IMG/VR virus record: IMGVR_UViG_3300030380_002200
Location: 1 to 58,635 of that record
Direction: 5' to 3' (one strand)
DNA: 58,635 nucleotides
DNA from: a virus
Lineage: Duplodnaviria > Caudoviricetes
In this document: positions 1-58,635 of the stretch, in pieces
Position numbering within the stretch: the stretch's first letter is position 1
Layout of the letters: each line of letters begins with the position of its first letter
Translations under genes and position numbers: made by a program
The notes under the pieces: generated by a model
Told to the model about the DNA's origin: nothing
Databases searched by the model: none
What the model saw: only the letters and a program-made list of their open reading frames with translations

Positions 1-100
1 ATTGTGTCGTTTAATACGAGCACTCAGGTTACTACCTACCATGTCATTAGTATGGATGATGGTGGTGGTGTTAATACTACGCTGAACTTTAGCACCTCCA
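1..100. repeat. Terminal overlap, copy 1 (circular assembly)
   Basis: 1..100 matches 58536..58635 except at position 99. Confidence 0.95.
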
Positions 101-3100
101 ACCTTATCACAGGAGTGAGTCTAATTGATGACCTTCTGTTTTTTACTGATGACTTAAACCCTCCTCGTCGTATCAATGTTAATCGCGTTTATGGCGAACC
201 GACAAGCGGCGATATAGATACAATCACTGCTGACGAGCTTCTTGTTGTCAAGAAAGCACCCGTTACCTCTCCTGCTATTACTTCTACCTTTAATCCAAAT
301 ATCTCTTCTACGTTTATGGAAGAGAGGTTTATCTGTTTTGGATACAGATGGAGATATGACGACAACGAATACTCGGCTACGTCACAGTTTTCTACACCTG
401 CGTTTACGCCAAAAGATTTTGACTTTACACCTAAGAGCTACCTCAACGAGGGCTTTATCAATAAGCATAACAACGCTACCATTACTTACAACACGGGTAG
501 TAACCTTGTTAAAGGGATTGACATTCTGTTTAAGGAGGCCAACGACAGCACCATTAAGGTCATCGAAAAGCTCGACAAAGCAAAGCTCGGTCTTCCTGAC
601 AACAACGACCTGACATTCAATTTTAGTGACAGCAAAATCTTTACGATTCTGCCGAACTCTGAGATTCTTAGGTTGTACGACAATGTACCTCTGTTGGCTC
701 AAGCTCAAACGCTTATGGGCAACAGGCTTATGTACGGAAACTATCTTGAAGGATATGACCTTATAGATACCAACGGCAATCCTACACAGCTCAACTATAT
801 CTGCACGCTAAAGGAAGACACCCTTTCTGAGGAGGCTCTTCCTTCGGGTAATGTCTCAACAGTAGGACAGACGTATACACTCCCACAAAGCGTAACGGGA
901 GGTAGTTTGGAAACAGTTGCGGGGGCTAGACAAACAATTGACCTTACTCCTTTTTGTGTAGACGCTCAGGGCAACAGCAGGCTGACAGCAGGCAGCGTGA
1001 TGGAGTTTGAGTTTCAGATTTATCTTGAATCTTCCAACACGCAAGAGGTGGGTACGGGGCCGTTCCCGGCCCAAGTTCCTTCAGGGACATCAAGTAACCC
1101 TATAGTTGTTACAGCAACATTTACGATAAACGCCAATTACGATTCATTGGCTGATTGGATGAGCAGTGCCAACTTTCAGAACTCAGTTGGTACTCTAACA
1201 AACATTTTACCTGTATTTGATAGTGGGGGTGCTGCAACGTCTTGTCAGGGAGGTACTCTGACAGACTCTTTCAATTGCGGTAGAGAACAATCTCTTGGTT
1301 CGTTTACGTTTGTGACTTCAGGCTTTACTTCATTCACTAGCATCGCTCAACCCGAACCTGTTATTTTCAATCAATTTTCGGGCAACACCTGTCAGGTGAT
1401 ATTTCCCGGCTTGAGATATACGGACGACCCTGCATCTCCAACTAACGACTCTTTCTTTTTCTACCGCTTTTTAAGCTCTGCTTCCACTAAAGTCACATTC
1501 TTCCCTGCGGGAACTGCAGAGAGCCTTCACAGCAACAGAGGCTATGAGGTGGGTATTATCTACATGGATGAATACAACAGGTCTACTACGGCTCTTGTCA
1601 GCAATCAAAACGCTGTACATGTTCCATGCTCTGCAAGCCCGACTAAAAATCAGATTAGGGTAGAGATTCCAACTACTCAAGTTCCTCCTGCATTTGCAAG
1701 CAGATACAAGTTTGCTATTAAGCCTGATGAGGCGGGATACAACACCATCTACTCGAACACCTTTTTTGTTGACTCAACTCAGAACAGAGCGTTTATTTTG
1801 TTGCAGGGTGAGAACCCAAGAAAAGTAGAAGAGGGCGATAGACTTATTGTTAAGGCTGACACAAATGGCCCTACAGATGAGTGCATTTATGTTACTGTCC
1901 TTGAGAAAAAGGTTATGCAAGCCAATGAGCTTCCCGGTAACAACGGAGTAACGGGAACGTACATGGTGATTAGTACCGACGGTCTTGCCTTGAATCCTTC
2001 GGAAGGAACTTTCAAAGATACAGGCATGATTGAGGCCAAGGCGCAGGACTTGTTTAACATCGGTAATGATAGAACACCATATATCTTATTGCCGCTCAAC
2101 GACCCTATGGGCAACCCCGATGCGGGTCAATCGCCCGGTGGTAGCTCAGGGCCGGGTCAAGATTATGAAGTGCCTGCAGGTTCTATTGTAACAATCAAGT
2201 TAAAGGGCGACAGGAGGGGTAGCGGCAATGACTGTGAAGAGAGAAGAATCAACATTCCCAATGTTCAATACACTGTTACGCAAAACTATCCTAGTCTTTC
2301 TGATTGGTTTATTGGAGATGGGATTATTGATACCTTAATCAATGAGGACTTTTTCACAGGCGGTGCTCCCGCGTCGGATGGTCTTGTAAAAAACGCAGGG
2401 GCAGCATCCCCATCTTCTCCTAACGACCCGTCAACCATATCAGGTTCAGGGTCAGCCAATTTTGAAACGGGCAACGGGAAGGACGACATGCGCGTTGGCA
2501 ATACAAGCGACCTCGACACCATTGGCATTCCTTCGGGCTTGGCTCAAAGCGAGTTTGGTGCTTGCGTGCTAACATACCCAAGCGGAAGAAAGTATCTTGG
2601 TTTTCGTGGTACGCTGTGCTGCGGCACAAGCAACGCTAAGACTTCTAGGCTAAAAGGTCGTATTACCGTGCGTCGTGCGATTGACCGGTTAATCTTTGAG
2701 ACGCTGCCTGCTGATGCGCAGCCCGACATCTTTTTTGAGTCTTCGGTTTCGTATCCCATCACCAATGGATTCCATGAGGGAAATGTCCAAGACCAAACGG
2801 CAACTCAGTCTGCTATCATCGACACGGCATTCTATAACTGCTATACCTATGGCAATGGCGTAGAGAGCTACAAGGTGCGCGACTCTATTGTTGGTAAAGA
2901 ATTTAACCTTGGCAACAGAGTGACAGCTACTCAGAGCCAAGACTACAAGCAGATTAGAAGGTATGCCGACATCACCTATAGCGGTGTTTACAACCAAGAG
3001 AGCAACGTAAATAAAACTAATGAGTTCAACCTTGGCCTTCTAAACTTCAAGCCTCTTGAGCAGCGGTTTGGATTTATCAGAAAAATGGCGGGTCGTGAAA

Positions 3101-5274
3101 CCGACATCCTTGTTCTCCAAGAGGATAAAATTTCATACGTGCTTGCAGGTAAGAACTTGCTTTCTGATGCGGTTGGAGGTGGTGACATCGTGTCTATCCC
3201 TGAAGTTCTCGGAACGCAGATTGCTCGAACCGAAGAGTATGGTATCTCAAACAATCCTGAGAGCTATGCGGAGTACGGGTATGACAAGTTCTTTACCGAT
3301 GCCAAGCGTGGCGTTGTTATTCAGCTACGAGGTACAAATGCGCAGAGCGAGCAGCTTAATGTTATCTCTGACCAAGGAATGAGCACATGGTTTAGGGAGC
3401 TGTTTCAGGTAGCATTTGATAGACAAAAGCTCGGAGCGTATGACCCTTATGCGGGAGAGTATGTGCTTCACTCTAATACCCGACAACTGCCTGCCGAAAG
3501 AAAAGAATTTCCATGTGGTACTACGCAAACATTTACCGTCAACGGGACTACTGCAAAAGCAAACTATAACCTTGGAACAACGACGGGTGATGTCGTTGTC
3601 AACTATCAGTTTGTTGGTACAGGCACTATAAATGTCGTCAGGTTCCTTTACGATGGAGTTACTTATCAGGACACTTCGCCCACAACTTCAGGCTCACTAA
3701 CTATACCTAAGCCAAACCCTACCCCTACTACGGGTGAGTTTGCCATTAGCGGTACTGCCACTGTTATTGTTACCGTCGAGTGTCCTGACGCTGACACTCT
3801 CAGCGTCATTCAGGTTTGTTTGACAAGCTCTTCCGATGCAGGTGAACTCATTCACAATGAGTTCTCCTTTGCTCAAGGAACCTATACGTCTCCTGTGTCT
3901 TCTACACAGATTACATTAAGCAATTCAGGTATCGCTCCTGTGGTCAGTCAGTTTGATACGTTCACAGGGTTGATGGGAAGTGGGTTCATTCCAACTGAAG
4001 GCTCTACGGTGACCATGGCGGGTAACAGATTTGGTTCTGACACCTTTGTGACTCCTTTGGGAACACAGTTCTTGTTCCTTAGAACTGCGGTTAGCTATCC
4101 TAATACACCAACAGGTATCACAAACCTGCTTGCAGCCGCCTCTGCAGGTATTCCAAACATAAGCGGAGGTGTAACTGTGTCAGGTGCGGGAACGCCTTAT
4201 ACAGTAGGTAGTATTCAACAAGGCCCATCGGCAACGACAAGGCCAAACCTTTACCTTATTTATGACTACCGTCAAGGAGGCTCGGGTGTTAGCCTGTGCT
4301 ATAACGGAAGCAAGCCTGAGCTTGCGTGCTGCTGCAGAAGTACAAGAACTGTTTTTCTTGACGCACCAAATCTTGCATCAGCAACCACTATATACACCGA
4401 TGCCAACCTTACTACACCTGATATAACAGGGTTTTATTCTGATGGCAACATTGTTAGATTCCAAACAACGTCAGGGTCAACAGCTACTCTTGCGCCTGCT
4501 CAAACGTGTGTTCCTTGCGCACCAAGCTGTGGAAGTATAGTAAGAGGTACTGCAATTAAAAGCTCTTATGCAGTATGGAATTGTGATGTGGGTTCAGCTA
4601 CAGGAGCTATTGTAATTAGCTTCCCTAGTCCTCCTTCTATTCCTATTGGAATTAGGGCAACTTTCGACGGAGTTGAGTATACCACCCTTACCTCTGCTAT
4701 AACGGGTCAGCGTGGCCCCGCAGTAGCAGGAGAGCTTGTGGTGGTTGGAGAAACAGCATCTACCTGTCCTCAGATACCGGGCACGTTGAGCTTAAACAAC
4801 CTAGTCCCTAACGGTGGTAATTGGGTTACTTCTAGCGGAACCACTTCTATTACACATTCAGCAAGCAGCTTATTTATCAGCCCAAGCATCGGGAGTATTG
4901 CTATGGTTATTAACAAGCCAAATGCGACTCCCTCTACCCTCAAGCTAGAGCTTACCGCACCGTGTGGTACAGGCACAAACCTAGATGTACAAGTTGAATG
5001 TCCTCAAGCGATACCCGCAACTTCAATTGGGCCTAGACAATCTACCCAAACAGGAGCTTGTGCTAGCTCACTTACAGGTACTGCATACTTTGTTGCTCCC
5101 AACGGTACAGTCGGTGGTGCTCCGCAACTGCACAGCTTTGGTTTCAGCGACTCAGGAGCAGCGACATTCTTGAGTGGGGGTCTTTACCTGTACGATGATG
5201 GTACACCTAGTGGGGGTGTTTTCAACATGGGTGCGAATGGTATCATAACATCAATCGCCACATGCCCACCATAA
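1..5274 (+). CDS. Tail stabilization/nozzle protein (P22 gp10-like, crAss-type), 3' part; the gene starts at 58227 and crosses the circular junction (about 1860 aa in total)
   Basis: In frame with the open ORF from ATG 58227 through the 100-nt terminal overlap. Motifs (DDLLFFTDDLNPPRRIN, YDNVPLLAQAQTLMGNRLMYGNY, EYGISNNPES, FFTDAKRG) resemble crAss-like tail stabilization proteins as recalled; follows two ring-protein genes. Confidence 0.8.
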   Translation: MVSFNTSTQVTTYHVISMDDGGGVNTTLNFSTSNLITGVSLIDDLLFFTDDLNPPRRINVNRVYGEPTSGDIDTITADELLVVKKAPVTSPAITSTFNPNISSTFMEERFICFGYRWRYDDNEYSATSQFSTPAFTPKDFDFTPKSYLNEGFINKHNNATITYNTGSNLVKGIDILFKEANDSTIKVIEKLDKAKLGLPDNNDLTFNFSDSKIFTILPNSEILRLYDNVPLLAQAQTLMGNRLMYGNYLEGYDLIDTNGNPTQLNYICTLKEDTLSEEALPSGNVSTVGQTYTLPQSVTGGSLETVAGARQTIDLTPFCVDAQGNSRLTAGSVMEFEFQIYLESSNTQEVGTGPFPAQVPSGTSSNPIVVTATFTINANYDSLADWMSSANFQNSVGTLTNILPVFDSGGAATSCQGGTLTDSFNCGREQSLGSFTFVTSGFTSFTSIAQPEPVIFNQFSGNTCQVIFPGLRYTDDPASPTNDSFFFYRFLSSASTKVTFFPAGTAESLHSNRGYEVGIIYMDEYNRSTTALVSNQNAVHVPCSASPTKNQIRVEIPTTQVPPAFASRYKFAIKPDEAGYNTIYSNTFFVDSTQNRAFILLQGENPRKVEEGDRLIVKADTNGPTDECIYVTVLEKKVMQANELPGNNGVTGTYMVISTDGLALNPSEGTFKDTGMIEAKAQDLFNIGNDRTPYILLPLNDPMGNPDAGQSPGGSSGPGQDYEVPAGSIVTIKLKGDRRGSGNDCEERRINIPNVQYTVTQNYPSLSDWFIGDGIIDTLINEDFFTGGAPASDGLVKNAGAASPSSPNDPSTISGSGSANFETGNGKDDMRVGNTSDLDTIGIPSGLAQSEFGACVLTYPSGRKYLGFRGTLCCGTSNAKTSRLKGRITVRRAIDRLIFETLPADAQPDIFFESSVSYPITNGFHEGNVQDQTATQSAIIDTAFYNCYTYGNGVESYKVRDSIVGKEFNLGNRVTATQSQDYKQIRRYADITYSGVYNQESNVNKTNEFNLGLLNFKPLEQRFGFIRKMAGRETDILVLQEDKISYVLAGKNLLSDAVGGGDIVSIPEVLGTQIARTEEYGISNNPESYAEYGYDKFFTDAKRGVVIQLRGTNAQSEQLNVISDQGMSTWFRELFQVAFDRQKLGAYDPYAGEYVLHSNTRQLPAERKEFPCGTTQTFTVNGTTAKANYNLGTTTGDVVVNYQFVGTGTINVVRFLYDGVTYQDTSPTTSGSLTIPKPNPTPTTGEFAISGTATVIVTVECPDADTLSVIQVCLTSSSDAGELIHNEFSFAQGTYTSPVSSTQITLSNSGIAPVVSQFDTFTGLMGSGFIPTEGSTVTMAGNRFGSDTFVTPLGTQFLFLRTAVSYPNTPTGITNLLAAASAGIPNISGGVTVSGAGTPYTVGSIQQGPSATTRPNLYLIYDYRQGGSGVSLCYNGSKPELACCCRSTRTVFLDAPNLASATTIYTDANLTTPDITGFYSDGNIVRFQTTSGSTATLAPAQTCVPCAPSCGSIVRGTAIKSSYAVWNCDVGSATGAIVISFPSPPSIPIGIRATFDGVEYTTLTSAITGQRGPAVAGELVVVGETASTCPQIPGTLSLNNLVPNGGNWVTSSGTTSITHSASSLFISPSIGSIAMVINKPNATPSTLKLELTAPCGTGTNLDVQVECPQAIPATSIGPRQSTQTGACASSLTGTAYFVAPNGTVGGAPQLHSFGFSDSGAATFLSGGLYLYDDGTPSGGVFNMGANGIITSIATCPP

Positions 5275-5276
5275 TC

Positions 5277-5292
5277 GTGTCCTTGAAGACAC
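5277..5292. repeat. 16-bp palindrome GTGTCYTYRARGACAC copy 1 (intergenic)
   Basis: GTGTCCTTGAAGACAC, 2 nt after the tail gene stop. Confidence 0.95.
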
Positions 5293-5307
5293 ACCAAAAG
5301 AACAGAT

Positions 5308-6120
5308 ATGCCTGTACCATTAGCTAATTACACCCTGACATACGACACGGACGCACGCATTCAAGGATGGCCTTCGTTCTACAGCTACGCGCCTGACTAT
5401 ATGGTCGGGATGAATAGTTTTTTCTATTCGTTTTCAGGAGGAAATTTGTATAGGCACAGCGTCAACCCCGTAAGAAACAACTTTTACGGTGTGCAGTACA
5501 ATAGCACCGTTACCACTCCATTCAACTCACAGCCCCTCGACAACAAGCTATACAAGACGTTGGCATTGCAGGGTGCGGAGGCTTGGGCCGCACAGATGGT
5601 AACGGATATTCAGACCTCGCTTGCTATGCCTGCCGACTTCTTTGAGGTTAAGGAACAGACGTTCTTTGCTTTTGTAAGAAACCAAGACGCTAACGTCAAC
5701 TTCAGTCTCCGTTCAGCACAGGGTATTGGTTTCAGCATCGGGATAAATCCAACCGTTCCCACTGCCGTAGTCGTGGAGTTTCAACAGGGCGTAAGTCTTA
5801 GCGGTATCAATGGAACGCCTGTAAGTGGAACCAACGTGGGCGATATGCTGTACTTTGGAACAGGAACGCCAACATTGGCGGGACAGATTACTGCAGTCAA
5901 TGTCAATCCGCAGGCGGGGATTAACGAGCTTGTCGTTGACACAACCGTTACAGGAGGTAATATGCCAACTCAACCGTCATACTTCTTGGTAGCTCGCAAC
6001 CAAATTGCTGAGTCGCACGGGGTGTTGGGACACTACGCTTTGACAACCCTTACGCACCCCGGTACAACACAGGGTGAGCTGTTCGCTGTGCAGTCTGATG
6101 TAATGAAAAGCTATCCCTGA
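5308..6120 (+). CDS. Tail protein resembling the C-terminal part of crAss-like stabilization proteins
   Basis: 270 aa; GWPSFYSY, NSFFYSFSGGNLYRH and RNNFYGVQY motifs; lies in the tail module. Confidence 0.6.
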   Translation: MPVPLANYTLTYDTDARIQGWPSFYSYAPDYMVGMNSFFYSFSGGNLYRHSVNPVRNNFYGVQYNSTVTTPFNSQPLDNKLYKTLALQGAEAWAAQMVTDIQTSLAMPADFFEVKEQTFFAFVRNQDANVNFSLRSAQGIGFSIGINPTVPTAVVVEFQQGVSLSGINGTPVSGTNVGDMLYFGTGTPTLAGQITAVNVNPQAGINELVVDTTVTGGNMPTQPSYFLVARNQIAESHGVLGHYALTTLTHPGTTQGELFAVQSDVMKSYP

Positions 6121-6128
6121 TAATTCAG

Positions 6129-6136
6129 TATCTTTG
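6129..6136 (+). promoter_or_regulatory. Bacteroidota sigma70-type -7 element (TATCTTTG)
   Basis: Matches TAnnTTTG, 5 nt before ATG 6142. Confidence 0.65.
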
Positions 6137-6141
6137 TGGGT

Positions 6142-6660
6142 ATGAGTGAAGAAACTCTACCAATTCAATTGATTGCAGACATTCCTCTTCGCAGGGGTGT
6201 TATGTGGGAGAAAATTGCGGAGTTTGAGAATCAACTCAAAGACATCGAGGGAGCCATGTCGCATACGGCAGGAGACCCTCAGTCTGAAGAAATGAAAAAG
6301 GTTTTTCCGCTGAAACAGCATATTGAAGGCGGCCTTTACACGAGGGAGATTCACATGCCCGCAGGCTCTTTGGTTATCAGCATGATTCATAGGCAACAGC
6401 ATCCTTCTTTTTTGTTGAAGGGCAAGGTTTCTTACCTAACTGATGAGGGCAAAGTAGTTACTATCGAAGCACCTCACAAAATCTTTACTCAGATAGGAAC
6501 TCAAAGAGTTCTGTACATCCACGAAGACACCGATTGGTGCTGCGTATACAAGACAGATGCACAGACTTTTGAAGAGGCGGAGGCTGACGTTTACACTAAC
6601 AATTTCTACGACCTCCCTGAGAGCGTAGTAAAAGAAATAAAACTACTATGGCAGGAGTAA
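6142..6660 (+). CDS. Cupin-like (double-stranded beta-helix) protein
   Basis: GLYTREIHMPAG...IHRQQHPSFLLKGKV pattern; start reassigned from GTG 6136 to ATG 6142. Confidence 0.55.
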   Translation: MSEETLPIQLIADIPLRRGVMWEKIAEFENQLKDIEGAMSHTAGDPQSEEMKKVFPLKQHIEGGLYTREIHMPAGSLVISMIHRQQHPSFLLKGKVSYLTDEGKVVTIEAPHKIFTQIGTQRVLYIHEDTDWCCVYKTDAQTFEEAEADVYTNNFYDLPESVVKEIKLLWQE

Positions 6661-7529
6661 TGTTTGGCTTGTCGGCTGCAACACTAGCAGCCATTGGAAG
6701 TACCGCTATTGCAGCGGGTACTGCAACTTCATCCTTCATTCAAGCAGGTAAGCAGAAGAAAGCACAGCGTAGAGCTGAACGTGAGGCTTCTAAAAAGATG
6801 GCAAGCGCACGAAGGTCTCTTGAGAAAAACTACATGGAGTCGCTGTCTATCCCGCTTGAAGCATACGAGCGCGAGATGGAGGCTATCAATGTTCAGACAG
6901 CGCAAGCCACTCAAGCCGCCACAGAAGGCTCTCAGCGTGGCGTAGCTGCCACGGCAGGTCAAGTTCAGCAGGTGGCTTCAGAGGCACAGGCCGAGCAGCG
7001 CACCAAGATGGCTGAAGACCTGTTTAACCTTGAGGCTGCCACGGCTGAGGAAGCAAGCCGCTTGAGAGATATTGGTGTCAACCTCGACCTCGCTGAGGCT
7101 GAGGGCGCACAGATGGCTGCGGCTGATGCAGCCCGTGCAAGAGCACAAGCTATTAACCAAGGCATTCAAGGTGTTGGACAAACAGCTTCATCAGCAATGT
7201 CACTCGTTCCCTTGTATCAGAAGCAAAATGTTGGTGCTAGAAGAGAAGCATTAGGACAAACTACACTTAGAGGTGATGCACAGTTAGACCCATTTGGAAT
7301 GCAAGTAGCACAGGATAGTGAGGCGGCAGCTCGTGTGCAAGCAGGTTTTACAGGAAGCGGGTTTGACACGTCTAATATGACTAACAGACAGTTCAGGCAA
7401 TTTGAAAGGTCTTTGAGTCCTGCGCAAAAAGCATCTTTGTTTAGTGCAGGATACTATGACCGCTTGATGCCCGGTGGTATGGATGCCTTCTACAACATCG
7501 GTAGCGGCACAACAATAGCAGGACAATAA
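6648..7529 (+). CDS. Putative internal virion/ejection protein
   Basis: Ala/Gly-rich hydrophobic N-terminus, then Ala/Gln-rich coiled coil; first of three consecutive genes after the tail genes, as in podoviruses. Confidence 0.6.
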   Translation: MAGVMFGLSAATLAAIGSTAIAAGTATSSFIQAGKQKKAQRRAEREASKKMASARRSLEKNYMESLSIPLEAYEREMEAINVQTAQATQAATEGSQRGVAATAGQVQQVASEAQAEQRTKMAEDLFNLEAATAEEASRLRDIGVNLDLAEAEGAQMAAADAARARAQAINQGIQGVGQTASSAMSLVPLYQKQNVGARREALGQTTLRGDAQLDPFGMQVAQDSEAAARVQAGFTGSGFDTSNMTNRQFRQFERSLSPAQKASLFSAGYYDRLMPGGMDAFYNIGSGTTIAGQ

Positions 7530-9379
7530 TGGCAAAGACGTACTTTAAGGCGCAGCCTACCGCTGCAGAAACCCAAATCAATTGGGCTGAGGTCGGCAAA
7601 AACTTCAGTGACATGCTCACTGAGGAGGCCCGCGTTCGTGAAGAAAAAAAGGCCGCCATTGATGAAGCCTCTCGGCAGTATCAGCAAACCCTCAACGACG
7701 TAGACCAAGGGCAGAGTGCCACCGCCAATCAGTGGTGGCTTACCGCTGCAGGTGAGATGCAGAATCAGATGCTCATGCAGGACAGGATGCTCAAGTCAGG
7801 AGCCTTGAATCCTCGTGACTACACCGTCATGCGTCAGAACCTTGTCGATGGAACGGACGGCCTGATTGGTGTGTTCGGCAAGTTCAATGAGGAGTTCAAA
7901 GACCGCATGGATAGGTTTGAGAACGGAGAGTCGCAGGACTTGGAGCAGTGGGCTATGGCTGAGTTGGAGAACTTCGGCAACTTCCAAAATACAGCAGTCG
8001 TTGTGAACCCTGAGACGGGCATGCTTAGTGTGGCTGATGTAGATGACAACGGAGCGATTGTCAACGACCCGAACAAGATTCGTAGCGTCACTTCTATGCA
8101 GAATCTGATTGCTCGTCGATACGACAAGTACGACCTTGAGGCAGCAACCACAGAATTTGCGGGCAGTGTAGGAACATGGGACACCATCTCAAGAACTTAC
8201 GGAAGCGAACTTGCCAAGGGTCTTATCACCAAAACATCTGACCCATTCTTTAAGGGATTCACCAAGAACGAGCTTGTGTCATTGGGCATGAGCGAGGCTG
8301 ATGCCATTAAGTATGAAGCTGAACTCAACGTATATACAGCGGGTGAAGACCGATTCGTACAAGACATTATGAGCGTGTGGTCTAACACCTCATCTATCCT
8401 TACCAACAGCATGAGCTTTGCTCCGAACGGTGAGGAGTATACGTTTACGTTTGATAAAGAGGGCCGTGCTGAGAATGAAATCCTTTTGGTAAAAGACCCA
8501 CAGGGGCAACTCCGTGCTGAGTATACAGAAGAACAAGAGAAGGCTGTATCTCAAGCCATTCGTGATAGCCTACGCAACAAGCTAGACAGAGAGATTGGTC
8601 AGGCTACACCTGTAGCAGACTTTACTCGTCCGACAGCGCAGCAAGAAAAGGCAGCGGCAGGCCAAAAGGACGCTCAGGACTTGGTGGGCGTGTGGTCAGA
8701 GCTGTACTACAAGGAAGGAGAACAAAAGCAGGCATCACTCGATGCTCTTCTTTCGTCACAGAAAGCTGTTGACAGCGGCTTGATTGACATCAAAGTAAAC
8801 GACAGGGCGGTGGAGTTTGTCTATACCAACCCTGCAAAGAACAGGACTATCGCTATCCCTGAAAATCCAACGCAAGATGATTGGATTAGGGTCGGTGTCG
8901 AGCTGCACGGTATTGCAGATATTGATGAAGCAACAAGAGCAGCAGGAAGATTCCCTGAAGATGCTGAGTTCGGTGGCTTCACGGATGAGCAAGGTCAGAC
9001 CATCACGTTTGAAGCTCAAAGAGAAGGGCCAACACCTGAAGTTGACCCGGTAGTGGAGGTCGCCCGACGCACAGCTACCGCAGTCAAGGACGAGTTCTTC
9101 TTTGAACAAACGAATAATGATGTACAGGCCGATATCGAAGCTATTGTTGCTCCATTAGGATTTACAGTGTCAACCGCCACAATTGGCAATGACATTACAA
9201 TTACAAACCCTGAAACAGGGGCGACTATTACCGTCAATACCAACGAGGGGGCTGCTGAGTCGGCCAAGCAAGCACAAGCGTTAAGAGCCTTCATCAACGG
9301 ACAACTTACCAAAGCTACTTCTGAAGCATACTTGAGAGGTGAAGGTGCAGGTACAGCTACAACAGGAGAACTAGACTAA
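7529..9379 (+). CDS. Putative internal virion/ejection protein
   Basis: 616 aa, helical; TAATG-coupled to the upstream gene; position in the ejection module. Confidence 0.55.
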   Translation: MAKTYFKAQPTAAETQINWAEVGKNFSDMLTEEARVREEKKAAIDEASRQYQQTLNDVDQGQSATANQWWLTAAGEMQNQMLMQDRMLKSGALNPRDYTVMRQNLVDGTDGLIGVFGKFNEEFKDRMDRFENGESQDLEQWAMAELENFGNFQNTAVVVNPETGMLSVADVDDNGAIVNDPNKIRSVTSMQNLIARRYDKYDLEAATTEFAGSVGTWDTISRTYGSELAKGLITKTSDPFFKGFTKNELVSLGMSEADAIKYEAELNVYTAGEDRFVQDIMSVWSNTSSILTNSMSFAPNGEEYTFTFDKEGRAENEILLVKDPQGQLRAEYTEEQEKAVSQAIRDSLRNKLDREIGQATPVADFTRPTAQQEKAAAGQKDAQDLVGVWSELYYKEGEQKQASLDALLSSQKAVDSGLIDIKVNDRAVEFVYTNPAKNRTIAIPENPTQDDWIRVGVELHGIADIDEATRAAGRFPEDAEFGGFTDEQGQTITFEAQREGPTPEVDPVVEVARRTATAVKDEFFFEQTNNDVQADIEAIVAPLGFTVSTATIGNDITITNPETGATITVNTNEGAAESAKQAQALRAFINGQLTKATSEAYLRGEGAGTATTGELD

Positions 9380-9380
9380 T

Positions 9381-12300
9381 ATGGACGAACTTCAAAAGCT
9401 ATATGACGCTCTGTCACGAGACGGTTACTACACCAAATCGTTTGAAGAGTTTCAAGTTCAGTACGAAGACCCCGCGTACAGAGATAAGGTCTTCGGAGTG
9501 GTATCAAGAGATGGCCTCTACACCAAGTCTCGTGATGAGTTTGACGTTAAGTACAGCTTAGTAAAAAAAAAAGACGATACGGCTTTACCATCGGACGATG
9601 GTTTGTCGGACTTGCAAGAGATTAACAACCTTGCTTTTGAAGTCAAGACAGACGTTGAGACCAAGCCTGAAGAGCTTCAAATTACCAATAAGGCAATTGA
9701 AACTTCGCAGGCTTTGGCATCTGTTTATCCCGAAGGCGTAGACCCTCAGCTCGTCGCTACAGGGGCGGACAGTCAGTACCTTATCCCAACTCTTTTTCCC
9801 ACAGAGGACGGAGGGTTTGAAACGATTGAGGTTCAGGACATCAACGACCCTAACGACCCCGCTGTGCTCCGAGCGAAAGAGCTTGGGGTGATACAGTTTT
9901 TGGGTGGTGAAGGCAATGAGGTAGATACCATTACTCGTGACCAAGTTTTGCAGGGCGACTTCCGTCGCTTGGCTCAGTTGCAGGGTGACGAGTTCGAAGG
10001 AACTTTGTTTGACCAAGAACGCGAGGCTGCAGAGTTTGACCCGTTTGAGAATGCCTTGACAGAAGTCAATGCAGAATTGATTGACGGCACGGAGGAGTAC
10101 GCAGTGCCCAAGCTAAACTACCTGTTTGGTGACTATGGCTTTACGTTTGAAGAGACAGGGGTAGGCGACGCATTGATTGTCACATCTCGTGACGGGAAAA
10201 AAGAGGAGATAGACTTAGACACCTTCTTGGAGATGAGGGATGAGGGTCAAGCTAAAAAGCTAGAAGCCTTCTTGAGAGACAACAAGTCAGACAACACGGC
10301 ACTGAACTCTATTGCAGGCCAACGAATCGTAGCCAACAACGAAGAGGAGATACTAAAGACGGTAGAGGTCTTCAATGAGCAGACCGAAAACTTTGCGTCT
10401 GATGTATCTGAGTTCACCAAAGATTATGCGGAGTTTGCTGTTGAGCTACAAAGGCTTGAAGGGTACAGCCGCGAATACATGAACGACAACCCTGAAGTAA
10501 AGGCTCAATATGAGCAGGCACTGCGGCAGCAGAAAGCCTACATGAGTCAATACGAGCAGCTTCTCAGCAAGGAGAAAGTATTTAAGGAGCGTGGTGCGCA
10601 GCTCGACAAGGCGGCAGGAGAGTATTACATGATGGAGGGAAAGCAGGGTGAGTTCATGACTACTGTCTTCAACAAGTTCATGTTGGGCGCGGCATCCAAG
10701 ACTGCGAAAGCTACGGCTAGAGGTGTTAGTCGTTTGACCTATGATGTTGCTGTAGGTGAAGAAGAAGAGTATGACTTGGTGGCCGCTAACGCTGCTCAGT
10801 ATGATGTACAGATTCCATCAGACATTGACACGGACAGGGGTCGTGCCTTGTACGTCAAGCAAAATCACCCTGATGTCTACGATAAAATCCTCGCCAAGGA
10901 CAAAGACCAATTTCTAAAATCTACTTTGTACGGGGGTGATAGGTTTAGAAACCCATTCTCACAGGTAGCTGCCAACACCGATACTGAACTCGGTATGGTC
11001 GATGCTATCGACAAGGGTGTCCGTGAGTTGATGACATCTGACAACACCACGGAGCAGTACGAGAAAATGCAGTCCGAAGGGTTTTGGGGCGGAGCAATCT
11101 TAGGATTGGCTGAGTCACTTCCCGCGATGCTCGGTGGAGCAGGCCCGATAGGATGGGCGCAACGTACAGCGCAGATGTATGCTCTGTCGTCAGAAGGGGT
11201 GTATGAGGAGATGGAAGAAAGTGCTGAGTTTGACGACGTAAGCGAGGACGAGAAGCGCAAAGTAGTAGTCCCCATTGGAATCGCAGTCGCAACACTCGAA
11301 GTCGCAGGATTCAGAAGTTTAATTTCCCAAAGAGGTTTGTTGAATGGCTTGGTAGCAAGAGCTATCGGAAAGGCTACGTCAAGCACTACAGCAAAATCTT
11401 TCGGTGAATTTATCAAGCAAGACGTAGAGAGCTTGATTGCTCGTGGGTTGCTTAAAATTACTGCGGGTGGTCTTGCGGAGTTTGAGACAGGCTTCGCTCA
11501 GGAGATAGCAGAGTCAGGCATCAAAGACATTTACAACTCTGTCAAAGAGAAGGAGATGTTCGAGACCCCTGATACTTTCAAGGAGTATTTCGTAGACGCA
11601 TTGTATGCAGGTGCGCAAGAGATGGTGGGTGGTTTTGTGATGGGAACTATTCCCGCAGCTGCGACTATGGCGCAAGGCAACAAGCTCCAAGAGATGTCTG
11701 ATGAGCAGTGGAATCTGTTCAAGGAAATCTCTAAAGACTCCAACTATAAAAAGATGTATCTCACCGAGCTGAAGCAAAAGGTTGCTTCAGGGGAAATGAC
11801 ATTGGAGCAAGCAAAGAAGGCTGAGGCTGAGTTGAACCAACTGCTCGGCGTTCTGCCTCAGATTGAGCAGGGCAAGATGCCTGTTGACTTTACTGAGGCG
11901 CAGCAGAAAGAAGTCGTTCAGCTTCTTATCGAACAGCAGAGACTTGAGTCAAAGAACGAAGGTCTTAGACCCGTACTCAGAAAGAGAAACGATGCTCGTA
12001 TCGCAGCTATTGATGCGAGGATTGAAGATATGATTGAGCAGAATGCTGCAGCACAGCAGGCTCAACAAGCCGAGGAGCAAGGCATTGCAGAGTTTACTGA
12101 AGAAGGCGTGTCCTCAAGGACACAGGAGGAAGAGGTGTCCGAAGATGTTATAGAGGAAGAGGCGGGTGATATTGAAGAGTTCTTTGGAGAAGAAACAGAG
12201 ACCACCGAAAGGGTTGGTGAGAACCTAAGCCTTAATAAAAAGGGCGACGTGTCCTTTACTCCTGACCAAAGAAGAGTTAGAGACCGAGTTGTAAGGACAG

Positions 12301-15300
12301 CTAAGTTAGGAGCGCGAGCTATCTCAAAGGTGTTGCCTGACGTGCGTATAGTGCTTCACGAAAGCAATGAGGAGTTCTTGCGCTTCACAGGACGTGATGG
12401 AAGGGCTGAGTACATCCCTGAAAAACGGAACTCCGAAGGTGAAGTTGTAAGTCCAATTATCCACGTCAACTTGTCGTCAGCTACTGCGTCAAGCGTACCT
12501 CACGAAATCTTCCACGCAGTATTCATCGAGAAGGTGAAGACTGATGCAAATGCAGCTAAGGCTGCCGAGACTATGATTATGTCGGTGCGTAAAACGTTGA
12601 AGGACGATTCAGCATTGGCAAAGCGTATTGATGACTTCGCGGCCAACTACGATGCCAACTTCCAAAACGAAGAGAGGTTGGCTGAGTTGGTTGGTATCCT
12701 GTCGTCGGAGTACCGCACCCTTGCCAAGCCCGCCAAGAATGCAGTGGTGGAGTTCCTTAAGAACATTGCACGTCGCTTTGGTATCGAGCTTGGTTCTGAC
12801 TTCGGAAAGAATGACGAGAGTGTGGTTGACTTGCTCAACACCATTGCACGCAAGACAAGCAAGGGTGAGATTATTGAAGAGTCTGACATCGCTCTGCTTG
12901 AACAGATTCCATACTCAGAGGGTGAGGTTGTAACGCCAACTGAAACTACAAGCAAGCCTCAGCCCCGACAGGACAAGGATGTGTTCAAGGGTGTTGACTT
13001 TGTAGAGGAAATACCTGTGGTATCTATGCAAGAGTTTGTGGAATCAGTGGGAGGCAGAGTTTTTGCCGTCACCTCTGATGCTACCAAGGTTGGGTTCGAC
13101 AGCAACAACGAGCGTGTTGATGGTGGCTTTGGATACACGGCATTCAAAGAAAACCTTGCAGGCAACATTGGATTCGCTTCGCTCGATACTCAGGTAGCAA
13201 AGAAGACGATGGCTAAGATTGCCAAGAACTTTAACGCAGGTGATGTGATTGGTGTGATGGTAATGGTTCAAAACCCGTCAGCTACCATTGGCAACTACTA
13301 CGGTGGTAAGTACCTAGGACGCGCTCTGAAGCAGCTTCAGGAAGCTGATGGGGCTGCGTATCAACTGATGGTTGATGAGGTCTCTAAGCTCCTGCAAACC
13401 AATAAGACAATTCGAAATGCTCTCAAGAAAAAACAAACAGAGCAGAAGCTGATTGACTTGTTGCGTGACCCGTCAAAGTTTACGGAGAACGAGTTTGCTC
13501 AAGAGTGGATTGCAGACACCACATTTGATGTGCGTCGTGAGATGCTAAAGGCGATGATTATTTCATCTCCTGAAACACGAACAACTATCTCTACACCGAT
13601 GTACAAGACCATGCTGAAGGACGCAGGCTTCAACCTGCAGGACTTCCTGATGGAGTACGGTGATGTGAGATTGATTGGTGAGAATAACCTCAAGGAAGAC
13701 AACGGTGGCTTCTTGGTGGGTGGATTTAAGATGACCGTGCCTAAGTCCAAAGATGTAGCTGCGTTGATGGTTGAGGTGGAAACCAAGGGCTTTACCCATC
13801 CGCAGTTTAACGGAAAGCTACCTAGCACAGGTGAGCACTTCTTGTTCGATGGGCTGTACCCCATCCAAGAAAACCTTCAGGAGTTTGCAGTTCCGGAAAC
13901 ACGCATTGGAAAGGAGTTGCAAGAAGAGGCCGACAAAAGAGTCAGGAAGCTCGCTAAGAAGAAAGGTGTTGGTGTATTCGAAAGAAAGTTTACCGACAAG
14001 GATTCTGACAACTACGTTCCCGCAAGTAAAAGAGGATACAGAAACCTCTCTACTACGGCTAAGATTATCTTCAAGAAAGACAACCAAGACCTTCTTGTTG
14101 AGGCCACCCCACAGCTTGCTTCAGGTGTGGCGCGAGGCATGGGCTTGAAGACAAAGGGAGCTATCCCCGCAAGCACTGAATTTAGCCCTGCCCGTCGTCA
14201 GCAGAAGTCGATGAATGAAATCATCGGAGAGGCACGAGACGCAAACTTCCGTGACGCTACGATTCGTGACTACCTGATTCGCGTTCGCAAGATGAAGGCC
14301 GAGGTGGTTGATGCTGCGCTTGAGGTATCTCGCGATGCTTTTGAGAAGCTGCCTGATGCATTTAAGAATATGCAGGGTGGTGTCAAAGCAGGAGAAGCCT
14401 TGTACAAGAAGGTCGAGGACTTCCGCAAGAAGTTGGAGAGAAGGAACGCTCGCAGCACGTACAAGACCGACGCTGAAATCAAGGCTATGGTCGTTGAGTT
14501 TGCACAGGATTTGCGTTCCACCTATGATACCAATGCTCAGATTCAAGAGAAGGTAGATAAGTACAAGGCGAAACTTGAGCGCAACAACAAGCGCAGAAAG
14601 ACACCCATGTCTTCTACTGAGATGCGTAGCAAGGTGGCTGAGTTTAAGCGTGACCTCGTAGCAAAGCGTGACGCAAAGCGTGATGAGGTCAACGGAAAGA
14701 TTACTCAGTTCGAAGCAGTAGAAAGACGTAAGAACAGCAGACGTGTCAAGCCATTAACTGAGCAAGAGATTATGACAGCTATGATTGAGTTCATGGAGTC
14801 ACAGCCTGAGTTCAAACAGGAGGGCGATACGTTTGTGGAGAAGGGTGTTACCAAAGTCCGCAAAGGACTTTCCACTCAGCAAGCTCAACTGATTGCTGCG
14901 TTGCAAAAGAACGTGGGCATCAGGCCCACTCAAGACATGGCGGCTAAGGTTCGTCGTGCTCGCTTTACCGTAAGAGAAAGACTGAAGGGTCAGAGAGACA
15001 TTCAGTCCGTGAAACGTGCGATGAGAAACTTCATCCGCCAAGCGTTGCCTACTGAGCTTTACACGAAGAAGGAAGTGTTGTCTTTGCTGCGCAAGATTGA
15101 GGTAGCCAACAGAGACAATCTTGAAAACCTTCAGGGCGAGATTGAGGAGTTCGTTATCAGCAAGAACGTACAGAGTCTCAAGAGAAGCATCAGCAAGATT
15201 CTCAACGCTGACTATGAGACACTGCAGAGCGGAAGGCGCAAGGGTGTCAAGGTTGACCTCGCCACACGGGAGCAGATAGAAAAGATTAGAGATTCTATCC

Positions 15301-17990
15301 TCCCTGAAGATGCAACAGCAGAGCAAGTGTACGAAGCCAACGAATCATTGCAGAGGCAATGGAATGAGTTAGACAAGAAGCCCGATGCTACGGTTGCGGA
15401 GCAGATGGAGATGGTTACTCTTCAGATGATTATCGAGCTGAACAACTCCTTGGTCATGGAAGATACTGACGCGAACAAGGTGGCGGCATTAGATATTGTG
15501 AACGCAACTCTTGCCGACATGGTGGCTTTTGGTCGTAGCGCACTGCAGGCGGAACTGTTCGAGGCCAAGCAGGAGTACGACAGACAGTTCGAGATTGCCT
15601 ACAAAGAGATTACAGGCAACGATATTGACATGACCGACGAGAATGCCAAGGAGCAACTTGAGGAGGAAGAAAGACAGCGTGGTAATGAAGCATCTAAAAA
15701 AGAAGTAGAGAATAGAGTAAAGGCATTTGCTCGAAGAATTGGTGAAGGCATCCAAGGGTTTCTTACTTCAGCCGAAGCTCTTGATGGCTTGATGGATAAA
15801 ATCAGCATAATGCCCGGTGAGTTATTTGGTGGAGCACTTCAAGACTTGGTTACGGGTAAGGTTGACGAAGCGTCACGCAACTTTAAGGCGAGACGCATGT
15901 ACACTGAGTTTGCTGTGAAGAACAAGCTCGAAGAATTGTACGGCAAGAATTGGCAAAGAAGAGCACGAGAGAATCGTAGAAAAAAGACTGAGATTGCATT
16001 TAGACCGCAGGAAATACAAAGAGCACAAGACGCATACAACGCTAACCCTTCAAAAGAAACTAAAGAGGAATTGGAGAGGGTGTTAAAGGGGACTCGTATG
16101 TACAGTCAGAATGAGATGTACTACCTGTATAATCAGTTCAAAGACCCCGCTAACCACGGTGCGTTTGAGAATATGTTTGGCCCGAACTACGAAGAGATTA
16201 TGGAGGAGATTACCTCCAAGCTCGATAAAGAGGTCAAGGAGTTTGCGGATTGGCAGGTTACAGAGTTCTTCCCTGAACTTTACGAGCACTACAACGAAGT
16301 GTATAAGCGTGTGTACCGAACCAACATGCCGTGGAACGAGCACTATGCGGGGCGCATATACAGAGAGGAACTCACACCCGAACCCTTGGATTTGTTGTCA
16401 ACCAACAATGCTTTTAACAACTCGGTGAATGGCGCTTCTACTCGTGCGAGAGTAGAGAACGCTAAGAACATTAAGGAGATGGATGGAACAGATGCTCTGA
16501 TGTCATACATCAATGACATGGAGTATTTCGCAGCTTATGCAGAGACTATTCGCGACATCAACAAACTCTTCACTAACAAGTACGTTCAGGGTGCTATTAT
16601 CAAGAGGCACGGTGAGAAGACCATGAACCTGATTAAGGATATGATTGAGAAGGTTGCAAACAAGGGAACACGAAAGGAGTTGATGGCATCGTATATCAAC
16701 TCTTTTAATAATGTGTTCATCATATCCCGACTTGGTCTGAGTCCTGTCATCATGGTAAAGCAGCTCACCTCCACCTTTACCTACGCCAACGATATTGGTG
16801 CTAGAAATTGGCTCAAGTATTCGGCCAAGAGCATTCCTGAACTTAAGAAAGTTTGGACAGAGATTAGAGAAAACTCTGTTTACCTGCAGGACAGGAAGTA
16901 CGATGGCATCATGAAGGCTATCGAGAGCTACAGCGAGAATGCAATGCAGAAATTTGTGCCTAGACCTACGGTGGACTTCTTGATAAACGTATCTATGTAC
17001 ATGGTGAAGTTTGGTGACCGCTCGGCAATCTTCCTTGGGGGTACTCCTAACTACATGTTTTACAAAGACCAAGCGTTGAAGCAGGGCAAGACTGAGCAAG
17101 AGGCGATTGAGATTGCAGTCAGAAAGTTTGAGAGAGATACAAAAAGAACGCAGCAGTCTGCAGACCTTCAGGATAAGGATACATTTCAAACATCCAACCC
17201 TCTTGTCAGAGCAGCCAACATGTTCCTAACTACTCCCAAGCAGTATCTCCGTAAAGAGATTCAGGCGGTGCGTGCCCTCAGCAGGAAGCTGAAGGCGTTC
17301 GACAAGGACGCGGGCAAAGGGAGTATCAAAGAGAACATCAGAACTCTCATGATGTACCATGTGTTTATGCCTGTTTTTTTCCAATACGTGTCAATGGGAT
17401 TGCCCGGATTGTTGCGAGGGTGGAGAGACGACGACGAGGATGATTTGATTCGCGCTGCAGTTATTGGAAACCTGAACGGATTGTTCATCGTGGGTGAGAT
17501 AATCAATGGGTTGGGTGATTACTTCACAGGCAAGCCTTGGGCAGGTGAAAACGCTAAGTCCCTTGGTGCGATTAACATGGCATATAGTATCATTCAAAAA
17601 TTCAAGAGAGCGGACAAGATTAAAGACCCTCAAAAGCAAGCAGAGGCTTACAAGAAAGCGTACGTGGAGCTTGTCTCTATATCAGGTATCCCCGCACCGA
17701 CCTTAGCTAAGTTGCACGACAACTATGAGGCTATCATCAGCGGTGAGACTGACGACACAGGAGAGCTTATCCTGCGTCTCTTCAACTTCTCTGACTATCA
17801 AATCGAGGGGCCAAAGAAAGACGAAAAGAAGTACAGGACTCTTGATGAGCTGAACAAGGAGTACGACAGAGAAAAAAGAAAGGAAGAGAGAGAAGACCGT
17901 AGAAGACAAAAGCTCCTTGAGCAGGGTCTCGATGCAGTCCCTCTCGATGGAGGTCTCGAAGGCTCAGGTCTAGAATCTAAACAACTCTAA
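9381..17990 (+). CDS. Giant (2869 aa) virion/ejection protein of polyvalent type, with a zincin-like HExxH motif
   Basis: Single long ORF; VPHEIFHAVF (12501..12515) followed by EERLAE; duplicated N-terminal RDGxYTKS motif; long coiled coils. Confidence 0.65.
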   Translation: MDELQKLYDALSRDGYYTKSFEEFQVQYEDPAYRDKVFGVVSRDGLYTKSRDEFDVKYSLVKKKDDTALPSDDGLSDLQEINNLAFEVKTDVETKPEELQITNKAIETSQALASVYPEGVDPQLVATGADSQYLIPTLFPTEDGGFETIEVQDINDPNDPAVLRAKELGVIQFLGGEGNEVDTITRDQVLQGDFRRLAQLQGDEFEGTLFDQEREAAEFDPFENALTEVNAELIDGTEEYAVPKLNYLFGDYGFTFEETGVGDALIVTSRDGKKEEIDLDTFLEMRDEGQAKKLEAFLRDNKSDNTALNSIAGQRIVANNEEEILKTVEVFNEQTENFASDVSEFTKDYAEFAVELQRLEGYSREYMNDNPEVKAQYEQALRQQKAYMSQYEQLLSKEKVFKERGAQLDKAAGEYYMMEGKQGEFMTTVFNKFMLGAASKTAKATARGVSRLTYDVAVGEEEEYDLVAANAAQYDVQIPSDIDTDRGRALYVKQNHPDVYDKILAKDKDQFLKSTLYGGDRFRNPFSQVAANTDTELGMVDAIDKGVRELMTSDNTTEQYEKMQSEGFWGGAILGLAESLPAMLGGAGPIGWAQRTAQMYALSSEGVYEEMEESAEFDDVSEDEKRKVVVPIGIAVATLEVAGFRSLISQRGLLNGLVARAIGKATSSTTAKSFGEFIKQDVESLIARGLLKITAGGLAEFETGFAQEIAESGIKDIYNSVKEKEMFETPDTFKEYFVDALYAGAQEMVGGFVMGTIPAAATMAQGNKLQEMSDEQWNLFKEISKDSNYKKMYLTELKQKVASGEMTLEQAKKAEAELNQLLGVLPQIEQGKMPVDFTEAQQKEVVQLLIEQQRLESKNEGLRPVLRKRNDARIAAIDARIEDMIEQNAAAQQAQQAEEQGIAEFTEEGVSSRTQEEEVSEDVIEEEAGDIEEFFGEETETTERVGENLSLNKKGDVSFTPDQRRVRDRVVRTAKLGARAISKVLPDVRIVLHESNEEFLRFTGRDGRAEYIPEKRNSEGEVVSPIIHVNLSSATASSVPHEIFHAVFIEKVKTDANAAKAAETMIMSVRKTLKDDSALAKRIDDFAANYDANFQNEERLAELVGILSSEYRTLAKPAKNAVVEFLKNIARRFGIELGSDFGKNDESVVDLLNTIARKTSKGEIIEESDIALLEQIPYSEGEVVTPTETTSKPQPRQDKDVFKGVDFVEEIPVVSMQEFVESVGGRVFAVTSDATKVGFDSNNERVDGGFGYTAFKENLAGNIGFASLDTQVAKKTMAKIAKNFNAGDVIGVMVMVQNPSATIGNYYGGKYLGRALKQLQEADGAAYQLMVDEVSKLLQTNKTIRNALKKKQTEQKLIDLLRDPSKFTENEFAQEWIADTTFDVRREMLKAMIISSPETRTTISTPMYKTMLKDAGFNLQDFLMEYGDVRLIGENNLKEDNGGFLVGGFKMTVPKSKDVAALMVEVETKGFTHPQFNGKLPSTGEHFLFDGLYPIQENLQEFAVPETRIGKELQEEADKRVRKLAKKKGVGVFERKFTDKDSDNYVPASKRGYRNLSTTAKIIFKKDNQDLLVEATPQLASGVARGMGLKTKGAIPASTEFSPARRQQKSMNEIIGEARDANFRDATIRDYLIRVRKMKAEVVDAALEVSRDAFEKLPDAFKNMQGGVKAGEALYKKVEDFRKKLERRNARSTYKTDAEIKAMVVEFAQDLRSTYDTNAQIQEKVDKYKAKLERNNKRRKTPMSSTEMRSKVAEFKRDLVAKRDAKRDEVNGKITQFEAVERRKNSRRVKPLTEQEIMTAMIEFMESQPEFKQEGDTFVEKGVTKVRKGLSTQQAQLIAALQKNVGIRPTQDMAAKVRRARFTVRERLKGQRDIQSVKRAMRNFIRQALPTELYTKKEVLSLLRKIEVANRDNLENLQGEIEEFVISKNVQSLKRSISKILNADYETLQSGRRKGVKVDLATREQIEKIRDSILPEDATAEQVYEANESLQRQWNELDKKPDATVAEQMEMVTLQMIIELNNSLVMEDTDANKVAALDIVNATLADMVAFGRSALQAELFEAKQEYDRQFEIAYKEITGNDIDMTDENAKEQLEEEERQRGNEASKKEVENRVKAFARRIGEGIQGFLTSAEALDGLMDKISIMPGELFGGALQDLVTGKVDEASRNFKARRMYTEFAVKNKLEELYGKNWQRRARENRRKKTEIAFRPQEIQRAQDAYNANPSKETKEELERVLKGTRMYSQNEMYYLYNQFKDPANHGAFENMFGPNYEEIMEEITSKLDKEVKEFADWQVTEFFPELYEHYNEVYKRVYRTNMPWNEHYAGRIYREELTPEPLDLLSTNNAFNNSVNGASTRARVENAKNIKEMDGTDALMSYINDMEYFAAYAETIRDINKLFTNKYVQGAIIKRHGEKTMNLIKDMIEKVANKGTRKELMASYINSFNNVFIISRLGLSPVIMVKQLTSTFTYANDIGARNWLKYSAKSIPELKKVWTEIRENSVYLQDRKYDGIMKAIESYSENAMQKFVPRPTVDFLINVSMYMVKFGDRSAIFLGGTPNYMFYKDQALKQGKTEQEAIEIAVRKFERDTKRTQQSADLQDKDTFQTSNPLVRAANMFLTTPKQYLRKEIQAVRALSRKLKAFDKDAGKGSIKENIRTLMMYHVFMPVFFQYVSMGLPGLLRGWRDDDEDDLIRAAVIGNLNGLFIVGEIINGLGDYFTGKPWAGENAKSLGAINMAYSIIQKFKRADKIKDPQKQAEAYKKAYVELVSISGIPAPTLAKLHDNYEAIISGETDDTGELILRLFNFSDYQIEGPKKDEKKYRTLDELNKEYDREKRKEEREDRRRQKLLEQGLDAVPLDGGLEGSGLESKQL
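12108..12123. repeat. 16-bp palindrome copy 2 (inside the giant protein CDS)
   Basis: GTGTCCTCAAGGACAC, encoding VSSRT. Confidence 0.95.
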
Positions 17991-17998
17991 CGAAAGCC

Positions 17999-18145
17999 AT
18001 GCCATTCAAGAAAGTAGGAGACAACAAAAACGTCAGCCCAAGCGGACGGGTGTTTAACGATGCTCAGGTCAGACTGTACTACGCCACCGATGGCTTCAAG
18101 CCATCAAAGCTCAATAAGAAAAAGAGAAGGAAAAGGAAGAAGTAA
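17999..18145 (+). CDS. Small basic protein (48 aa), not in the ORF track
   Basis: MPFKKVGDNKNVSPSGRVFNDAQVRLYYATDGFKPSKLNKKKRRKRKK*, 8 nt after the giant gene. Confidence 0.6.
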   Translation: MPFKKVGDNKNVSPSGRVFNDAQVRLYYATDGFKPSKLNKKKRRKRKK

Positions 18146-18147
18146 CC

Positions 18148-18163
18148 GTGTCCTCAAGGACAC
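18148..18163. repeat. 16-bp palindrome copy 3 (at the convergence of the two transcription arms)
   Basis: GTGTCCTCAAGGACAC, 2 nt after the plus-strand TAA; contains the TGA of the last minus-strand ORF. Confidence 0.95.
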
Positions 18164-18252
18164 AGCAATCTAAACAGTCCATACATCAGGATGGTGTTCA
18201 GTACAATGACAGCAATCAGGTTGAAGATGTCGCGGGGGTCAATATCTCTCAT
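18154..18252 (-). CDS. Putative 32-aa membrane peptide, not in the ORF track
   Basis: MRDIDPRDIFNLIAVIVLNTILMYGLFRLLCP*; overlaps the end of the upstream gene. Confidence 0.4.
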   Translation of the reverse strand: MRDIDPRDIFNLIAVIVLNTILMYGLFRLLCP

Positions 18253-18655
18253 GGTGTAGATGTTCTTGTGGATTAAAATAGGCCATTAACTCTTCGTCAT
18301 TGCTTGCACCCTCTCTTGGCTTTCGCCCGTCAAACCTGACAACGCCCTCCATCTTTCGAATCTTGCCATAGATGATGCCGTCATGACAGGCCCACACAAT
18401 CATAGGTGTTGGTCGAGGAGCAAGCTCCCCTTGCAACTTATTGAGCTTCCTAATGGCAACAGGTAGTGGGTATGCATCCTCAATGAGGCGGTGTCTACCC
18501 TTGACCTCAACAAATCCTTTTAGTTCTTCGCCCTTGAAAACCTGAAAGTCAATGTCGTTGGCTCCGAGCTTCTTGAAGGTTAAGTCAAAGAGAGAACAGA
18601 ATTTTTCTATGGCTCTCTTCTCTCTTTCTAAGTGGTTCTCATCTTCGAATCTCAT
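18239..18655 (-). CDS. PD-(D/E)XK-fold nuclease-like protein
   Basis: E...IDF...FVEVKGR motif. Confidence 0.6.
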   Translation of the reverse strand: MRFEDENHLEREKRAIEKFCSLFDLTFKKLGANDIDFQVFKGEELKGFVEVKGRHRLIEDAYPLPVAIRKLNKLQGELAPRPTPMIVWACHDGIIYGKIRKMEGVVRFDGRKPREGASNDEELMAYFNPQEHLHHERY

Positions 18656-19365
18656 AGCTCCATTAGGCAGTTAAACGCAGTGTGCCCACCAAGCACAACG
18701 CCACAGCCTATGGCTTGTCGTTTGAAGTGACGGGCGTAAGCAGCACCGTAGCTGTCAGCGTCAATGCCGCATCCTACCTGCATGCCGAAGACCCGAAAGT
18801 TACGGCCAACAAGCCATTCGCAGTATGCCTGTGTGTGGATGTGCCCCGAGACCGTGCTCATCATGTCGTTCTTGGCTTTGGTTCGTGCCGTTCCACCTTC
18901 GCCATGTACGTACTGCACGTTGTCATACACCACGCGCTCTGACCAATCCCAATCCGTGCCAAGAACTTCGTTGTAGGAGCGAATCCATTCCATCGGAACG
19001 GAAGAAGAGAACGCTTTGCGCATGATGATGCGGTCATGGTTTCCGATGATTACATCTGCAATCGGAAACGCATCAGCCCACTTCGTTACCTGTGCGATGG
19101 CATAGTCAAGTTCAGTCCCACCCGACATGCCGTTGGGGTCGGTCTCGTGGTAGCTTGCGTAGTGGTTGTCCAAGATGTCCCCAATGAAGACTACTTGGTT
19201 CAGGTTGTACTTGGCGTACACTTCCTTGCAGAACTCAAGGTATCCATCAAGACAAAAAGGAGCGTGGATGTCGCCAACGACGAGTATCCTCCGCTCCTTC
19301 TTCATTAGGTTTTCGTAAGCTATCTTCTTGTTTCCGGTAAGCCTTGGTCTGCTTTCAGATTTCAT
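18652..19365 (-). CDS. Calcineurin-like metallophosphoesterase
   Basis: GDIH, GD, GNHD, HG and GHIH motifs in canonical order. Confidence 0.85.
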   Translation of the reverse strand: MKSESRPRLTGNKKIAYENLMKKERRILVVGDIHAPFCLDGYLEFCKEVYAKYNLNQVVFIGDILDNHYASYHETDPNGMSGGTELDYAIAQVTKWADAFPIADVIIGNHDRIIMRKAFSSSVPMEWIRSYNEVLGTDWDWSERVVYDNVQYVHGEGGTARTKAKNDMMSTVSGHIHTQAYCEWLVGRNFRVFGMQVGCGIDADSYGAAYARHFKRQAIGCGVVLGGHTAFNCLMEL

Positions 19366-19546
19366 CGTCTACAGAGTTTCTTATTTCAGCAAGCCGCTCC
19401 ATCTGTTCATCAATCGCAGCTTTGACAGAATCAAACTCCCTGTCTACCAACCCTTCATACACCCTGTTGTTGCAGTCGTGTAGAGAAGACATCAACGTAT
19501 TGATGTGGTTTAATCTTTCTCGTTCAACTGCAGTGGGATGGGTCAT
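19355..19546 (-). CDS. Hypothetical protein
   Basis: 63 aa, overlap-coupled within the operon. Confidence 0.6.
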   Translation of the reverse strand: MTHPTAVERERLNHINTLMSSLHDCNNRVYEGLVDREFDSVKAAIDEQMERLAEIRNSVDDEI

Positions 19547-19779
19547 ATTCTGTCTACATCCATGAGGAATAAGTCGCCTGTTGGTTTGTGAACTTTCCTA
19601 ATAGCTCTGTATATCTCTTGCGATTTCCTCTTTACTCCTCTTCTTTCTGCTGTAGTAGAGTCAGTTCCAAGAGCGCAATACATTGCAGCGTCGATACGTA
19701 ACAGCTCATCAATCTTCTTTTTATCAGTCCATGTCTTGAACTGAACAATCTTGTCGATGTCGTTGTTATTATAGTCCAT
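19543..19779 (-). CDS. Hypothetical protein
   Basis: 78 aa, overlap-coupled within the operon. Confidence 0.65.
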   Translation of the reverse strand: MDYNNNDIDKIVQFKTWTDKKKIDELLRIDAAMYCALGTDSTTAERRGVKRKSQEIYRAIRKVHKPTGDLFLMDVDRI

Positions 19780-20290
19780 TAAACCAAGTGTTCAGCTTGC
19801 GCTCGACGTCTTCTTCAGCCCCCATAGGAGTTCGCTGACTAATCAACTTTACAATTCCCTGTAAACGAGTAGCTTCTGAAGTCTCCGCTTCGCGCTCAAG
19901 GCGAAACTTTTCAATTTGGGAATATAAATTACAAACCTTTTTTCTCAAAGAAAAAACTTCATTTTTTAGTTCTGACCTCTCCATTGTGTAGACAGGGTCG
20001 AAGGTGTCCATGTATACGGCCTTGGACTGTTCATACATTCTTTTTAGAAGGGCATCCTGCTTGGTGTATGCTCTGAAGTTCTTGCAATAATGACAGATTG
20101 TTGCGTGGTTTTTGCCCAAGTACCTACCTATTTCTGACTTGCCAAAACCTCTTTCCCATAGGATGTAGGAGAAAATTATGCGTGCGTTTACATACTCACG
20201 GTCTCTCCGTGGGTCGCAGATGTCGAGGTCACATACCCCCTGAACTGCATTGCGCAGGACATCAAACTCCGTTTTGGTTTCGCTGTGCAT
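19769..20290 (-). CDS. DnaA domain IV (Bac_DnaA_C)-like HTH protein with coiled coil
   Basis: RRDREYVNARIIFSYIL...SEIGRYLGKNHATICHY resembles the DnaA C-terminal signature (R..AR..AMYL...IG..FG.RDHTTV.H). Confidence 0.7.
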   Translation of the reverse strand: MHSETKTEFDVLRNAVQGVCDLDICDPRRDREYVNARIIFSYILWERGFGKSEIGRYLGKNHATICHYCKNFRAYTKQDALLKRMYEQSKAVYMDTFDPVYTMERSELKNEVFSLRKKVCNLYSQIEKFRLEREAETSEATRLQGIVKLISQRTPMGAEEDVERKLNTWFNGL

Positions 20291-20609
20291 GATATTCGAT
20301 TGTATTGTTGTCTAAAATAAAGTCGAGATAATCGTCGCACGATATAGCCACGATGTCTAAAAGCAAGGGAAGTTCGTCCTGCTGATTGAGGTACTCAATC
20401 GAATAAAAGACAGGGTCTTCCCCACGAATGACTCCTCCTGTGATTTGACTCCAACCCTCAGCGATTGGTAGGTACTCAAGCGCAGGGAGTATGTCCTGCA
20501 ACAATTGCTTTCTACGCTTGATGGTAAACTCTGCAAGCTGTTCAACGAACCATTCTTCTATCTCGAAATGACCATTGTCAAAGACCCCTGTAAACTTCGG
20601 TAGTGCCAT
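20262..20609 (-). CDS. Hypothetical protein
   Basis: 115 aa, overlaps both neighbours. Confidence 0.6.
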   Translation of the reverse strand: MALPKFTGVFDNGHFEIEEWFVEQLAEFTIKRRKQLLQDILPALEYLPIAEGWSQITGGVIRGEDPVFYSIEYLNQQDELPLLLDIVAISCDDYLDFILDNNTIEYHAQRNQNGV

Positions 20610-20817
20610 ATCGTTCTAATTCTTTTAGCCTGTACTCCTGAAGCCTTGACAGCTTCCCTTTAGGCGTTTTAACCTCTGAAAAGATTACATTAGAATCAGG
20701 CGGAATAGCGACAATGTCAGGTATACCGTTCTTATTCGTCTTGATTAACTTGATAACGTAGTACCCCTCTGCTTCGAGTTGCTTTATTCTTTTCGATTGT
20801 ATCTGCTGTTCCGTCAC
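20578..20817 (-). CDS. VRR-NUC domain nuclease
   Basis: TEQQIQ...GIPDIV...FSEVKTPKGKLSRLQ motif; adjacent to the helicase. Confidence 0.85.
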   Translation of the reverse strand: MTEQQIQSKRIKQLEAEGYYVIKLIKTNKNGIPDIVAIPPDSNVIFSEVKTPKGKLSRLQEYRLKELERYGTTEVYRGL

Positions 20818-20821
20818 CTAT

Positions 20822-20829
20822 CAAAGATA
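20822..20829 (-). promoter_or_regulatory. -7 promoter element (TATCTTTG on minus strand)
   Basis: CAAAGATA on plus; 4 nt before the GTG start at 20817. Confidence 0.6.
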
Positions 20830-20845
20830 CGAAACGCATTAGCGT

Positions 20846-22327
20846 TCATTCCCTGTTCAATTTCTTGAAGTGGTTTACGGTGAAGTCCCGCTTCTTGGTG
20901 ACGGCCTTGTAGATGTCCTTCTCAATGCCACCACGAGAGAACACCCAATACACATCGGACTCAAGCCTCTCCTTCGTAGTCATCCTATCTCGTGACTGCC
21001 AATAGCTTGTCGCAGAGAAGTCTATGTTGTAGTACACCAAGGCATCAGCCTCTCGTAAGGATATACCCTCACGCCCACTTACAATCTGAAGGGCTATGTT
21101 CTTGTCCGTGCCTGTGAACTTATCGAGGTCGGTAACGAGCGTGTCCTTGAAGACACGCTTGAGTGCCTCAAGTTCTGCCTTGAACTTGTAGAAGATACCA
21201 ATCTTCTTGCCCTCGAACTTCTCCTTGATGAAGGTAGCCTTGCTCAAGTCAAGCACCGTAGCCTTACCCGACTCGAACTTGATAGTTCCTGAGTATAGCT
21301 GATGGAGCTTCATCATGAGCTTGACGGGTGTGTCGGCCAAGATGACCTCGTCCTTACCCTCCACCACCAAGTCCTTCTTGAGCCTAGTGGCAAGGCTGTA
21401 TGTCATGTCTGACATCTCCACTTGCAGTACGTGCTCTCGTGTATCGACCTTGAACCCCGCCTCCTTTTGTGAGAAGTTGATGGTGAACGGTCTCATAGCT
21501 TCGAGGATGGTATCTAATCCCTTGGAGTAGTCGTTAATCATCAGCCCGTTTATCTTCTTCTGAGTGACCCGCGCATACTTGTCGCAGAATCGGTAGAAGT
21601 TTTTGAACTCAGCAAACGGATTGTTGGGAATGCCGTACACCTGATGATACATCTGACAGTAGGACTCAGGTGTCGGTGTCCCCGACAGCAGGATAACCTT
21701 TGGGCTATAACGCTTCACTATATCCCTCACATCCTTGGCCCTCTTGCTTGGCTTGGGGAACGCTCCGATGCTGTGTGCCTCGTCAAGGATAACGATGTCC
21801 CACTTCACGTCAGGAAGTTTATGCATCGACTCGTAGTTGATAACGAACAGGGAGTATGATGGGCATAGCTTGTTGCTGTCTGCAGTGATAGAAGAGATGG
21901 CTTTCTTCTTCGTTATGAACAAGACGTTGTCCACTTTCATCTTGTCGCAGATACCGAGACTTGTCAGCGTCTTACCTGTACGTACCTCCATAGCTAAGTA
22001 TAGGAAGCCCGTGTCCTCAAGGACACGGACTCCCTTTTCAATTATAGCTTCCTGATAGTCTCGGAACTCTATCTCTGATGATTTCTTCATCTGCTCTGCA
22101 TAGTATTCAAGGCTATTAGATATGCGCTCTCGGACAAGTGGGTCAACGTTGCGGTACTTATTAACCTTCACCTTGGTCGCGGCTCGGCCACGTCCTACGG
22201 TACGCTGAACCTTTGCATTGATGACTCGGTCTAGACGTTCAACGCTACGCAACATATCCTTATCGCTGTAGTAAGGCTTGCGTGAGAACACCTCCTTGTC
22301 ACCCCACATGAAGGTGTCAGCCTTCAT
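20846..22327 (-). CDS. Superfamily 2 (SNF2-like) helicase
   Basis: FRDYQ Q-motif, MEVRTGKT Walker A, LDEAH Walker B, LSGTP motif III, GREGISL, QSRDR motif VI. Confidence 0.85.
   Translation of the reverse strand: MKADTFMWGDKEVFSRKPYYSDKDMLRSVERLDRVINAKVQRTVGRGRAATKVKVNKYRNVDPLVRERISNSLEYYAEQMKKSSEIEFRDYQEAIIEKGVRVLEDTGFLYLAMEVRTGKTLTSLGICDKMKVDNVLFITKKKAISSITADSNKLCPSYSLFVINYESMHKLPDVKWDIVILDEAHSIGAFPKPSKRAKDVRDIVKRYSPKVILLSGTPTPESYCQMYHQVYGIPNNPFAEFKNFYRFCDKYARVTQKKINGLMINDYSKGLDTILEAMRPFTINFSQKEAGFKVDTREHVLQVEMSDMTYSLATRLKKDLVVEGKDEVILADTPVKLMMKLHQLYSGTIKFESGKATVLDLSKATFIKEKFEGKKIGIFYKFKAELEALKRVFKDTLVTDLDKFTGTDKNIALQIVSGREGISLREADALVYYNIDFSATSYWQSRDRMTTKERLESDVYWVFSRGGIEKDIYKAVTKKRDFTVNHFKKLNRE
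21141..21156. repeat. 16-bp palindrome copy 4 (inside the helicase CDS)
   Basis: GTGTCCTTGAAGACAC, encoding VFKDT on the minus strand. Confidence 0.95.
22011..22026. repeat. 16-bp palindrome copy 5 (inside the helicase CDS)
   Basis: GTGTCCTCAAGGACAC, encoding VLEDT on the minus strand. Confidence 0.95.
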
Positions 22328-22682
22328 TGTAGTGTGATTCTAAAATTATTTCCAAGTAGTGAATGGCCTTCTTGATGTCACTTGCTCCGCCTTTCTCCTT
22401 GTGACGAGTTACGTATTTGATTACGTTGCCTTCGAGATACCCCATATTGTTCTTCAGGATATATTCCACGGGTTCAACACCTCCTTTCTTGTAGTGCTTC
22501 TCTCCTTTGTTTTCAAGGGTCTTCATGTCCTTCTTTTTAGACTGTGGATAGTTGTTTACGATGTTCCATACTGTTCCGTATGTAAGGCCGAGGCGGGAAG
22601 CGATGTCGCGAATAGATACACCTCGCGCCTTAAGCCTGCGCACTGCGGTGTTGCGCTCCTCTTTCATTAGATTTTTTTTCAT
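22317..22682 (-). CDS. HTH fused to a DUF3310-like domain
   Basis: GVSIRDIASRLGLTYGTVWNIV (HTH); HYKKGGVEPVEYI...EGNVIKYVTR...DIKKAIHYLE (DUF3310 pattern). Confidence 0.75.
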   Translation of the reverse strand: MKKNLMKEERNTAVRRLKARGVSIRDIASRLGLTYGTVWNIVNNYPQSKKKDMKTLENKGEKHYKKGGVEPVEYILKNNMGYLEGNVIKYVTRHKEKGGASDIKKAIHYLEIILESHYNEG

Positions 22683-22687
22683 GATGA

Positions 22688-25102
22688 TTAAATTAAACGG
22701 GTTTGAACTTCTACTTCATGCTTGTTTCGTATTCTGAGCCAACGACCTGATGGGTCACGCCCCTCTTCAGGAGACACGCCCGTTGTGAATACGGCATAAG
22801 CTGTAAGCCACTTGTAAAATCGAGTACGGCTTATAGTCATTTTGGCTTTGGGAGCATAGTCAGGATACTCCTGTATGAACTCAAAGTATAGGTCTTGCTT
22901 CATCAACTTCACACCTATCTCAAGATGTGTGTTCTTGGGTGTGCCGTCAATTAGTCCGCACCATTCGATGAAGTCGTGGCTTGTTTCTGCTGAAAGCTGA
23001 CGCACCTGCAGGTTGACGAACGTGGACTTGACCAACCCTGTCTTGAGGTATCCCTGCAAGCAAGCGACCATGTAGTTGTCGAACAAGCACCAATCCTCGT
23101 CGTTCCAATCGGCAAAGAAGTGCTTGCCAAACTCATCGAGAGGAGTGCGGTTCTTGTTGTAGTGCTGATGCAGTTCCACCTCCCACTTGCGTCGGGCGAA
23201 CGAGTTACCCGTACCCTTGATGGCGTAGTTGGTGGTGATGGCAATCTTCGGTGACTTGCTGAACGGAATCTTGATGGCATCCTTGTTCTTCTTCTCCAAC
23301 GTCAGACCCTCGGTCACCACGCTGAAGAGCCTCTCGAAGTCAAAGTTCTTCTTCACATCATCGAAGCACAGCACCTGCGTGTCTGCACTTACGGTCTGAT
23401 ATGGGAAGGACTTCTCGAATGCAAACGCCTTGCCGTCGATAACTACGAGTTTCTTCATCTGACTGAGCGCGTTCATAAACAAGCCCTTGCCTGTTCCGCC
23501 TTCAGGGTTGTCGCTAATGACCTCGTCGTTGAGAATGACAGCGGGGCAGTACGACAGGTTCTTGTATCCATGCATTAGGAATCCAATCGTGGACTCCATC
23601 GTGGCGATACGCATATCGTTGTCGCCGCAGATGCGGGAGATGAACTGACCGTAGACGCACCCTTGGTATTCACATTCCATGAACTTGCGGTCAATGACGT
23701 GGTCTTTCCAAACGTATCCACCGAGGTCGAGATAGTCAATGGTCTCTACTGCATCCTTGGTGATTTTAACAGCACAGTTTCTGTAGTACAGGTATGATGT
23801 GTCCTTGGTATCCTCAATGAAGTAGATGTCAATGGTGGAAAGCAGAGACAGGAACTCCTCGCGGAAGAACCTGACATTGTCAGCGAAGTAGTTGTACACG
23901 CTGATGTCGTCGAGTTCAATGAGGTGGCTCAGGATGAAGTCCTTGATTTCTTTCTCCGACGTGTGGTCAATAAGATTATTGGTGACCTTAACGAAGATGT
24001 AGTTTCGCCCACCTTCGGGGCAATACTTGTAGAAGCCGTTGTCCTCCAAGAACTGCTTGAACAGGATGTGTACGATTTTGATTGTACCCTTCTCGTTCTT
24101 CTCCCAAAACGTCTGCATTGAGTTCTCCTCCTCGACCCTGTTGAGGACAGCCTCGATGGTCTCGCTATCAAGTGCAGACTCTTCGAGTTGATAGCGTATT
24201 TCTTTTTTTGACACACCGCGTTTCATCTTTGTGCGGATGGTGTTCACCCTGTCCTCGTCCTCGTAATACTTCGTGCCGAAGTTCTGCGTGTGTTCGTATG
24301 CCGAATCAATCGTTCGCTGAATCTCACTTTCAGGAAAGTCCTGCGTAGCGTAGTTGTTCAGTACGTAGGACGCAAGGCTCTTGTTGATGCCGTAGTCGTT
24401 AAGGGCCATAGCAAGAACGAACGTGTTCTGATTACGCTGTCCCTCGACCATCGGATACTTCTTCGTCCACCACTTGATAAGGATATCCACCACCTTGTTC
24501 TCGTCGGTGATAGGAATGGTTGGTGGGTCACGACGCGATACTAGTTCGCGATACTCAGGCTCGTCAATCTTATCCCACAGCGATGCATTCTTGTTGACGT
24601 ACAGCACAGGGTCGAATGACTCGTAGCATACACGGCTCAAGTTCTTGCACGTCTTATCGAAGTGCGGGCTGTCGAAGTGCTTCTGAAGTGCGTTGAAGTA
24701 GTTGACGTGGTTGTCAGGGTCAGCAGGTACGCGAACCAAAACCTTCAAGCCATTGCCTGACGGACTGACGAACGCGGCATATACGTATGGGTCTTTGGTG
24801 AGGTTCTCCTTATGGCTGATGAGTTCCTTCTTCTTATCATACCCATCGAAGTCCAAGCAGATAAGTCCGCTGTGTTCGACGAGTGACTTGTCGTTTCGCT
24901 TGTTGAATGTTCCGCTGAAGCAGATAGCGGGTAGACCCTTCTTAAGTTCATTGCGCTCTGTCTTATTGCGCTCTGCCCTGATTCGTTTGACAAGGTCTTT
25001 GGTTGCTCCCTCCTTGATTCTTTGTAGGACTACATCGACGGGGCGATGGAAGGGAGTGGCAGTCTCTACGATATTCCTAAAGAGTGTGACGGTTGATGCC
25101 AT
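22688..25102 (-). CDS. Primase-helicase: VirE-N/BT4734-like primase-polymerase domain, PriCT domain and P-loop helicase
   Basis: LKKGLPAICFSG, SGLICLDFD, FVSPSGNGLK, D..CKNLSRVCYESFDP; GQRNQNTF (PriCT); GGTGKG Walker A and FDDV Walker B. Confidence 0.85.
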   Translation of the reverse strand: MASTVTLFRNIVETATPFHRPVDVVLQRIKEGATKDLVKRIRAERNKTERNELKKGLPAICFSGTFNKRNDKSLVEHSGLICLDFDGYDKKKELISHKENLTKDPYVYAAFVSPSGNGLKVLVRVPADPDNHVNYFNALQKHFDSPHFDKTCKNLSRVCYESFDPVLYVNKNASLWDKIDEPEYRELVSRRDPPTIPITDENKVVDILIKWWTKKYPMVEGQRNQNTFVLAMALNDYGINKSLASYVLNNYATQDFPESEIQRTIDSAYEHTQNFGTKYYEDEDRVNTIRTKMKRGVSKKEIRYQLEESALDSETIEAVLNRVEEENSMQTFWEKNEKGTIKIVHILFKQFLEDNGFYKYCPEGGRNYIFVKVTNNLIDHTSEKEIKDFILSHLIELDDISVYNYFADNVRFFREEFLSLLSTIDIYFIEDTKDTSYLYYRNCAVKITKDAVETIDYLDLGGYVWKDHVIDRKFMECEYQGCVYGQFISRICGDNDMRIATMESTIGFLMHGYKNLSYCPAVILNDEVISDNPEGGTGKGLFMNALSQMKKLVVIDGKAFAFEKSFPYQTVSADTQVLCFDDVKKNFDFERLFSVVTEGLTLEKKNKDAIKIPFSKSPKIAITTNYAIKGTGNSFARRKWEVELHQHYNKNRTPLDEFGKHFFADWNDEDWCLFDNYMVACLQGYLKTGLVKSTFVNLQVRQLSAETSHDFIEWCGLIDGTPKNTHLEIGVKLMKQDLYFEFIQEYPDYAPKAKMTISRTRFYKWLTAYAVFTTGVSPEEGRDPSGRWLRIRNKHEVEVQTRLI

Positions 25103-25105
25103 AGC

Positions 25106-25239
25106 TGTGCTGAATTTGTGCTGATTAAAGTATTCACTATCAATGAGATGTCGATAATGTCGATTTTTTTCTCCGAGTACAAGAGAAAATAAAAGTAGAT
25201 TGGAGAGTAGTAGTAGTTAATGACGAAACTATATCGGCA
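25106..25239. other. Putative replication origin A (iterons, AT-rich spacer, (AGT)n tract)
   Basis: TGCTGA at 25108 and 25119, TGTCGA at 25149 and 25158, inverted TCGGCA at 25234; directly upstream of the primase-helicase gene. Confidence 0.5.
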
Positions 25240-25250
25240 TTTTTTGGGGC

Positions 25251-25279
25251 AAAAAAAGGGGAGACCGAAGCCTCCCCTT
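25251..25279 (-). terminator. Rho-independent terminator
   Basis: Minus strand AAGGGGAGGC-TTCG-GTCTCCCC followed by a T run, after gene 25298..25597. Confidence 0.8.
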
Positions 25280-25297
25280 CCTACTCAACACAAATGG

Positions 25298-25597
25298 TTA
25301 GAAAGGCAAATCTTCTGCAGGGGACTCTACTTCCTGCGGTTTGCTTTTCGCCACAGTTTTCTTTGGGGTGTCGCCTTGTGGCTGAGGCTCCCATGTATCC
25401 AACTCGGTGTAGGGCTTGCCTGATTCCTTACCGATTTTCATTTCTACGTTGACCCAACCTTTCTTTTCGTACTTGGTCAGGAACTTGATGAACTCCTCCA
25501 CCTTAAAGGAGAGTTTTCCGATGACCCAATCAGGGTCGGTGTCTTTCTTCTTGAGGATGAGACCGTCAGGGTAGATAGCTTCTTTTTTATTAGACAT
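25298..25597 (-). CDS. Putative single-stranded DNA-binding protein
   Basis: Short beta-rich domain with a flexible tail ending EDLPF (SSB-like C-terminus); next to the exonuclease and annealase. Confidence 0.6.
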   Translation of the reverse strand: MSNKKEAIYPDGLILKKKDTDPDWVIGKLSFKVEEFIKFLTKYEKKGWVNVEMKIGKESGKPYTELDTWEPQPQGDTPKKTVAKSKPQEVESPAEDLPF

Positions 25598-25616
25598 GAT
25601 TTGAGTATTGATTAAA

Positions 25617-25624
25617 CAAATATA
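25617..25624 (-). promoter_or_regulatory. -7 promoter element (TATATTTG)
   Basis: CAAATATA on plus, upstream of the SSB-like gene. Confidence 0.55.
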
Positions 25625-25641
25625 CGAAACTTTCTACAGTT

Positions 25642-26373
25642 TCAAAGGATTTCGTGAATAAAATATGCGTCGAGACTTTCACTTGGGTTGTCCCCGAAGA
25701 ACTTACGGTACTGCTCGACGGCTTTGCGAACCTTAGCCTCGCCTCCTTCGATGAAGGTTGATGAGGTCTCGAACACACCGATGGTTCCTGTTCCCTTCTC
25801 AACTACATAGAACACGAGAGGTCGGCCAAACATGTTCGAGTAGATGTACGCTTGGCTGTCGTAGTTATACTTCTTTGCGCTCCAACGAAAGTCAGCAATG
25901 TTTGATGTGGTCTTCAGGTCGATGACCATCTCAGGGTGGATGATGTCTGCCTTACCCTTCCACATCTCACCTGCTATCTCCATGACGGCAGGGACTTCGT
26001 ACTCGCATTCGTCGTGACGGATGTCGTCGAACAAGTCCATGTTGCCGAGCATATTTCTGACACAATCTTGAATCTCGTCGCGCTCTTTCTCAAGCAGGGC
26101 GAACGGGAGTTCGTTCTCCAAGCAGTAGTCCTTGTATGCCTTGGTGCTTCGCGACCCTACAGGTACGAAGTCCCACACCTTTGCCTTCTCAGGTTCGAGG
26201 ATAAGCTGATGGAAGTACCTACCCTTTGCGAACGCAGGGTTGTCGGGTTGCTTCTTCTTGAAGTCCCGTGGGTTCTTCAACAGTGCACCTATGTCGGAGT
26301 TGGACAGGTACTGCTGTCCAAACTCCCCATAGTAATGCTCGTCGTCGCGTAGCTTTTCAATAGCTTCGCTCAT
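25642..26373 (-). CDS. PD-(D/E)XK exonuclease (RecE/DUF3799-like)
   Basis: LSNSDI, G..FH.LILEP, KGKADII, IDLKTT, YNYDSQAYIY motifs. Confidence 0.8.
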   Translation of the reverse strand: MSEAIEKLRDDEHYYGEFGQQYLSNSDIGALLKNPRDFKKKQPDNPAFAKGRYFHQLILEPEKAKVWDFVPVGSRSTKAYKDYCLENELPFALLEKERDEIQDCVRNMLGNMDLFDDIRHDECEYEVPAVMEIAGEMWKGKADIIHPEMVIDLKTTSNIADFRWSAKKYNYDSQAYIYSNMFGRPLVFYVVEKGTGTIGVFETSSTFIEGGEAKVRKAVEQYRKFFGDNPSESLDAYFIHEIL

Positions 26374-26996
26374 GCCTTTTCCATTTCAGCGGTCAATCCC
26401 TTCTTGACTGACGCAGTCACCTTGTACTTGCGCTCTGCCATAGACAGGATGTCTTCGATGGTCTTGTCCTTGTTCTCCTTGATAAAAGCTACAATCTTCT
26501 TGTAGTTCTCATCGTTCACCTTGAGTGTCTTTAAGGACACGGGTTCAGGCTTGGACTCAGGAAGGTCTTCACCTGCATAGATGTAGTGGCCGAGTCCAAA
26601 CATTGCAAGGTTCTTGGTCAGGCAACGCATGATGGTCTTGTTGATGTCGAACATCGTTGCCTTGTTGACCTGCTTCTCTCCGTATCGAGTAGAGAATGTA
26701 TACGGTGCATCCATCATGGCGTTGTTCGCTCCGTCCATCACAGGCAACCACATCTCAAGCGTCTCACCGTCGATGGTTACGTTGGTCATGGTCATGTAGC
26801 CAAGTGCGGGGTCGAAGAACCAAGGCTTGTCAGTTTGCGGGTCGCGCAACACCTCATAGGATGCATCAGGATATTGCTTCTTGACTTCGGCCCAAGCCCA
26901 AGCCCATGAGAGGTATTTAAGGTTGCTTTTCTTTTCAACCTTGTCATTGACGTTGATTGCGCTCAACGTTTCGAATACAGATTTTTTCTGTGCCAT
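26370..26996 (-). CDS. sak: Sak (Rad52-like, DUF1071) single-strand annealing protein
   Basis: YLSWAWAW, MWLPVMD, DINKTIMRCLTKNLAMFGLGHYIYAGEDLP. Confidence 0.85.
   Translation of the reverse strand: MAQKKSVFETLSAINVNDKVEKKSNLKYLSWAWAWAEVKKQYPDASYEVLRDPQTDKPWFFDPALGYMTMTNVTIDGETLEMWLPVMDGANNAMMDAPYTFSTRYGEKQVNKATMFDINKTIMRCLTKNLAMFGLGHYIYAGEDLPESKPEPVSLKTLKVNDENYKKIVAFIKENKDKTIEDILSMAERKYKVTASVKKGLTAEMEKA
26525..26540. repeat. 16-bp palindrome copy 6 (inside the sak CDS)
   Basis: GTGTCTTTAAGGACAC, encoding VSLKT on the minus strand. Confidence 0.9.
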
Positions 26997-26998
26997 TG

Positions 26999-27403
26999 TT
27001 ATTGAATTGATTTGAGTAAAAGATTCACTTTGTTGTATCGTGTAAGGACTCGGTCACGTTTGCCTTGAAGGGATTTGAGAGTCGCGTGGTTGTTGGTGCT
27101 GTTCACCTCCTTCCTGATTGACCTCTCGATTGACTCAAGTTTTATACGATTGTTAGACAAATATACGACATAGATGCCGTACTTCCAACCCTTGCTGTAA
27201 AAAATATGCTCCTCCGCAGGAGATAGTTTCACATAGTGGCTTCCGCCCTGCGTGGTGTTGAAGAACTCAACCTCACCCGTTGCGTTGTCACGAGTAATTT
27301 TTGTGCCGTAAGAGATACGTCCTTCGTATCCCTTGCCGTCAATGTTACTCGCATACTTATCGTCAAGTGCCTGTTCAAACACTTGGTCTGATGTGTAGGT
27401 CAT
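26999..27403 (-). CDS. Hypothetical protein
   Basis: Start reassigned to ATG 27403 (MTYTSDQ), ATGA-coupled to the upstream small ORF. Confidence 0.65.
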   Translation of the reverse strand: MTYTSDQVFEQALDDKYASNIDGKGYEGRISYGTKITRDNATGEVEFFNTTQGGSHYVKLSPAEEHIFYSKGWKYGIYVVYLSNNRIKLESIERSIRKEVNSTNNHATLKSLQGKRDRVLTRYNKVNLLLKSIQ

Positions 27404-27570
27404 AGCAGATGGTGTCCGTATCGTGAGTACAGCGCAAGAAGAAAGGTCAGGGCAATCCCCATGCCTACTGTGAGGGCTACGCCCCATCTAACTCCGTTGT
27501 TGTACTCTTGCTCAAGCATCTCTTTGACAAGATGGATTTGACCTTCAGTAAACTGTTCGCCGCGTATCAT
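27400..27570 (-). CDS. Small single-TM membrane protein (56 aa), not in the ORF track
   Basis: MIRGEQFTEGQIHLVKEMLEQEYNNGVRWGVALTVGMGIALTFLLALYSRYGHHLL*; ATGA overlaps at both ends. Confidence 0.7.
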   Translation of the reverse strand: MIRGEQFTEGQIHLVKEMLEQEYNNGVRWGVALTVGMGIALTFLLALYSRYGHHLL

Positions 27571-27857
27571 TTGTCGAGGCTTTTGATAACCTTTTTGTAG
27601 TCCCTGTCGGACTTGGCTCTCTCTGAAGCGACGCTAATTCCGTGCAAGATGGACGTGTGTCCGATGTCGTACCCGTTGCGCTTCATGAACTCTTGTATGT
27701 ACACCACACGCATGGGCCTTTTGGAACAGGCGTAGTACAACAACTGCCGAGCGTCTACAACGTCGCGCTTCTTGGACTTGACGAACAGGTCTTCAACCTT
27801 GAGGTTGAATAACTCTGCAATCTTTTCTGCATAGGTATCAAAGATTTGTTCCTTCAT
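27567..27857 (-). CDS. Stand-alone DnaA domain IV-like protein
   Basis: IAELFNLKVEDLFVKSKKRDVVDARQLLYY...GHTSILHG; start reassigned to ATG 27857. Confidence 0.75.
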   Translation of the reverse strand: MKEQIFDTYAEKIAELFNLKVEDLFVKSKKRDVVDARQLLYYACSKRPMRVVYIQEFMKRNGYDIGHTSILHGISVASERAKSDRDYKKVIKSLDK

Positions 27858-27886
27858 CGGGTTTTGGTTGTGGTAGGTTAAACTTT

Positions 27887-27935
27887 CCGCTGTATACGTC
27901 TGCGATATCCTGAAAGATTTCGTGTAGTACAACGG
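27887..27935 (-). other. Intergenic long imperfect RNA hairpin
   Basis: Minus strand CCGTTGTA/TACAGCGG outer stem, an internal loop, then CGA/TCG and ATCT/GGAT closing a TTCA loop. Confidence 0.45.
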
Positions 27936-27947
27936 TAGAACTGTGCT

Positions 27948-27963
27948 GTGTCCTTGAGGACAC
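27948..27963. repeat. 16-bp palindrome copy 7 (intergenic)
   Basis: GTGTCCTTGAGGACAC. Confidence 0.95.
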
Positions 27964-27985
27964 ACGGTCTCGATTGGTGGGCTTC

Positions 27986-28330
27986 TTATCTGCCATTTTC
28001 AAATATGAATTGTTCGACTACGTCGAGGGTTTTACTTCGCTTGCTGTATCCGTTGGCTTCTCCAACAAAGAAGCCTGAGTCAAGACCTTCAATGATTTGT
28101 CCTGTCATTGCATACCACACTACGTCGGTGCAGTTACTACGCAGGTCAAGGGTCGCGTCACCTGTAGGGTTGGCTGACTTCTCAAAGTCCTGCCGCGACA
28201 TCATAAGTCCTGTCTCTTGGAAGTCCTTGAAGGTGGGTGCGTCGTTACCCATAAGCTGTTGCAAGCGTTGTATAAGCGCACGATTGTGTGGCTGATGCAT
28301 CTTGAGGTAGAGGAGGCTTGTGTCAATCAT
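27986..28330 (-). CDS. Hypothetical early protein
   Basis: 114 aa, ATGA-coupled. Confidence 0.65.
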   Translation of the reverse strand: MIDTSLLYLKMHQPHNRALIQRLQQLMGNDAPTFKDFQETGLMMSRQDFEKSANPTGDATLDLRSNCTDVVWYAMTGQIIEGLDSGFFVGEANGYSKRSKTLDVVEQFIFENGR

Positions 28331-28566
28331 TTCAACTCGGATTTATATGCAAACACCACATCACCAACGAGCGGTCGCCCGCTCATCTCTGATGCCTTGG
28401 CGTTGAAGTCCATGCTACGCAGGATTCCTTCCTCGTTTACGATGAACACCCTGTCTTCCTTGTAGACGTACTGAACGTATCCGTCTACCAACTGCTGTTG
28501 CTGTTGCAACGTCTCGACGGCCACGTCATTGACTATGCTTCCGTCTGTCTTGATTAGCTGTGCCAT
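28327..28566 (-). CDS. DUF3846-like protein
   Basis: LQQQQQLVDGYVQ...IVNEEG...FNAKAS...LVGDVV pattern. Confidence 0.7.
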   Translation of the reverse strand: MAQLIKTDGSIVNDVAVETLQQQQQLVDGYVQYVYKEDRVFIVNEEGILRSMDFNAKASEMSGRPLVGDVVFAYKSELK

Positions 28567-28586
28567 AGAATTAGATTTTAATTAGT

Positions 28587-28618
28587 CAAATATAATACAA
28601 GAATTATACGCATCCAAA
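28587..28618 (-). promoter_or_regulatory. Bacteroidota sigma70 promoter, TTTG-N20-TATATTTG
   Basis: CAAATATA at 28587 and CAAA at 28615 on plus; full -33/-7 consensus. Confidence 0.8.
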
Positions 28619-28629
28619 TATATTCGACA

Positions 28630-28872
28630 CTATTTCAGTTCGTCAAAGGGAATCTCATTCACCCTGACGTAGACGTACCCATCCTTGACGATGGTGTTCT
28701 CTTGCGTAAGGAATCTCTCTGCTCTCTTCTGCCGCGACAACCACGCCTTGAGTTCAGTTACAACCTCCATCATGCCGAGACCTTCATGGCGAGTCCGTGT
28801 ATCGGTCTTCGCCATGAGGTCTTTTGCTTCGGCTCTCTTTTCATTCAACAGTAGGAGGAGTCCTTTCATCAC
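28630..28872 (-). CDS. Hypothetical early protein
   Basis: 80 aa, overlap-coupled. Confidence 0.55.
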   Translation of the reverse strand: MMKGLLLLLNEKRAEAKDLMAKTDTRTRHEGLGMMEVVTELKAWLSRQKRAERFLTQENTIVKDGYVYVRVNEIPFDELK

Positions 28873-29105
28873 TCTACTATTTGGTTATGAATCTCAATAG
28901 TAGAATGCTCTGCTTCGTCCCGCCATAGGCGGGCGGTCTGAATACATCGCGTGTGTCTGACCTCGTCAGGTCGTTCGCCACCATGCATGAGGGTAACCTT
29001 GAACTTCTCTGCCTGTGCCATCTCTTTGCGCAAGCGGAAGATGGTGTCGGACTGCTCGTCCAATCTTTCAACCATCCGTGCTATTGTGTTTGTAACGTCG
29101 CTCAT
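28869..29105 (-). CDS. Hypothetical early protein
   Basis: 78 aa, preceded by an AAAACTCAATTCAA leader. Confidence 0.65.
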   Translation of the reverse strand: MSDVTNTIARMVERLDEQSDTIFRLRKEMAQAEKFKVTLMHGGERPDEVRHTRCIQTARLWRDEAEHSTIEIHNQIVE

Positions 29106-29121
29106 TTGAATTGAGTTTTGT

Positions 29122-29137
29122 GTGTCCTCAAGGACAC
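29122..29137. repeat. 16-bp palindrome copy 8 (intergenic)
   Basis: GTGTCCTCAAGGACAC. Confidence 0.95.
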
Positions 29138-29143
29138 GGGTTA

Positions 29144-29216
29144 GCGGTGTGGGGGGAATCGAACCCCCGAGGATAACGGCTCCGTAGATAACCGACCCCT
29201 CCTTCCAAGCACACCT
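29144..29216 (-). ncRNA. tRNA-like element (intact acceptor stem and T arm, degenerate D and anticodon arms)
   Basis: 73 nt; GGTGTG/CACACC stem, GGGGG-TTCGATT-CCCCC T arm; A14, G15, G18, G19, C48 and T54-T55-C56-G57-A58 fall at canonical positions. Confidence 0.65.
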
Positions 29217-29245
29217 GTGGTCTACATCCTTTACTTGTTTACCAC

Positions 29246-29506
29246 TTACTTGTCGTTCGCTTCCTCGTACAGGCGGTCAGCCCGTGACATGAAGTCCTCC
29301 TCCTCATTGGTGATGGTGAGGTCGGAGTCCTCCAACTCAGCGTACACGCCACCGAGATTCTCGATGGCTTTCTGCACGTCAGCTACTGCTTCCTGCTCAA
29401 GTGTGCTTTGGTCGGCACACCCATGGTCGGTGTACGTCACTCGCACACTGACCCATACCTCACCCGTGAAGGTGGGAATTACATAGTCGTCGTTTGGATT
29501 ACTCAT
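29246..29506 (-). CDS. Small acidic early protein
   Basis: Start reassigned to ATG 29506 (MSNPNDD); strongly D/E-rich. Confidence 0.6.
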   Translation of the reverse strand: MSNPNDDYVIPTFTGEVWVSVRVTYTDHGCADQSTLEQEAVADVQKAIENLGGVYAELEDSDLTITNEEEDFMSRADRLYEEANDK

Positions 29507-30605
29507 GGTCGTTGAATTTGAATACATCCTCGATGGTGTCGCTGATGTCGATTAGGTCTTTCTCTGCGTACCATGTATCGCACTCGCCGCAATGGTAGTT
29601 GTTGAACCCGTCGTACTCCACGTCAGCGAAGCACGTTGGGCAGACATGGCCGTCGTCGGGGAAATCGCAGTCAGCCAACTCGAAGCAGTCGGTGACTTCG
29701 TACTCGCGCTCGAACTCGATGGTCTGTTGGAACGGCTCCGCACGTTGCGGCAACACACGTTCGTATGACTTGTGATGCTCCTTGCCCTCGATGTTGACGT
29801 CGTTGAAGTACACCCATGCCGTGACAATCCTACGGCCCTTGTCCAACACGACAGGCACTTGCTCTCGGACGTACCAACGTGGGTGGCCCTCAAGCCCGTC
29901 GAGGTCAGCGAAGGTCTCGTCGTCAACGCGGAACACATCCACCTCAACGTGATGCCCGATACCCTGTTTGGGGGATAGGAACGGGAGGCCGTCGATGATG
30001 AGCGGGTATTTCTCTGCTGTGACTGCGCTACCCATGTAGATGGACTGACCCTGCAAGTGTCTCGCGTAGTTCCCATGCCCGCGCTTCAACGTGCCGTACA
30101 CAGCGACCACGTTGTCGCGAAAGATATTGGTCTTGCTGTACCACACACCATCCTTGTACGTGAACAGGTCGCGATTGTAAATCTGAAACGACTTGTGCTT
30201 GGTGTTGATGGACACGAAGCGAACGGCCTTGAACTTGGACAGGAACTTCTTCCATGACTTGCGTGGCATATCACCGAGTTTGTTGGCGATGTCCTGCGTA
30301 TCGGTCATGTCCTTGTTGCCGTATCCGTTGACCGTGCCGTTCATCATGAACAGTTCGTCGGCGTTCTTGCCACATACGAACGGGTGGGTGTTCTCCTTGC
30401 AGACCTTGCCGATGGTGGCGTACCTGAAGTGAGCAATGAACGGACGCTCGGTGTCGAGGATAGCGTACTCGCTTGACTTGAAGTAGTCCGTCTTGAAGGT
30501 GTCGAGCCACGTCACACCGAGGCCGTGAGGGTTGACGATGGAGGCGTTCTCCAACGTCTGCATAGCAATCTTGTTCTGCTTCTGCTTGATGATGATTACA
30601 CACAT
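29499..30605 (-). CDS. Class II (Ntn) glutamine amidotransferase fused to a gamma-glutamylcyclotransferase (AIG2-like) domain and a Zn ribbon
   Basis: Cys2 (MCVII), NPHGLG, IAHFRYATIG, NTHPF, MNG; VAVYGTLKRG...LDGLEG..Y.R (GGCT); CPTC...CGEC. Confidence 0.85.
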   Translation of the reverse strand: MCVIIIKQKQNKIAMQTLENASIVNPHGLGVTWLDTFKTDYFKSSEYAILDTERPFIAHFRYATIGKVCKENTHPFVCGKNADELFMMNGTVNGYGNKDMTDTQDIANKLGDMPRKSWKKFLSKFKAVRFVSINTKHKSFQIYNRDLFTYKDGVWYSKTNIFRDNVVAVYGTLKRGHGNYARHLQGQSIYMGSAVTAEKYPLIIDGLPFLSPKQGIGHHVEVDVFRVDDETFADLDGLEGHPRWYVREQVPVVLDKGRRIVTAWVYFNDVNIEGKEHHKSYERVLPQRAEPFQQTIEFEREYEVTDCFELADCDFPDDGHVCPTCFADVEYDGFNNYHCGECDTWYAEKDLIDISDTIEDVFKFNDHE

Positions 30606-30627
30606 TTGAGTTGAGATTAGAAGGGGC

Positions 30628-30643
30628 GTGTCCTTGAAGACAC
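30628..30643. repeat. 16-bp palindrome copy 9 (intergenic, stem extended by GGGG/CCCC flanks)
   Basis: GTGTCCTTGAAGACAC, between the promoter at 30670 and the GATase start. Confidence 0.95.
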
Positions 30644-30669
30644 ACCCCCTCGGTTAGACAAGTATTGGA

Positions 30670-30701
30670 CAAAGATAAAACAAAAGTTCTACTCTTCCAA
30701 A
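30670..30701 (-). promoter_or_regulatory. Bacteroidota sigma70 promoter, TTTG-N20-TATCTTTG
   Basis: CAAAGATA at 30670 and CAAA at 30698. Confidence 0.8.
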
Positions 30702-30898
30702 TCTTTTTTTGCTTGCTCGATTACATCTTCGAGGTAGAGCTTGTCGTCTACGATGCGTTCGCAGTATCGTATCAGGTTGGCGAGACCCTGAACTTCGTAT
30801 TGACTCAGGTCGGTGGTCTCTCCGTTGGCGATTGCTTCGACACAATCGTCAAGGTCGCGGGCCGTGTTTTCGAAACGGCAGTATGACATATTAGGCAT
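30689..30898 (-). CDS. Hypothetical early protein
   Basis: 69 aa beginning MPNMSYCRFENTARDLDDC. Confidence 0.7.
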   Translation of the reverse strand: MPNMSYCRFENTARDLDDCVEAIANGETTDLSQYEVQGLANLIRYCERIVDDKLYLEDVIEQAKKDLEE

Positions 30899-30901
30899 GA
30901 C

Positions 30902-31096
30902 TTATGAATTAGAGTTGAGTTCCATTTCCTTCCATTGGTCGAGACTGCGCCACCCTGTGCGGGAGAACAGGATGCATTCCAATGAGTAGAGGTTTGTTCC
31001 GTTGATGCTACACACGAGGGCAATCTCCTCCTCGTTGCATACTCCGTACTCGACCATCAGGTCGTAGAGTTCGATGTACTTCTTGTCGTTGCTCAT
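30902..31096 (-). CDS. Hypothetical early protein
   Basis: 64 aa. Confidence 0.65.
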   Translation of the reverse strand: MSNDKKYIELYDLMVEYGVCNEEEIALVCSINGTNLYSLECILFSRTGWRSLDQWKEMELNSNS

Positions 31097-31104
31097 GATT
31101 GGTT

Positions 31105-31236
31105 CTACTTTATTAGTTTTTCTAATTGTTCTAAAACGATGTCCAACATCTCTCCGTCAGAGATATAGTTCTCTCCTTCTTCTGAGTGCTTTGGTTTTTT
31201 GGCGTACTCAATCAACCCTTTGATTTGTTCTTTCAT
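31105..31236 (-). CDS. Hypothetical early protein (43 aa)
   Basis: Start reassigned to ATG 31236 (MKEQIK), ATGA-coupled. Confidence 0.55.
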   Translation of the reverse strand: MKEQIKGLIEYAKKPKHSEEGENYISDGEMLDIVLEQLEKLIK

Positions 31237-31445
31237 GACTTCTCTTCTTTGATGTAGCCCAACAACAGGCCAAGTGAAACGATGGTGATGCTTCCTCCCA
31301 TCAGGGAGACGATGATGGCCGCGATGATGCTGTGACCTTGGTATGCATTGCAGTTGGCAATGACTGACCACACGAGCGCGATGCCCATGCAGAGGGTGCA
31401 ACACGCCATGAACATGGACGTTGCGATGTACTTAAACTTTTTCAT
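31233..31445 (-). CDS. Small two-TM membrane protein
   Basis: 70 aa with two hydrophobic segments; AAACTCAACTCAA leader. Confidence 0.65.
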   Translation of the reverse strand: MKKFKYIATSMFMACCTLCMGIALVWSVIANCNAYQGHSIIAAIIVSLMGGSITIVSLGLLLGYIKEEKS

Positions 31446-31460
31446 TTGAGTTGAGTTTGT

Positions 31461-31476
31461 GTGTCCTTGAGGACAC
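31461..31476. repeat. 16-bp palindrome copy 10 (intergenic)
   Basis: GTGTCCTTGAGGACAC. Confidence 0.95.
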
Positions 31477-31484
31477 AGGGTTAA

Positions 31485-31757
31485 TTACTTGAGCATTGCG
31501 ATGACCTTGACCTCGACACATTCAGACATGAGGCGAGTGAACTCGCACACGCAGATGTAGCGTTCGCTTGACGTACATTCATACTCGATGCTGACGAGGT
31601 TGTCTCCGTACTCCTCCTGTGCCGCGACGTAGTAGTCGTGGTGTTCCTGTTCAATGATGCTCTCCTCGGAGGCAGAGAGGTGAGACGTGTCCCCGTTGAA
31701 GATGGTGGGGAGGAACTGCTGACCGATGGTCAGGTCTAAAAAATGATGTGCTTTCAT
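31485..31757 (-). CDS. Hypothetical early protein
   Basis: Start reassigned to ATG 31757 (MKAHH), downstream of a promoter. Confidence 0.6.
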   Translation of the reverse strand: MKAHHFLDLTIGQQFLPTIFNGDTSHLSASEESIIEQEHHDYYVAAQEEYGDNLVSIEYECTSSERYICVCEFTRLMSECVEVKVIAMLK

Positions 31758-31772
31758 TGTGTTTGATTTAGA

Positions 31773-31804
31773 CAAAGATAAGACAAGAATTGTACACTTC
31801 CAAA
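31773..31804 (-). promoter_or_regulatory. Bacteroidota sigma70 promoter, TTTG-N20-TATCTTTG
   Basis: CAAAGATA at 31773 and CAAA at 31801. Confidence 0.8.
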
Positions 31805-31805
31805 T

Positions 31806-31973
31806 TTATTTTGGGGTGATGAAAATTTCATCGAACGTCCAACCTTGGTTGCGCTCCATGTATGCAACGTAGTTGTCGATGTGGCTCTGCCCGCTCCACA
31901 ATTTCGTGACATGGCGCACACTACCAAGTCCCGTTTGGAACTTGATGGTGGCGTGGATGCGTGACTGACTCAT
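31806..31973 (-). CDS. Hypothetical early protein (55 aa)
   Basis: Start reassigned to ATG 31973 (MSQSRIH), ATGA-coupled. Confidence 0.55.
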   Translation of the reverse strand: MSQSRIHATIKFQTGLGSVRHVTKLWSGQSHIDNYVAYMERNQGWTFDEIFITPK

Positions 31974-32149
31974 GGCGTTTGGTTGAGGATGTTTTCGAGT
32001 TGGCATTCTTCCTGCTCAAGCAGACGAATCTCTGCACGGATGTCAAGGATGCGTTGCTTTGTATCCTCCAACAGCTTGGCCTTCGTGGAGTGCATTGCTT
32101 CCCATGCAACCTGTAACGGGGACTTCAGCGTGTTCTGTGGATTTGACAT
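31970..32149 (-). CDS. Small coiled-coil early protein (59 aa)
   Basis: Start reassigned to ATG 32149 (MSNPQNT); the longer track ORF runs through the ribozyme. Confidence 0.6.
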   Translation of the reverse strand: MSNPQNTLKSPLQVAWEAMHSTKAKLLEDTKQRILDIRAEIRLLEQEECQLENILNQTP

Positions 32150-32190
32150 GATGTTGTTGGCGGTAGGTGCGCCACCCATTTGTGTGAGTT

Positions 32191-32241
32191 TCCGTTTCGA
32201 CCTTTCGGTCTCATCAGCATCGGTACACACCGATGGACGGA
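32191..32241 (-). ncRNA. Hammerhead ribozyme, type III
   Basis: Minus strand UCCGUC^CAUCGGU-GUGU-ACCGAUG CUGAUGA GACC-GAAA-GGUC GAA ACGGA: complete catalytic core and three perfect stems; predicted cleavage between 32236 and 32235. Confidence 0.93.
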
Positions 32242-32247
32242 GGGAGC

Positions 32248-32263
32248 GTGTCCTTGAGGACAC
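32248..32263. repeat. 16-bp palindrome copy 11 (intergenic, stem extended by GGGAG/CTCCC)
   Basis: GTGTCCTTGAGGACAC, 6 nt 5' of the hammerhead on the minus strand. Confidence 0.95.
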
Positions 32264-32277
32264 GACTCCCGTTCGCC

Positions 32278-33192
32278 TCACCACCCGTGGCGGGTCAGGT
32301 CTCTGTCCCACCTGTCGGTCATGTTGCGGTGTGGGTCAATCCACGCGATGGTCTCGCGGTTGATTTGCCCTGTGCGGAGCATCTTGTTGAAGGCTTCCGA
32401 CAGCGTCAGAATCTCGGTGACCTTCACCTCGTCGTGGCCGTACATGGAACTCACGATGGGCGTGACGGCCTTGAGGAACGTCTTGAACGATGCGTTCGGG
32501 CGGTTGACAGCGAAGTCGAGCATCATGTAACACAACTCGTAGCGACGCATCATCTGCTTCACACCTGTGATGCGCGATGGCAAGCGGAACTCAACTCGGT
32601 CGCCCTTGCGGAGGCAGACTTGGTAGCGTCCTGCGTTGGTCTCCACGTCCATGAATGGGTTGCTTCGGCAGTAGCCGTTGCCCAACCGACGACGGAACAG
32701 GGAGAGCATGACCCCGCTGAACTTCTTCAAGCGGTTCATCAACTCCTCACCTTCCATGCCGTCCACAGCCAAGGTGATGTGCCCACCACAGCGGTGGTCG
32801 CTTGGGCTGTGGCTGTCCTCGATGATGCGCTTTGCCTCGTACATCATGTTGAAGACCTTGTTGCGCCATTCGCCCTTGGGGAGCAGGGGCAAGATGTGGG
32901 TGATGGCTTCGTAGCCACATGAGCCGTCACGCTCGAACCCTGCGAACAGAGCGTACTCGGTGACTGCGCCACGGCTGAAGCGAGACTTCTCAACCTCGAA
33001 GCCAATGGTGAACCTGCTGTTCACGTTGCCGTTCTCGAACTCGATGACGTTGCGCTTCTGCGCAGACTTCAGCGTTGCGATGTCTCCCTTCTTGGCTCCC
33101 ATGCCAAGGTGCTTGGGAGATGGAGAGCCGTGGTAGCGGACAACGCGGTTGCGGTTGTAGTCGCCTGTGGTGGTGTATTGGATAGTGTCCAT
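32278..33192 (-). CDS. Putative amidoligase (COOH-NH2 ligase, glutamine-synthetase-like fold)
   Basis: FTIGFEVE, ERDGSC, YEAIT, CGGHIT, RY, VEFRL motifs; start reassigned to ATG 33192. Confidence 0.8.
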   Translation of the reverse strand: MDTIQYTTTGDYNRNRVVRYHGSPSPKHLGMGAKKGDIATLKSAQKRNVIEFENGNVNSRFTIGFEVEKSRFSRGAVTEYALFAGFERDGSCGYEAITHILPLLPKGEWRNKVFNMMYEAKRIIEDSHSPSDHRCGGHITLAVDGMEGEELMNRLKKFSGVMLSLFRRRLGNGYCRSNPFMDVETNAGRYQVCLRKGDRVEFRLPSRITGVKQMMRRYELCYMMLDFAVNRPNASFKTFLKAVTPIVSSMYGHDEVKVTEILTLSEAFNKMLRTGQINRETIAWIDPHRNMTDRWDRDLTRHGW

Positions 33193-33209
33193 GGTGTTGA
33201 GTTTTAGGT

Positions 33210-33225
33210 GTGTCCTTGAAGACAC
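33210..33225. repeat. 16-bp palindrome copy 12 (intergenic)
   Basis: GTGTCCTTGAAGACAC, between the stop at 33229 and the amidoligase start. Confidence 0.95.
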
Positions 33226-33228
33226 GGG

Positions 33229-33897
33229 TTAGAGTTGGTGGTTAGAGTCAGCCGCACCAATCAGGTTCTGCATGGTTGCAATGGCCGAGAGAATCTCCGC
33301 TCGGCTGTTGGTGGTGTGCTGTCCGCCATTGGCATCGAGCCTCCATGAGACGTTGGATGCTCCGTCAACCTTCATGGTGAAGGTTGAGATGGTATCAACC
33401 TGCTCGGTGCGCGTCTCCACGTCTGTCTCCTCGACAGCCTGTTCGATGGCTTCAGTCACCTGCTCCTCGGTTGCGTCTTCAGGCAACTCGGACAGGTCAA
33501 TGTCACGACCGAACTTGTCGAGGTTGGCGATGGTACGCATCGCTTGGTCTCCTGCTTCGTCGCACTTGCGGTTGAACGCGGCAATGACTCGTGGGTCAAG
33601 TGAGCCACAGCGACGAACCTTGTGGAAGTACGACTTGCCCCAACCGAAGACCTTCTTGGAGAAATCCTCTGTTGTCCATGACAAGCCTTGCTCATCGAAG
33701 GCCAACTTGCCTTCGTCGCTGTTGAACCATGCGTATGCGTTCACAACGTGAACCGAGAGAGCCATGCTGTGCTCGAACTTGCGCTTCTGTGCGTTGTCTA
33801 CGTTGCGCTGTCCGCGACGGATGTCGGTGAGGTTCAACGCTGTCTTCACTTGTGGGATGTTGAGGAAATCCCGTTCCATTTGATTGAGAATGCTCAT
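33229..33897 (-). CDS. First gene of the early arm; hypothetical, with a possible HTH-like segment and an acidic linker
   Basis: 222 aa; TTEDFSKKVFGWGKSYFHKVRRCG is helix-turn-helix-like; E/D-rich middle region. Confidence 0.65.
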   Translation of the reverse strand: MSILNQMERDFLNIPQVKTALNLTDIRRGQRNVDNAQKRKFEHSMALSVHVVNAYAWFNSDEGKLAFDEQGLSWTTEDFSKKVFGWGKSYFHKVRRCGSLDPRVIAAFNRKCDEAGDQAMRTIANLDKFGRDIDLSELPEDATEEQVTEAIEQAVEETDVETRTEQVDTISTFTMKVDGASNVSWRLDANGGQHTTNSRAEILSAIATMQNLIGAADSNHQL

Positions 33898-33899
33898 TT

Positions 33900-34428
33900 T
33901 ACTGAGTTTTTGAGGTTTAATTTGCTGATTTTCAGCGAGTTAGAGTCATTTTGGCGGGCATTTGGCTACCGCCGATGGTGCAATATACGACTATTTCTTG
34001 TCTAATTCGACACAGCAGGCACACTTTCTTCGTTTTCCCTGCCATTCGTTTGGGGTTGGGGAGGACGGGACAGGGGCTGTGCCTTCCCTCTCTCCATGTG
34101 AATGGGGGAAGGTCTGAACGGGGGAAGGTCAGCGTGTCTTCAAGGACACAGGCACAGGTTCGGTTTGGTCACAGGAGCGGAGCGGAGCAGGACGGGAGGA
34201 TGGGCGCGGACGGACGGCAGACCGACAGCGCACGACAGCGGGACGGGAGCGGGAGCAGGGACGGCAGGCCCACCACAGCAGGACGGCCACAGCAAAACGG
34301 CAAAAAATCAGGACAGCACCGAGCGGGACAGACCCCCCCTATGCGCGGCAGGTCGGTTTCGGACAGCGGGCGGCGGCGCGTACGGCCTACATAACCCAAA
34401 CACTGAAAACACCTACTGTAAAAAATTG
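33900..34428. other. Non-coding divergence region between the arms (candidate genome terminus/packaging region)
   Basis: GC-rich, T-poor plus strand with about 20 ACRG(C/G) repeats, a G-tract cluster at 34052..34076 and a GGGGGAAGGTC direct repeat (34104, 34120). Confidence 0.55.
34134..34149. repeat. 16-bp palindrome copy 13
   Basis: GTGTCTTCAAGGACAC. Confidence 0.95.
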
Positions 34429-34436
34429 TACCTTTG
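34429..34436 (+). promoter_or_regulatory. -7 promoter element (TACCTTTG)
   Basis: 4 nt before ATG 34441. Confidence 0.6.
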
Positions 34437-34440
34437 CCTT

Positions 34441-34575
34441 ATGAGCATCATCATAGAGAACAGGCTCACTATTGGCTTTGCTCTTGGGTTCGCTTACTAC
34501 GGGCCTGACAGCGAATATGATTATCACGAGCTAACTCTCTATCTCGGTCTCATCAGTGTAATTTTCAAAACCTAA
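34441..34575 (+). CDS. Small hydrophobic protein (44 aa)
   Basis: MSIIIENRLTIGFALGFAYYGPDSEYDYHELTLYLGLISVIFKT; start reassigned. Confidence 0.6.
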   Translation: MSIIIENRLTIGFALGFAYYGPDSEYDYHELTLYLGLISVIFKT

Positions 34576-34578
34576 CAC

Positions 34579-34752
34579 ATGGATAAGTTTGGATGGCAAA
34601 GACCGGAAATCGAACCCTCAATGACGGGGCTTCAGAAAGCATGCTCAATGAACAAGATGCGCAAGCGTGCAGAAAAGGTGGATGCAATTGCAGCGGGCAA
34701 TGTACTTGCCAAGCAGCAGGAAGAGATGATGAGTAAACTTCGCATCAAGTAA
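34579..34752 (+). CDS. Hypothetical protein (57 aa), not in the ORF track
   Basis: MDKFGWQRPEIEPSMTGLQKACSMNKMRKRAEK...; followed by a terminator. Confidence 0.6.
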   Translation: MDKFGWQRPEIEPSMTGLQKACSMNKMRKRAEKVDAIAAGNVLAKQQEEMMSKLRIK

Positions 34753-34774
34753 CTCATCTGTTTTGGTTAAGCAG

Positions 34775-34801
34775 AAGGGGGACGCGAGTCCCCCTTTTTT
34801 T
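34775..34801 (+). terminator. Rho-independent terminator
   Basis: GGGGGAC-GCGA-GTCCCCC followed by T7. Confidence 0.85.
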
Positions 34802-34802
34802 G

Positions 34803-34876
34803 TACTCCCTATAGGATTCGAACCTATGACCCACAGCTTAGAAGGCTGTTGCTCTATCCAACTGAGCTAAGGGAGC
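34803..34876 (-). tRNA. tRNA-Arg (anticodon TCT)
   Basis: GCTCCCTTAGCTCAGTTGGATAGAGCA ACAGC-CTTCTAA-GCTGT GGGTC ATAGG-TTCGAAT-CCTAT AGGGAGTA; full cloverleaf, CCA not encoded. Confidence 0.95.
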
Positions 34877-34877
34877 A

Positions 34878-35044
34878 TGCTGATTGATGTCGTTTCTCTG
34901 TCGTTCTCTGTCGATATTCTCTTACTAACTTATTGATTTATAGTAGGATGTCGATAATGCCGAAAAATGAAGCGATTTTTCTTAGGGCAGAATAATAGAT
35001 ACTACTACTACTACTACTACTAATAGGGGGAAAGATTTTCGGCA
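34878..35044. other. Putative replication origin B (same architecture as origin A)
   Basis: TGYYGW at 34878, 34888, 34899 and 34909; AT-rich spacer; GATGTCGATAATGCCGA at 34947; (TAC)7 at 35000..35022; inverted TCGGCA at 35039. Confidence 0.5.
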
Positions 35045-35077
35045 GACCTTTTCTTGGAGCAAGGATACAGTTTTCTT

Positions 35078-35085
35078 TATCTTTG
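35078..35085 (+). promoter_or_regulatory. -7 promoter element (TATCTTTG) for groEL
   Basis: Consensus match 23 nt upstream of the ATG. Confidence 0.65.
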
Positions 35086-35108
35086 ACCAACAAAAAATCC
35101 ACTCTTAA

Positions 35109-36707
35109 ATGCAAAATTCAGGATTCACTCCCAAAAAATTGGAGTTCAATGACGAAGCACGAGAAAAGCTCGTCGAAGGAATCAATCAAATCGCGAACGC
35201 TGTAAGCAGCACCCTCGGCCCTGCGGGTCAAACAGTCATCATCGAATCGCCTGAACACACGCACGGCATCACCGTAACGAAGGACGGTGTTACTGTAGCT
35301 AAGGCCATCGACCTTCTCGACCCCACTGAGAACCTTGCGGTACGTATCATGAAGGAAGCGGCTGACCGTACTGCTACATCAGCGGGTGACGGGACGACCA
35401 CATCTATCGTGTTGGCTCGCGCCCTTGTCGAGGCGGGGTACAAGCACATACCTGACGGTGAGCGCACTGACGTGTTACGCGACTTGCGGGTAGAAACTGA
35501 GAAGGTGATTGCTTCCTTGAAGAGGCAGGCTCGCGCTGTGACGAAGGGGAGGCTCAAGGACGTAGCTACCATCTCCTCAAACAACGACAGCAAGATTGGC
35601 GACATCATCGCCAAGGTGTATAAGGACGTAGGAAAGAACGGCATCGTAACTGTTGACCGCTCTATGACGAGCGAGACATACTACGAGACAACCGACGGCA
35701 TCAAGGTTGACCGTGGGTTTAGCTCACCGCTGTTCATCAACGACCACAAGAAAGATGAGTGTGTCCTTGAGGACACACATATCCTTGTATCCGATGCTGA
35801 GATTAGCAACGTCTTGCAGATTGAGAATGTACTCAAGCCTATCATCGCTGAGAACAAGAAGCTACTGATTATCGCACCGTGCTCTGCGAACGTGGTGAAT
35901 ACCATCGCGGCCAACGTCATGAAGCGCGATATGAAGATTTGTATTATCCAACCACCGAACTTTGGATACAAGCAGCACGAGCTGATGCAGGACATCGCTT
36001 TGAGTGTGGGTGCTACATACTTCTCTGAGAAGACAGGCGACGACCTGAGCCTCATGCAGTATACTGACCTCGGTCGCGCAGAGCGCGTCATCGTGGGTCG
36101 TGACTCGTCGATTATCCTGAAGGATAAGGACAGCGGCAACCAAGAGTTGATTGACGAGCGCGTTATGCAGCTCAACGCTTCGCTTGCCATCACTCAGCGC
36201 AAGGCTGACAAAGACTTCATCCTTGAGCGCATCGCATCGCTGACAGGTGGCATCGGTGTTATATACGCAGGCGGAAATACTGACCTTGAGCAGAAGGAGC
36301 TATACGACCGTATCGACGATGCGGTGTGTGCGGTACGGTCTGCGCTTGAGGAGGGCATCCTACCCGGCGGTGGTGTAGCATTGTACAACGAGGTGATGAA
36401 GCGATACCACAACCCTCAGACTGTGGCTGAACAAATTTTCGCGGACGCACTTCGTGCGCCATTTGAGCAAATTGTCGAGAACGCAGGTCACTACAACGTA
36501 GACATTTGGGCAGGCAATGCTGACGAGTCACATAGCTATGGCTTCAACGTCAAGACTGAAAAGTATGGTGACATGTATGAGATGGGTGTGATTGACCCAC
36601 TCAAGGTTACGCGGTCTGCTCTTGAGAACGCAGTAAGTGTTGCCACAACTATTCTGTCTACCAATGCCATCATTACTATGGCACGGACATACGAGCAGAA
36701 GTCGTGA
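35109..36707 (+). CDS. groEL: Phage chaperonin GroEL
   Basis: TLGP, VTKDGVTVAK, AGDGTTT, ERIASLTGGIGVI, DDAVCAVRSALEEGILPGGG, GVIDPLKVTRSAL. Confidence 0.97.
   Translation: MQNSGFTPKKLEFNDEAREKLVEGINQIANAVSSTLGPAGQTVIIESPEHTHGITVTKDGVTVAKAIDLLDPTENLAVRIMKEAADRTATSAGDGTTTSIVLARALVEAGYKHIPDGERTDVLRDLRVETEKVIASLKRQARAVTKGRLKDVATISSNNDSKIGDIIAKVYKDVGKNGIVTVDRSMTSETYYETTDGIKVDRGFSSPLFINDHKKDECVLEDTHILVSDAEISNVLQIENVLKPIIAENKKLLIIAPCSANVVNTIAANVMKRDMKICIIQPPNFGYKQHELMQDIALSVGATYFSEKTGDDLSLMQYTDLGRAERVIVGRDSSIILKDKDSGNQELIDERVMQLNASLAITQRKADKDFILERIASLTGGIGVIYAGGNTDLEQKELYDRIDDAVCAVRSALEEGILPGGGVALYNEVMKRYHNPQTVAEQIFADALRAPFEQIVENAGHYNVDIWAGNADESHSYGFNVKTEKYGDMYEMGVIDPLKVTRSALENAVSVATTILSTNAIITMARTYEQKS
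35761..35776. repeat. 16-bp palindrome copy 14 (inside groEL)
   Basis: GTGTCCTTGAGGACAC, encoding CVLEDT. Confidence 0.95.
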
Positions 36708-36765
36708 TGGGATATTGGACAACCACCACTTCGTATGGTGACATTGAAATCAAATATATTCTAGT

Positions 36766-37023
36766 ATGAAGCCAATAGGAAAGTATATCCTCATCGAGCC
36801 TGCGATGGAGGAGGTAGAGACAGAGTCAGGGCTATTGCTTACCGTAGAAGACCACGAAGAGTTTCGCTATCGCAAGGCTTTGGTATGCGCAGTAGGCACT
36901 GACGTAACTACCATGAAGGATGGCGATACCATCTACTATGACAACCGCTCAGGGTATAAGGTCATGTTGCATAATAAAAAGTACAGCGTCATCAAGGAGC
37001 ACGATGTCGTTGTTGTCGAATAA
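36766..37023 (+). CDS. groES: Co-chaperonin GroES
   Basis: MKPIGKYILIEP, TESGLLL mobile loop, VCAVG, GDTIYY, VIKEHDVV; follows groEL. Confidence 0.9.
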   Translation: MKPIGKYILIEPAMEEVETESGLLLTVEDHEEFRYRKALVCAVGTDVTTMKDGDTIYYDNRSGYKVMLHNKKYSVIKEHDVVVVE

Positions 37024-37444
37024 ACTTGTTCATCTCGATGATGTAGTTGCGATAGACCTTGTCCATATACGACGCGCTGTTCTTAAACAACGGATTGACG
37101 GAGGGGTGCTCAGGGAGTTCCTCTCCGTTTAATTTTTTATAGACTAACCCTACCACGCGACGGGCCTTGTACGATAGCTCGTATACGGTGCGCCTGTTGC
37201 CCTCCTTCTTGCGAAAGACGTTGAGCCACCCGTCGCGGAGAAGGTTGTCGAACCTGTCTTCGTCCCATGAGATGAGTTCGTCGAACTCATCGAACTTGTC
37301 CTTAGAGAAGTATTTCTCTGAGTACAAGAACAGCAGTATATCCAAGTCGGCCTGTGTCAGCCCGTACTTAGCTTTGATGAAGTATCGCACCACGCGCCAA
37401 TACTTCAAATAGTCTTGGGGTGGCGGCTTGCGCCAATTCAGCAT
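36992..37444 (-). CDS. Winged-helix (MarR-like) DNA-binding protein
   Basis: YGLTQADLDILLFLY...LLRDGWL...RRTVYELSYKAR; the only minus-strand CDS called in the late arm. Confidence 0.6.
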   Translation of the reverse strand: MLNWRKPPPQDYLKYWRVVRYFIKAKYGLTQADLDILLFLYSEKYFSKDKFDEFDELISWDEDRFDNLLRDGWLNVFRKKEGNRRTVYELSYKARRVVGLVYKKLNGEELPEHPSVNPLFKNSASYMDKVYRNYIIEMNKFIRQQRHRAP

Positions 37445-37458
37445 AAATTTTTATTGAG

Positions 37459-37466
37459 TAAATTTG
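37459..37466 (+). promoter_or_regulatory. -7 promoter element (TAAATTTG)
   Basis: Upstream of the small basic protein cluster. Confidence 0.55.
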
Positions 37467-37484
37467 TACTCAAGGTACGAACTT

Positions 37485-37661
37485 ATGCCCGACGATAAAG
37501 ACCAACGTGTTGTAGACCTGAACGATATGAACTTTCGTAACAGGGATGTTATGAAATGGTCAGACCGTCCGGGCGGTGAAACCATCAACTACGGCAAATC
37601 GAACTTCGGACTCAGAACGACAGCCAACAGCGTTGCTGTTCCAAGAATTAAAAGGAGGTAA
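37485..37661 (+). CDS. Hypothetical protein
   Basis: Start reassigned to ATG 37485 (MPDDKDQR). Confidence 0.55.
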   Translation: MPDDKDQRVVDLNDMNFRNRDVMKWSDRPGGETINYGKSNFGLRTTANSVAVPRIKRR

Positions 37662-37822
37662 TGGCAAAGCAAAAGACAGGTAGAAAGAAAGGCAACAAAA
37701 TTTGTCCGGCAGGCATCGCTTGGGCGAAGCGCACCTTCGACCGCTACCCCTCGGCCTACGCTAACATGGCCGCAAGCAAGTATTGTAAAGACCCGAACTA
37801 CGCAAAGGGTTCTAAAAAATAA
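37661..37822 (+). CDS. Small basic protein (53 aa), not in the ORF track
   Basis: MAKQKTGRKKGNKICPAGIAWAKRTFDRYPSAYANMAASKYCKDPNYAKGSKK*. Confidence 0.75.
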   Translation: MAKQKTGRKKGNKICPAGIAWAKRTFDRYPSAYANMAASKYCKDPNYAKGSKK

Positions 37823-37842
37823 TCCGGCAAAACAAAATCATC

Positions 37843-38313
37843 ATGCCACAGGAAAAAAGAACGACAGAATACAAGACTGTTGGAAAGAGAGGTAAGAGAA
37901 CTATCGAGAAAACTAAAAAGGCAGGAGGTCGTCGAGTTAACCTTGGTGCTTCAACTACCACCAAGACCACTACCAACAAAAGAGGGGTGACTCGTACCAA
38001 ATCCGTTAAGTCCGGGCAAAAACTCGCATCAAGAGAAGGTAGACCTAACCAACACCTAAAATCTGTTGCAGACCAAGGTGATAGCTACGTGACTAAGACA
38101 AAGACCAAAAACGGAAAGTTGGTAAAGTCTAAAACCAAAGCCGTAAGTAGGGCCGCTGCATCAGCTAAGGATAGAGGGATGGAGGCGACTGCAAAGAGGG
38201 ACGTAAAGAAGGGACTTAAAAAAGAGGCTCGTCAAACCAAAAGAGCAGCAATGAAAAAAGCACGCAACCTTGCGGTTGGCCGCGACGTGCCACTGCCTAA
38301 AAGCAAGTTTTAA
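37843..38313 (+). CDS. Lys/Arg/Thr-rich basic protein
   Basis: 156 aa, low complexity, highly basic. Confidence 0.7.
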   Translation: MPQEKRTTEYKTVGKRGKRTIEKTKKAGGRRVNLGASTTTKTTTNKRGVTRTKSVKSGQKLASREGRPNQHLKSVADQGDSYVTKTKTKNGKLVKSKTKAVSRAAASAKDRGMEATAKRDVKKGLKKEARQTKRAAMKKARNLAVGRDVPLPKSKF

Positions 38314-38438
38314 TGGAGAAAGCTCAACTACGTAAGATTTCTGCAGAGCTAAAGAAAGCATCTGCTATGCATAAAGGCCAAGCTGCTAAGATTGACCGAA
38401 TGCTCAAGTCTATGACTAAGTCTACTAAAAAGAAGTAA
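38313..38438 (+). CDS. Small basic protein (41 aa), not in the ORF track
   Basis: MEKAQLRKISAELKKASAMHKGQAAKIDRMLKSMTKSTKKK*. Confidence 0.65.
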   Translation: MEKAQLRKISAELKKASAMHKGQAAKIDRMLKSMTKSTKKK

Positions 38439-38440
38439 TC

Positions 38441-38593
38441 ATGGCGATGAGCAAAAAAGAAATGGAAAAGATTCCCATGCGGGACAGCTCCATTAAAAAA
38501 CTTACCGCCGCACAAAAGCGCATCGCAAGTGCAGCCCCTCCTTTTGACCAAATCACAGGAGCCGACTTCAAGGCTCTAAAAGAGAAAAAGTAA
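38441..38593 (+). CDS. Small basic protein (50 aa), not in the ORF track
   Basis: MAMSKKEMEK...LTAAQKRIASAAPPFDQITGADFKALKEKK*. Confidence 0.65.
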   Translation: MAMSKKEMEKIPMRDSSIKKLTAAQKRIASAAPPFDQITGADFKALKEKK

Positions 38594-38594
38594 T

Positions 38595-38753
38595 ATGCCT
38601 AAAGTATCAGGAAAAAACGGAAAGAGAGTATTCCCCTACAACGCAGTGGGAAAGGCTCAAGCTGACTCTTACGCTCGCATGACGGGTGGAAAGATTAAAA
38701 ACAACCCCGGCTACGGAATGGAGAAGAAGACTAAGTCTTCAATGTCATACTAA
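38595..38753 (+). CDS. Small basic protein (52 aa), not in the ORF track
   Basis: MPKVSGKNGKRVFPYNAVGKAQADSYARMTGGKIKNNPGYGMEKKTKSSMSY*. Confidence 0.65.
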   Translation: MPKVSGKNGKRVFPYNAVGKAQADSYARMTGGKIKNNPGYGMEKKTKSSMSY

Positions 38754-38756
38754 GAC

Positions 38757-38993
38757 ATGGGTGAACTCAAAAAATGGCGAGAGCAAAATTGGGTAAGGAT
38801 AGGAACAGACGGTTCTATCCTTGGTGCTTGCGGGACAAGTAAAAACAAAAAAAATCCCGACAGGTGCTTACCTATGGCTAAAGCCAAGAGTATGAGTAAG
38901 GCTGAACGTGCCGCAACAGCCAAAAAGAAAAAGAAGTACGGCAGAAAAAAACAGTTTGTATCTAACACGCCCGCAGGACGGGTAACATCTTAA
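38757..38993 (+). CDS. Small basic protein
   Basis: LKKWREQNWVRIG...GACG...RCLPMAKAKSMSKAERAATAKKKK. Confidence 0.75.
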   Translation: MGELKKWREQNWVRIGTDGSILGACGTSKNKKNPDRCLPMAKAKSMSKAERAATAKKKKKYGRKKQFVSNTPAGRVTS

Positions 38994-39004
38994 AATAAAT
39001 AATT

Positions 39005-39232
39005 ATGCCTACAGTTTACGGAGGAAAAAAGCAGGGTTACAATGACAGACTCGATGAGTCTATCGGTATGAAGCACAGAGGTGCTAAGACCCAATCAATG
39101 AAGTCTCGTAGAGACGAGTCAAAAGGAATGGCTAAAGCCATGACAGGTCACGCTTACAGCGGCGACGCTCACATGGATAAGCACTACCCTAAGAGTGTTA
39201 AGGGCCATCTTTCTAAGTTGATTAGAAAGTAA
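39005..39232 (+). CDS. Small basic protein
   Basis: KQGYNDRLDESIG...QSMKSRRDESKGM. Confidence 0.7.
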   Translation: MPTVYGGKKQGYNDRLDESIGMKHRGAKTQSMKSRRDESKGMAKAMTGHAYSGDAHMDKHYPKSVKGHLSKLIRK

Positions 39233-39247
39233 GCATCATATAGCCTA

Positions 39248-39538
39248 ATGGCTGATAAGAGCAGAATGAAATGCAACCGTGTCGTCCCATCGGACAGACC
39301 CGGTAAAAAGAAGATGGTCAAAGCCTGCAGTGGTGGAAGAGAAAAACTCCTTCACTTCGGGGCTAAAGGCTACGGCCACAACTATTCATCTGCTGCACGC
39401 AAGTCTTTTCGCGCACGCCACAAGTGTGCTCAGGCCAAAGACAAACTCACTCCCCGATATTGGGCCTGTAAAAACCTTTGGGCAGGCAAGGGGGGGAGCA
39501 CTGCTTCCTCCCCTAAATCACGCAGAGGTAAATACTAA
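39248..39538 (+). CDS. Small basic Cys/His-containing protein
   Basis: KKKMVKAC...LHFGAKG...RKSFRARHKC...KLTPRYWAC. Confidence 0.75.
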   Translation: MADKSRMKCNRVVPSDRPGKKKMVKACSGGREKLLHFGAKGYGHNYSSAARKSFRARHKCAQAKDKLTPRYWACKNLWAGKGGSTASSPKSRRGKY

Positions 39539-39543
39539 ACATC

Positions 39544-39702
39544 ATGGTAGATTTTATTATTGAGAATTGGGCAGAACTGCTCATCGGCTTGGCAGCGTTT
39601 GCAAAAATTATTGTCAACCTCACCCCTACGGAAACGGACAATATGGTGTTCGGATGGATTGATACGCTCATCAATTCTATCATTCCGGACAGAAAAAAAT
39701 AA
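39544..39702 (+). CDS. Small membrane protein, holin-like (52 aa), not in the ORF track
   Basis: MVDFIIENWAELLIGLAAFAKIIVNLTPTETDNMVFGWIDTLINSIIPDRKK*. Confidence 0.6.
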   Translation: MVDFIIENWAELLIGLAAFAKIIVNLTPTETDNMVFGWIDTLINSIIPDRKK

Positions 39703-39706
39703 TCCG

Positions 39707-39714
39707 TAACTTTG
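39707..39714 (+). promoter_or_regulatory. -7 promoter element (TAACTTTG)
   Basis: 4 nt before ATG 39719. Confidence 0.6.
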
Positions 39715-39718
39715 CTAC

Positions 39719-39883
39719 ATGAATAATAAGTCTAAAGGTCTTGGTGATTCAATCGAAAAGTTTACCAAGGCTACAGGCATTAAAAAAGCAGTAGACACGG
39801 TTGCGAAAGCAACCAACACCGACTGTGGATGTGGCAAACGAAGGGATACCCTGAACAGGATTTTCCCATACGATAGAGACTAA
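39719..39883 (+). CDS. Small protein with a CGC motif (54 aa), not in the ORF track
   Basis: MNNKSKGLGDSIEKFTKATGIKKAVDTVAKATNTDCGCGKRRDTLNRIFPYDRD*. Confidence 0.7.
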   Translation: MNNKSKGLGDSIEKFTKATGIKKAVDTVAKATNTDCGCGKRRDTLNRIFPYDRD

Positions 39884-39885
39884 CG

Positions 39886-40410
39886 ATGGGATATCAAAAA
39901 CTACAGGTTGGCCGTATAACGGCAATGGACGATAAGAAGTCAGACTTCTCTGATACGGTCAATCTTAACGACCCTATTTTAGATGCTTCGGGTAATCCAA
40001 AAACTTACGCTATTACAGCCTTTGCGTTTGACGGCACTTCTAGCACTATTACTGCTAGTGGAGCAACGTTTATTACTGACGGGGTTCAGGTCGGTGATGT
40101 GGCATATAATGTCACCACCATTTTAGGAGCGGGTCGGATTTCGCAGGTAAGTAGCGAAACAGAGATTGTTGTAGAGGGTATTGTGGGTAATATAGGTCAG
40201 TCAGTTAGCATCCTCACGGGTTCAACCGAAACTGCTGTACTTTACATAGGGACGCATCCCGCTGCGGGGGCTAAACAAATTAAGGTTAGAACATCGGGTG
40301 GTGATGACATCATTTTTGAAAACATTCCCGAAGGGAGTTTTTTGCCTGTGCAAGTAAAACGAATATTTTTAGCCTCAACAACCGTAACTGACGTTCTCGC
40401 ACTCTTCTAA
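39886..40410 (+). CDS. Putative virion protein, paralog 1 of 3
   Basis: YQKLQVGR...DTVNLN...LYIG...GGDD...FLPVQVKR...VLALF. Confidence 0.75.
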   Translation: MGYQKLQVGRITAMDDKKSDFSDTVNLNDPILDASGNPKTYAITAFAFDGTSSTITASGATFITDGVQVGDVAYNVTTILGAGRISQVSSETEIVVEGIVGNIGQSVSILTGSTETAVLYIGTHPAAGAKQIKVRTSGGDDIIFENIPEGSFLPVQVKRIFLASTTVTDVLALF

Positions 40411-40421
40411 AACAAAACCTA

Positions 40422-40910
40422 ATGGCATATCAAAAACTACAGGTTGGAAGAGCAACCGACATGGACGACAAGCAGAGTGATACTGAGGACACAGTAAACC
40501 TGAATAACGTAATTAACACTTACACTCGTAACTCTCCGGAGACAGGTCCGGTAGTTAACGACTCAGGTGCTAGGTTTATTACTGATGGCGTAAAGCCCGG
40601 TGACTTGGCTTTTAAGCCGGGTACTGTATCTGAGGCTTCTAGAGTTATTGCGGTTAATAGTGAAACGCAGATTACACTTGCAACTTCAGTAATTTCTGCA
40701 GGTTCCGCTTTTACAATCCTATCGCAAAGCGAAGAACCTGCAGTCCTGTACGTTGGTACAGCGGCAGCGGGAGCAACACTGAAGGTTCGTAGCTCAGGTG
40801 GCGATGACGCTACCTTCGTCAACATTCAGCAGGGGTCATTTATCCCTGTGCAGGTAAAGAGAGTTTACGACACAGGTACAACCGCATCTAACATTGTAGC
40901 TCTGTTCTGA
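40422..40910 (+). CDS. Putative virion protein, paralog 2 of 3
   Basis: Same terminal motifs as paralog 1. Confidence 0.75.
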   Translation: MAYQKLQVGRATDMDDKQSDTEDTVNLNNVINTYTRNSPETGPVVNDSGARFITDGVKPGDLAFKPGTVSEASRVIAVNSETQITLATSVISAGSAFTILSQSEEPAVLYVGTAAAGATLKVRSSGGDDATFVNIQQGSFIPVQVKRVYDTGTTASNIVALF

Positions 40911-40911
40911 C

Positions 40912-41400
40912 ATGTACCAAAAGCTACAAACAGGACGGGCCACTGCCATGACGGAGCTGTTGTCAGATAATGAGGACACAGTAAACCTGAATGACCTTAT
41001 TGATGCCGGGTCTACAGGGGTAGGCACAACGGGAACTAAGCTCGTTGTTCCGGGTCGTGACTTTGTTGCACTTGGTGTAAAGCGAGGGGATTTAGTAATA
41101 AATACAAGTTCTACCCCTAACTGCAGTAGGGTTATTGATGTGGAAGGGGATTCCGTTACGGTACTCAACAATATCAATGCAACTTCAGGATTCGCCTATA
41201 AAATCCTTAAAGGAAGCAGCACGCCCGCTACCCTGTACGTGGGTACTGTAGGCGCGGTTGCAACCTTAAAGGTTAGAACAGCGGGTGGTGATGATATTGT
41301 CCTTGACAACCTTGTGGGAGGCACTACCATCCCACTTCAAGTTGTTAGAGTATATAACACGGGCACGAATGGCGTGCTCAATATCGTAGCATTGTTCTGA
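40912..41400 (+). CDS. Putative virion protein, paralog 3 of 3
   Basis: Same terminal motifs as paralog 1. Confidence 0.75.
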   Translation: MYQKLQTGRATAMTELLSDNEDTVNLNDLIDAGSTGVGTTGTKLVVPGRDFVALGVKRGDLVINTSSTPNCSRVIDVEGDSVTVLNNINATSGFAYKILKGSSTPATLYVGTVGAVATLKVRTAGGDDIVLDNLVGGTTIPLQVVRVYNTGTNGVLNIVALF

Positions 41401-41401
41401 T

Positions 41402-42214
41402 ATGGCAACGGCAATTAAAATAGGGAATGCTATCACAGGAGGAGCAGGCAACTCTATTGGAGGGGCGCAGCGTGGTGGCTCACCGTCACCACCTCCTTCG
41501 CCTTTTACATTTAAGGTAGACACACGTAATCCGGGAGCGTCAAGCAACACGCAATACAGGCTGCCCTCCGTCACCTCGGGCACGTACAATTTCGTGGTTG
41601 ATTGGGGTGATGGTAGCACGGATACGATTACATCCTTCAATCAGCCTGAGGTAACACATACGTACTCTACGGGTGGAGTGTATACCATCACGATTACAGG
41701 GGATTTTACAAATATCAACCCCAATAGTACGGGAGACCCTCAGAAGATAACTGAGATTGTAAAGTGGGGAGGCACAAACCTTACCATCAATAACATCTTT
41801 GCTTTTAGGGGATGTTCGAATATGATTTGTACCGCAACCGATTCTCCTACACTTACTAGTGATATTTCGGGCTGTTTCTTTCAGGCGAATCTCATAACAA
41901 GCGGCCTTGCAAATTGGGACTTCTCTAATGTAACTTCAGCTCAGTTCATTTTAGTTAACGTCCCTAATTGGAACGAAGACATCAGCGGTTGGGACGTGTC
42001 AAACTGTACGTCTTTTAACGCTGCGTTCACAGGAACGTCTATGAGTCAAGCCAACTACGATGCTCTTTTGGTTGCATGGGCTGCTCAAAGCGTTCAGAAT
42101 AATGTCGTATTTAGCACGCCCGCTCAATACACAGCAGGTGGTGCGGCAGAGACCGCACGCAACACTTTGATTAACACATACTCTTGGACAATTATTGATG
42201 GCGGGTCGAACTGA
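41402..42214 (+). CDS. DUF285/BspA-like repeat protein with a PKD-like domain (candidate adhesin)
   Basis: VDWGDG...THTYSTGGVYTITI (PKD-like); LANWDFSNVT and ISGWDVSNCT repeats; W.IIDGG end. Confidence 0.75.
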   Translation: MATAIKIGNAITGGAGNSIGGAQRGGSPSPPPSPFTFKVDTRNPGASSNTQYRLPSVTSGTYNFVVDWGDGSTDTITSFNQPEVTHTYSTGGVYTITITGDFTNINPNSTGDPQKITEIVKWGGTNLTINNIFAFRGCSNMICTATDSPTLTSDISGCFFQANLITSGLANWDFSNVTSAQFILVNVPNWNEDISGWDVSNCTSFNAAFTGTSMSQANYDALLVAWAAQSVQNNVVFSTPAQYTAGGAAETARNTLINTYSWTIIDGGSN

Positions 42215-42434
42215 AAATATTGATGGGGAGTTCTGCTACCCTCAAGCAGACACTTGGATTGTCTGTTTTGAAGACGATAGGAAGTTGCAGCCTATGTCTT
42301 GGGCTGAGGTGTCTAAATCGCAATGCCTCGGCACGCCTTGGACAGTCATTGAATACTATACAAATCCGGAAGAGTGGGTAGACAGACTTGCGGAGTTTGA
42401 GATTTATCCTCTACCGCAAGAATTAGAGCCATGA
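42198..42434 (+). CDS. Hypothetical protein
   Basis: Acidic, about 78 aa, overlap-coupled. Confidence 0.55.
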   Translation: MAGRTENIDGEFCYPQADTWIVCFEDDRKLQPMSWAEVSKSQCLGTPWTVIEYYTNPEEWVDRLAEFEIYPLPQELEP

Positions 42435-42646
42435 GTAGTGAGATGATTAGCTTGTATGAAGGGATTCTGCTGCTTGGAGGAATTGTCGGAGTGTACATCA
42501 GGATGAACAATGAAGTTTCAAAGCTGAAGAATAGAGTTTACACCCTTGAGCAAAGCAAGAATGAAGTTACTGATATGCTCAAAGAACTGAGCGAAGACAT
42601 TCAGGAAATAAAACTCCTACTTGCTCGCAAGCAAATAGACTCGTGA
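42431..42646 (+). CDS. Single-TM coiled-coil protein (lysis-associated candidate)
   Basis: N-terminal hydrophobic helix plus coiled coil, directly before the endolysin. Confidence 0.55.
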   Translation: MSSEMISLYEGILLLGGIVGVYIRMNNEVSKLKNRVYTLEQSKNEVTDMLKELSEDIQEIKLLLARKQIDS

Positions 42647-43083
42647 GAGATATAGATAAGATAATTGTTCATTGTTCAGCAACAAGGGAGGGTCAGCACA
42701 TAAACATAGAAACCATCCGTGGGTGGCACGTACTTGGAAACAATTGGTCAGACATCGGCTACCATTACGTAATTTATCTCGATGGAACTATTGTTCCCGG
42801 AAGACCGGAAGAACGGCAAGGTGCTCACTGCAAGGGAAACAACAAAACAAGTATCGGGGTATGCTATGTGGGTGGGGTAGAAAAGGATGGCAAAACGCCA
42901 AAGGATACCCGAACGGGTGAACAAAAGGCTGCCTTGGCAGCACTTCTTCTAGAGCTGAAGTCCGTCTACTGCGATGCTGTCATACACGGTCATCGAGACT
43001 TCTCAAATAAGGCTTGTCCAAGTTTTGATGCTACCGAAGAGTACGCATGGATAAGCTCTCATTATGATGAAGAAGAAGTTTAG
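42643..43083 (+). CDS. Endolysin, N-acetylmuramoyl-L-alanine amidase (T7 lysozyme-like)
   Basis: IIVHCSAT, WSDIGYHYVI, GAHCKG.N..SIGVCYVGG, GHRD...KACPSF. Confidence 0.92.
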   Translation: MRDIDKIIVHCSATREGQHINIETIRGWHVLGNNWSDIGYHYVIYLDGTIVPGRPEERQGAHCKGNNKTSIGVCYVGGVEKDGKTPKDTRTGEQKAALAALLLELKSVYCDAVIHGHRDFSNKACPSFDATEEYAWISSHYDEEEV

Positions 43084-43510
43084 AGAAACCAAGGTCGGAA
43101 AATTTTTAGCCGACAAAGCGCCTAACATTCTTAACGTAGCCGGAGAGCTACTCCCTGACGCAGGACTTCTCGGTGCTGTGAGCAAGATGATTGACGAGTC
43201 GAAGCTCACACCTGAAGACAAGGCGCAGGCTCACGCTCAGTTAGTTGAGCTATACAACCTTGAGGTCGAGGATAGAAAAAGTGCGCGTCTGCTATACTCA
43301 TCTGATAGTACCATACAAAAAGTATTGGCTACAGTATTTACCATCGCATACTTTGCCTTGAGCTTTGTCATGTTCAAATACTTTGTGGAGGAAGACATTG
43401 ACCTCGGTGAGTTCGAGATTAGTTTTATCTCCACCATTTTCGGTGCTATGAGTGCCAAGGTGAACACCGTCGTTGACTTTTTCTTTGGCGGTTCTGCGAA
43501 AAAGGACTAA
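43064..43510 (+). CDS. Putative holin
   Basis: EVEDRKSAR followed by two TM helices and VVDFFFG; adjacent to the endolysin. Confidence 0.65.
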   Translation: MMKKKFRETKVGKFLADKAPNILNVAGELLPDAGLLGAVSKMIDESKLTPEDKAQAHAQLVELYNLEVEDRKSARLLYSSDSTIQKVLATVFTIAYFALSFVMFKYFVEEDIDLGEFEISFISTIFGAMSAKVNTVVDFFFGGSAKKD

Positions 43511-43521
43511 GACAAAAAGAG

Positions 43522-43529
43522 TATCTTTG
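43522..43529 (+). promoter_or_regulatory. -7 promoter element (TATCTTTG)
   Basis: Intergenic consensus match. Confidence 0.6.
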
Positions 43530-43551
43530 TACAAAATCTAATTCTATTACA

Positions 43552-43797
43552 ATGGAAAACCTTACTGCTGAAGAACTGAATACAGTTCAGACCTTTGTTG
43601 CCGAGTTCAACACCCTCAAGATGAAGATTGGTGATGCTGAACTCGCAAAGACCGTTTTGCTTGGAAAGGTGGACAAGCTCAAGTCGGACTACAACGACTA
43701 CGAGAATGTCCTTATGGAAAAGTATGGCAAGGATGCTGTTGTCAATGTTCAGACAGGAGAGATAACGAGAAACTCAGAAGAAAAAGAAGATGTCTAA
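43552..43797 (+). CDS. Hypothetical coiled-coil protein
   Basis: 81 aa with KYG...VNVQTGEI. Confidence 0.7.
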   Translation: MENLTAEELNTVQTFVAEFNTLKMKIGDAELAKTVLLGKVDKLKSDYNDYENVLMEKYGKDAVVNVQTGEITRNSEEKEDV

Positions 43798-44062
43798 GAT
43801 TAGTACATACACCACGATTACTCCTACTACCTCAGACAAAGTCATTGGCACTGACGTTGCCGGTACACCCGCTGATGCCACAAAGAACTTTACAGCAGGC
43901 TCTATTGCTGCCTTGGCCGCACGACAAGGAGTATTAAACCTTCCCTATTTTGCTGACAACACTGCCGCTGCAGGCTCGTTACCCGCAGGTCATTTGTACC
44001 AAACTAGCGGCACGGGTGCAGCTCCTCTCGATGCACGGGGAATCGTAATGGTGGTGCAGTGA
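43790..44062 (+). CDS. Putative small virion protein
   Basis: MSKISTY...DKVIGTD...TKNFT N-terminus; Ala/Thr-rich. Confidence 0.6.
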   Translation: MSKISTYTTITPTTSDKVIGTDVAGTPADATKNFTAGSIAALAARQGVLNLPYFADNTAAAGSLPAGHLYQTSGTGAAPLDARGIVMVVQ

Positions 44063-44063
44063 T

Positions 44064-44282
44064 ATGGACATCCGAAAGATTTCCATCGGCCCCGACTACA
44101 AGTCGGGTGCTATGCATTACCTCGTAGGGCAGAAGGTTCTAAACGGAGAATACTGTATTCACCTTATCCAATGCGTAGACAACGAGTATCGCATTTGGAT
44201 TGAGCGTGATGACGAAGTAATGCTGTGGAAGTCTTTCACACCAACTGTACCTGTTAGTGTGGAGTACAACATCAACTTTTAA
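44064..44282 (+). CDS. Hypothetical protein
   Basis: IRKISIGPDYKSGAMHYLVGQ...VSVEYNINF. Confidence 0.7.
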   Translation: MDIRKISIGPDYKSGAMHYLVGQKVLNGEYCIHLIQCVDNEYRIWIERDDEVMLWKSFTPTVPVSVEYNINF

Positions 44283-44848
44283 TGCAATCCCCATTCAACT
44301 TTATCGTCAAACCACATAAAGGCACGAGGTATAATAACACGGTAGATTGGGAAGGGGTAGAGTTTACTACCAACACATCAGAGGAGGAGGCGAAGTTTTC
44401 GAACCGTAAGGCTATTGTAGTCTCAGTGCCATTGGGTTATGACGGGCCAATCAAGGTGGGATACACCCTGCTTGTCCACCACAACGTATTTAAGTTCTAC
44501 AACGACATGAAAGGTCGTCGTAAGAGCGGGCGTAGCTTTTTCAAGGAAGACTTGTTCTTTGTTGATAGAGAACAGTTCTTTATGTACCATGATGGCAATA
44601 AGTGGAATGCACATGACAGATACTGCTTTGTATCTCCTATCCCATCAGAGGAGTGCTATATTCAAAAGCCTACGCACGAACCCCTCATGGGGCGCATGGA
44701 ATATCCAAATAAGTATCTTGTAAGCAAGGGAGTCCACACAGGAACGATTGTGTCATTCACTCCGGACTGTGAGTATGAGTTTGACGTAGATGGGGAGATG
44801 ATGTATAGAATCTATGACCACCAAATCACCATGAAGCATGGACACTAA
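44282..44848 (+). CDS. GroES-like protein, possibly two tandem GroES-type domains
   Basis: FIVKP...AIVVSVP...IKVGYTLLV, and CFVSP...G...GTIVSF...YEFDVDGEMMYRI...I. Confidence 0.55.
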   Translation: MQSPFNFIVKPHKGTRYNNTVDWEGVEFTTNTSEEEAKFSNRKAIVVSVPLGYDGPIKVGYTLLVHHNVFKFYNDMKGRRKSGRSFFKEDLFFVDREQFFMYHDGNKWNAHDRYCFVSPIPSEECYIQKPTHEPLMGRMEYPNKYLVSKGVHTGTIVSFTPDCEYEFDVDGEMMYRIYDHQITMKHGH

Positions 44849-45122
44849 GGAGGTCAAACTAAAGATTATCGAAGCGGGTCACCGTGCTGTAGAGCAACTC
44901 ATCAAGGTTGCCAAAGAGCAAATCATCAAGCACGACCCTGAAGACGACTTGTCGGCTGACAGGCTGAAGAACGCGGCGGCAACAAAAAAGCTGTGCATCA
45001 TGGATGCCTTTGAAATCCTAAACAGAATCGAGGCCGAAAGAGAGGCTATCGAAACATTACAAACAGGCTCTACCAACAAGGTGGATACAAAGCAAGGATT
45101 TGCAGAACGAAGGTCTAAATAA
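44838..45122 (+). CDS. Putative terminase small subunit
   Basis: Helical 94 aa, directly before and overlapping the large subunit. Confidence 0.45.
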   Translation: MDTKEVKLKIIEAGHRAVEQLIKVAKEQIIKHDPEDDLSADRLKNAAATKKLCIMDAFEILNRIEAEREAIETLQTGSTNKVDTKQGFAERRSK

Positions 45123-47349
45123 CAACTTGCATCGTGTCATACATGACTACATCCCCAAGCATGTGCTTTCTACTAAGAACAAAGCAAAGACTTGGAAGTA
45201 CGGCTATGACCCAAAGTATGACCTTGTAATCATATCGAAAGACGGAACTCTCGGTGAGGTATACGAGATTCAGAATCTAAAGATTGGACTTCCGAAACCT
45301 CCCAAGGCGTGTCCTCAAAGACACGCTAAGAGAAGTGAGCAGTATTGGGAGAGAGAAGAAATCCCTGCTCACCTGAATAAAATCCAATCCATCTTCCAAT
45401 GGAACGAGATGACCTCGGACTTCAAGTCGAGGTACGTTGACTATATCGAGCGTGAGTTCGACAGGAGGGACGATGGCTATTGGTTTATGAACGATGGCAA
45501 GCCAACCTATCTTACAGGGGCGCACTACATGTACTTGCAATGGACAAGCATTGATGTAGGATACCCTGATTTTCGCGAGGCCAATCGTTTGCTGTACATC
45601 TTTTGGGAAGCGTGCAAGGCTGACCGAAGGAGCTTTGGCATGGTGTACCTGAAGATTCGTCGTTCAGGCTTTTCATTTATGTCGTCGTCAGAGTGTGTAA
45701 ACACCGCGACACTCGCCAAGGATTCTCGTGTAGGCATCCTTTCCAAGACGGGTACAGATGCCAAGAAGATGTTTACCGACAAGGTTGTTCCAATCAACAG
45801 CCGACTTCCATTCTTCTTCAAGCCTATCATGGACGGTATGGACAAGCCTAAGACAGAGCTTGCATACCGAGTGCCTGCGGCTAAGATTACTAAGAAGAAC
45901 ATGTTTGATATTGAGGAGGAACAGATTGAAGGTCTCGACACCACAATTGATTGGAAGAATACTGACGACAATTCTTACGACGGTGAGAAGCTACAGCTTC
46001 TTGTTCATGATGAGAGCGGCAAGTGGCTCAAGCCAAATAGCATTCTCAACAATTGGCGTGTCACCAAGACGTGCTTACGGTTAGGTAGCAAGATTATTGG
46101 CAAGTGCATGATGGGGTCAACCTCCAATGCATTGTCTAAAGGTGGAGGAAACTTCAAGGACTTGTACCGAGACTCTGACGTGCTCAAGAGAAACAAGAAC
46201 GGACAGACCAAGAGCGGGATGTACTCCCTTTTCATTCCGATGGAGTGGAACATGGAAGGGTTTATCGACCGCTACGGCATGCCCGTGTTTAGAACGCCGC
46301 ACAGTGCTGTCAAAGGTATCGACGGAGAAGACATCCATCAGGGGGCTGTAGATTATTGGCAGGCTGAAGTGGACTCGCTCAAGTCAGATGCTGATGCTCT
46401 TAACGAATACTACAGGCAGTTTCCGCGAACAGAATCACACGCCTTCAGAGATGAAAGCAAGCAGTCCATCTTCAACCTCACACGTATCTATCAGCAGATA
46501 GACTACAACGATAGCTTGATTATCAATCAGCACATTACACAGGGTAGCTTTAGATGGAAGGACGGTATCAAAGACACATCGGTTATTTTTTCTCCTGATA
46601 AATCAGGACGATTCAAGGTGTCATGGGTTCCCCAAAGTGGGATGCAGAACAGAATTTCTCAGAGAAACGGAATCAAGTATCCGGACAATGAGCACCTTGG
46701 CGCATTTGGCTGTGACTCGTATGACATTTCAGGCGTAGTGGGTGGGGGAGGCTCTAACGGTGCGCTTCATGGATTGACTAAGTTTAATATGGACGATGCA
46801 CCGAGCAATGAGTTCTTTTTAGAATATGTCGCAAGACCACAGACAGCAGAGTTGTTTTTTGAGGATGTTCTTATGGCCTGTGTGTTTTATGGGATGCCTA
46901 TCCTTGTAGAGAATAACAAGCCTAGACTGTTGTATCATTTCAAGAACCGAGGCTATCGAGGATTCTGTATGAACAGACCTGATAAAACATATAATAAACT
47001 ATCCAAAACGGAGAGAGAACTTGGGGGAATCCCAAACTCTTCTGAAGACGTGAAGCAGGCGCACGCTTCAGCTATTGAGTCCTACATTGAAAAGTATGTA
47101 GGCATAGATATGGATGGCTCGTTTAGAGATACAGACGAGATGGGTTCTATGCTATTTACACGAACCCTTGAAGATTGGGCGAAGTTTGACATTAGCAACA
47201 GAACCAAATTTGACGCAAGTATTAGTTCGGGATTGGCTATCATGGCTTGCCAAAAGCACCTGTATCAGCCCGAAAAGAAGACAAATAAATTAAGCCTTAC
47301 CTTTGCAAGGTATAATAACAAGGGGGCTTACAGTGAACTGATTCGATGA
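45100..47349 (+). CDS. terL: Terminase large subunit
   Basis: LKIRRSGFS Walker A variant, LVHDESGK Walker B, MGSTSN motif C, FGCDSYD nuclease motif, LVENNK, FDASISSGLA; precedes the portal. Confidence 0.9.
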   Translation: MQNEGLNNNLHRVIHDYIPKHVLSTKNKAKTWKYGYDPKYDLVIISKDGTLGEVYEIQNLKIGLPKPPKACPQRHAKRSEQYWEREEIPAHLNKIQSIFQWNEMTSDFKSRYVDYIEREFDRRDDGYWFMNDGKPTYLTGAHYMYLQWTSIDVGYPDFREANRLLYIFWEACKADRRSFGMVYLKIRRSGFSFMSSSECVNTATLAKDSRVGILSKTGTDAKKMFTDKVVPINSRLPFFFKPIMDGMDKPKTELAYRVPAAKITKKNMFDIEEEQIEGLDTTIDWKNTDDNSYDGEKLQLLVHDESGKWLKPNSILNNWRVTKTCLRLGSKIIGKCMMGSTSNALSKGGGNFKDLYRDSDVLKRNKNGQTKSGMYSLFIPMEWNMEGFIDRYGMPVFRTPHSAVKGIDGEDIHQGAVDYWQAEVDSLKSDADALNEYYRQFPRTESHAFRDESKQSIFNLTRIYQQIDYNDSLIINQHITQGSFRWKDGIKDTSVIFSPDKSGRFKVSWVPQSGMQNRISQRNGIKYPDNEHLGAFGCDSYDISGVVGGGGSNGALHGLTKFNMDDAPSNEFFLEYVARPQTAELFFEDVLMACVFYGMPILVENNKPRLLYHFKNRGYRGFCMNRPDKTYNKLSKTERELGGIPNSSEDVKQAHASAIESYIEKYVGIDMDGSFRDTDEMGSMLFTRTLEDWAKFDISNRTKFDASISSGLAIMACQKHLYQPEKKTNKLSLTFARYNNKGAYSELIR
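45309..45324. repeat. 16-bp palindrome copy 15 (inside terL)
   Basis: GTGTCCTCAAAGACAC, encoding CPQRH. Confidence 0.9.
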
Positions 47350-49781
47350 AGGATGTTAAGATAAACATATCATCTACAGGGTTTCCGAGTCAATTCGTGT
47401 CCGACGCTGAAAAAGACTCCGAAGAGTTCGGTCTTCAGATTGGTCAGGCCATTCAGTATGAATGGTTTAAGAAGGACGGAAGTCAATGTAGATTTTACGA
47501 GCAATTTCGTGCATTGCATCGTTTGCGCCTTTATGCAAGAGGAGAGCAATCTATTGCGAAGTACAAGCAAGAGTTAGCTATTGATGGAGATTTATCTTAC
47601 ATCAATCTTGATTGGACACCTGTACCTATTCTTCCCAAGTTTGTAGACATCGTTGTAAACGGAATGTCGGACAGACTTTTTTCCGTCAAGGCATACGCAC
47701 AAGACGCTTTGTCACAATCAAAGCGCAGCAAGTATCAAGACCTTATTGAGGGGCAGATGGTTGCCAAACCTGTGTTGGAAAAAATTCAGAAGGCTACAGG
47801 AGCAAACCCTTTTGTTACTGACCCCGATGAGCTTCCGGAAACTGATGAAGAACTGTCACTCTATATGCAGCTTAACTACAAGCCTGCTATCGAGATTGCA
47901 GAGGAAGAAGCCATCAATACCATTTTTGAGGAAAACCACTACAATGACCTGCGCAAAAGGTTTGACTATGACCTTACCGTTTGCGGAATGGCCGTTGCAA
48001 AGCATGAGTTCCTCAAGGGCAGCGGAGTCAAGGTATCATACGTTGACCCGGCGAATGTGGTGTACAGTTACACCGACGACCCTCACTTCAAAGATTGTTT
48101 TTATTGGGGGGAGATAAAGACAGTTCACACAAATGAACTGCTGAAGATTGACCCTACTCTTACGAATGAAGACTTGCAAGAGCTTTCACAGTACGGTCAG
48201 AGCTTTTACGACTACTTCAACTTAGCACAGTATTACGACAATAGTATCTTTTACAGAGATTCTATTACGCTTCTGTACTTCAATTACAAGACGACTAACG
48301 ACATCGTCTACAAAAAGAAAGTTACAGATAGTGGAAACGTAAAGATGATTGAGAAGGATGACACCTTCAATCCACCTTCCGATATGATGGAAGAGGGCAA
48401 CTTTGAGAAGGTGTCAAAGAAGATTGATGTTTGGTACGACGGTATTATGGTGATGGGCACAAATTATCTTCTGAAGTGGGAGATGTCCAAAAACATGGTA
48501 AGACCAAAGTCTGCTAGTCAACACGCTATACCAAACTATGTAGCTGTAGCACCTCGCATGTACAAGGGCGTTATTGAGTCTTTGGTGAGAAGGATGATTC
48601 CTTTTGCCGACCTCATTCAGATGACGCACCTGAAGCTGCAGCAAGTTATTGCCCGCACAGTTCCGGATGGTGTATACATCGACGCAGATGGACTGAACGA
48701 GGTTGACCTTGGAACGGGCAATGCATACAACCCTGAAGACGCTTTGCGTCTGTACTTCCAAACGGGTTCTGTTATTGGTAGGAGCTATACGCAGGACGGA
48801 GAGTTCAACAACGCTCGCGTTCCTATTCAGCAGCTCACCTCCAACTCAGGCGCGTCCAAGACGCAGATGTTGATTGCCAACTACAATCACTATCTCGATA
48901 TGATTCGTGCGGTTACGGGACTCAACGAGGCTCGTGATGGCAGCACCCCCGACCCCAACTCATTGGTGGGCGTACAGAAGTTGGCTGCGCTCAACTCCAA
49001 TACAGCTACAAGGCACATTCTAGATGGAAGCCTTTACCTCTTTAAGACTCTTGCAGAGGGTCTGTCTTATCGTATTTCAGACATCCTAGAGTATTCTGAC
49101 TTTACTGATGAGTTCATCAACCAAATCGGAAAGTATAACGTCAGCATTCTCAATCAGATTTCTGACCTATACATCTATGACTTTGGTGTGTTTATTGAAG
49201 TCGCTCCTGACGAAGAGCAAAAAGCTAAGTTGGAGCAGAACATTCAGATGGCGTTGTCTAAGCAAGACATATTCCTTGAAGACGCTATTGACATCCGCGA
49301 GATGAAGAACATCAAGCTCGCCAACCAACTGCTCAAGCTAAAGCGTAAGCAAAAACAAGACCGCGAGGAGCAGCAGATGTTGCAGGGCAAGGCTATGGAA
49401 ACGGAGAGGCAGATGAAGTCTCAGCAGTTTGCAGCGCAAGCTGCTATGCAGAAGCTGCAAGCCGAGACGCAATCGAAGATGCAGATTAAGCAGGCTGAGA
49501 TTTCGTTCGAGATTGAGAAGATGAAGAACGAGGCGGAACTTAAGAAGATGCTTATGGAGCAGGAGTTCCAATACAACATGTCACTCAGAAACATTTCTGA
49601 GGATGCACTTCAGAGCAGAGAAACACAGCGCGAGAAAGCTAAATCTGAAAGGATTAGTCAGCAAAACTCTGAGCAGAGCAAGCTGATTAACCAACGCAAG
49701 AACAACCTTCCACCTCAGAACTTCGAGTCTAACGAAGACAGTCTTGATGGTTTTGACATGGCTGAGTTCTCGCCAAGATAA
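47346..49781 (+). CDS. Portal protein
   Basis: 811 aa after terL; PILPKFVDIVVNGM, TGLNEARDGS, long C-terminal coiled coil (barrel), as in podovirus portals. Confidence 0.85.
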   Translation: MKDVKINISSTGFPSQFVSDAEKDSEEFGLQIGQAIQYEWFKKDGSQCRFYEQFRALHRLRLYARGEQSIAKYKQELAIDGDLSYINLDWTPVPILPKFVDIVVNGMSDRLFSVKAYAQDALSQSKRSKYQDLIEGQMVAKPVLEKIQKATGANPFVTDPDELPETDEELSLYMQLNYKPAIEIAEEEAINTIFEENHYNDLRKRFDYDLTVCGMAVAKHEFLKGSGVKVSYVDPANVVYSYTDDPHFKDCFYWGEIKTVHTNELLKIDPTLTNEDLQELSQYGQSFYDYFNLAQYYDNSIFYRDSITLLYFNYKTTNDIVYKKKVTDSGNVKMIEKDDTFNPPSDMMEEGNFEKVSKKIDVWYDGIMVMGTNYLLKWEMSKNMVRPKSASQHAIPNYVAVAPRMYKGVIESLVRRMIPFADLIQMTHLKLQQVIARTVPDGVYIDADGLNEVDLGTGNAYNPEDALRLYFQTGSVIGRSYTQDGEFNNARVPIQQLTSNSGASKTQMLIANYNHYLDMIRAVTGLNEARDGSTPDPNSLVGVQKLAALNSNTATRHILDGSLYLFKTLAEGLSYRISDILEYSDFTDEFINQIGKYNVSILNQISDLYIYDFGVFIEVAPDEEQKAKLEQNIQMALSKQDIFLEDAIDIREMKNIKLANQLLKLKRKQKQDREEQQMLQGKAMETERQMKSQQFAAQAAMQKLQAETQSKMQIKQAEISFEIEKMKNEAELKKMLMEQEFQYNMSLRNISEDALQSRETQREKAKSERISQQNSEQSKLINQRKNNLPPQNFESNEDSLDGFDMAEFSPR

Positions 49782-49820
49782 GTCTAATTTATTGTCATTA
49801 CTTTTGTAAAAATCTAATCT

Positions 49821-50924
49821 ATGGAACTTAAGGTACGCGAAGTGACGGGCGAAGAAAAGTCACAACAAGAAATCGAGCAGTCACTTCTTGACAAGCATGC
49901 GCAGGAAGTAAATAATGAAACACCTCAAGCTGAGGAGCCTCAGCAAGAGACCCCACCCGTTCAGGAGGAAGCTCCTGTTCAGGAATCTAAGTCAGAGCTT
50001 TCTGACGACGACGTTCTTTCATATATCAAAAACAGGTACGACAAGCAGATTGACTCTGTAGACCAACTCTTTGCCGAGCGCGAAGAGGCTGAGGAACTTC
50101 CGGAAGATGTCGCTGCGTACTTAAAGTACAAGAAGGATACAGGAAGAGGGTTTAACGACTACGTAAGACTCAACAAGGATTACGATGAAGTTGCCCCCGA
50201 CCAACTCCTTCGTGAGTATTTGGTTGCCACCGAAAAGGGATTAGATGCAGAAGACATCGACACCTTGATGGAGGCTTATTCTTTTGACGAGGAGTTGGAT
50301 GACGAATCGACAATTAAGAAGACCAAGCTAAACAAGAAAAAAGCTATTGCGAAGGCCAAAGACTACTTTGAGTCAGAGAAAGAAAAATACGGAGCACCCC
50401 TTGAGTCGAGCGGGAGTTCCCTTTCTAAGGATGACCAAGATAAGTTAGAGGCGTATAAGCAATATATCCAAGAGTCAAACTCTTTTGAGGAGTCAATGAA
50501 GAAGCGACAGGAAGTCTTTCTTCAGCAGACCAACGAAGTTTTCGGAAGTGAGTTCAAGGGCTTTGAGTTCACGCTTGACGAAGACAAGACGGTCACCTTC
50601 TCTCCGGGTGATGCTACTGAGTTAAAGAAGGCACAGTCTGATGCCACTAACTTCCTTAAGAAGTATGTGGACGAAAACGGTGTCATCAAAGACGCAGCAG
50701 GTTACCATCGAGCTTTGGCTATCGCTATGAATCCCGAAAAGTTTGCTCGGTTCTTTTATGAACAGGGCAAATCGTTTCAGGCTGACAGTACGATGCGCAA
50801 GATGAAGAATACTGACATGTCTATGCGCAACACACCGGAAGTCGTGAAGAAGGGAGGCATGCAAATAAAGTCCTTGAACAGTGACTCAGGTCGAGGACTT
50901 AAGATTAGGAGTCGAAAAAACTAA
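49821..50924 (+). CDS. Putative capsid scaffolding protein
   Basis: Very acidic and helical; between portal and capsid genes; -7 element TACTTTTG at 49799. Confidence 0.65.
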   Translation: MELKVREVTGEEKSQQEIEQSLLDKHAQEVNNETPQAEEPQQETPPVQEEAPVQESKSELSDDDVLSYIKNRYDKQIDSVDQLFAEREEAEELPEDVAAYLKYKKDTGRGFNDYVRLNKDYDEVAPDQLLREYLVATEKGLDAEDIDTLMEAYSFDEELDDESTIKKTKLNKKKAIAKAKDYFESEKEKYGAPLESSGSSLSKDDQDKLEAYKQYIQESNSFEESMKKRQEVFLQQTNEVFGSEFKGFEFTLDEDKTVTFSPGDATELKKAQSDATNFLKKYVDENGVIKDAAGYHRALAIAMNPEKFARFFYEQGKSFQADSTMRKMKNTDMSMRNTPEVVKKGGMQIKSLNSDSGRGLKIRSRKN

Positions 50925-50937
50925 AAACTAAGAAAAT

Positions 50938-52383
50938 ATGGCTTTAACAGCTTTTGATTTGGGACTGCAGCCATCAGCGCAGCAGGTTCCGCTTAGTACG
51001 AACTATATCACGAACTTCAACTTCTTGAATCAGTATCTCCCTGATACTTACGAGAAGGAGTTCGAGAGATATGGCAACCGTACTATCTCTTCTTTCCTCC
51101 GCATGGTTGGTGCGGAAATGCCTTCTAACTCTGACCTGATTAAGTGGGCAGAGCAGGGAAGACTTCACATTAAGTACACTAAGTGTGGTACTGCTGCTAA
51201 TAATGGAGACAGTGAGGCTATTTTCCAAGTGAACGACACAGGTATTCCTGCATTTACTGCTACCAACGCTATTGCCGTAAGAGTTGGACAAACTCTTTTC
51301 ATTCAAAAGAATGATGGCTCTGCCTCTAACAAGGCTATTGTTACAGCGGTAGACGAGACTCAAAACCAATTTACTTGTGCTTTCTACGAAGCAGGCGGCT
51401 TCGGTGGTGTTTCAGGTGGTGGTTTGGCTAACACGAACTTCACTGTGTTTATCTATGGTTCGGAGTTCAAGAAGGGTGAAGCAGGTATGCAAGGCTCTCT
51501 TGAGGCTGATGATACCATCCTTTCTAACAACCCAATCATCCTGAAGGACACCTACTCGGTGAACGGTTCTGACATGGCTCAGATTGGATGGGTAGAGGTG
51601 ACTACAGAAAACGGTGCTTCAGGATACCTGTGGTACTTGAAGTCTGAGCACGAAACTCGCCTTCGTTTCGATGACTACCTCGAAACTGCTATGGTAGAGG
51701 CTGTGCCTGCCGTTGCTCCTGCCGTTGCTGTTGCAGGACAGAAAAACGCACAAGAGGAAGGCTTCATGGGTTCTGAAGGTGTGTTCCACGCAGTGAATAC
51801 AAGAGGTAACGTCTATGCAGGCGGTAACCCAACTGTACTCGCTGACTTCGACACCATCATTCAGCGTCTTGACAAGCAGGGTTCTATCGAGGAGAACGTT
51901 CTCTTCATCAACCGTCAGTTCTCGTTTGACATTGACGATATGTTGGCTGCTCAAAACTCTTACGGAGCGGGTGGTACTTCATTCGGCCTGTTCGACAACG
52001 ACGAGGAGATGGCCTTGAACCTTGGCTTCTCAGGCTTCCGTAGAGGTTACGACTTCTACAAGACTGATTGGAAATACTTGAACGACCCAACTTTCCGTGG
52101 CGGTTTGTCTACTGTGGCAGGCAGCGGAACGATTAACGGTCTTCTTGTTCCTGCAGGTTCTACTACCGTGTACGACCAAATCCTTGGTAAGAACGCGAAG
52201 CGTCCATTCTTGCACGTTCGTTACAGAGCGTCTGAGACTGAAGACCGTCGCTACAAGACTTGGATTACAGGTTCTGCCGGAGGTGCAATGAACACTGACG
52301 TTGACAAGATGCAGGTTAACTACCTGTCTGAAAGAGCTGTTTGCGTGATGGGCGCGAACAACTTCGTCATCTTCAATGCGTAA
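50938..52383 (+). CDS. Major capsid protein
   Basis: 481 aa; YLPDTYEKEFERYGNR, WAEQGRLH, LNLGFSGFRRGYDFYK; follows the scaffold gene and ends at a terminator hairpin. Confidence 0.85.
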   Translation: MALTAFDLGLQPSAQQVPLSTNYITNFNFLNQYLPDTYEKEFERYGNRTISSFLRMVGAEMPSNSDLIKWAEQGRLHIKYTKCGTAANNGDSEAIFQVNDTGIPAFTATNAIAVRVGQTLFIQKNDGSASNKAIVTAVDETQNQFTCAFYEAGGFGGVSGGGLANTNFTVFIYGSEFKKGEAGMQGSLEADDTILSNNPIILKDTYSVNGSDMAQIGWVEVTTENGASGYLWYLKSEHETRLRFDDYLETAMVEAVPAVAPAVAVAGQKNAQEEGFMGSEGVFHAVNTRGNVYAGGNPTVLADFDTIIQRLDKQGSIEENVLFINRQFSFDIDDMLAAQNSYGAGGTSFGLFDNDEEMALNLGFSGFRRGYDFYKTDWKYLNDPTFRGGLSTVAGSGTINGLLVPAGSTTVYDQILGKNAKRPFLHVRYRASETEDRRYKTWITGSAGGAMNTDVDKMQVNYLSERAVCVMGANNFVIFNA

Positions 52384-52398
52384 GATTGCGTAACACGT

Positions 52399-52445
52399 AA
52401 AGGGGAGGCGTGTCCTCAAGGACACGCTTCCCGCTTTACTTTTTT
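52399..52445 (+). terminator. Terminator-like hairpin built around 16-bp palindrome copy 16 (52410..52425)
   Basis: GGGAGGC-GTGTCCTCAAGGACAC-GCTTCCC followed by TTTACTTTTTT. Confidence 0.75.
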
Positions 52446-52463
52446 AATTCTAAATCGTATCTA

Positions 52464-53213
52464 ATGAAAAAGAAAAATGAAGTGTATGTCGATAAGACAT
52501 ACAGACTGACTAATGCAGTCGCGCCCTTGGCGTATATGATTCCCACAAGAAATAGCCGTTCTTTTCCGCTCCTGTATTGGGACGAAGAAAAAGGTCTTAA
52601 TCGAGCATTGCGCTACTCAAGGAATCAGAACAGTCCTTTTGAGGACGAACAAGACGGAAACGTCATCGTAGAGCCTGTTATTTTTGAGGATGGCCTACTT
52701 ACTGTGCCGCGTCAAAATCAAGTTCTGCAAAAGTTTCTGCACTACCATCCGTTGAATGGCAAGTCATTTGAAGAGGTAAACCTTGAGAAGGACGCATCAC
52801 AAGAGATGGAAAGTCTTGAAACGGAAGTAGATGCTCTCATCGAAGCACGCTCTCTCTCTTTGGAGGAGCTTGAGAACGTATGCCGAGTGGCTTTCGGAAG
52901 AAGCACTGACAGGCTGAGTTCGGCTGAGATGAAGAGAGATGTTTTGATGTTTGCTAAGTACAACCCCGGAGACTTCTTGCGCATCTTGCAAGACCCTGAG
53001 CTTAGGTTCAATTCGACCGTTCAGAGGTTTTTTGACTCAGGAATGCTTACCACTCGTAGAAACAACACAGAGGTGTGGTTTAGCACTCCTACCAACAAGA
53101 AGAAGATGCTTAGTGTCCCGTTTGGCGTAAGTCCTAATACAGCGGCAGGCTCGTTCCTAAAGAGCGATGACGGTATTGAAGCCCTCAAGATGCTTGAGGG
53201 TTTAGTAGACTAA
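52464..53213 (+). CDS. Putative virion-associated protein following the capsid gene
   Basis: Start reassigned to ATG 52464; RALRYSRNQNSPFEDEQ...IFEDGLLTVP...LQKFL. Confidence 0.7.
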   Translation: MKKKNEVYVDKTYRLTNAVAPLAYMIPTRNSRSFPLLYWDEEKGLNRALRYSRNQNSPFEDEQDGNVIVEPVIFEDGLLTVPRQNQVLQKFLHYHPLNGKSFEEVNLEKDASQEMESLETEVDALIEARSLSLEELENVCRVAFGRSTDRLSSAEMKRDVLMFAKYNPGDFLRILQDPELRFNSTVQRFFDSGMLTTRRNNTEVWFSTPTNKKKMLSVPFGVSPNTAAGSFLKSDDGIEALKMLEGLVD

Positions 53214-53231
53214 CACCTTACTACTGATAAG

Positions 53232-53261
53232 AAGAGGAGCAGAAATGCTCCTCTTTTTTTT
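53232..53261 (+). terminator. Rho-independent terminator
   Basis: AAGAGGAGCA-GAAA-TGCTCCTCTT followed by a T run. Confidence 0.85.
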
Positions 53262-53265
53262 ATCC

Positions 53266-53273
53266 TATCTTTG
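53266..53273 (+). promoter_or_regulatory. -7 promoter element (TATCTTTG) for the paralog operon
   Basis: Immediately after the terminator. Confidence 0.65.
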
Positions 53274-53308
53274 TAGGGATATTTTTTTACTCACGCAGAA
53301 TTTTTTAC

Positions 53309-53656
53309 ATGCAGAAGTATATCAAGGTTACAGGACTTACGAATACCGTTCAGGTAGTAAACTGTAACAACATCCTTGGGATTGTTAGGCCCAACACCAC
53401 ATCCGCAAGTTTTGGAATTACCACGGCGGATACCGAGACAAAGATTGTCTACATTGATGCGAATAGTGCTACATCGGAGGTTACTACCTTCGACCATGCT
53501 GCGGCAGGTTCCGGTACAAATCGTGTAGCGCAAGCTAACTTCATCAAGGACTTGATTGTTCAGGCGTGGGAGCAGCCCTATACAGAGCCATTTGTTACTG
53601 TTGATGGAACTGACTTCCCCTTGACAGTTACACTCGTTAACCCCGCAGGCTCATAA
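53309..53656 (+). CDS. Tandem paralog array member 1 (subtype A)
   Basis: MQKYIKVTG...QANFIKDLIV...PYTEP...DFP. Confidence 0.75.
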   Translation: MQKYIKVTGLTNTVQVVNCNNILGIVRPNTTSASFGITTADTETKIVYIDANSATSEVTTFDHAAAGSGTNRVAQANFIKDLIVQAWEQPYTEPFVTVDGTDFPLTVTLVNPAGS

Positions 53657-53658
53657 TC

Positions 53659-53943
53659 ATGCAGAAGTATCTACAATTTTCAGACAGTGCAGGTCAGGAG
53701 CACCTCGTTAATCTGAATCACATTTCGTTGGTTAACTCGGCATCGGCCACACAAACTGATGTCAGGTATTTCAATACCGAGCTAAACGCAGACGTAAACA
53801 TTTCTCATGGAACCGACACGACTACTGACGAGTTTCAGGAGTATTTCTTGGAGCAGATGAGAAAGTGCTTGGCTTCCGATTGGAAGAAGCCCGTGCTTGT
53901 GTGTGAACCACCTGTTGCTATTGCAGTAACCACAATCGCATAA
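53659..53943 (+). CDS. Tandem paralog array member 2 (subtype B)
   Basis: MQKYLQF...FQEYFLEQM...SDWKKP...PP. Confidence 0.75.
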   Translation: MQKYLQFSDSAGQEHLVNLNHISLVNSASATQTDVRYFNTELNADVNISHGTDTTTDEFQEYFLEQMRKCLASDWKKPVLVCEPPVAIAVTTIA

Positions 53944-54263
53944 TGGATATGACTAAGTACCTAAAAATTACAGGAGTTGGTGGGACAACAAACACTGTTA
54001 TCCCTTGTAATGACCTGTTCAGAATCACTGTTGACACATCAGGCGCTCTTACAGCAGTTGATTTGAGATACTTCGATACTGATGCTGATGCTTTTGCTGT
54101 GGTTCTACAGACTTTGGCTACTACAGCAGAAAAAATTACAGAACAAGCTAACTTCATTGCTGACAAAATTGTAGAAGCATTGCAGCTTCCATACGAACAG
54201 CCCATGCTTGAGATTTCTGCTGATGGCTTCCCTTCACCGCTTACCTCAATCTCAGTTTCGTAA
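53943..54263 (+). CDS. Tandem paralog array member 3 (subtype A)
   Basis: TKYLKITG...QANFIADKIV...PYEQP...GFP. Confidence 0.75.
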   Translation: MDMTKYLKITGVGGTTNTVIPCNDLFRITVDTSGALTAVDLRYFDTDADAFAVVLQTLATTAEKITEQANFIADKIVEALQLPYEQPMLEISADGFPSPLTSISVS

Positions 54264-54265
54264 TC

Positions 54266-54589
54266 ATGCAGAAGTACCTTAAAATTACCGGACTTACATC
54301 GGGGAGCAATACAGAGTCTGTTGTGCCTGTTTTCCAAGTAGCACAAGTCATTAAGGACGGTGCAGGGCCGGACTTTAACATTGTTCTGTTAAGAAATTTT
54401 TCTAGCCACTCAAGTGGAGATATTGTCAACATTCTTCATGCTAATGGCACAGCAGCAGAAAATATCGAGATGGTGAACTTTATCTCTGACCTCATTGTAA
54501 AGGTTCAACAGCAGTCGTACACCAAGCCTTACCTTGAGATTGCTGCAACAGACTTTCCCTCAACAGTAACTAACGTAACTGTAAACTAA
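54266..54589 (+). CDS. Tandem paralog array member 4 (subtype A)
   Basis: MQKYLKITG...VNFISDLIV...SYTKP...DFP. Confidence 0.75.
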   Translation: MQKYLKITGLTSGSNTESVVPVFQVAQVIKDGAGPDFNIVLLRNFSSHSSGDIVNILHANGTAAENIEMVNFISDLIVKVQQQSYTKPYLEIAATDFPSTVTNVTVN

Positions 54590-54594
54590 GAGTC

Positions 54595-54879
54595 ATGGAA
54601 AAGTTTATTACTATCACAGACACCACGACGGGTCAGAAGCGCCTTATTGATTTGACTAGAATTGCAGGATTTTCCTCGACGTCTACTCAGCTTACTATCG
54701 AATATCTTCATCCTTCTGCGGACAACGCTGCGACTTATGTAATCACACATGATACCGCACCCAATAGTGGGGCGTTTAGAACATGGTTTGTTGACCAAAT
54801 GGAGGTTATTCTCGCAACGGATTGGAAGCACGTCACTGCCGAGCCTACACCACCATATAAAGTAACCAATATTACTTAA
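54595..54879 (+). CDS. Tandem paralog array member 5 (subtype B)
   Basis: MEKFITI...ITHDTAPN..AFRTWFVDQME...DW...PTPPY. Confidence 0.75.
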   Translation: MEKFITITDTTTGQKRLIDLTRIAGFSSTSTQLTIEYLHPSADNAATYVITHDTAPNSGAFRTWFVDQMEVILATDWKHVTAEPTPPYKVTNIT

Positions 54880-54883
54880 AGTC

Positions 54884-55180
54884 ATGACAAAGTATCTTCG
54901 CATTCTAAACGCAGATGGGCAGCAGTACCTTATTGACGTGACTAAGGTTTTAGGGTTTGACAGCACCACGGCTTCTACCACTGAAATGACCATTATTTAT
55001 AGACCTATTACAGGCAATAATGATTTGAGGATTAAAATCACACACGCTACTGCTCCTAACGCTTACGTTTTTCAAAATTGGTTTGTTAGCCAAATGGAAA
55101 GCATTTTGTCACGCAATTGGAGAGAAGTCGTAGAAAGCCCTACGCCTCCCTATGCGGTGACAGCAATCACTAATGTCTAA
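54884..55180 (+). CDS. Tandem paralog array member 6 (subtype B)
   Basis: MTKYLRI...ITHATAPN..VFQNWFVSQME...NW...PTPPY. Confidence 0.75.
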   Translation: MTKYLRILNADGQQYLIDVTKVLGFDSTTASTTEMTIIYRPITGNNDLRIKITHATAPNAYVFQNWFVSQMESILSRNWREVVESPTPPYAVTAITNV

Positions 55181-55186
55181 GAAAAT

Positions 55187-55576
55187 ATGAGCGACTACAA
55201 ATACATCAAAGTAACCAACCTTTCTCCCTCTTTTGGACAGACGGAGAGGTTGGCTCCTGCATATAACTTGTGGAAACCTATTTATGATTCTACCTCTCCA
55301 TTTGCAGATTTTTCTATCCGCATGATTGTTAACGACGCTAGTACAAAGGATATTGCCTTTATAGTGAAAGGGCCGGATGGAACAACCAACTTTACTGATA
55401 CAGGAGCAGTGGGATACACCGAGCAGGATTATTACAATTTTACTAAGGAGATTCTAAACAAGTTCTTTGAGACAGCAGCAAACAGCACTGACCAAGTAAC
55501 TGTAGTTAGAGCAGGGGTAAATGGAGACATTGGGCCTAAGTTGGGAACCATTACAGCAGTATCAATAGCATCATGA
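55187..55576 (+). CDS. Tandem paralog array member 7 (divergent)
   Basis: YKYIKVT N-terminus and a late helix NFTKEIL. Confidence 0.6.
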   Translation: MSDYKYIKVTNLSPSFGQTERLAPAYNLWKPIYDSTSPFADFSIRMIVNDASTKDIAFIVKGPDGTTNFTDTGAVGYTEQDYYNFTKEILNKFFETAANSTDQVTVVRAGVNGDIGPKLGTITAVSIAS

Positions 55577-55887
55577 TGAACGAAAAATACCTTTACTTCG
55601 ATGGCCTTGGAGAAGGCGGAGACGCAGCTATCTCAGCTCGTTGGTATATCCGCGCATCCGATGTTGTCAGCGTGATTGCGAATGGTAATACTTCTTTTAT
55701 TATCACCTACTCGGTATCTGAATCCTCTACAGATACCTTAGAAGTCTTTCACACAGCCAATGTAGCAGGCAACCCTGTTGCTGCAGAGCAAGTAGCACAG
55801 CAGATTTTGGATGTGCAAAACACCTCTTACACAGATGGGTTGCGAGAAATTAAGCTCGCGGGAGGACAAACCCTGAGTTATATCTAA
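55573..55887 (+). CDS. Tandem paralog array member 8 (divergent, subtype A-like)
   Basis: EKYLYF...ITY...VFH...QILDVQNTSYT. Confidence 0.65.
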   Translation: MMNEKYLYFDGLGEGGDAAISARWYIRASDVVSVIANGNTSFIITYSVSESSTDTLEVFHTANVAGNPVAAEQVAQQILDVQNTSYTDGLREIKLAGGQTLSYI

Positions 55888-55908
55888 GAGATATATCCTA
55901 CTACAGAA

Positions 55909-55937
55909 AGAGAGGGGCAATAGCCCCTCTTTTTTTT
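55909..55937 (+). terminator. Rho-independent terminator
   Basis: AGAGGGGC-AATA-GCCCCTCT followed by a T run. Confidence 0.85.
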
Positions 55938-55952
55938 GGCTATCTTTGTAGC

Positions 55953-56276
55953 ATGAACGGGCTAATTAGAATACGCAGCACAGTCGACTCTGATTTGTAC
56001 ATACCTGTAAACTCAATTAAGGAAGTAGCTCGAACAAGTGTATCAGAAATCAGTATCATTACAGAGCCTGTTTTTATGAATAGGTCGGGCACGTTTAATG
56101 CACCCGGATATGTGCTTGGGGAGGCCACTCCGGGGGCAGGTCTTTTAGACACAAACAATGTACAGGCTATTATTGACGCATGGACTTCAGTGCTACGCGG
56201 TCAACAGTCTATTGCTACGGTTAATTTTTCATTTCCTATCAGAAGCGTGACTCGCGCCATGATTGCATGGCCTTAA
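55953..56276 (+). CDS. Hypothetical protein, possibly a distant member of the paralog family
   Basis: 107 aa; own -7 element TATCTTTG at 55941, 4 nt before the ATG. Confidence 0.6.
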   Translation: MNGLIRIRSTVDSDLYIPVNSIKEVARTSVSEISIITEPVFMNRSGTFNAPGYVLGEATPGAGLLDTNNVQAIIDAWTSVLRGQQSIATVNFSFPIRSVTRAMIAWP

Positions 56277-56326
56277 TCCAAAAGCCCTCTGCTTTTTAAT
56301 TCCGTATCTTTGCCTAAAACAAGGCA

Positions 56327-57298
56327 ATGATTAACTCAGTCAGACAATCTGTTCTGTCTGTGCTAAACAAGAATAACTACGGTTATCTCTCACCTGCTGA
56401 CTTCAATCTATTTGCAAAGCAGGCGCAGTTAGATATTTTCGAAAGTTATTTTTCTCAGTACAACTCTCAGATAAACAAGGAAAACGCTCGTCAGTCAGGC
56501 ACGGGCCTTGCTAACTTGTCTAAGAGCATCGAGGAGTCAATGGACTTGTTCTCGATGACCCGTGGCCTCAACCTTGATGCTACCACAGCGGGACAGTATT
56601 TGATGCCTTCAGCGACCACTACGGGCAGCGATTACTACTATGTCAACAAGGTTCTTGTGTACAAGACCACCTTGACTGCAGGGACAACCACAGGATTTAC
56701 AACGGGTACATTTGATGTGCTGACTGATAGTGGAGCTACATTTTCGTTAAACAGCATCAGTGCAGGAGATATTGTGGCTGTTCAAACTGCAACACAAGGT
56801 GTGCAGTATTTGACCGTTGAGGCAGTAACAAACAATAACAACATCACTGTATCGGGAGATGTGCTTAATGCCGCAGGCTTTCAATACACGATTATCAGTC
56901 AGATTGCACAGCAGAACGAAGCGGAAAAGGTGACGCATAGCAAGATTACTATGCTGAACAACTCTATCTATACTGCTCCCACTATTGAGTACCCTGCCTA
57001 CACGTCAGAAGAGGCGTCTATGCAGGTATTTCCAAGCGCAAACATGACAGCGGGCAGAGTGATTGCTCAATACTTTAGATATCCTCGCGACCCGAATTGG
57101 ACGTATATAACTCTTGCGGGAGGTGAGCCTGTGTTCAACCAAACAGACGCCGACTTCCAAGACTTTGAGATTCCTCTTGATGATGAGAACAACCTCACCA
57201 TGAAGATTCTACAGTATGCAGGTGTTACTATTAGAGAGCCTGAAGTGTTTGGCTTTGCTGCAGGTGAGGAGGGTAAAGAACAGCAAAAAGAAGCATAA
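56327..57298 (+). CDS. Putative tail ring/adaptor protein
   Basis: INSVRQSVLSVLNKNNYGYLSPADFNLFAKQAQ, Y.RYP.DP.W; -7 element at 56305; precedes the nozzle gene. Confidence 0.65.
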   Translation: MINSVRQSVLSVLNKNNYGYLSPADFNLFAKQAQLDIFESYFSQYNSQINKENARQSGTGLANLSKSIEESMDLFSMTRGLNLDATTAGQYLMPSATTTGSDYYYVNKVLVYKTTLTAGTTTGFTTGTFDVLTDSGATFSLNSISAGDIVAVQTATQGVQYLTVEAVTNNNNITVSGDVLNAAGFQYTIISQIAQQNEAEKVTHSKITMLNNSIYTAPTIEYPAYTSEEASMQVFPSANMTAGRVIAQYFRYPRDPNWTYITLAGGEPVFNQTDADFQDFEIPLDDENNLTMKILQYAGVTIREPEVFGFAAGEEGKEQQKEA

Positions 57299-58227
57299 TG
57301 GCATACATCAATCAGTTTCAGTATTACGAGAACGGGGGAGGTAATCCTGAAGGAGCCAATTGGGGTTCTTATCAGTACGTTTCTCTGTACGACATTGTCA
57401 ACAATTTTATGTTGATGTATGCAGGCAACCACAACCTTGTGAACAACGAAGAAAGGTTCAAGGTGTTGTTTCACGCCAAGCGTGCCATTCAGGAACTGAA
57501 CTATGATGCATTCAAGGAGGTCAAGGTTCTTCAGCTTACGATTACTGACCAATACAGGTTTATCCTGCCGTCTGACTTCGTGAATTGGATTAGAATCTCC
57601 GTTTACAAAAACGGATGTCTATACCCTATGACTGAAAACATTCAGGTCAATTATGCTGAGGCTTACTTGCAAGACAATAACGAACGCATCTTGTTTGATG
57701 TGGATGGCAATGCTCTGTCACCTGAGTTTTCAGACCTTGACTTTGATAGGATTACAGGAGCAAAGAAAGACATCTACTTGAACACAGGTCACCCATTTGA
57801 TGGCTACGAAGCCTACTTCTATATGGGTAACTATTATTTCACCACTCCTTTTGGCGGAGCGTGGTATTCGCTAAATACAGAAACAGCCAACGCCAACCCA
57901 ACTTTTGCCATAGACCGCACTTCAGGGGTAATCAACTTCGGAACTGAGATTGGGGCAGGAGCATCAGTGGTTCTTGAGTACGTTTCTGATGGCATGGAAA
58001 ATGGTGATGACAGCAAGGTGCATGTCAACAAGCTGTTCGAAGACTTTGTGTACGCATACATTGAATATGCTATCCTAAACAGTAAGCTAGGCGTACAGGA
58101 GTACATCGTATCTCGTGCAAGAAAAAGAAAAGGTGCGCTCTTGCGTAACGCTAAAATCAGAATCAGTAATATCCATCCCGGCAGATTGTTGATGAGCATG
58201 CGCGGAAAGGATAAGTGGATTAAGTAA
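57298..58227 (+). CDS. Putative tail ring/adaptor protein
   Basis: VLFHAKRAIQELNYD, LPSDFVNWIRIS, VLEYVSDG; TAATG-coupled on both sides. Confidence 0.65.
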   Translation: MAYINQFQYYENGGGNPEGANWGSYQYVSLYDIVNNFMLMYAGNHNLVNNEERFKVLFHAKRAIQELNYDAFKEVKVLQLTITDQYRFILPSDFVNWIRISVYKNGCLYPMTENIQVNYAEAYLQDNNERILFDVDGNALSPEFSDLDFDRITGAKKDIYLNTGHPFDGYEAYFYMGNYYFTTPFGGAWYSLNTETANANPTFAIDRTSGVINFGTEIGAGASVVLEYVSDGMENGDDSKVHVNKLFEDFVYAYIEYAILNSKLGVQEYIVSRARKRKGALLRNAKIRISNIHPGRLLMSMRGKDKWIK

Positions 58228-58635
58228 TGGCAAAGGACTTAAGGACATTTACCAAGGGTAAAATGAATAAGGAACTTGATGAACGTCTTGTTCCTGATGG
58301 CGAGTACACTGATGCGTTGAATATCCGAGTCGGGTCTACCGAGGAGGATGAGATGGGTGTGATTGAAACAACTCTTGGCAATACGCAGCTTACCACCCTT
58401 CAAGTTCAAGAAACCACATTAAGCGTATCGGCAGCATGTATCGGTGTGCTTGAGGATAGCTCAACAGAGACTATCTATTGGTTTGTGCATGACCCTGCAT
58501 TTACAGCGTCAAGCAATACGGGAAAGCTCGACCTTATTGTGTCGTTTAATACGAGCACTCAGGTTACTACCTACCATGTCATTAGTATGGATGATGGTGG
58601 TGGTGTTAATACTACGCTGAACTTTAGCACCTCAA
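58227..58635 (+). CDS. Tail stabilization/nozzle protein, 5' part (continues at position 1)
   Basis: MAKDLRTFTKGKMNKELDERLVPDGEYTDALNIRV...; no stop before the contig end, in frame with 1..5274. Confidence 0.8.
   Translation, partial: MAKDLRTFTKGKMNKELDERLVPDGEYTDALNIRVGSTEEDEMGVIETTLGNTQLTTLQVQETTLSVSAACIGVLEDSSTETIYWFVHDPAFTASSNTGKLDLIVSFNTSTQVTTYHVISMDDGGGVNTTLNFSTS
58536..58635. repeat. Terminal overlap, copy 2
   Basis: Matches 1..100. Confidence 0.95.

Follow-up and report, generated by a model that had tools for sequence, protein, structure and literature searches.

Positions of the palindrome in the genome

The window analysed here is the whole of IMG/VR record IMGVR_UViG_3300030380_002200 (G000 hereafter), a 58,635-nucleotide, 98% complete genome of a Caudoviricetes virus. 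An exact pattern count over the whole window finds 16 matches to GTGTCYTYRARGACAC, the same 16 as in a preliminary description of this DNA, and none in 100 dinucleotide-preserving shuffles, which confirms that the copies are real. The motif family is sharp, since allowing up to three mismatches adds only four weak sites (6972, 13123, 50680 and 58444) where chance alone would give 3.1. While the arms are invariant, as previously described, the core is not strictly self-complementary: most single sites are imperfect palindromes with TCAA, TTGA or TTAA at the centre, and each half has C or T at position 6 regardless of the other (C/G at nine sites, mixed at seven and T/A at none).

Ten copies are non-coding and lie in short spacers 2-45 nt past a stop, about 15-20 nt ahead of the next start, or in the two regions of converging or diverging transcription. 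Site 1 (5277..5292) is found 2 nt past the stop of the gene for a 1757-aa virion protein and 15 nt ahead of the next start, and site 3 (18148..18163) in the spacer where plus-strand genes, ending at 17990, converge with minus-strand genes, ending at 18239. Site 7 (27948..27963) is about 90 nt upstream of a small DnaA_C-like HTH gene (27567-27857); site 8 (29122..29137) directly follows a tRNA-like fold on the minus strand (~29138-29215), with the start at 29105 lying 16 nt further on; and site 9 (30628..30643), whose stem is lengthened by GC pairs, belongs to the leader of gene 29499-30605, where a promoter box of the Bacteroidota type, TTTG...TATCTTTG (30670, minus strand), precedes it by 26 nt. 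Site 10 (31461..31476) has a stop 8 nt before it and a start 15 nt after it, and site 11 (32248..32263) caps a 12-bp hairpin lying immediately ahead of a hammerhead ribozyme. Sites 12 and 13 flank an early gene that we call gpX (33229..33897, minus strand; 222 aa), with which the leftward early operon begins: site 12 (33210..33225) is 3 nt past its stop and 17 nt ahead of the next start (33192), a position shared by 53 of 76 gpX loci, and site 13 (34134..34149) lies in a divergent control region 237 nt upstream of its start, most of the 79 gpX loci having an upstream site at 205-304 nt. Site 16 (52410..52425) tips an intrinsic terminator (19-bp stem and T-run) after the major capsid gene.

The six in-gene copies use all three codon phases, and we reproduced the peptides and frames reported for them: site 2 (12108..12123; VSSRT, offset 0) in a giant gene of 2869 aa, sites 4 (21141..21156; VFKDT, offset 1) and 5 (22011..22026; VLEDT, offset 1) in an SNF2-type helicase gene, site 6 (26525..26540; VSLKT, offset 0) in the gene of the Sak annealing protein, site 14 (35761..35776; CVLEDT, offset 1) in groEL, and site 15 (45309..45324; CPQRH, offset 2) at +209 of terL, in a variable linker. 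Several of these copies are found in relatives too: that in the giant gene recurs at the same place in G001, G002, G004 and G005, site 5 in G001, G002 and G004, and site 14 in G001, G004 and G005, and site 15 shows nucleotide-level conservation. At 24 of 25 terL loci, the peptide C[LP]QRH is written with the exact motif codons (TGT-CTT/CCT-CAA-AGA-CAC), the residues on either side vary freely between genomes, and motif-free relatives have unrelated peptides at this place. Such comparisons support nucleotide-level selection on the motif, as the preliminary description had held.

Co-variation of the palindrome with gpX

When the 73 window genes were compared with those of six relatives, gpX was the sole gene of plausible size and type that every one of the five motif-bearing genomes encodes and the motif-free G003 lacks. 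In that complete close relative neither the motif nor gpX was found, the latter with two profile HMMs at E<=1, and the cultured relatives elemoF, Panino, phi19:3, phi38:1 and Gundel_1 likewise have neither. Of the binders put forward previously, the first is thus the one whose presence follows the motif; those at 19769-20290, 27567-27857 and 36992-37444 are also encoded in G003, and that at 22317-22682 is private to this genome. The co-occurrence of motif and gpX is confounded by relatedness, with one close complete genome (G003) lacking both.

All 79 IMG/VR loci found by gpX alignment carry GTGTC-N6-GACAC sites, between 1 and 12 each. Contrary to what had been envisaged, the motif is not specific to single genomes and is common to a large clade of phages, whose G+C content spans 35% to 47%. 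Sister lineages with a divergent gpX bear other palindromes, namely GTCTGTTSGAACAGAC, GTCCG-N6-CGGAC and GTGTCGTTAACGACAC. MW202828 has 14 copies of GTGTCGTTAACGACAC, all within 11.5 kb, and a gpX at 25% identity with an altered HTH segment; G018 and G019 hold 15 and 16 copies of GTCTGTTNNAACAGAC, respectively, encode divergent gpX homologues, and have no site of the GTGTC type; and G020 combines six GTCCG-N6-CGGAC sites with a further gpX variant. The layout is also retained, as the gpX of G018 is preceded by a site, at 270 nt, and followed by another just past its stop, and the homologous junction ahead of the MCVII... gene there bears the palindrome of that lineage. Across the lineages compared, palindrome specificity changes together with gpX.

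Predicted structure of gpX

Judged by its sequence, gpX is an unannotated early protein that forms an undescribed family, with zero matches among Pfam, PHROG and PDB sequence families; a Foldseek search found nothing either. Its AF2 model (mean pLDDT 87) has a helix at 76-84, a 3-residue turn and a helix at 88-98, and this HTH-like segment (76-98; KVFGWGKSYFHKVRR) contains the family-invariant residues V83, F84, G85, K88, S89, F91 and K93. Modelled as a homodimer, gpX reaches an ipSAE of 0.73 (best of 3 controls, 0.01), a level attained by 20 of 30 known homodimers and by 1 of 23 single chains; at least 88% of contacts are shared between runs, pLDDT is at least 85, and helix 88-98 stays outside the interface. 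The gpX of G004 is missing ~50 N-terminal residues that are part of this interface. In fold, gpX weakly resembles the DNA-binding domains of KorB and ParB (Spo0J), with Z scores of 5.1-5.3 where the tool's trust bar is about 8. The palindrome had been proposed as the target of a dimeric protein of either phage or host; a phage dimer appears likely, and a host reader does not, since the motif tracks gpX.

A putative operator for gpX

Our best explanation, to which we give about an even chance, is that the 16-mer serves as an operator in double-stranded DNA and that its reader is gpX, an early protein that the phage itself encodes and that would act as a homodimer. Two inverted half-sites, GTGTCY, with their centres 11 bp apart, would flank a 4-bp TYRA centre, and the dimer would dock on them through its HTH-like segment. 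The gpX gene would be bracketed by such operators, ~240 nt upstream and just past its stop, with more at most early-operon junctions, including the one 26 nt downstream of a promoter box, and a few fixed ones inside or after late and replication genes. Because sites crowd the early-gene junctions and flank gpX, we infer transcription control of the stoperator or KorB kind, in which bound gpX would regulate its own gene and limit or time transcription by blocking initiation or elongation. Since the palindrome can top an RNA hairpin, the operator would have been incorporated into hairpins already required in the transcripts, both those of intrinsic terminators and those ahead of hammerhead cleavage sites. 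Binding of gpX to the site, DNA rather than RNA as its target, and the regulatory outcome are all parts that we infer. The positions of the early-operon sites fit an operator: a TAnnTTTG box occurs within 60 nt upstream of 36 of 343 such sites, compared with 112 of 3850 random positions, and is spaced at 26-29 nt in 22 of those 36. The evidence does not support the earlier idea that the palindrome marks the whole genome for self-recognition or protection.

Among the closest known systems are the stoperators of Cluster A mycobacteriophages, read by immunity repressors of the L5 gp71 type. They are described as short sites in more than 20 copies per genome, placed in promoters and short intergenic spaces, which a phage HTH protein recognises and whose proposed effect is to halt initiation as well as elongation (PMC9283540). 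They are asymmetric 13-mers that a monomer binds with two domains and that act in one orientation only. The present phage is similar in having ~16 copies of one short site and a predicted HTH-like reader of its own, but differs in that the site is an inverted repeat, the reader is a predicted dimer and some copies fall in genes. Moreover, gpX has no sequence relation to the L5 gp71-type repressors, and the window showed neither an integrase nor any other sign of lysogeny.

On plasmid RK2, KorB has 12 OB operators. These are palindromic, both promoter-proximal and distant, and KorB, of the ParB family, is a dimeric HTH global repressor (PMC11790492). The resemblance lies in the many palindromic operator copies on one replicon, and structures of KorB on its operator rank high among the matches of gpX, weak as these are. 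In contrast, gpX has just 222 aa, in which a ParB-type N-terminal CTP-binding domain is not recognisable, the two kinds of site have unrelated sequences, KorA- or IncC-like partners were not found in the window, and the present replicon is a lytic-looking phage rather than a plasmid.

Transcript context of the sites

The main rival to a DNA operator is a role at the RNA level, which we consider unlikely: the palindrome would be a transcript element, a 6-bp hairpin with a UYRA loop that marks and protects mRNA ends, either at the 3' end, once the transcript has terminated or been cut by a hammerhead, or in the 5' leader. Its reader would be a sequence-specific RNA-binding factor, possibly gpX. 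That the motif tips terminator hairpins and hairpins beside hammerhead ribozymes was absent from the preliminary description. Next to site 11 lies a type III hammerhead (32191..32241, minus strand) with the full core GUC / CUGAUGA / GAAAC and a cleavage site 12 nt after the palindrome; it scores 32.5 bits against RF00008 (E 6e-4), under the gathering score of 48.5, its minimum-energy fold is a three-stem junction (z -5.5), and positions 32186-32275 fold as hairpin plus hammerhead. A hammerhead core follows 96 of the 343 early-operon sites, and 77 of 118 cores have a palindrome-tipped hairpin 25-31 nt upstream, and 6 of the 118 use the palindrome as stem III. The motif tips the post-capsid terminator in every motif-bearing genome, positions 6 and 11 covary between genomes (C-G, T-A, G-C), and the sense strand of the 343 early-operon sites, from 79 loci, has TCAA at the centre in 247, TTGA in 47, TTAA in 33 and TCGA in 7. 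The excess of TCAA over TTGA is not explained by a symmetric dimer on duplex DNA, and the hammerhead-adjacent sites, the use as stem III and the terminator tips are what an RNA element would resemble.

Generic GC hairpins, however, take the palindrome's place at 35 of the 118 hammerheads and in the post-capsid terminator of motif-free relatives; they do the same job, and a hairpin role therefore leaves the conservation of the sequence unexplained. In phage T7, RNase III hairpins between cistrons, along with intrinsic terminators, set and stabilise the 3' ends of mRNAs at gene junctions, work that terminators and hairpin-preceded hammerheads do here, but T7 conserves the shape rather than a 16-nt sequence and needs no phage-specific reader. 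Here, unrelated hairpins serve as well at 35 of the 118 hammerheads.

Further features argue in the same direction. The arms, i.e., the stem, are invariant while the centre, i.e., the loop, differs between lineages, the opposite of usual RNA-protein recognition, and G.U is not preferred over C.A at mixed C/T sites (23 vs 18 on the sense strand; 6 vs 7 when counted by hand). The stem is not extended at 401 of 540 sites: out of six, flank complementarity averages 3.6 at hammerhead sites and 2.4 at T-run sites, against 1.69 at 337 other intergenic sites, 1.91 at 64 in-gene sites and 1.55 at random positions. Locus L172 has the centre in both orientations within the same hammerhead context, the groEL and helicase copies are conserved in the opposite orientation, and two of the types have a perfect palindrome, without polarity, as their dominant site. 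Invariant arms, a flipping centre, the lack of a G.U bias and unpaired flanks thus favour DNA over RNA as the probable target.

Other explanations

We assign a low probability to a parS- or centromere-like, genome-organising array, on which gpX would load to bridge, compact or segregate phage DNA. The ~16 palindromic 16-bp sites spread genome-wide, some of them at conserved places in genes, the predicted gpX dimer and its weak fold likeness to the Spo0J/ParB and KorB DNA-binding domains (Z 5.2-5.3 over ~100 residues) would suit it, but that structural match is under the trust bar, neither a ParB N-terminal CTPase domain nor a ParA-like partner was found among the 75 window ORFs with Pfam, and clustering at early-operon junctions, as with the 14 sites in 11.5 kb of MW202828, fits gene control better than it fits segregation.

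Still less probable is that the palindromes delimit exchangeable early-gene cassettes or serve in their recombination, with gpX or the Sak/exonuclease pair shuffling the genes; the promoter-stem-loop cassettes of T4-type phages offer a comparison. The sites do flank the most variable genes, with the ORFs from 28630 to 31775 lacking a counterpart in six relatives, the repeat in MW202828 extends over stop codon, 3 nt, motif and shared leader, and a few gpX family members have weak, sub-threshold matches to integrase-associated domains (rve 0.0016, DUF3701 2.4e-4). This would nevertheless leave unexplained the copies inside terL, groEL, the helicase gene and the giant gene, as well as the fixed-distance bracketing of gpX, in which no catalytic domain is recognisable, and a repeat of 16 bp would be short for homologous recombination.

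That the phage has copied a host-type repeat, or a site bound by a host factor, is highly improbable: the 35% to 47% G+C range of the carriers makes a conserved host protein conceivable, but the motif varies along with the gpX of the phage itself, and a scan of 185,579 species, one genome apiece, gave no sign, among the matches listed, of the motif as a repeat in bacterial genomes. The scan yielded at least 120 motif stretches, for a chance expectation that we estimate at 277; nearly all of those listed are single copies in unrelated phyla, roughly as expected at random, and the known host repeat considered in the preliminary description did not emerge. Two multi-copy contigs are among the matches listed, binned in Cytophagales and Flavobacteriaceae MAGs, and one of the two, at 56 kb, has the size of a phage.

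The phage and its repeated palindrome

The record represents a 98% complete viral genome of 58.6 kb, whose structural genes are most like those of an uncultured podovirus, MW202828.1 (terL to capsid at 69% nucleotide identity), with more distant likeness to those of Flavobacterium 'elemo', Cellulophaga, Maribacter and Tenacibaculum phages. Pfam and PHROGs assign a primase-helicase, an SNF2 helicase, Sak, an exonuclease, GroEL/ES, an amidase, crAss-type muzzle domains and two giant virion proteins, and detect no DNA polymerase, RNA polymerase or integrase in the window; Bacteroidota-type promoter boxes (TAnnTTTG) precede many of its genes. The Crassvirus muzzle-protein domains lie at 5308-6120 and 58227-58634 (PF25729, 6e-11; PF25731, 1.4e-5, sub-threshold) and the giant proteins at 1-5274 (>1757 aa) and 9381-17990 (2869 aa, with a HEIFH zincin-like motif), all within a 58-kb podophage that otherwise resembles the elemo and Cellulophaga phages.

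An exact scan with GTGTCYTYRARGACAC yields 16 matches in the window, position for position those that the preliminary description had claimed, and none in 100 dinucleotide-preserving shuffles; the count with mismatches that it had proposed (up to three permitted) adds just four weak sites, about the chance level. Short spacers hold 10 of the 16 sites and genes the other six, from which the previously read peptides were recovered and which use all three codon phases. The term palindrome holds for the 16-bp site, GTGTC-N6-GACAC, as an inverted repeat and fails for most single copies, which are imperfect; the 4-bp centre between the half-sites reads TCAA, TTGA or TTAA, and each half has C or T at position 6 irrespective of the other.

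The motif is common to the phage family rather than private to the window. Four of five near-complete relatives picked by TerL (74-82% identity) carry 12-17 copies each, mostly GTGTCTTYRAAGACAC, and the fifth, the complete genome G003 with terminal repeats, has none. Several site positions are kept between genomes: within terL, groEL, the giant gene and the helicase gene, at the giant gene's end, and 3' of the capsid gene. The terL site falls in a variable linker, in which 24 of the 25 loci encoding C[LP]QRH do so with exactly the motif codons, the remaining locus encodes the same peptide by different codons, and motif-free relatives have unrelated peptides. This codon conservation and the empty shuffles rule out a chance origin or a coding artefact. 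Decayed look-alikes of the motif occur in motif-free relatives (GTGTCTTAGGGCAC, TGTTATAAAAGAGAC, CCGCAAAGACAT; post-capsid terminator of G013, terL of G003 and of G007), which suggests that the system may have been lost there rather than originally absent.

Nor is the motif a host repeat: among the matches listed, bacterial genomes hold scattered single copies, two multi-copy contigs excepted, and none shows the many copies per chromosome of a REP/MITE-like element. One of the two, WTJX01000555.1 (loci L220/L249; 56,458 bp, phage-sized), has at least five copies and is binned in a Cytophagales MAG; the other (L272), of 32 kb with two copies, is binned in a Flavobacteriaceae MAG. Both hint faintly at the host range of the phage clade. 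The GGACC-N4-GGTCC palindromes of two relatives (G001, G011), considered as a second motif, are collagen-like coding repeats. None of five 16-mer variants occurred in the literature searched.

A co-occurring early protein and its probable specificity variants

The binder had been proposed to be a dimeric phage or host protein. When the 73 genes of the window were compared with six relatives, the gene at 33229-33897 (-), coding for an early protein of 222 aa that we call gpX, was present in every motif-bearing genome compared and missing from G003, where two profile HMMs did not find it at E<=1. The other DNA-binding candidates put forward as readers drop out, being either also present in G003 or private to the window genome. 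An alignment-based gpX search of IMG/VR returned 79 loci, every one with GTGTC-N6-GACAC, in 1 to 12 copies; three single distant gpX proteins retrieved no loci there, and neither motif nor gpX was found in the five cultured relatives tested. The motif-free fragments G006-G008, G012, G013 and G015-G017 are uninformative on gpX because the early region lies outside their span.

Where gpX diverges, the site differs as well. MW202828 has 14 copies of a perfect palindrome, GTGTCGTTAACGACAC, all in the early region, and a gpX of 25% identity with a changed HTH segment. A second type of palindrome, first noticed in the fragment G007 and then traced to complete genomes, appears as GTCTGTTNNAACAGAC in 15 copies in G018 and in 16 in G019; both genomes lack GTGTC-type sites and each encodes a divergent gpX homologue. 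G020 combines six GTCCG-N6-CGGAC sites with a further gpX variant. The G018 gpX gene has a site 270 nt upstream and another directly after its stop, and at the junction ahead of the conserved MCVII... gene the palindrome of this lineage stands in place of GTGTC...; in most of the 79 loci the upstream site is 205-304 nt from gpX, and a site is found at its stop in 53 of 76. The layout is unchanged across the sister phages G018, G019, G020 and G007 (loci L327-L352), with 15-16 copies of AGTCTGTTSGAACAGACT per genome or six of GTCCG-N6-CGGAC. Covariation of C or T at position 6 with gpX residues gave no clear rule outside the group of the window and L108 and MW202828.

Predicted structure of gpX

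With 299 clusters at 50% identity the gpX family is large, and it is without annotation: neither gpX nor its relatives match a sequence family in Pfam, PHROGs or the PDB, Pfam gives no usable name for 29 plus 32 members, and PDB sequences searched with the gpX profile gave nothing usable. The AF2 model, a confident one (mean pLDDT 87), has a helix at 76-84, a three-residue turn and a helix at 88-98, in which the invariant residues of the family gather, followed by an acidic linker and a small beta/alpha domain. Foldseek found no solved relative in the PDB at E<=0.001, BFVD held just unnamed gpX relatives, and the nearest named clusters in the ESM Atlas, DUF3102 (0.92) and DUF6192 (0.91), had low shared counts and provided no usable name. 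VIA-align, an exhaustive aligner, gave weak matches of gpX, among them KorB with operator DNA (1r71; Z 5.3, rmsd 4.1, 102 aligned), Spo0J (1vz0; Z 5.2, rmsd 3.4, 101 aligned) and 8qa8 (Z 5.1), all below the tool's trust bar.

A homodimer model passes its controls, scoring 0.73 against 0.01 for the best of three, with at least 88% contact agreement between runs and pLDDT of at least 85. Of 30 proteins whose solved structure is a pair of one chain, 20 attain this mark, as does 1 of 23 with a single-chain structure; these counts apply roughly here because a custom alignment was used. In the model the interface takes in residues 3-72 and 170-216, and helix 88-98 stays free.

Duplex DNA or transcript

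Most likely, the palindrome is read sequence-specifically on duplex DNA and occupies points at which transcripts require a hairpin in any case; the 11-bp spacing of the half-site centres would suit a dimer with two recognition helices. What this reading leaves over is the orientation bias of the type 1 (GTGTC) sites, whose sense-strand centre, in early operons across the 79 loci, is TCAA in 247 cases, TTGA in 47, TTAA in 33 and TCGA in 7. The bias also speaks for an RNA element, in which the palindrome would be read in the transcript, an alternative that we consider unlikely. In its favour, the palindrome at 52410 forms the tip of the terminator after the capsid gene, a hairpin of -33.4 kcal/mol followed by TTTACTTTTTT, and hammerhead cores follow 96 of the 343 early-operon sites. 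Counted from the ribozymes, the 79 loci (L108-L186) hold 118 cores with stem II, 0-4 per locus; 77 have a palindrome-tipped hairpin 25-31 nt upstream and in six the palindrome is stem III itself. The window contributes a probable type III hammerhead at 32191-32241 (-), scored by RF00008 at 32.5 bits, below the gathering score of 48.5 (E 6e-4), with complete core (CUGAUGA, GAAA, GUH) and three stems; the minimum-energy fold of 32186-32275 is a hairpin plus three-way junction.

The same places are, however, filled by other hairpins: 35 hammerheads have an unrelated GC hairpin where the palindrome usually stands, and the post-capsid terminator persists in motif-free relatives, where its tips are unrelated. 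Any hairpin would therefore serve the RNA role, which does not explain the conserved 16-mer. Flank complementarity is confined to hammerhead sites (3.6/6) and T-run sites (2.4/6), the 337 other intergenic sites (1.69) and 64 in-gene sites (1.91) comparing with 1.55 at random positions. Sites with mixed C/T show no G.U preference on the sense strand (G.U 23 vs C.A 18), the arms are invariant and the centre varies between lineages, L172 has the centre in both orientations ahead of hammerheads, and a perfect palindrome is the usual site in two types. Within the window, a GC-rich hairpin with a direct T-run occurs at site 52410 and at no other site, and 12 of the 343 early-operon sites have T5 within 2-12 nt. 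Phage termination is independent of the motif, since palindrome-free terminators stand at 53240-53275 and 55915-55950, each a GC hairpin and T-run ahead of TATCTTTG, an ordinary pairing of terminator and promoter.

The hammerheads, common in the early operons of this clade, appear to cut polycistronic early RNA between genes, and a strong hairpin precedes every one inspected in full; the literature searched gave nothing specific on hammerheads in phages. We regard it as quite improbable that dimeric gpX reads the palindrome in duplex DNA and that the palindrome is also read as an RNA hairpin tip setting mRNA ends, the reader-site pair diversifying in the manner of an immunity system (at least four specificities among sister phages). 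If so, one short sequence would couple a phage regulator to ribozyme and terminator processing of nearly all early messages, and co-infecting relatives could control their own genomes without cross-talk. A virion RNA polymerase promoter (N4- or crAss-like hairpin promoter) was rejected, the giant proteins having no DFDxD-type motif and the window having host-type TAnnTTTG promoters; for crAss-like phi14:2, early transcripts are reported to share no upstream motif (bioRxiv 10.1101/2020.03.07.982082), which we also counted against it.

Likely function and relation to known systems

With reading on duplex DNA, the palindrome and gpX would exert transcriptional control by occupancy, as described for stoperators (PMC9283540) and KorB operators (PMC11790492). 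We infer this because sites bracket the gpX gene, occur at nearly every early junction and keep a spacing to promoter boxes, which are enriched upstream of the sites (36 of 343, compared with 112 of 3850 random positions) and in 22 of these 36 cases stand at 26-29 nt (in the window, site 30628). Such control does not account in detail for the fixed in-gene copies in late genes.

Stoperators of Cluster A mycobacteriophages likewise occur in many copies in short intergenic spaces, comparable to the 10 of 16 sites in the window and the 343 early-operon sites in the 79 loci. In contrast, a stoperator is an asymmetric 13-mer bound by a monomer, whereas here the site is an inverted repeat and a homodimer is predicted (0.73 vs 0.01); its repressor is of the L5 gp71 immunity type, and no Pfam, PHROG or PDB sequence was found to match gpX. 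On orientation relative to transcription, a stoperator feature, the sites give a mixed picture, the type 1 centre being biased (247:47) and types 1b and 2 being mostly perfect palindromes. ParB/KorB systems share a multi-copy palindromic site of 13-16 bp (parS/OB); they differ in the N-terminal CTP-binding domain of ParB, no ParB-type Pfam family being found in gpX, 29 aligned and 32 distant relatives, and in the ParA/IncC-type partner ATPase, not found by Pfam among the 75 ORFs of the window.

Multi-copy operators of mobile-element regulators are already known; the literature searched does not contain the gpX family, the site, its natural variants of specificity or its fusion to the hairpins of terminators and ribozymes. 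If gpX binds the sites, they form a compact genome-wide regulator-operator system in an abundant, uncultured clade of aquatic Bacteroidota podophages, for whose gene control there is almost no prior knowledge. The natural variants (GTGTC, GTCTG and GTCCG arms; G/C form) offer a ready series for deciphering how gpX recognises its site, and might supply Bacteroidota genetics with orthogonal repressor-operator pairs. The hammerhead cores, tightly associated with the palindrome, provide a natural case for testing the role of bacterial and phage hammerheads, here the putative cutting of polycistronic early transcripts just 3' of a protective hairpin.

Further features of the window

Between gpX and a tRNA-Arg gene, a strongly G-rich stretch at 34040-34370 with short GGGAC/GGAGC-like repeats encloses the palindrome 34134, and similar C/G-skewed repeats surround the upstream site in the relatives G001 and G002; the stretch could represent an origin or a control region of an unusual kind. 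Directly upstream of the palindrome 29122, a tRNA-like fold at ~29138-29215 (-) has a 6-bp acceptor-like stem and a T-arm GGGGG-UUCGAUU-CCCCC; ARAGORN made no call on it, and its sole Rfam match is the 3' end of tmRNA (E 2.5e-4). In L172, T-arm-like pieces resembling it come after palindromes. Finally, a (TAC)7-like tandem run at 35001-35022 lies just upstream of the groEL promoter box.

Follow-up and report, generated by a model that had tools for sequence, protein, structure and literature searches.

In several systems, such as the RNase III sites between the early genes of T7, REP elements and the tRNA punctuation of mitochondria, structured RNA between cistrons sets the ends left by processing and stabilises the mRNA upstream of it. 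In Cluster A mycobacteriophages, the stoperators lack symmetry and serve in lysogeny as sites for an immunity repressor that reads them as a monomer, and the site and its reader change together. Stoperators have been described as many dispersed copies, mostly intergenic, with one phage protein as reader (PMC9283540, PMC6550527). The KorB operators of plasmid RK2 are dispersed palindromes at which a dimeric ParB-family protein silences genes (PMC11790492), and the PeSLs of T4-type phages, each pairing a strong promoter with a terminator, are associated with indel breakpoints and with mini-circles (PMC2839356, PMC4122927). In addition, prophage operons carry several type III hammerheads between single genes or short blocks, and the processing of long transcripts was inferred from this layout (Perreault et al. 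2011, PMC3088659).

We analyzed a 58,635-nt stretch of phage DNA (hereafter, the window), a 58.6-kb genome in which the 16-nt palindrome GTGTCYTYRARGACAC occurs at 16 sites against 0.35 expected. None of 100 shuffles reached this number, and a reversed-pattern control gave no sites in the window. The palindrome resembles the Cluster A stoperators (PMC9283540, PMC6550527) in being a short site that is dispersed in a phage genome, mostly between genes; unlike them, it is palindromic and has RNA-level structure. No integrase was found in the window phage. We propose, with moderate confidence, that the palindrome punctuates early expression in two layers, as an RNA hairpin, which is grounded in comparative sequence evidence, and as a protein-read site, which we infer. 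It would thus be a punctuation or control mark for early expression rather than a gene-shuffling device. The kinds of element involved (multi-hammerhead phage transcripts, stabilising hairpins and dispersed operators) are already known.

The palindrome and its boundary modules

Four minus-strand junctions of the early region (33190-33231, 31443-31487, 30603-30657 and 29103-29144) share a stop codon or TAACC, the palindrome, a G-poor leader and an ATG, as the original prediction had claimed, except that the looser leader is the one at 33210 and not the one at 30628. The leaders at 29103, 31443 and 30603 are near-identical, with 0, 0 and 1 mismatch to a 15-mer, respectively. The palindrome at 33210..33225 lies between the first early gene (stop 33229-33231) and a 304-aa gene (ATG 33190-33192), and as RNA it folds into a 6-bp hairpin of -7.1 kcal/mol. 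The copy at 31461..31476 separates a 90-aa gene (stop 31485) from a 70-aa gene (ATG 31445). Because the close relative L005 lacks the 90-aa gene, the matching palindrome there stands directly 3' of a promoter-like site. The copy at 29122..29137 is 7 nt 3' of a tRNA-like element and is followed by a 16-nt leader and the ATG at 29105. The repeated boundary module is therefore real, but it is wider than the early junctions for which it was described, since copies of the palindrome are spread over the whole genome, six of them within ORFs according to a crude ORF map.

Minus-strand promoter-like sites were found at 31773..31804, 30670-30701, 28587-28618 and 25617-25646 by matching the consensus TTTG N TAnnTTTG. 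There were five matches in these four places against 1.5 expected, and three of 100 shuffles reached five.

We also searched 155 related sequences, among which the palindrome recurs. At least three copies were present in 33 of the 84 sequences of the first set examined, and when loci were collected around the first early gene, 71 of 73 had at least two. The site is two-fold symmetric, with invariant 5-nt arms, almost invariant T7/A10 and a pyrimidine-purine centre. Arm changes in relatives preserve the symmetry (GTCTC/GAGAC, GTACG/CGTAC), and a single variant is common to every copy of a genome, in-gene copies included; for example, the copy in the helicase gene of L080 has the GTCTC form, matching that genome's own variant. 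One junction is 80-85% identical on either side in palindrome-free relatives, but the 16-mer itself is absent there. The in-gene copies arose via point substitution, not insertion. Given that they show no orientation bias (13 vs 16) and that no stem extension was found in them, an RNA role does not account for the in-gene copies.

The palindromes are dispersed and mostly extragenic, as would be expected of REP-like mobile elements spread by a transposase, and a giant ORF of 2869 aa without assigned function stands among the structural genes, where it might encode an N4-like virion RNA polymerase that uses the palindromes as hairpin promoters. We consider both ideas the least probable of those weighed here. 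No transposase or recombinase family was detected in 63 window proteins by Pfam or in 55 by PHROGs, the substitution origin of the in-gene copies does not fit a mobile element, and nothing matching the 2869-aa ORF was found among Pfam, PHROGs or PDB sequences. In addition, the early region already has promoter-like sites of host type, and unrelated hairpins can stand in for the palindrome upstream of hammerheads.

Intergenic copies as RNA hairpins

The module before the GATase/GGCT gene (ATG 30605) stands alone, and its leader contains a two-tier hairpin at 30620..30651 (minus strand) that consists of the palindrome at 30628-30643 and a G/C lower stem. It lies downstream of the promoter-like site at 30670-30701 and folds with -25.9 kcal/mol (z -4.8). 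In an alignment of 21 orthologous sites of this module (A2), 8 of 10 pairs showed compensatory changes. The paired cells amounted to 98.6%, against 85% in shuffled alignments (none of 500 reached the observed value) and 34-54% in slid controls, and on the sense strand there were 21 G.U cells against 3 non-pairs. The covarying pairs and the sense-strand wobble pairs of this one stand-alone module indicate, at the level of sequence comparison, that the intergenic copies are RNA hairpins. The centre of the palindrome is also biased in the sense direction, with TCAA 51 times against TTGA 3 times next to hammerheads and 61 against 30 in stand-alone palindromes. The inner pair 6/11 showed no sense-strand wobble preference, either in the window (4 U.G vs 3 C.A) or in intergenic clusters (5 vs 8).

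The palindrome also forms the apex (52410-52425) of a terminator-like hairpin at 52397..52446 on the plus strand, which follows the capsid-protein gene, ends in a U run and folds with -33.4 kcal/mol (z -9.3). Similar copies with a long stem and a U run are present at L008:8820 and L009:7741. They would fit a reading in which the palindromes are plain intrinsic terminators or attenuators, so that expression is graded from gene to gene through the early operon. However, the early modules continue into G-poor, A/C-rich leaders without a U run, their stems reach only -6 to -11 kcal/mol, and sequence identity across copies and across genomes with about 55% Sak identity would be unexpected for plain terminators. 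We therefore regard this explanation as very improbable.

Hammerhead ribozymes and tRNA-like elements beside the palindrome

The hammerhead that had been predicted near 32248 is real. This type III ribozyme occupies 32191..32241 on the minus strand, with a predicted cut after C32236 (GUC triplet) and the next ATG at 32179. It matched Rfam Hammerhead_3 with 32.5 bits (E 4.4e-4), a score below the gathering score of 48.5; in an alignment of 38 distinct relatives, into which its core and each of its three stems can be fitted, compensatory changes occur in 13 of 16 pairs. L005 retains it with a loop change only. Directly 5' of the ribozyme, the palindrome at 32248-32263 is lengthened into the hairpin GGGAG...CUCCC (32242..32270, minus strand), an arrangement that recurs in relatives, and the two structures together fold with -42.8 kcal/mol (z -4.8).

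In the relatives we found 101 distinct hammerhead candidates on the sense strand and one on the antisense strand, and Rfam gave 10 Hammerhead_3 matches in 3 loci. The palindrome lay 0-15 nt upstream in 67 of the 101, and in the first set another GC-rich hairpin occupied its spot in 8 of 12 palindrome-less hammerheads. Hammerheads were present in 52 of the 155 sequences and none was found in four palindrome-rich genomes (MW202828, L009, L008 and L012); thus, the coupling of the palindrome to ribozymes is lineage-specific. The multiple hammerheads per phage operon are a feature shared with the prophages of Perreault et al. 2011 (PMC3088659), whereas the hairpin 0-15 nt upstream of the ribozymes, usually the family-wide palindrome, is a partner not mentioned in the portions of that report considered here. 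Also unlike the arrangement described in those portions, the palindrome here occurs alone, beside tRNA-like elements, within genes and in hairpins that resemble terminators.

A tRNA-like element next to the 29122 palindrome was likewise borne out. It spans 29145..29216 on the minus strand, with a 6-bp acceptor stem, a central hairpin and a T arm; it is non-canonical, and neither ARAGORN nor Rfam called it a tRNA. In L005 and L006, compensatory changes affect both strands of the acceptor stem and likewise of the T stem. In relatives, 13 loci have such an element at a distance of 1-14 nt from a palindrome.

The third structure, a long hairpin at 27948, found no support. The minus-strand palindrome at 27948..27963 encodes VSSRT within a 52-codon ORF (27838-27996), and the supposed hairpin lies 3' of it inside the same conserved ORF, which differs from its counterpart in L005 by amino-acid replacements with the frame intact; the folding z-score of the hairpin is only -2.2. 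Processing by RNase III is not supported, given that the palindrome stems measure only 6-7 bp and that the 27948 hairpin falls in coding sequence. Of the earlier idea that early mRNA is cut by three routes, with hairpins protecting the new ends, the coupling of the palindrome or its GC-rich substitutes to hammerheads and of the palindrome to tRNA-like elements is supported, but the RNase III route is not.

In the two-layer reading, the intergenic palindromes would be transcribed within early operons that carry host-type promoter-like sites, and each would form a hairpin of 6-7 bp in the sense RNA, with a covarying lower stem added where a longer structure is needed. Its place is directly behind a stop codon or within a 5' leader, 15-22 nt upstream of the start codon that follows. 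The hairpin would be coupled to a cutter, either a type III hammerhead immediately 3' of it or a tRNA-like element, the expected target of RNase P/Z. Pieces cut from the polycistronic early RNA would then have a hairpin next to their 5' or 3' end, which should shield them from exonucleases, so that neighbouring genes could differ in mRNA lifetime. A longer stem and a U run on the same apex would give the terminator-like hairpin at 52410. Structured RNA between cistrons is shared with T7 RNase III sites, REP elements and mitochondrial tRNA punctuation; unlike in these, ribozymes and probably tRNA-processing enzymes would make the cuts and the hairpin sequence is fixed and genome-specific, and the stems are far too short for RNase III.

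Breakpoints in relatives

It had also been suggested that the modules are recombination boundaries at which the Sak annealase and an exonuclease shuffle early cassettes in the manner of PeSLs. Sak (PF06378) and a PDDEXK exonuclease are indeed encoded at 25642-26996, the leaders at three junctions are near-identical, and early gene content varies among close relatives, the window differing from L005 by five indels or replacements. The edge of one deletion coincides exactly with the palindrome, at 31476. However, among 48 clean indels in the comparison with relatives, none had a palindrome within 40 nt of both breakpoints, 7 had one near a single breakpoint and 41 had none. Upstream of Sak, palindromes were near 3 of 48 breakpoints, against 22% of gene junctions (113/520), a depletion with p 0.008, although the events are not independent. 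Furthermore, a 16-nt repeat is short for homologous exchange, and the in-gene copies represent point substitution without insertion. Gene content between modules thus varies as supposed, but the breakpoints do not cluster at the modules, and we give cassette shuffling very little credence. The modules share with the PeSLs of T4-type phages the character of short repeated regulatory stem-loop motifs between small early genes in a variable region (PMC2839356, PMC4122927); in contrast to PeSLs as described there, a promoter-like site precedes just one of the window's five intergenic copies in the early region, and breakpoints avoid the modules.

A candidate reader of the palindrome

Since the 16-mer is identical in all copies of a genome, including in-gene copies made by substitution, a phage reader probably binds it. 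The candidate is the product of the first early gene, P0001 (222 aa, 33229..33897, minus strand), which was present in 19 of 27 palindrome-bearing loci and in none of 18 palindrome-free loci. The early region has been swapped whole between palindrome-bearing and palindrome-free relatives, so that this association is confounded by shared descent. The palindrome variant also tracks one residue of a putative helix-turn-helix in this protein: the position preceding the putative recognition helix holds Q in 81 of 86 rows and S or N in all five variant-palindrome genomes. Taken together with the single variant per genome, this tracking makes a sequence-specific, phage-encoded reader likely, as judged from the sequences.

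A homodimer model of the protein was symmetric and scored 0.74, against 0.00 for the best of three controls, with at least 94% of contacts agreeing between runs and a pLDDT of 84; in calibration, the mark was reached by 20 of 30 homodimers of solved structure but by just 1 of 23 monomers. A comparison of folds gave matches to KorB and Spo0J with Z values of 4.8-5.5, within the tool's stated noise, with the KorB DNA-binding domain at Z 5.5 and rmsd 3.4 over 97 aligned residues. Pfam detected neither a DNA-binding family nor a ParB family domain in it. Dispersed palindromes and this weak match to the KorB DNA-binding domain recall the RK2 system (PMC11790492). Unlike for KorB, no ParB domain is detected by Pfam, no partition function is expected and the fold match is within noise.

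These observations also fit a purely duplex-DNA operator, at which a dimeric early protein on 14-16 dispersed sites would block or silence transcription in the manner of mycobacteriophage stoperators or the RK2 KorB operators, with the RNA hairpins as a by-product. The 16-bp symmetry with its invariant positions, the concerted variation of all copies per genome, the unselected 6/11 pairing, the predicted dimer with its putative helix-turn-helix, the weak KorB and Spo0J matches, the palindromes just downstream of some promoter-like sites and the hammerhead-free palindrome-rich genomes all point in this direction. On the other hand, such an operator leaves unexplained the 0-8 nt hammerhead spacing and the swap for unrelated hairpins, the covarying lower stems and the variant upper stems with sense-strand G.U, the sense-strand centre bias and the terminator-like hairpin on the same apex. 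We thus consider it possible but rather unlikely. In the two-layer reading, which we prefer, the predicted homodimeric helix-turn-helix protein may bind the palindrome either in duplex DNA, as an operator, or in its hairpin form, and would thereby time or shut off early expression.

Further copies in the window

Several of the remaining copies lie between genes. On the plus strand, the copy at 5277..5292 marks a late-gene junction (TAA, 2 nt, palindrome, 15 nt, ATG 5308) whose layout matches the early modules, and that at 45309..45324 is 85 nt upstream of the large terminase gene. Another, at 18148..18163, follows the last structural gene of the plus strand by 2 nt, at a convergent junction, and a fourth, at 34134..34149, is in a largely non-coding stretch between a tRNA-Arg gene and the first early gene.

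Other copies are in genes according to the ORF map. Plus-strand copies lie in the GroEL gene (35761..35776; common to L009, L046 and L066) and in an acidic stretch of the 2869-aa ORF (12108..12123). On the minus strand, one lies in the variable linker of the Sak gene (26525..26540); outside the window clade, a palindrome in Sak was seen in L021 and MW202828 only. The SNF2-type helicase gene has a minus-strand copy at about codon 100 (22011..22026). A further copy, at about codon 391 of the helicase gene (21141..21156, minus strand), was created in the window clade by substitutions that turned the conserved helicase motif QVFGDE into RVFKDT.

A palindromic module in the early region and its relatives

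The palindrome GTGTCYTYRARGACAC occurs at 16 sites in the window against 0.35 expected, a count that no shuffled sequence equalled, and the reversed control word occurs 0 times. The four junctions named in the original prediction (33210, 31461, 30628 and 29122, minus strand) share one layout, in which a stop codon or TAACC is followed by the 16-nt palindrome, a G-poor leader and an ATG. The leaders had also been described as alike and as part of a module that bounds early genes. Three of them match a 15-mer with 0, 0 and 1 mismatches, but the palindrome itself is distributed genome-wide, beyond the early junctions. In the early modules the stems are 6-7 bp long and the leaders that follow are A/C-rich. 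A late junction at 5277 repeats the early-module layout, and the copy after the capsid gene forms the apex of a -33.4 kcal/mol hairpin that a U run follows. According to our ORF map, six copies lie within ORFs, namely the 2869-aa ORF, the helicase gene (two copies), the annealase gene Sak, a 52-codon ORF and the GroEL gene.

The module is genuine and recurs across the family. A scan of viral contigs anchored on Sak gave 80 loci, and a second one, with the first early protein (P0001, 222 aa, encoded at 33229-33897 on the minus strand) as anchor, gave 73. Palindromes were counted in 155 relatives over loci of 16-20 kb; at least three family palindromes were present in 33 of the 84 first sequences, and at least two in 71 of the 73 later loci. 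The related podovirus sequence MW202828.1 carries 14 copies of GTGTCGTTAACGACAC, which has a different inner sequence and is confined to the early/replication region, and its intergenic copies keep the same order of stop, palindrome, leader and ATG. A GTCTC...GAGAC form is found in four relatives (L033, L039, L080 and L155) and GTACGGTCAACCGTAC in another (L036), so that changes in one arm are mirrored in the other arm. Positions 7 and 10 are nearly always T and A. At 5605-5639 of L039, a GTGTC-type and a GTCTC-type palindrome lie 3 nt apart and share one leader, which is the sole coexistence of two types that we saw. Three palindrome-free relatives (L030, L032 and L035) have an A-rich leader word 10-12 times ahead of early genes. 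This suggests that the early region of these relatives is of another type, which uses an initiation signal of its own.

Hammerhead ribozymes and tRNA-like elements beside the palindrome

The hammerhead predicted at 32191-32241, beside the palindrome at 32248, was upheld. In the window (32241-32191), the cleavage triplet GUC and the core segments CUGAUGA and GAAA align in register with those of 37 relatives as a type III hammerhead (RF00008). The core is invariant across the 38 distinct copies, and all three helices are backed by covariation, with 13 of 16 pairs compensatory. The score of the window copy, 32.5 bits (E = 4.4e-4), is under the Rfam gathering score of 48.5, and the copy in the close relative L005 differs from it by a loop base only. 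Independently, 10 Hammerhead_3 matches were found with Rfam in three loci of the first 84 sequences, and two of these matches reach the gathering threshold. Further counts were made with a simple finder of our own, applied to the first 84 sequences and later to all 155. It returned 46 candidates in the first set, every one on the sense strand, and 101 distinct sense-strand candidates against one antisense candidate in the full set, where 52 of the 155 sequences carry one or more hammerheads, four being the most in any of them. A palindrome ends 0-15 nt ahead of stem III in 67 of these 101, and palindromes beside hammerheads are often extended by G/C flanks. Twelve hammerheads of the first set have no palindrome nearby. 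In eight of them an unrelated GC-rich hairpin takes its place; three others have a palindrome 16-28 nt away, and one is a doubtful call. These replacements indicate that the ribozyme context calls for some hairpin, for which the family palindrome usually serves. Cleavage at the predicted sites would leave upstream RNA ends a few bases beyond the hairpin. A second, unrelated hairpin lies between the hammerhead and the next leader in several relatives (L028:4519, L049:4715, L050:1645, L070:6375 and others), so that some cut sites are flanked by hairpins on two sides. No other ribozyme family was found near palindromes at E 0.1 in three relatives (L009, L008 and L012) or at E 0.01 in MW202828.

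The tRNA-like element at 29145-29216 was upheld as a mimic of the acceptor and T arm, but not as a canonical cloverleaf with D and anticodon arms. Neither ARAGORN nor Rfam (RF00005) called a tRNA there, and the sole match was an 18-nt T arm with the tmRNA model. The element folds into an acceptor stem, a central hairpin and a T arm with a T-loop motif, and comparison of the window with L005/L006 (two distinct sequences compared) showed two-sided changes at one acceptor pair and two T-stem pairs. In 13 loci, 1-14 nt separate tRNA-like elements from a palindrome, which may be on one side or the other. A recurrent element in seven loci (L045, L046, L049, L050, L052, L071 and L078) starts 4 nt past a palindrome, and in L046, L049 and L052 it sits about 1.4 kb downstream of the Sak gene start. 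Its acceptor stem (7 bp) is conserved, its start resembles a D arm and its T arm is normal, with an insert of 20-60 nt replacing the anticodon arm. ARAGORN made no tRNA call for it in L046, L049, L050, L052, L071 or L078, and Rfam made none at E 0.01 in L049 or L050. MW202828.1 has two adjoining, unusual tRNA-model matches at 523-697, one with a 46-nt insert in the anticodon region and the other, of 61 nt, with most of the anticodon arm missing.

A probable role of the intergenic copies in RNA

The site at 30603-30657 of the window and its orthologues lie upstream of the gene with glutamine amidotransferase (GATase) and gamma-glutamyl cyclotransferase (GGCT) matches, and 21 of these sites align to a two-tier hairpin, in which a 4-bp lower stem and a small internal loop are topped by an upper stem made of the palindrome; six loci have a different hairpin. 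Eight of the 10 pairs are compensatory among the 21 orthologous sites. Paired cells amount to 98.6%, compared with 85% after shuffling (reached in 0 of 500 shuffles) and 34-54% with a slid partner. On the sense strand, G.U or U.G pairs fill 21 cells that would be mismatches if read antisense, and only three cells are unpaired. Pair 6/11 of the palindrome, compared among the copies of the window and across intergenic clusters, gave no sense-strand wobble signal. We also counted the orientation of the palindrome centre at 370 de-duplicated sites. The ratio of TCAA to TTGA in the sense direction was 51:3 at hammerheads, 61:30 at other intergenic sites and 13:16 deep in genes. Judged from these alignments and counts, the intergenic copies act, at the least, as sense-RNA hairpins. 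Together with the hammerheads and tRNA-like elements, they would punctuate the early transcripts. This RNA role does not account for the in-gene copies.

The original prediction held that early mRNA is cut by three routes, namely self-cleavage, tRNA-type processing and possibly RNase III. The coupling of palindromes to hammerheads (67 of 101) and to tRNA-like elements (13 loci) agrees with the first two, but the RNase III route is not retained. RNase III wants about two helical turns of duplex RNA, and the module stems have 6-7 bp. The long hairpin beside the palindrome at 27948, which had been put forward as the third structure, is likewise dropped: it lies inside an ORF; the differences in L005 are amino-acid replacements that leave the frame intact, and the fold of 27884-27935 is only 2.2 standard deviations better than shuffles (z = -2.2). 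We also considered intrinsic termination, for which a GC-rich hairpin and a U run are found solely at 52410, while the early modules lead into A/C-rich leaders.

To our knowledge, little is known about how early expression is organized in phages of Flavobacteriia-type hosts, and we found no account of this system in the literature on phage hammerheads (including those of Cellulophaga) and on tRNA-like processing of early mRNA. The present analysis provides a concrete, testable map, in which an early region has as many as four ribozymes together with putative tRNA-like cut sites and a hairpin word of fixed sequence.

Gene gain and loss at the modules

It had also been proposed that the modules allow accessory genes to be shuffled like the promoter/stem-loop (PeSL) cassettes of T4-type phages. 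Compared with L005, the window has three small genes of its own and lacks one that L005 has; one more is replaced, and a single breakpoint coincides with a palindrome. Among 48 clean indels from palindrome-bearing loci, which are non-independent events with imprecise alignment ends, palindromes lie within 40 nt of both ends in 0, of one end in seven and of neither in 41. Upstream of Sak, three of 48 breakpoints are near a palindrome, compared with 113 of 520 gene junctions (22%). These breakpoint data point against cassette shuffling. In addition, PeSLs combine a promoter with a stem-loop, whereas here only the 30628 copy lies downstream of a promoter-like site, and the copies at 33210, 32248, 31461 and 29122 do not.

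Two other kinds of element were weighed. A REP/RAYT-type mobile palindrome would call for an HUH/Y1 transposase, and none was found by Pfam among the 63 window proteins. Insertion of a mobile unit into genes was rejected because relatives have non-palindromic sequence at these places that aligns gap-free with the in-gene copies. An N4-like hairpin promoter served by a virion polymerase was also rejected; comparison of the 2869-aa ORF with PHROGs, Pfam and PDB sequences gave no match, and generic hairpins substitute for the palindrome at ribozymes.

Evidence for a probable sequence-specific reader

Structure alone does not explain four facts about the conservation of the 16-mer and its in-gene copies. 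The same 16-mer is retained in genomes whose Sak proteins share about 55% identity. The in-gene copies derive from unrelated sequence by point substitution, and in the window clade one of them overwrote a conserved helicase motif. The helicase copy in L080 has the GTCTC form of its own genome, with altered amino acids. Finally, in palindrome-free relatives of L033 the 16-mer is missing at a junction with 80-85% identity in its flanks. Like the sites of a dispersed operator (stoperator or KorB-like), the palindrome is present in many copies, and all copies within a genome are of the same variant. The idea of a conserved site in Sak was rejected, the palindrome in Sak being limited to the window clade, L021 and MW202828 and lying in a variable linker. 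We infer that a genome-specific reader of DNA or RNA probably exists.

The first early protein is possibly this reader, acting as a dimer. Its gene family tracks the palindrome best (19 of 27 bearing loci and 0 of 18 free loci), an association that is confounded because the whole early region swaps between both kinds of phage. Directly ahead of its putative recognition helix, 81 of 86 aligned rows have Q; the five variant-palindrome genomes all have S or N there, and equally divergent members with the common palindrome retain Q. In a quick P0001 tree, which carries long-branch warnings, L033 is separate from the remaining variants. The AlphaFold model of the protein (pLDDT 87) had no Foldseek match in the PDB at E 1e-3, and Pfam found no ParB-type helix-turn-helix domain at E 0.01. 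With VIA-align, the model matched KorB (1r71_A, Z 5.5, rmsd 3.4, 97 aligned; 8qa8_A, Z 4.9, rmsd 4.3, 91 aligned) and Spo0J (1vz0_A, Z 4.8, rmsd 3.4, 102 aligned), all below the guidance value of Z 8 and within the stated noise. A two-copy model gave a symmetric dimer (pLDDT 84) with a score of 0.74 against 0.00 for the best of three controls, and contact agreement between runs was at least 94%. In calibration, 20 of 30 solved homodimers and one of 23 monomers reached the mark. This modeling supports pairing of P0001 as a homodimer. Two small proteins with a DnaA-C-domain helix-turn-helix (19769-20290 and 27567-27965, the latter 27567-27857 in the ORF map) were also considered as readers. The family of the 27567-27965 protein is present in palindrome-bearing (27) and palindrome-free (16) loci alike.

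We tentatively set out a double code, a joint reading that is rather unlikely to hold in all its parts. On DNA, the palindrome would be the operator of a KorB/ParB-like homodimer, encoded by the first early gene, that times or silences the early operon. On RNA, it would be a hairpin cap, on which the hammerheads and tRNA-like elements depend if the mRNA pieces that they leave are to be stable. Co-evolution of site and protein would have made it a punctuation word private to each lineage, even in conserved helicase and GroEL codons. 

The fixed hairpin word probably has a protein reader of its own. Once such a reader is confirmed, this would be a compact case of one sequence in use at both the DNA and RNA levels. 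For the engineering of Bacteroidota operons it would offer insulators made of a ribozyme plus a hairpin, and site/protein pairs that are orthogonal to one another (GTGTC, GTCTC and GTACG forms).

Genome layout and other features

The window is a near-complete virus record of 58,635 bases, 98% complete by the estimate of the collection. In our crude ORF map, structural genes occupy 52-18145 (plus strand), the replication and early block 18239-33897 (minus strand), and a block with the GroEL, GroES, terminase, portal and capsid genes 34102-58227 (plus strand). The large terminase shares 77% identity with that of MW202828.1, an uncultured podovirus, and about 48% with those of Flavobacterium and Cellulophaga phages. 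The motif TTTG-N17-23-TAnnTTTG, which we take to be the Bacteroidota promoter consensus, has five matches in four places against 1.5 expected, and three of 100 shuffles reach five. All four places are on the minus strand, ahead of early/replication genes.

The 2869-aa ORF lies at 9381-17990 (plus strand) among the structural genes, and its counterpart in MW202828.1 has about 3859 aa. The neighboring early proteins encoded at 29499-30605 and 32278-33192 (minus strand) both belong to the palindrome-carrying early-region type; the first of them has a weak class-II glutamine amidotransferase match and a gamma-glutamyl cyclotransferase domain by Pfam. The second, of 304 aa, has no family match and may be amidoligase-like. 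Genes for GroEL (35109-36707, PHROGs E 1e-141), which holds an in-gene palindrome, and a GroES-like co-chaperonin (44282-44848) are both on the plus strand.

The interval from the first early gene to the tRNA gene includes a non-coding, G/C-rich and strand-skewed stretch (34050-34400) with short direct repeats, including two copies of a 16-nt unit at 34099-34130 and AGCRGGACGG units at 34186, 34237 and 34277. This stretch may serve as an origin or have a regulatory function. Near 35000-35020 there is also a run of TAG repeats. The tRNA gene at 34802-34876, which lies upstream of the early operon and, like it, on the minus strand, encodes a canonical tRNA-Arg (anticodon TCT, 72 bits), and it is equivalently placed in the relatives L009 and L066.

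Follow-up and report, generated by a model that had tools for sequence, protein, structure and literature searches.

Prophages can carry multiple hammerhead ribozymes on either side of a single gene or a short block of genes, and the sections of Perreault et al. 2011 that treat them propose a role in processing long phage transcripts (PMC3088659). Three tandem arrangements are reported there to cleave in vitro, one in E. coli. The same paper's account of haloviruses HF1 and HF2 places a hammerhead 13 nt ahead of a start codon and notes a 5′ end mapped close to where it cleaves. In a 2019 review (PMC6765202), the portion on phage and bacterial hammerheads still calls the purpose of these thousands of elements unresolved. 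The kind of element analyzed here has thus been known in phages since 2011 (PMC3088659); what stands out in the present case is how clearly relatives back a processing role. Three features go beyond the phage sections of that paper: conservation at one junction across a large clade, a regular 5′ hairpin, and interchange with a tRNA-like element or another motif. We found none of these stated, and no description of a hammerhead interchanging with a tRNA-like element at one phage junction, in a search of open-access articles.

The window, by which we mean the whole stretch of DNA analyzed, is an entire IMG/VR virus record (58,635 bases; estimated completeness 98%). PHROG matches assign terminase, portal, virion proteins and a GroEL to the plus strand. 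On the minus strand, from ∼18.6 to 35 kb, they identify a helicase, a primase/helicase, an exonuclease, a Sak-like annealing protein and a GATase/gamma-glutamyl-cyclotransferase fusion. Compared with cultured Flavobacterium phages (genus Elemovirus), the terminase shows 45.6% identity; with Cellulophaga phages the value is 36–39%. We read the source as an uncultured podovirus of roughly 60 kb with Flavobacteriaceae-type hosts. The hammerhead is located in the leftward arm, on the gene-sense strand. Gene order suggests that this arm is early and transcribed as one message; a scan for consensus promoters and terminators gave matches at or below the level of shuffled sequence and did not define the transcript. 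The same arm carries a tRNA-Arg(TCT) at 34802–34876(-) and, at ∼29146–29215(-), a tRNA-like element that has an acceptor arm and a T arm.

A first-pass annotation had called a sense-strand type III hammerhead of canonical form, its core and stems intact, and the sequence agrees exactly with its motif, position, strand (minus) and cleavage site (32236/32235). Read from 32241 to 32191, the minus strand gives UCCGUC^CAUCGGUGUGUACCGAUG-CUGAUGA-GACCGAAAGGUC-GAA-ACGGA. The 5′ strand of stem III (32241–32237) pairs with the 3′ strand (32195–32191). Between them lie C17 (32236), with the predicted scissile bond between C32236 and C32235, the stem I hairpin (32235–32218), the core CUGAUGA (32217–32211), the stem II hairpin (32210–32199) and the core GAA (32198–32196). 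The cleavage triplet GUC at 32238–32236 satisfies NUH (H = not G) 5′ of stem I. All positions of the catalytic core (C3 U4 G5 A6 N7 G8 A9, G12 A13 A14) are matched in the Rfam alignment, and the A15.1–U16.1 pair is present, with A32195 opposite U32237. The element is very compact, with a stem I of 6–7 bp capped by a U-initial loop of 4–6 nt, and a stem II of 4 bp capped by an NAAA tetraloop. As the first-pass annotation had pointed out, the ORF track hides it: a mechanical ORF, 31970..32311(-), covers the motif.

The Rfam model Hammerhead_3 (RF00008) returned exactly these coordinates in a 601-base search (32.5 bits, E 4.4e-5). In the whole window it matched 32191..32241(-) end to end, over model positions 1–54 of 54 (40.5 bits, E 2.3e-5). 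Both scores are below the curated gathering score of 48.5, a threshold that was set on other hammerheads and is not a structural feature. Because the score falls below 48.5, a default Rfam scan leaves the hammerhead unannotated; run at gathering thresholds on the window, it gave the tRNA alone, and the hammerhead emerged only with an E-value threshold. One other RF00008 match in the window, at 49083–49131 (11.6 bits, E 0.83), was taken as noise. The window has one hammerhead copy, and its other early gaps hold a hairpin without a ribozyme.

The gene upstream of the ribozyme, 32278..33192(-), encodes 304 aa plus stop. Its homologues, 304 aa in length, begin at M12 of the listed ORF (32278..33225), which includes an 11-codon extension ahead of the gene; the TGA stop is at 32280–32278(-). 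The name 'amidoligase' given to this gene in the first-pass annotation found no backing in sequence searches: none of 27 family members matched Pfam at E ≤ 1, the protein had no PHROG match, and there was no PDB sequence match below E 0.35. An AlphaFold2 model (pLDDT 76, pTM 0.81) gave Foldseek matches in the PDB whose best-ranked entries were nearly all GS/GmaS, with PafA also among them, all of them weak (best E 2.2e-3, TM 0.25–0.33). The modeled structure is thus consistent with a possible glutamine-synthetase-like ligase fold. Iyer et al. reportedly described amidoligase-type systems in 2009. The weak GS-like fold and the presence, two genes downstream, of the GATase/GGACT fusion would fit a system of that type, and we treat this as a lead.

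Downstream of the ribozyme, in-frame ATGs occur after 11 nt (32179) and 41 nt (32149). We assign the 59-aa gene that follows to 31970..32149(-), with its ATG at 32149–32147 and the ATG at 32179 as the alternative. The evidence comes from L003, a 99% relative. Its homology with the window (97%) runs from 32576 to 32144, stops, and resumes at 31974 beside the stop codon, with an unrelated gene in between. Because this homology extends through the leader to 32144, the start at 32149 is favored over that at 32179. The 41 nt between the ribozyme and the likely next start codon (32150..32190, minus strand) accordingly form a conserved leader, and in relatives at 88–100% identity this one leader precedes either of two different downstream genes. 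On the other side of the ribozyme, a 12-bp hairpin with one bulge, GGGAGUCGUGUCC-UCAA-GGACACGCUCCC (32242..32270, minus strand; GGGAG...CUCCC), adjoins stem III without a spacer and contains the genome-wide palindrome (32248–32263). Predicted cleavage would place this hairpin 6 nt from the new 3′ end.

For comparison, we analyzed loci that encode relatives of the 304-aa protein. The protein has 941 homologues; an alignment of 27 was used to fetch 80 loci from viral contigs, and these, with one 99% relative from a first scan, make up a set of 81. RF00008 matched at E ≤ 0.01 in 39/50 and 27/31 whole records of relatives, giving 130 matches in 66/81 records; 128 of the matches fall below the gathering score and 2 exceed it. 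Among records at least 90% complete, 29/40 had a match. These tallies are lower bounds, as a strict type III descriptor found extra copies, some of them in the L013 and L054 records. Wherever a record had several RF00008 matches (up to four), all were on one strand, the sense strand of the 304-aa gene. Relatives thus carry 2–4 same-strand hammerheads a few hundred bases apart, and several of these flank single small genes. Run on the 81 loci (442,846 bases), the strict descriptor gave 92 matches in gene sense and none on the opposite strand. Five mononucleotide shuffles of all loci, searched on both strands, gave two.

Among GenBank phages we found no close relative of the locus; one 70% DNA match and one 40% protein match both came from the uncultured record MW202828.1. 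RF00008 gave no match in this record, in Cellulophaga phages phi38:1 and phi13:2, or in Tenacibaculum phage Gundel_1. The cultured Flavobacterium phage vB_FspP_elemoA_13-1A (MT497065.1) has one copy, at 18489–18545(-) (36.3 bits, E 8.7e-8). This candidate hammerhead reads GUA^-stem I-CUGAAGA-stem II-GAAAC and is situated 13–17 nt ahead of the annotated phanotate49 start, the figure depending on where stem III ends.

To compare the junction itself across the clade, we inspected, in all 81 loci, the 220 nt that follow the 304-aa gene's stop codon. A hammerhead core occupies this slot in 69/81, with CUGANGA typically beginning 46–65 nt past the stop; near-duplicates among the loci mean that this and the other locus tallies overcount independent events. 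Fifty-one of the 69 satisfy the strict descriptor. The 18 variants comprise 12 with U10.1·U11.1, 2 with A10.1·A11.1, 3 with an extra U after A9 and 1 with A9U. The U·U and A·A variants retain covarying stems, and by that measure they look selected. A separate scan of metagenome contigs added 9 further loci, with a hammerhead in 8/9. In the ninth, L146 (44% identity), the slot holds a hairpin and a T-run and no hammerhead. Because of this case, and because the other early gaps in the window have a hairpin only, we read the hammerhead from these sequences as the rule at the junction and not as indispensable to it.

The remaining loci have other elements in the slot. Ten of the 81 (L019, L026, L031, L034, L038, L045, L057, L069, L071 and L083) carry a tRNA-like minihelix with a T-loop of the GGTTCGAnTCC type, and two (L007 and L014) carry a third conserved motif. 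Neither the tRNA-like elements nor the third motif gave an Rfam or ARAGORN match. The descriptor for the minihelix was too loose (66 plus- versus 52 minus-strand matches), so only individually inspected cases were used. The third motif spans 45–55 nt and consists of ACCAMC, a covarying hairpin and then GAUUUGGUGGUAGAAAC, at the same place and the same leader distance as the hammerhead. A covariance model of it recovered the two training copies alone in the records of 50 relatives, and found none in the window; the third motif is therefore rare in the clade.

The tRNA-like minihelix would be a plausible substrate of host tRNA-processing enzymes. Because it substitutes for the hammerhead at the same junction in relatives, what appears to be conserved is an RNA-processing-type element and not a particular sequence. 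We consider this substitution the strongest functional argument in the data: different elements replacing each other at one junction argue that the cut itself is under selection. A bolder extension is that the junction is an obligatory RNA-cleavage point, filled interchangeably by a ribozyme, a minihelix cut by a host RNase, or the third motif, which would then represent either a self-cleaving ribozyme of a new class or a new RNase recognition element. We hold this extension only tentatively and think it rather unlikely.

Selection on the hammerhead is evident from the alignment of its copies. The 93 strict matches (window plus loci) reduced to 76 distinct sequences. In the alignment of these, which were selected by a descriptor demanding at least 4, 3 and 3 pairs, 97.7% of the cells are standard pairs, versus 35–47% when the 3′ partners are slid by 1–3 columns. 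Two-sided, compensatory changes occur in 12/15 stem pairs (6/6 in stem I, 3/4 in stem II and 3/5 in stem III), the kind of covariation in relatives that the first-pass annotation had suggested looking for. The observed covariation score was reached by 0/500 shuffles. A test with little ascertainment, anchored on a regular expression for the core alone, gave a similar picture: of the distinct sequences in the slot, 59/59 form a stem I of 6 perfect base pairs together with at least 3 bp of stem III, versus 0/8 matches with both stems in the opposite-strand control.

Several positions that the descriptor leaves free are also invariant. G10.1–C11.1 is present in 76/76 sequences, as are a U at the first position of loop I and an A at the last position of loop II. 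N7, an unconstrained core position that is written N in the consensus, is the sole core position left free by the descriptor, and it varies (66 U, 8 C and 2 A). Cleavage triplets are GUC in 58 sequences, GUA in 17 and AUC in 1. Loop II is AAAA in 39, UAAA in 8, CAAA in 8 and GAAA in 5. The GNRA loop II that had been highlighted initially is thus not the conserved feature, GAAA being found in just 5/76; what never varies is the U that opens loop I and the A that ends loop II. These two nucleotides would fit a U–A contact between the loops like those listed in the legend to Figure S5 of PMC3088659. A tertiary contact between loops I and II is the feature that gives hammerheads fast cleavage at low Mg2+.

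Closer relatives show the same pattern on a finer scale. At 100% protein identity (L139) the ribozyme is identical. In L003 and L147 (99%) and L142 (88%), the sole difference is a G to A change in loop II. In L140 (95%) and L141 (88%), GUCC/GGAC replaces GACC/GGUC, a compensatory swap of A–U to U–A in stem II, with no other change in the spacer. L143 (79%) and L004 (71%) have U–G for U–A at the close of stem I, a different 5-bp stem II, and an extra U after A9. The core is kept in 8/8 of these relatives, which span 71–100% protein identity; loss of the core with retention of the flanks, named in the first-pass annotation as a finding that would count against the ribozyme, was seen in none. Judged on this comparative record, the element is a genuine type III hammerhead under selection.

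The layout around the ribozyme is conserved as well. Of the distinct 40-mers directly upstream of stem III in the relatives, 65/78 have an MFE of −10 kcal/mol or lower, versus 40/390 random 40-mers from the same loci (Mann–Whitney p about 1e-32). The hairpin mostly ends 0–1 nt ahead of stem III. An upstream RNA ending just past a hairpin, as first predicted for the window, would thus be the arrangement across the family. In 54/78 cases the hairpin has the palindrome GTGTC-N4-8-GACAC; the others are unrelated G+C-rich hairpins. Because hairpins of this second class are unrelated to the palindrome, it is RNA structure, not the palindrome alone, that accompanies the ribozyme. On the 3′ side, the distance from ribozyme to first ATG has a median of 22 nt, with 70/92 copies at 15–30 nt and a second mode at 42–52 nt.

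We propose that a functional ribozyme and its hairpin form an intercistronic cassette that processes a polycistronic message, and we put the probability of this reading at about 0.7. The ribozyme would be transcribed within the leftward polycistronic message of replication and accessory genes. Stem I would fold first, during transcription; emergence of the GAAAC-GGA strand would then complete the three-way junction, and the RNA would cut itself after C32236. Hammerhead cleavage 3′ of H17 leaves a 2′,3′-cyclic phosphate and a 5′-OH. The upstream mRNA, encoding the 304-aa protein, would end in hairpin-UCCGUC>p, its 3′ end probably shielded from 3′ exonucleases, and the short (5-bp) stem III would let the two products separate. 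The downstream mRNA would carry a 5′-OH and start with stems I and II in folded form, ahead of a short, defined leader and the start codon. In this way the cassette may uncouple the stability and translation of neighboring cistrons that are presumably co-transcribed.

The arrangement could also have arisen for reasons other than processing. Hairpin, hammerhead and leader might together mark the boundary of exchangeable gene cassettes, as a recombination linker or selfish passenger, with processing secondary or absent. An unrelated downstream gene in relatives 88–99% identical in the upstream gene is what such a boundary would produce, as are the break in homology right after the start codon (32144), its resumption at the stop (31974), and the several hammerheads that flank single small genes in relatives; identities of flanked genes are likewise described as not constant in the pertinent passages of PMC3088659. 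Yet compensatory stems and an invariant catalytic core indicate that selection acts on how the RNA folds and not on DNA homology. Every copy is in gene sense, and the tRNA-like element that replaces the hammerhead at the junction points to a shared function at the RNA level. We therefore regard a mere boundary as improbable. A chance match, or a decayed and inactive relic, would account for a score under the Rfam gathering threshold, and Rfam control genomes also yield sub-threshold matches, but the conservation, covariation, strand bias and shuffles described above argue against both, and we find either scarcely credible.

Two further readings accept cleavage and differ from intercistronic processing in what it is for. 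One is that cleavage is conditional, a competing CUGAUG helix or a phage or host factor switching the ribozyme and thereby regulating downstream expression. For the window copy, the nearest-neighbor MFE fold is not the active one (−20.7 versus −19.3 kcal/mol for the hammerhead, a difference of 1.4 kcal/mol); it retains stems II and III and pairs CAUCGGUGU with AUGCUGAUG, sequestering part of the core. This competing helix could slow or gate cleavage. Variants with U·U or A·A in place of G10.1–C11.1 (14/18 variant loci) may likewise be slow or conditional, and regulated cleavage is raised for phage hammerheads in PMC3088659. But the competing helix needs CAUCGG or UAUCGG in stem I, from which most relatives differ, so that it is not conserved. 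Moreover, stem I is transcribed ahead of the competing strand, and the 51-nt minimal fold has no ligand-binding or extra domain. We assign regulated cleavage a low probability, on a par with the cassette boundary. The other reading is that the 5′-OH and 2′,3′-cyclic phosphate ends are made for ligation, to yield a circularized or spliced RNA segment or a released non-coding RNA. Segments between the 2–4 same-strand hammerheads of relatives would have ends ligatable by RtcB-type enzymes, a possibility that PMC3088659 mentions. The single copy in the window, however, leaves no segment bounded by two ribozymes; the inter-copy segments in relatives are ordinary small ORFs at fixed leader distances, and PMC3088659 reports that spliced or circular products were not found. 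Ligation strikes us as very improbable.

This phage clade amounts to a natural experiment on the role of hammerheads, in which one junction almost always has an RNA-cutting or RNA-processing element. The layout predicts exact RNA ends, and the cultured Elemovirus relative (MT497065.1) makes the prediction testable. The family is also easily overlooked: with 128/130 matches below it, the default Rfam threshold misses nearly all of its members.

Set against known systems, the element resembles the RF00008 type III hammerhead in its CUGAUGA and GAAA core, GUC triplet, three helices, open stem III, loops on stems I and II, and length of ∼51 nt. It differs in its score (40.5 bits, below 48.5), its compactness, and its source, a DNA phage rather than a viroid or satellite. 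Structured intercistronic signals at which a message is cut and its ends are protected by hairpins are familiar from RNase III processing sites in the early transcript of phage T7 and from the tRNA punctuation and t-elements of organelles. Unlike at T7 RNase III sites or in tRNA punctuation, the cut here is predicted to be made by the RNA itself, with no host enzyme; the tRNA-like alternatives found in the slot come closer to tRNA punctuation, in that host tRNA-processing enzymes would do the cutting. In synthetic insulators of the RiboJ type, a hammerhead placed before a gene strips off the RNA that lies upstream, so that the gene keeps a 5′ leader of defined sequence. RiboJ is an engineered part, whereas the phage cassette is natural and would also shape the upstream 3′ end.

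Close natural counterparts are the clusters of Perreault et al. 2011 (PMC3088659), which, in the portions of that paper devoted to them, are likewise intergenic, on the sense strand, next to small phage genes, and, as in the relatives here, present several times per operon. The role proposed is common to both, namely the conversion of a polycistronic RNA into gene-length pieces. Unlike those clusters as described, the present family is uniformly type III, is tied to one junction across 81 relatives, regularly has a 5′ hairpin, and interchanges with a tRNA-like element. With HHphage of HF1 and HF2, as presented in PMC3088659, it shares a short, fixed distance upstream of a gene's start codon; there the gene downstream is an early one, and a transcript 5′ end was mapped near the cleavage site. 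But HHphage belongs to an archaeal virus and has a variant core that needs high Mg2+, whereas the core of the present element is canonical.

Variant hammerhead cores among the relatives all sit at the same slot as the ribozyme, just after the 304-aa gene. The otherwise invariant stem II pair G10.1–C11.1 is replaced by U·U at loci L008, L009, L017, L021, L030, L043, L052, L058, L068, L074, L078 and L082, and by A·A at L055 and L060. Other variants have an extra U after core position A9 (L004, L032, L073 and L143) or an A9U substitution (L005). The remaining stem II pairs covary in the U·U and A·A variants, which look like a sub-class under selection rather than products of decay.

In 2 of the 81 relatives, an uncatalogued motif takes the place of the hammerhead at this slot (L007:3430-3500, equivalent to L119:8629-8684, and L014, equivalent to L130:11367-11422). 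The motif is also present in five further viral contigs (L115:4985-5040, L123:1270-1325, L126:688-743 on the minus strand, L127:5883-5938 and L128:4803-4858). It consists of ACCAMC, a hairpin of 7–8 bp and an invariant GAUUUGGUGGUAGAAAC, with an ATG lying 13–25 nt 3' of the motif. Across the seven sequences, 5 of the 8 hairpin pairs show compensatory changes. An Rfam search with the motif gave no match, and no additional copies were found in the records of 50 relatives or in the window. The motif is a candidate for a new ribozyme or RNase signal. At L146, a metagenome contig from a relative at 44% identity, the 0–75 nt past the stop codon hold only the hairpin of the palindrome described below and, after it, a T-run, an arrangement resembling a terminator; no cleavage-type element was seen in that interval.

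Comparison with L003:434-758, L140, L141 and L147, which are 88–99% identical upstream, shows that these relatives have an unrelated gene in place of the small one (31975-32144, minus strand) that comes next after the ribozyme and its leader. The breakpoints of the swap coincide with the start and stop codons of the small gene. The possible GS-like ligase gene is followed, two genes further downstream, by a fusion gene (29499-30605, minus strand), which joins a class-II glutamine amidotransferase-like N-terminus to a gamma-glutamyl cyclotransferase (GGACT) domain. This placement suggests a metabolic module for small peptides or amide bonds.

The arm that holds the hammerhead also carries a tRNA-like element (29146-29215, minus strand), which is probably a second processing signal. 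It comprises an acceptor stem of 6 bp (GGUGUG/CACACC), a single internal arm and a T arm (GGGGG-UUCGAUU-CCCCC), and is followed on its 3' side by a copy of the palindrome described below and then the next gene. ARAGORN did not call the element, its fold z-score was not significant, and Rfam returned only an 18-nt match resembling a tmRNA 3' end (18.5 bits). At several junctions in relatives there are compact minihelices of ∼42 nt, with a 7-bp acceptor stem, a connector of 10–11 nt (often starting with AUGGU) and a T arm. The descriptor used for these is loose, and only the seven inspected cases are reliable (L019:2413-2454, L034:1494-1535, L038:3360-3400, L045:3674-3715, L075:4142-4183, L079:2537-2578 and L081:2399-2440).

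The palindrome GTGTC-N6-GACAC, mostly GTGTCCTYRAGGACAC, occurs in the window as 16 exact copies of 16 bp (at 5277, 12108, 18148, 21141, 22011, 26525, 27948, 29122, 30628, 31461, 32248, 33210, 34134, 35761, 45309 and 52410). With one mismatch allowed there are 18 matches, versus 2.2 expected. Copies are mostly intergenic and lie on both arms; five fall within long real ORFs, those of the giant virion protein, helicase (two copies), Sak and GroEL. Since relatives at 44–71% protein identity retain the sequence and not just the fold, conservation suggests that, besides forming an RNA hairpin, the palindrome may be bound by a protein at the DNA level.

The cultured Flavobacterium phage vB_FspP_elemoA_13-1A contains a candidate type III hammerhead that is absent from its annotation (36.3 bits; L138:1190-1246, corresponding to MT497065.1 18489-18545, both minus strand), and a small gene starts 13–17 nt 3' of it.
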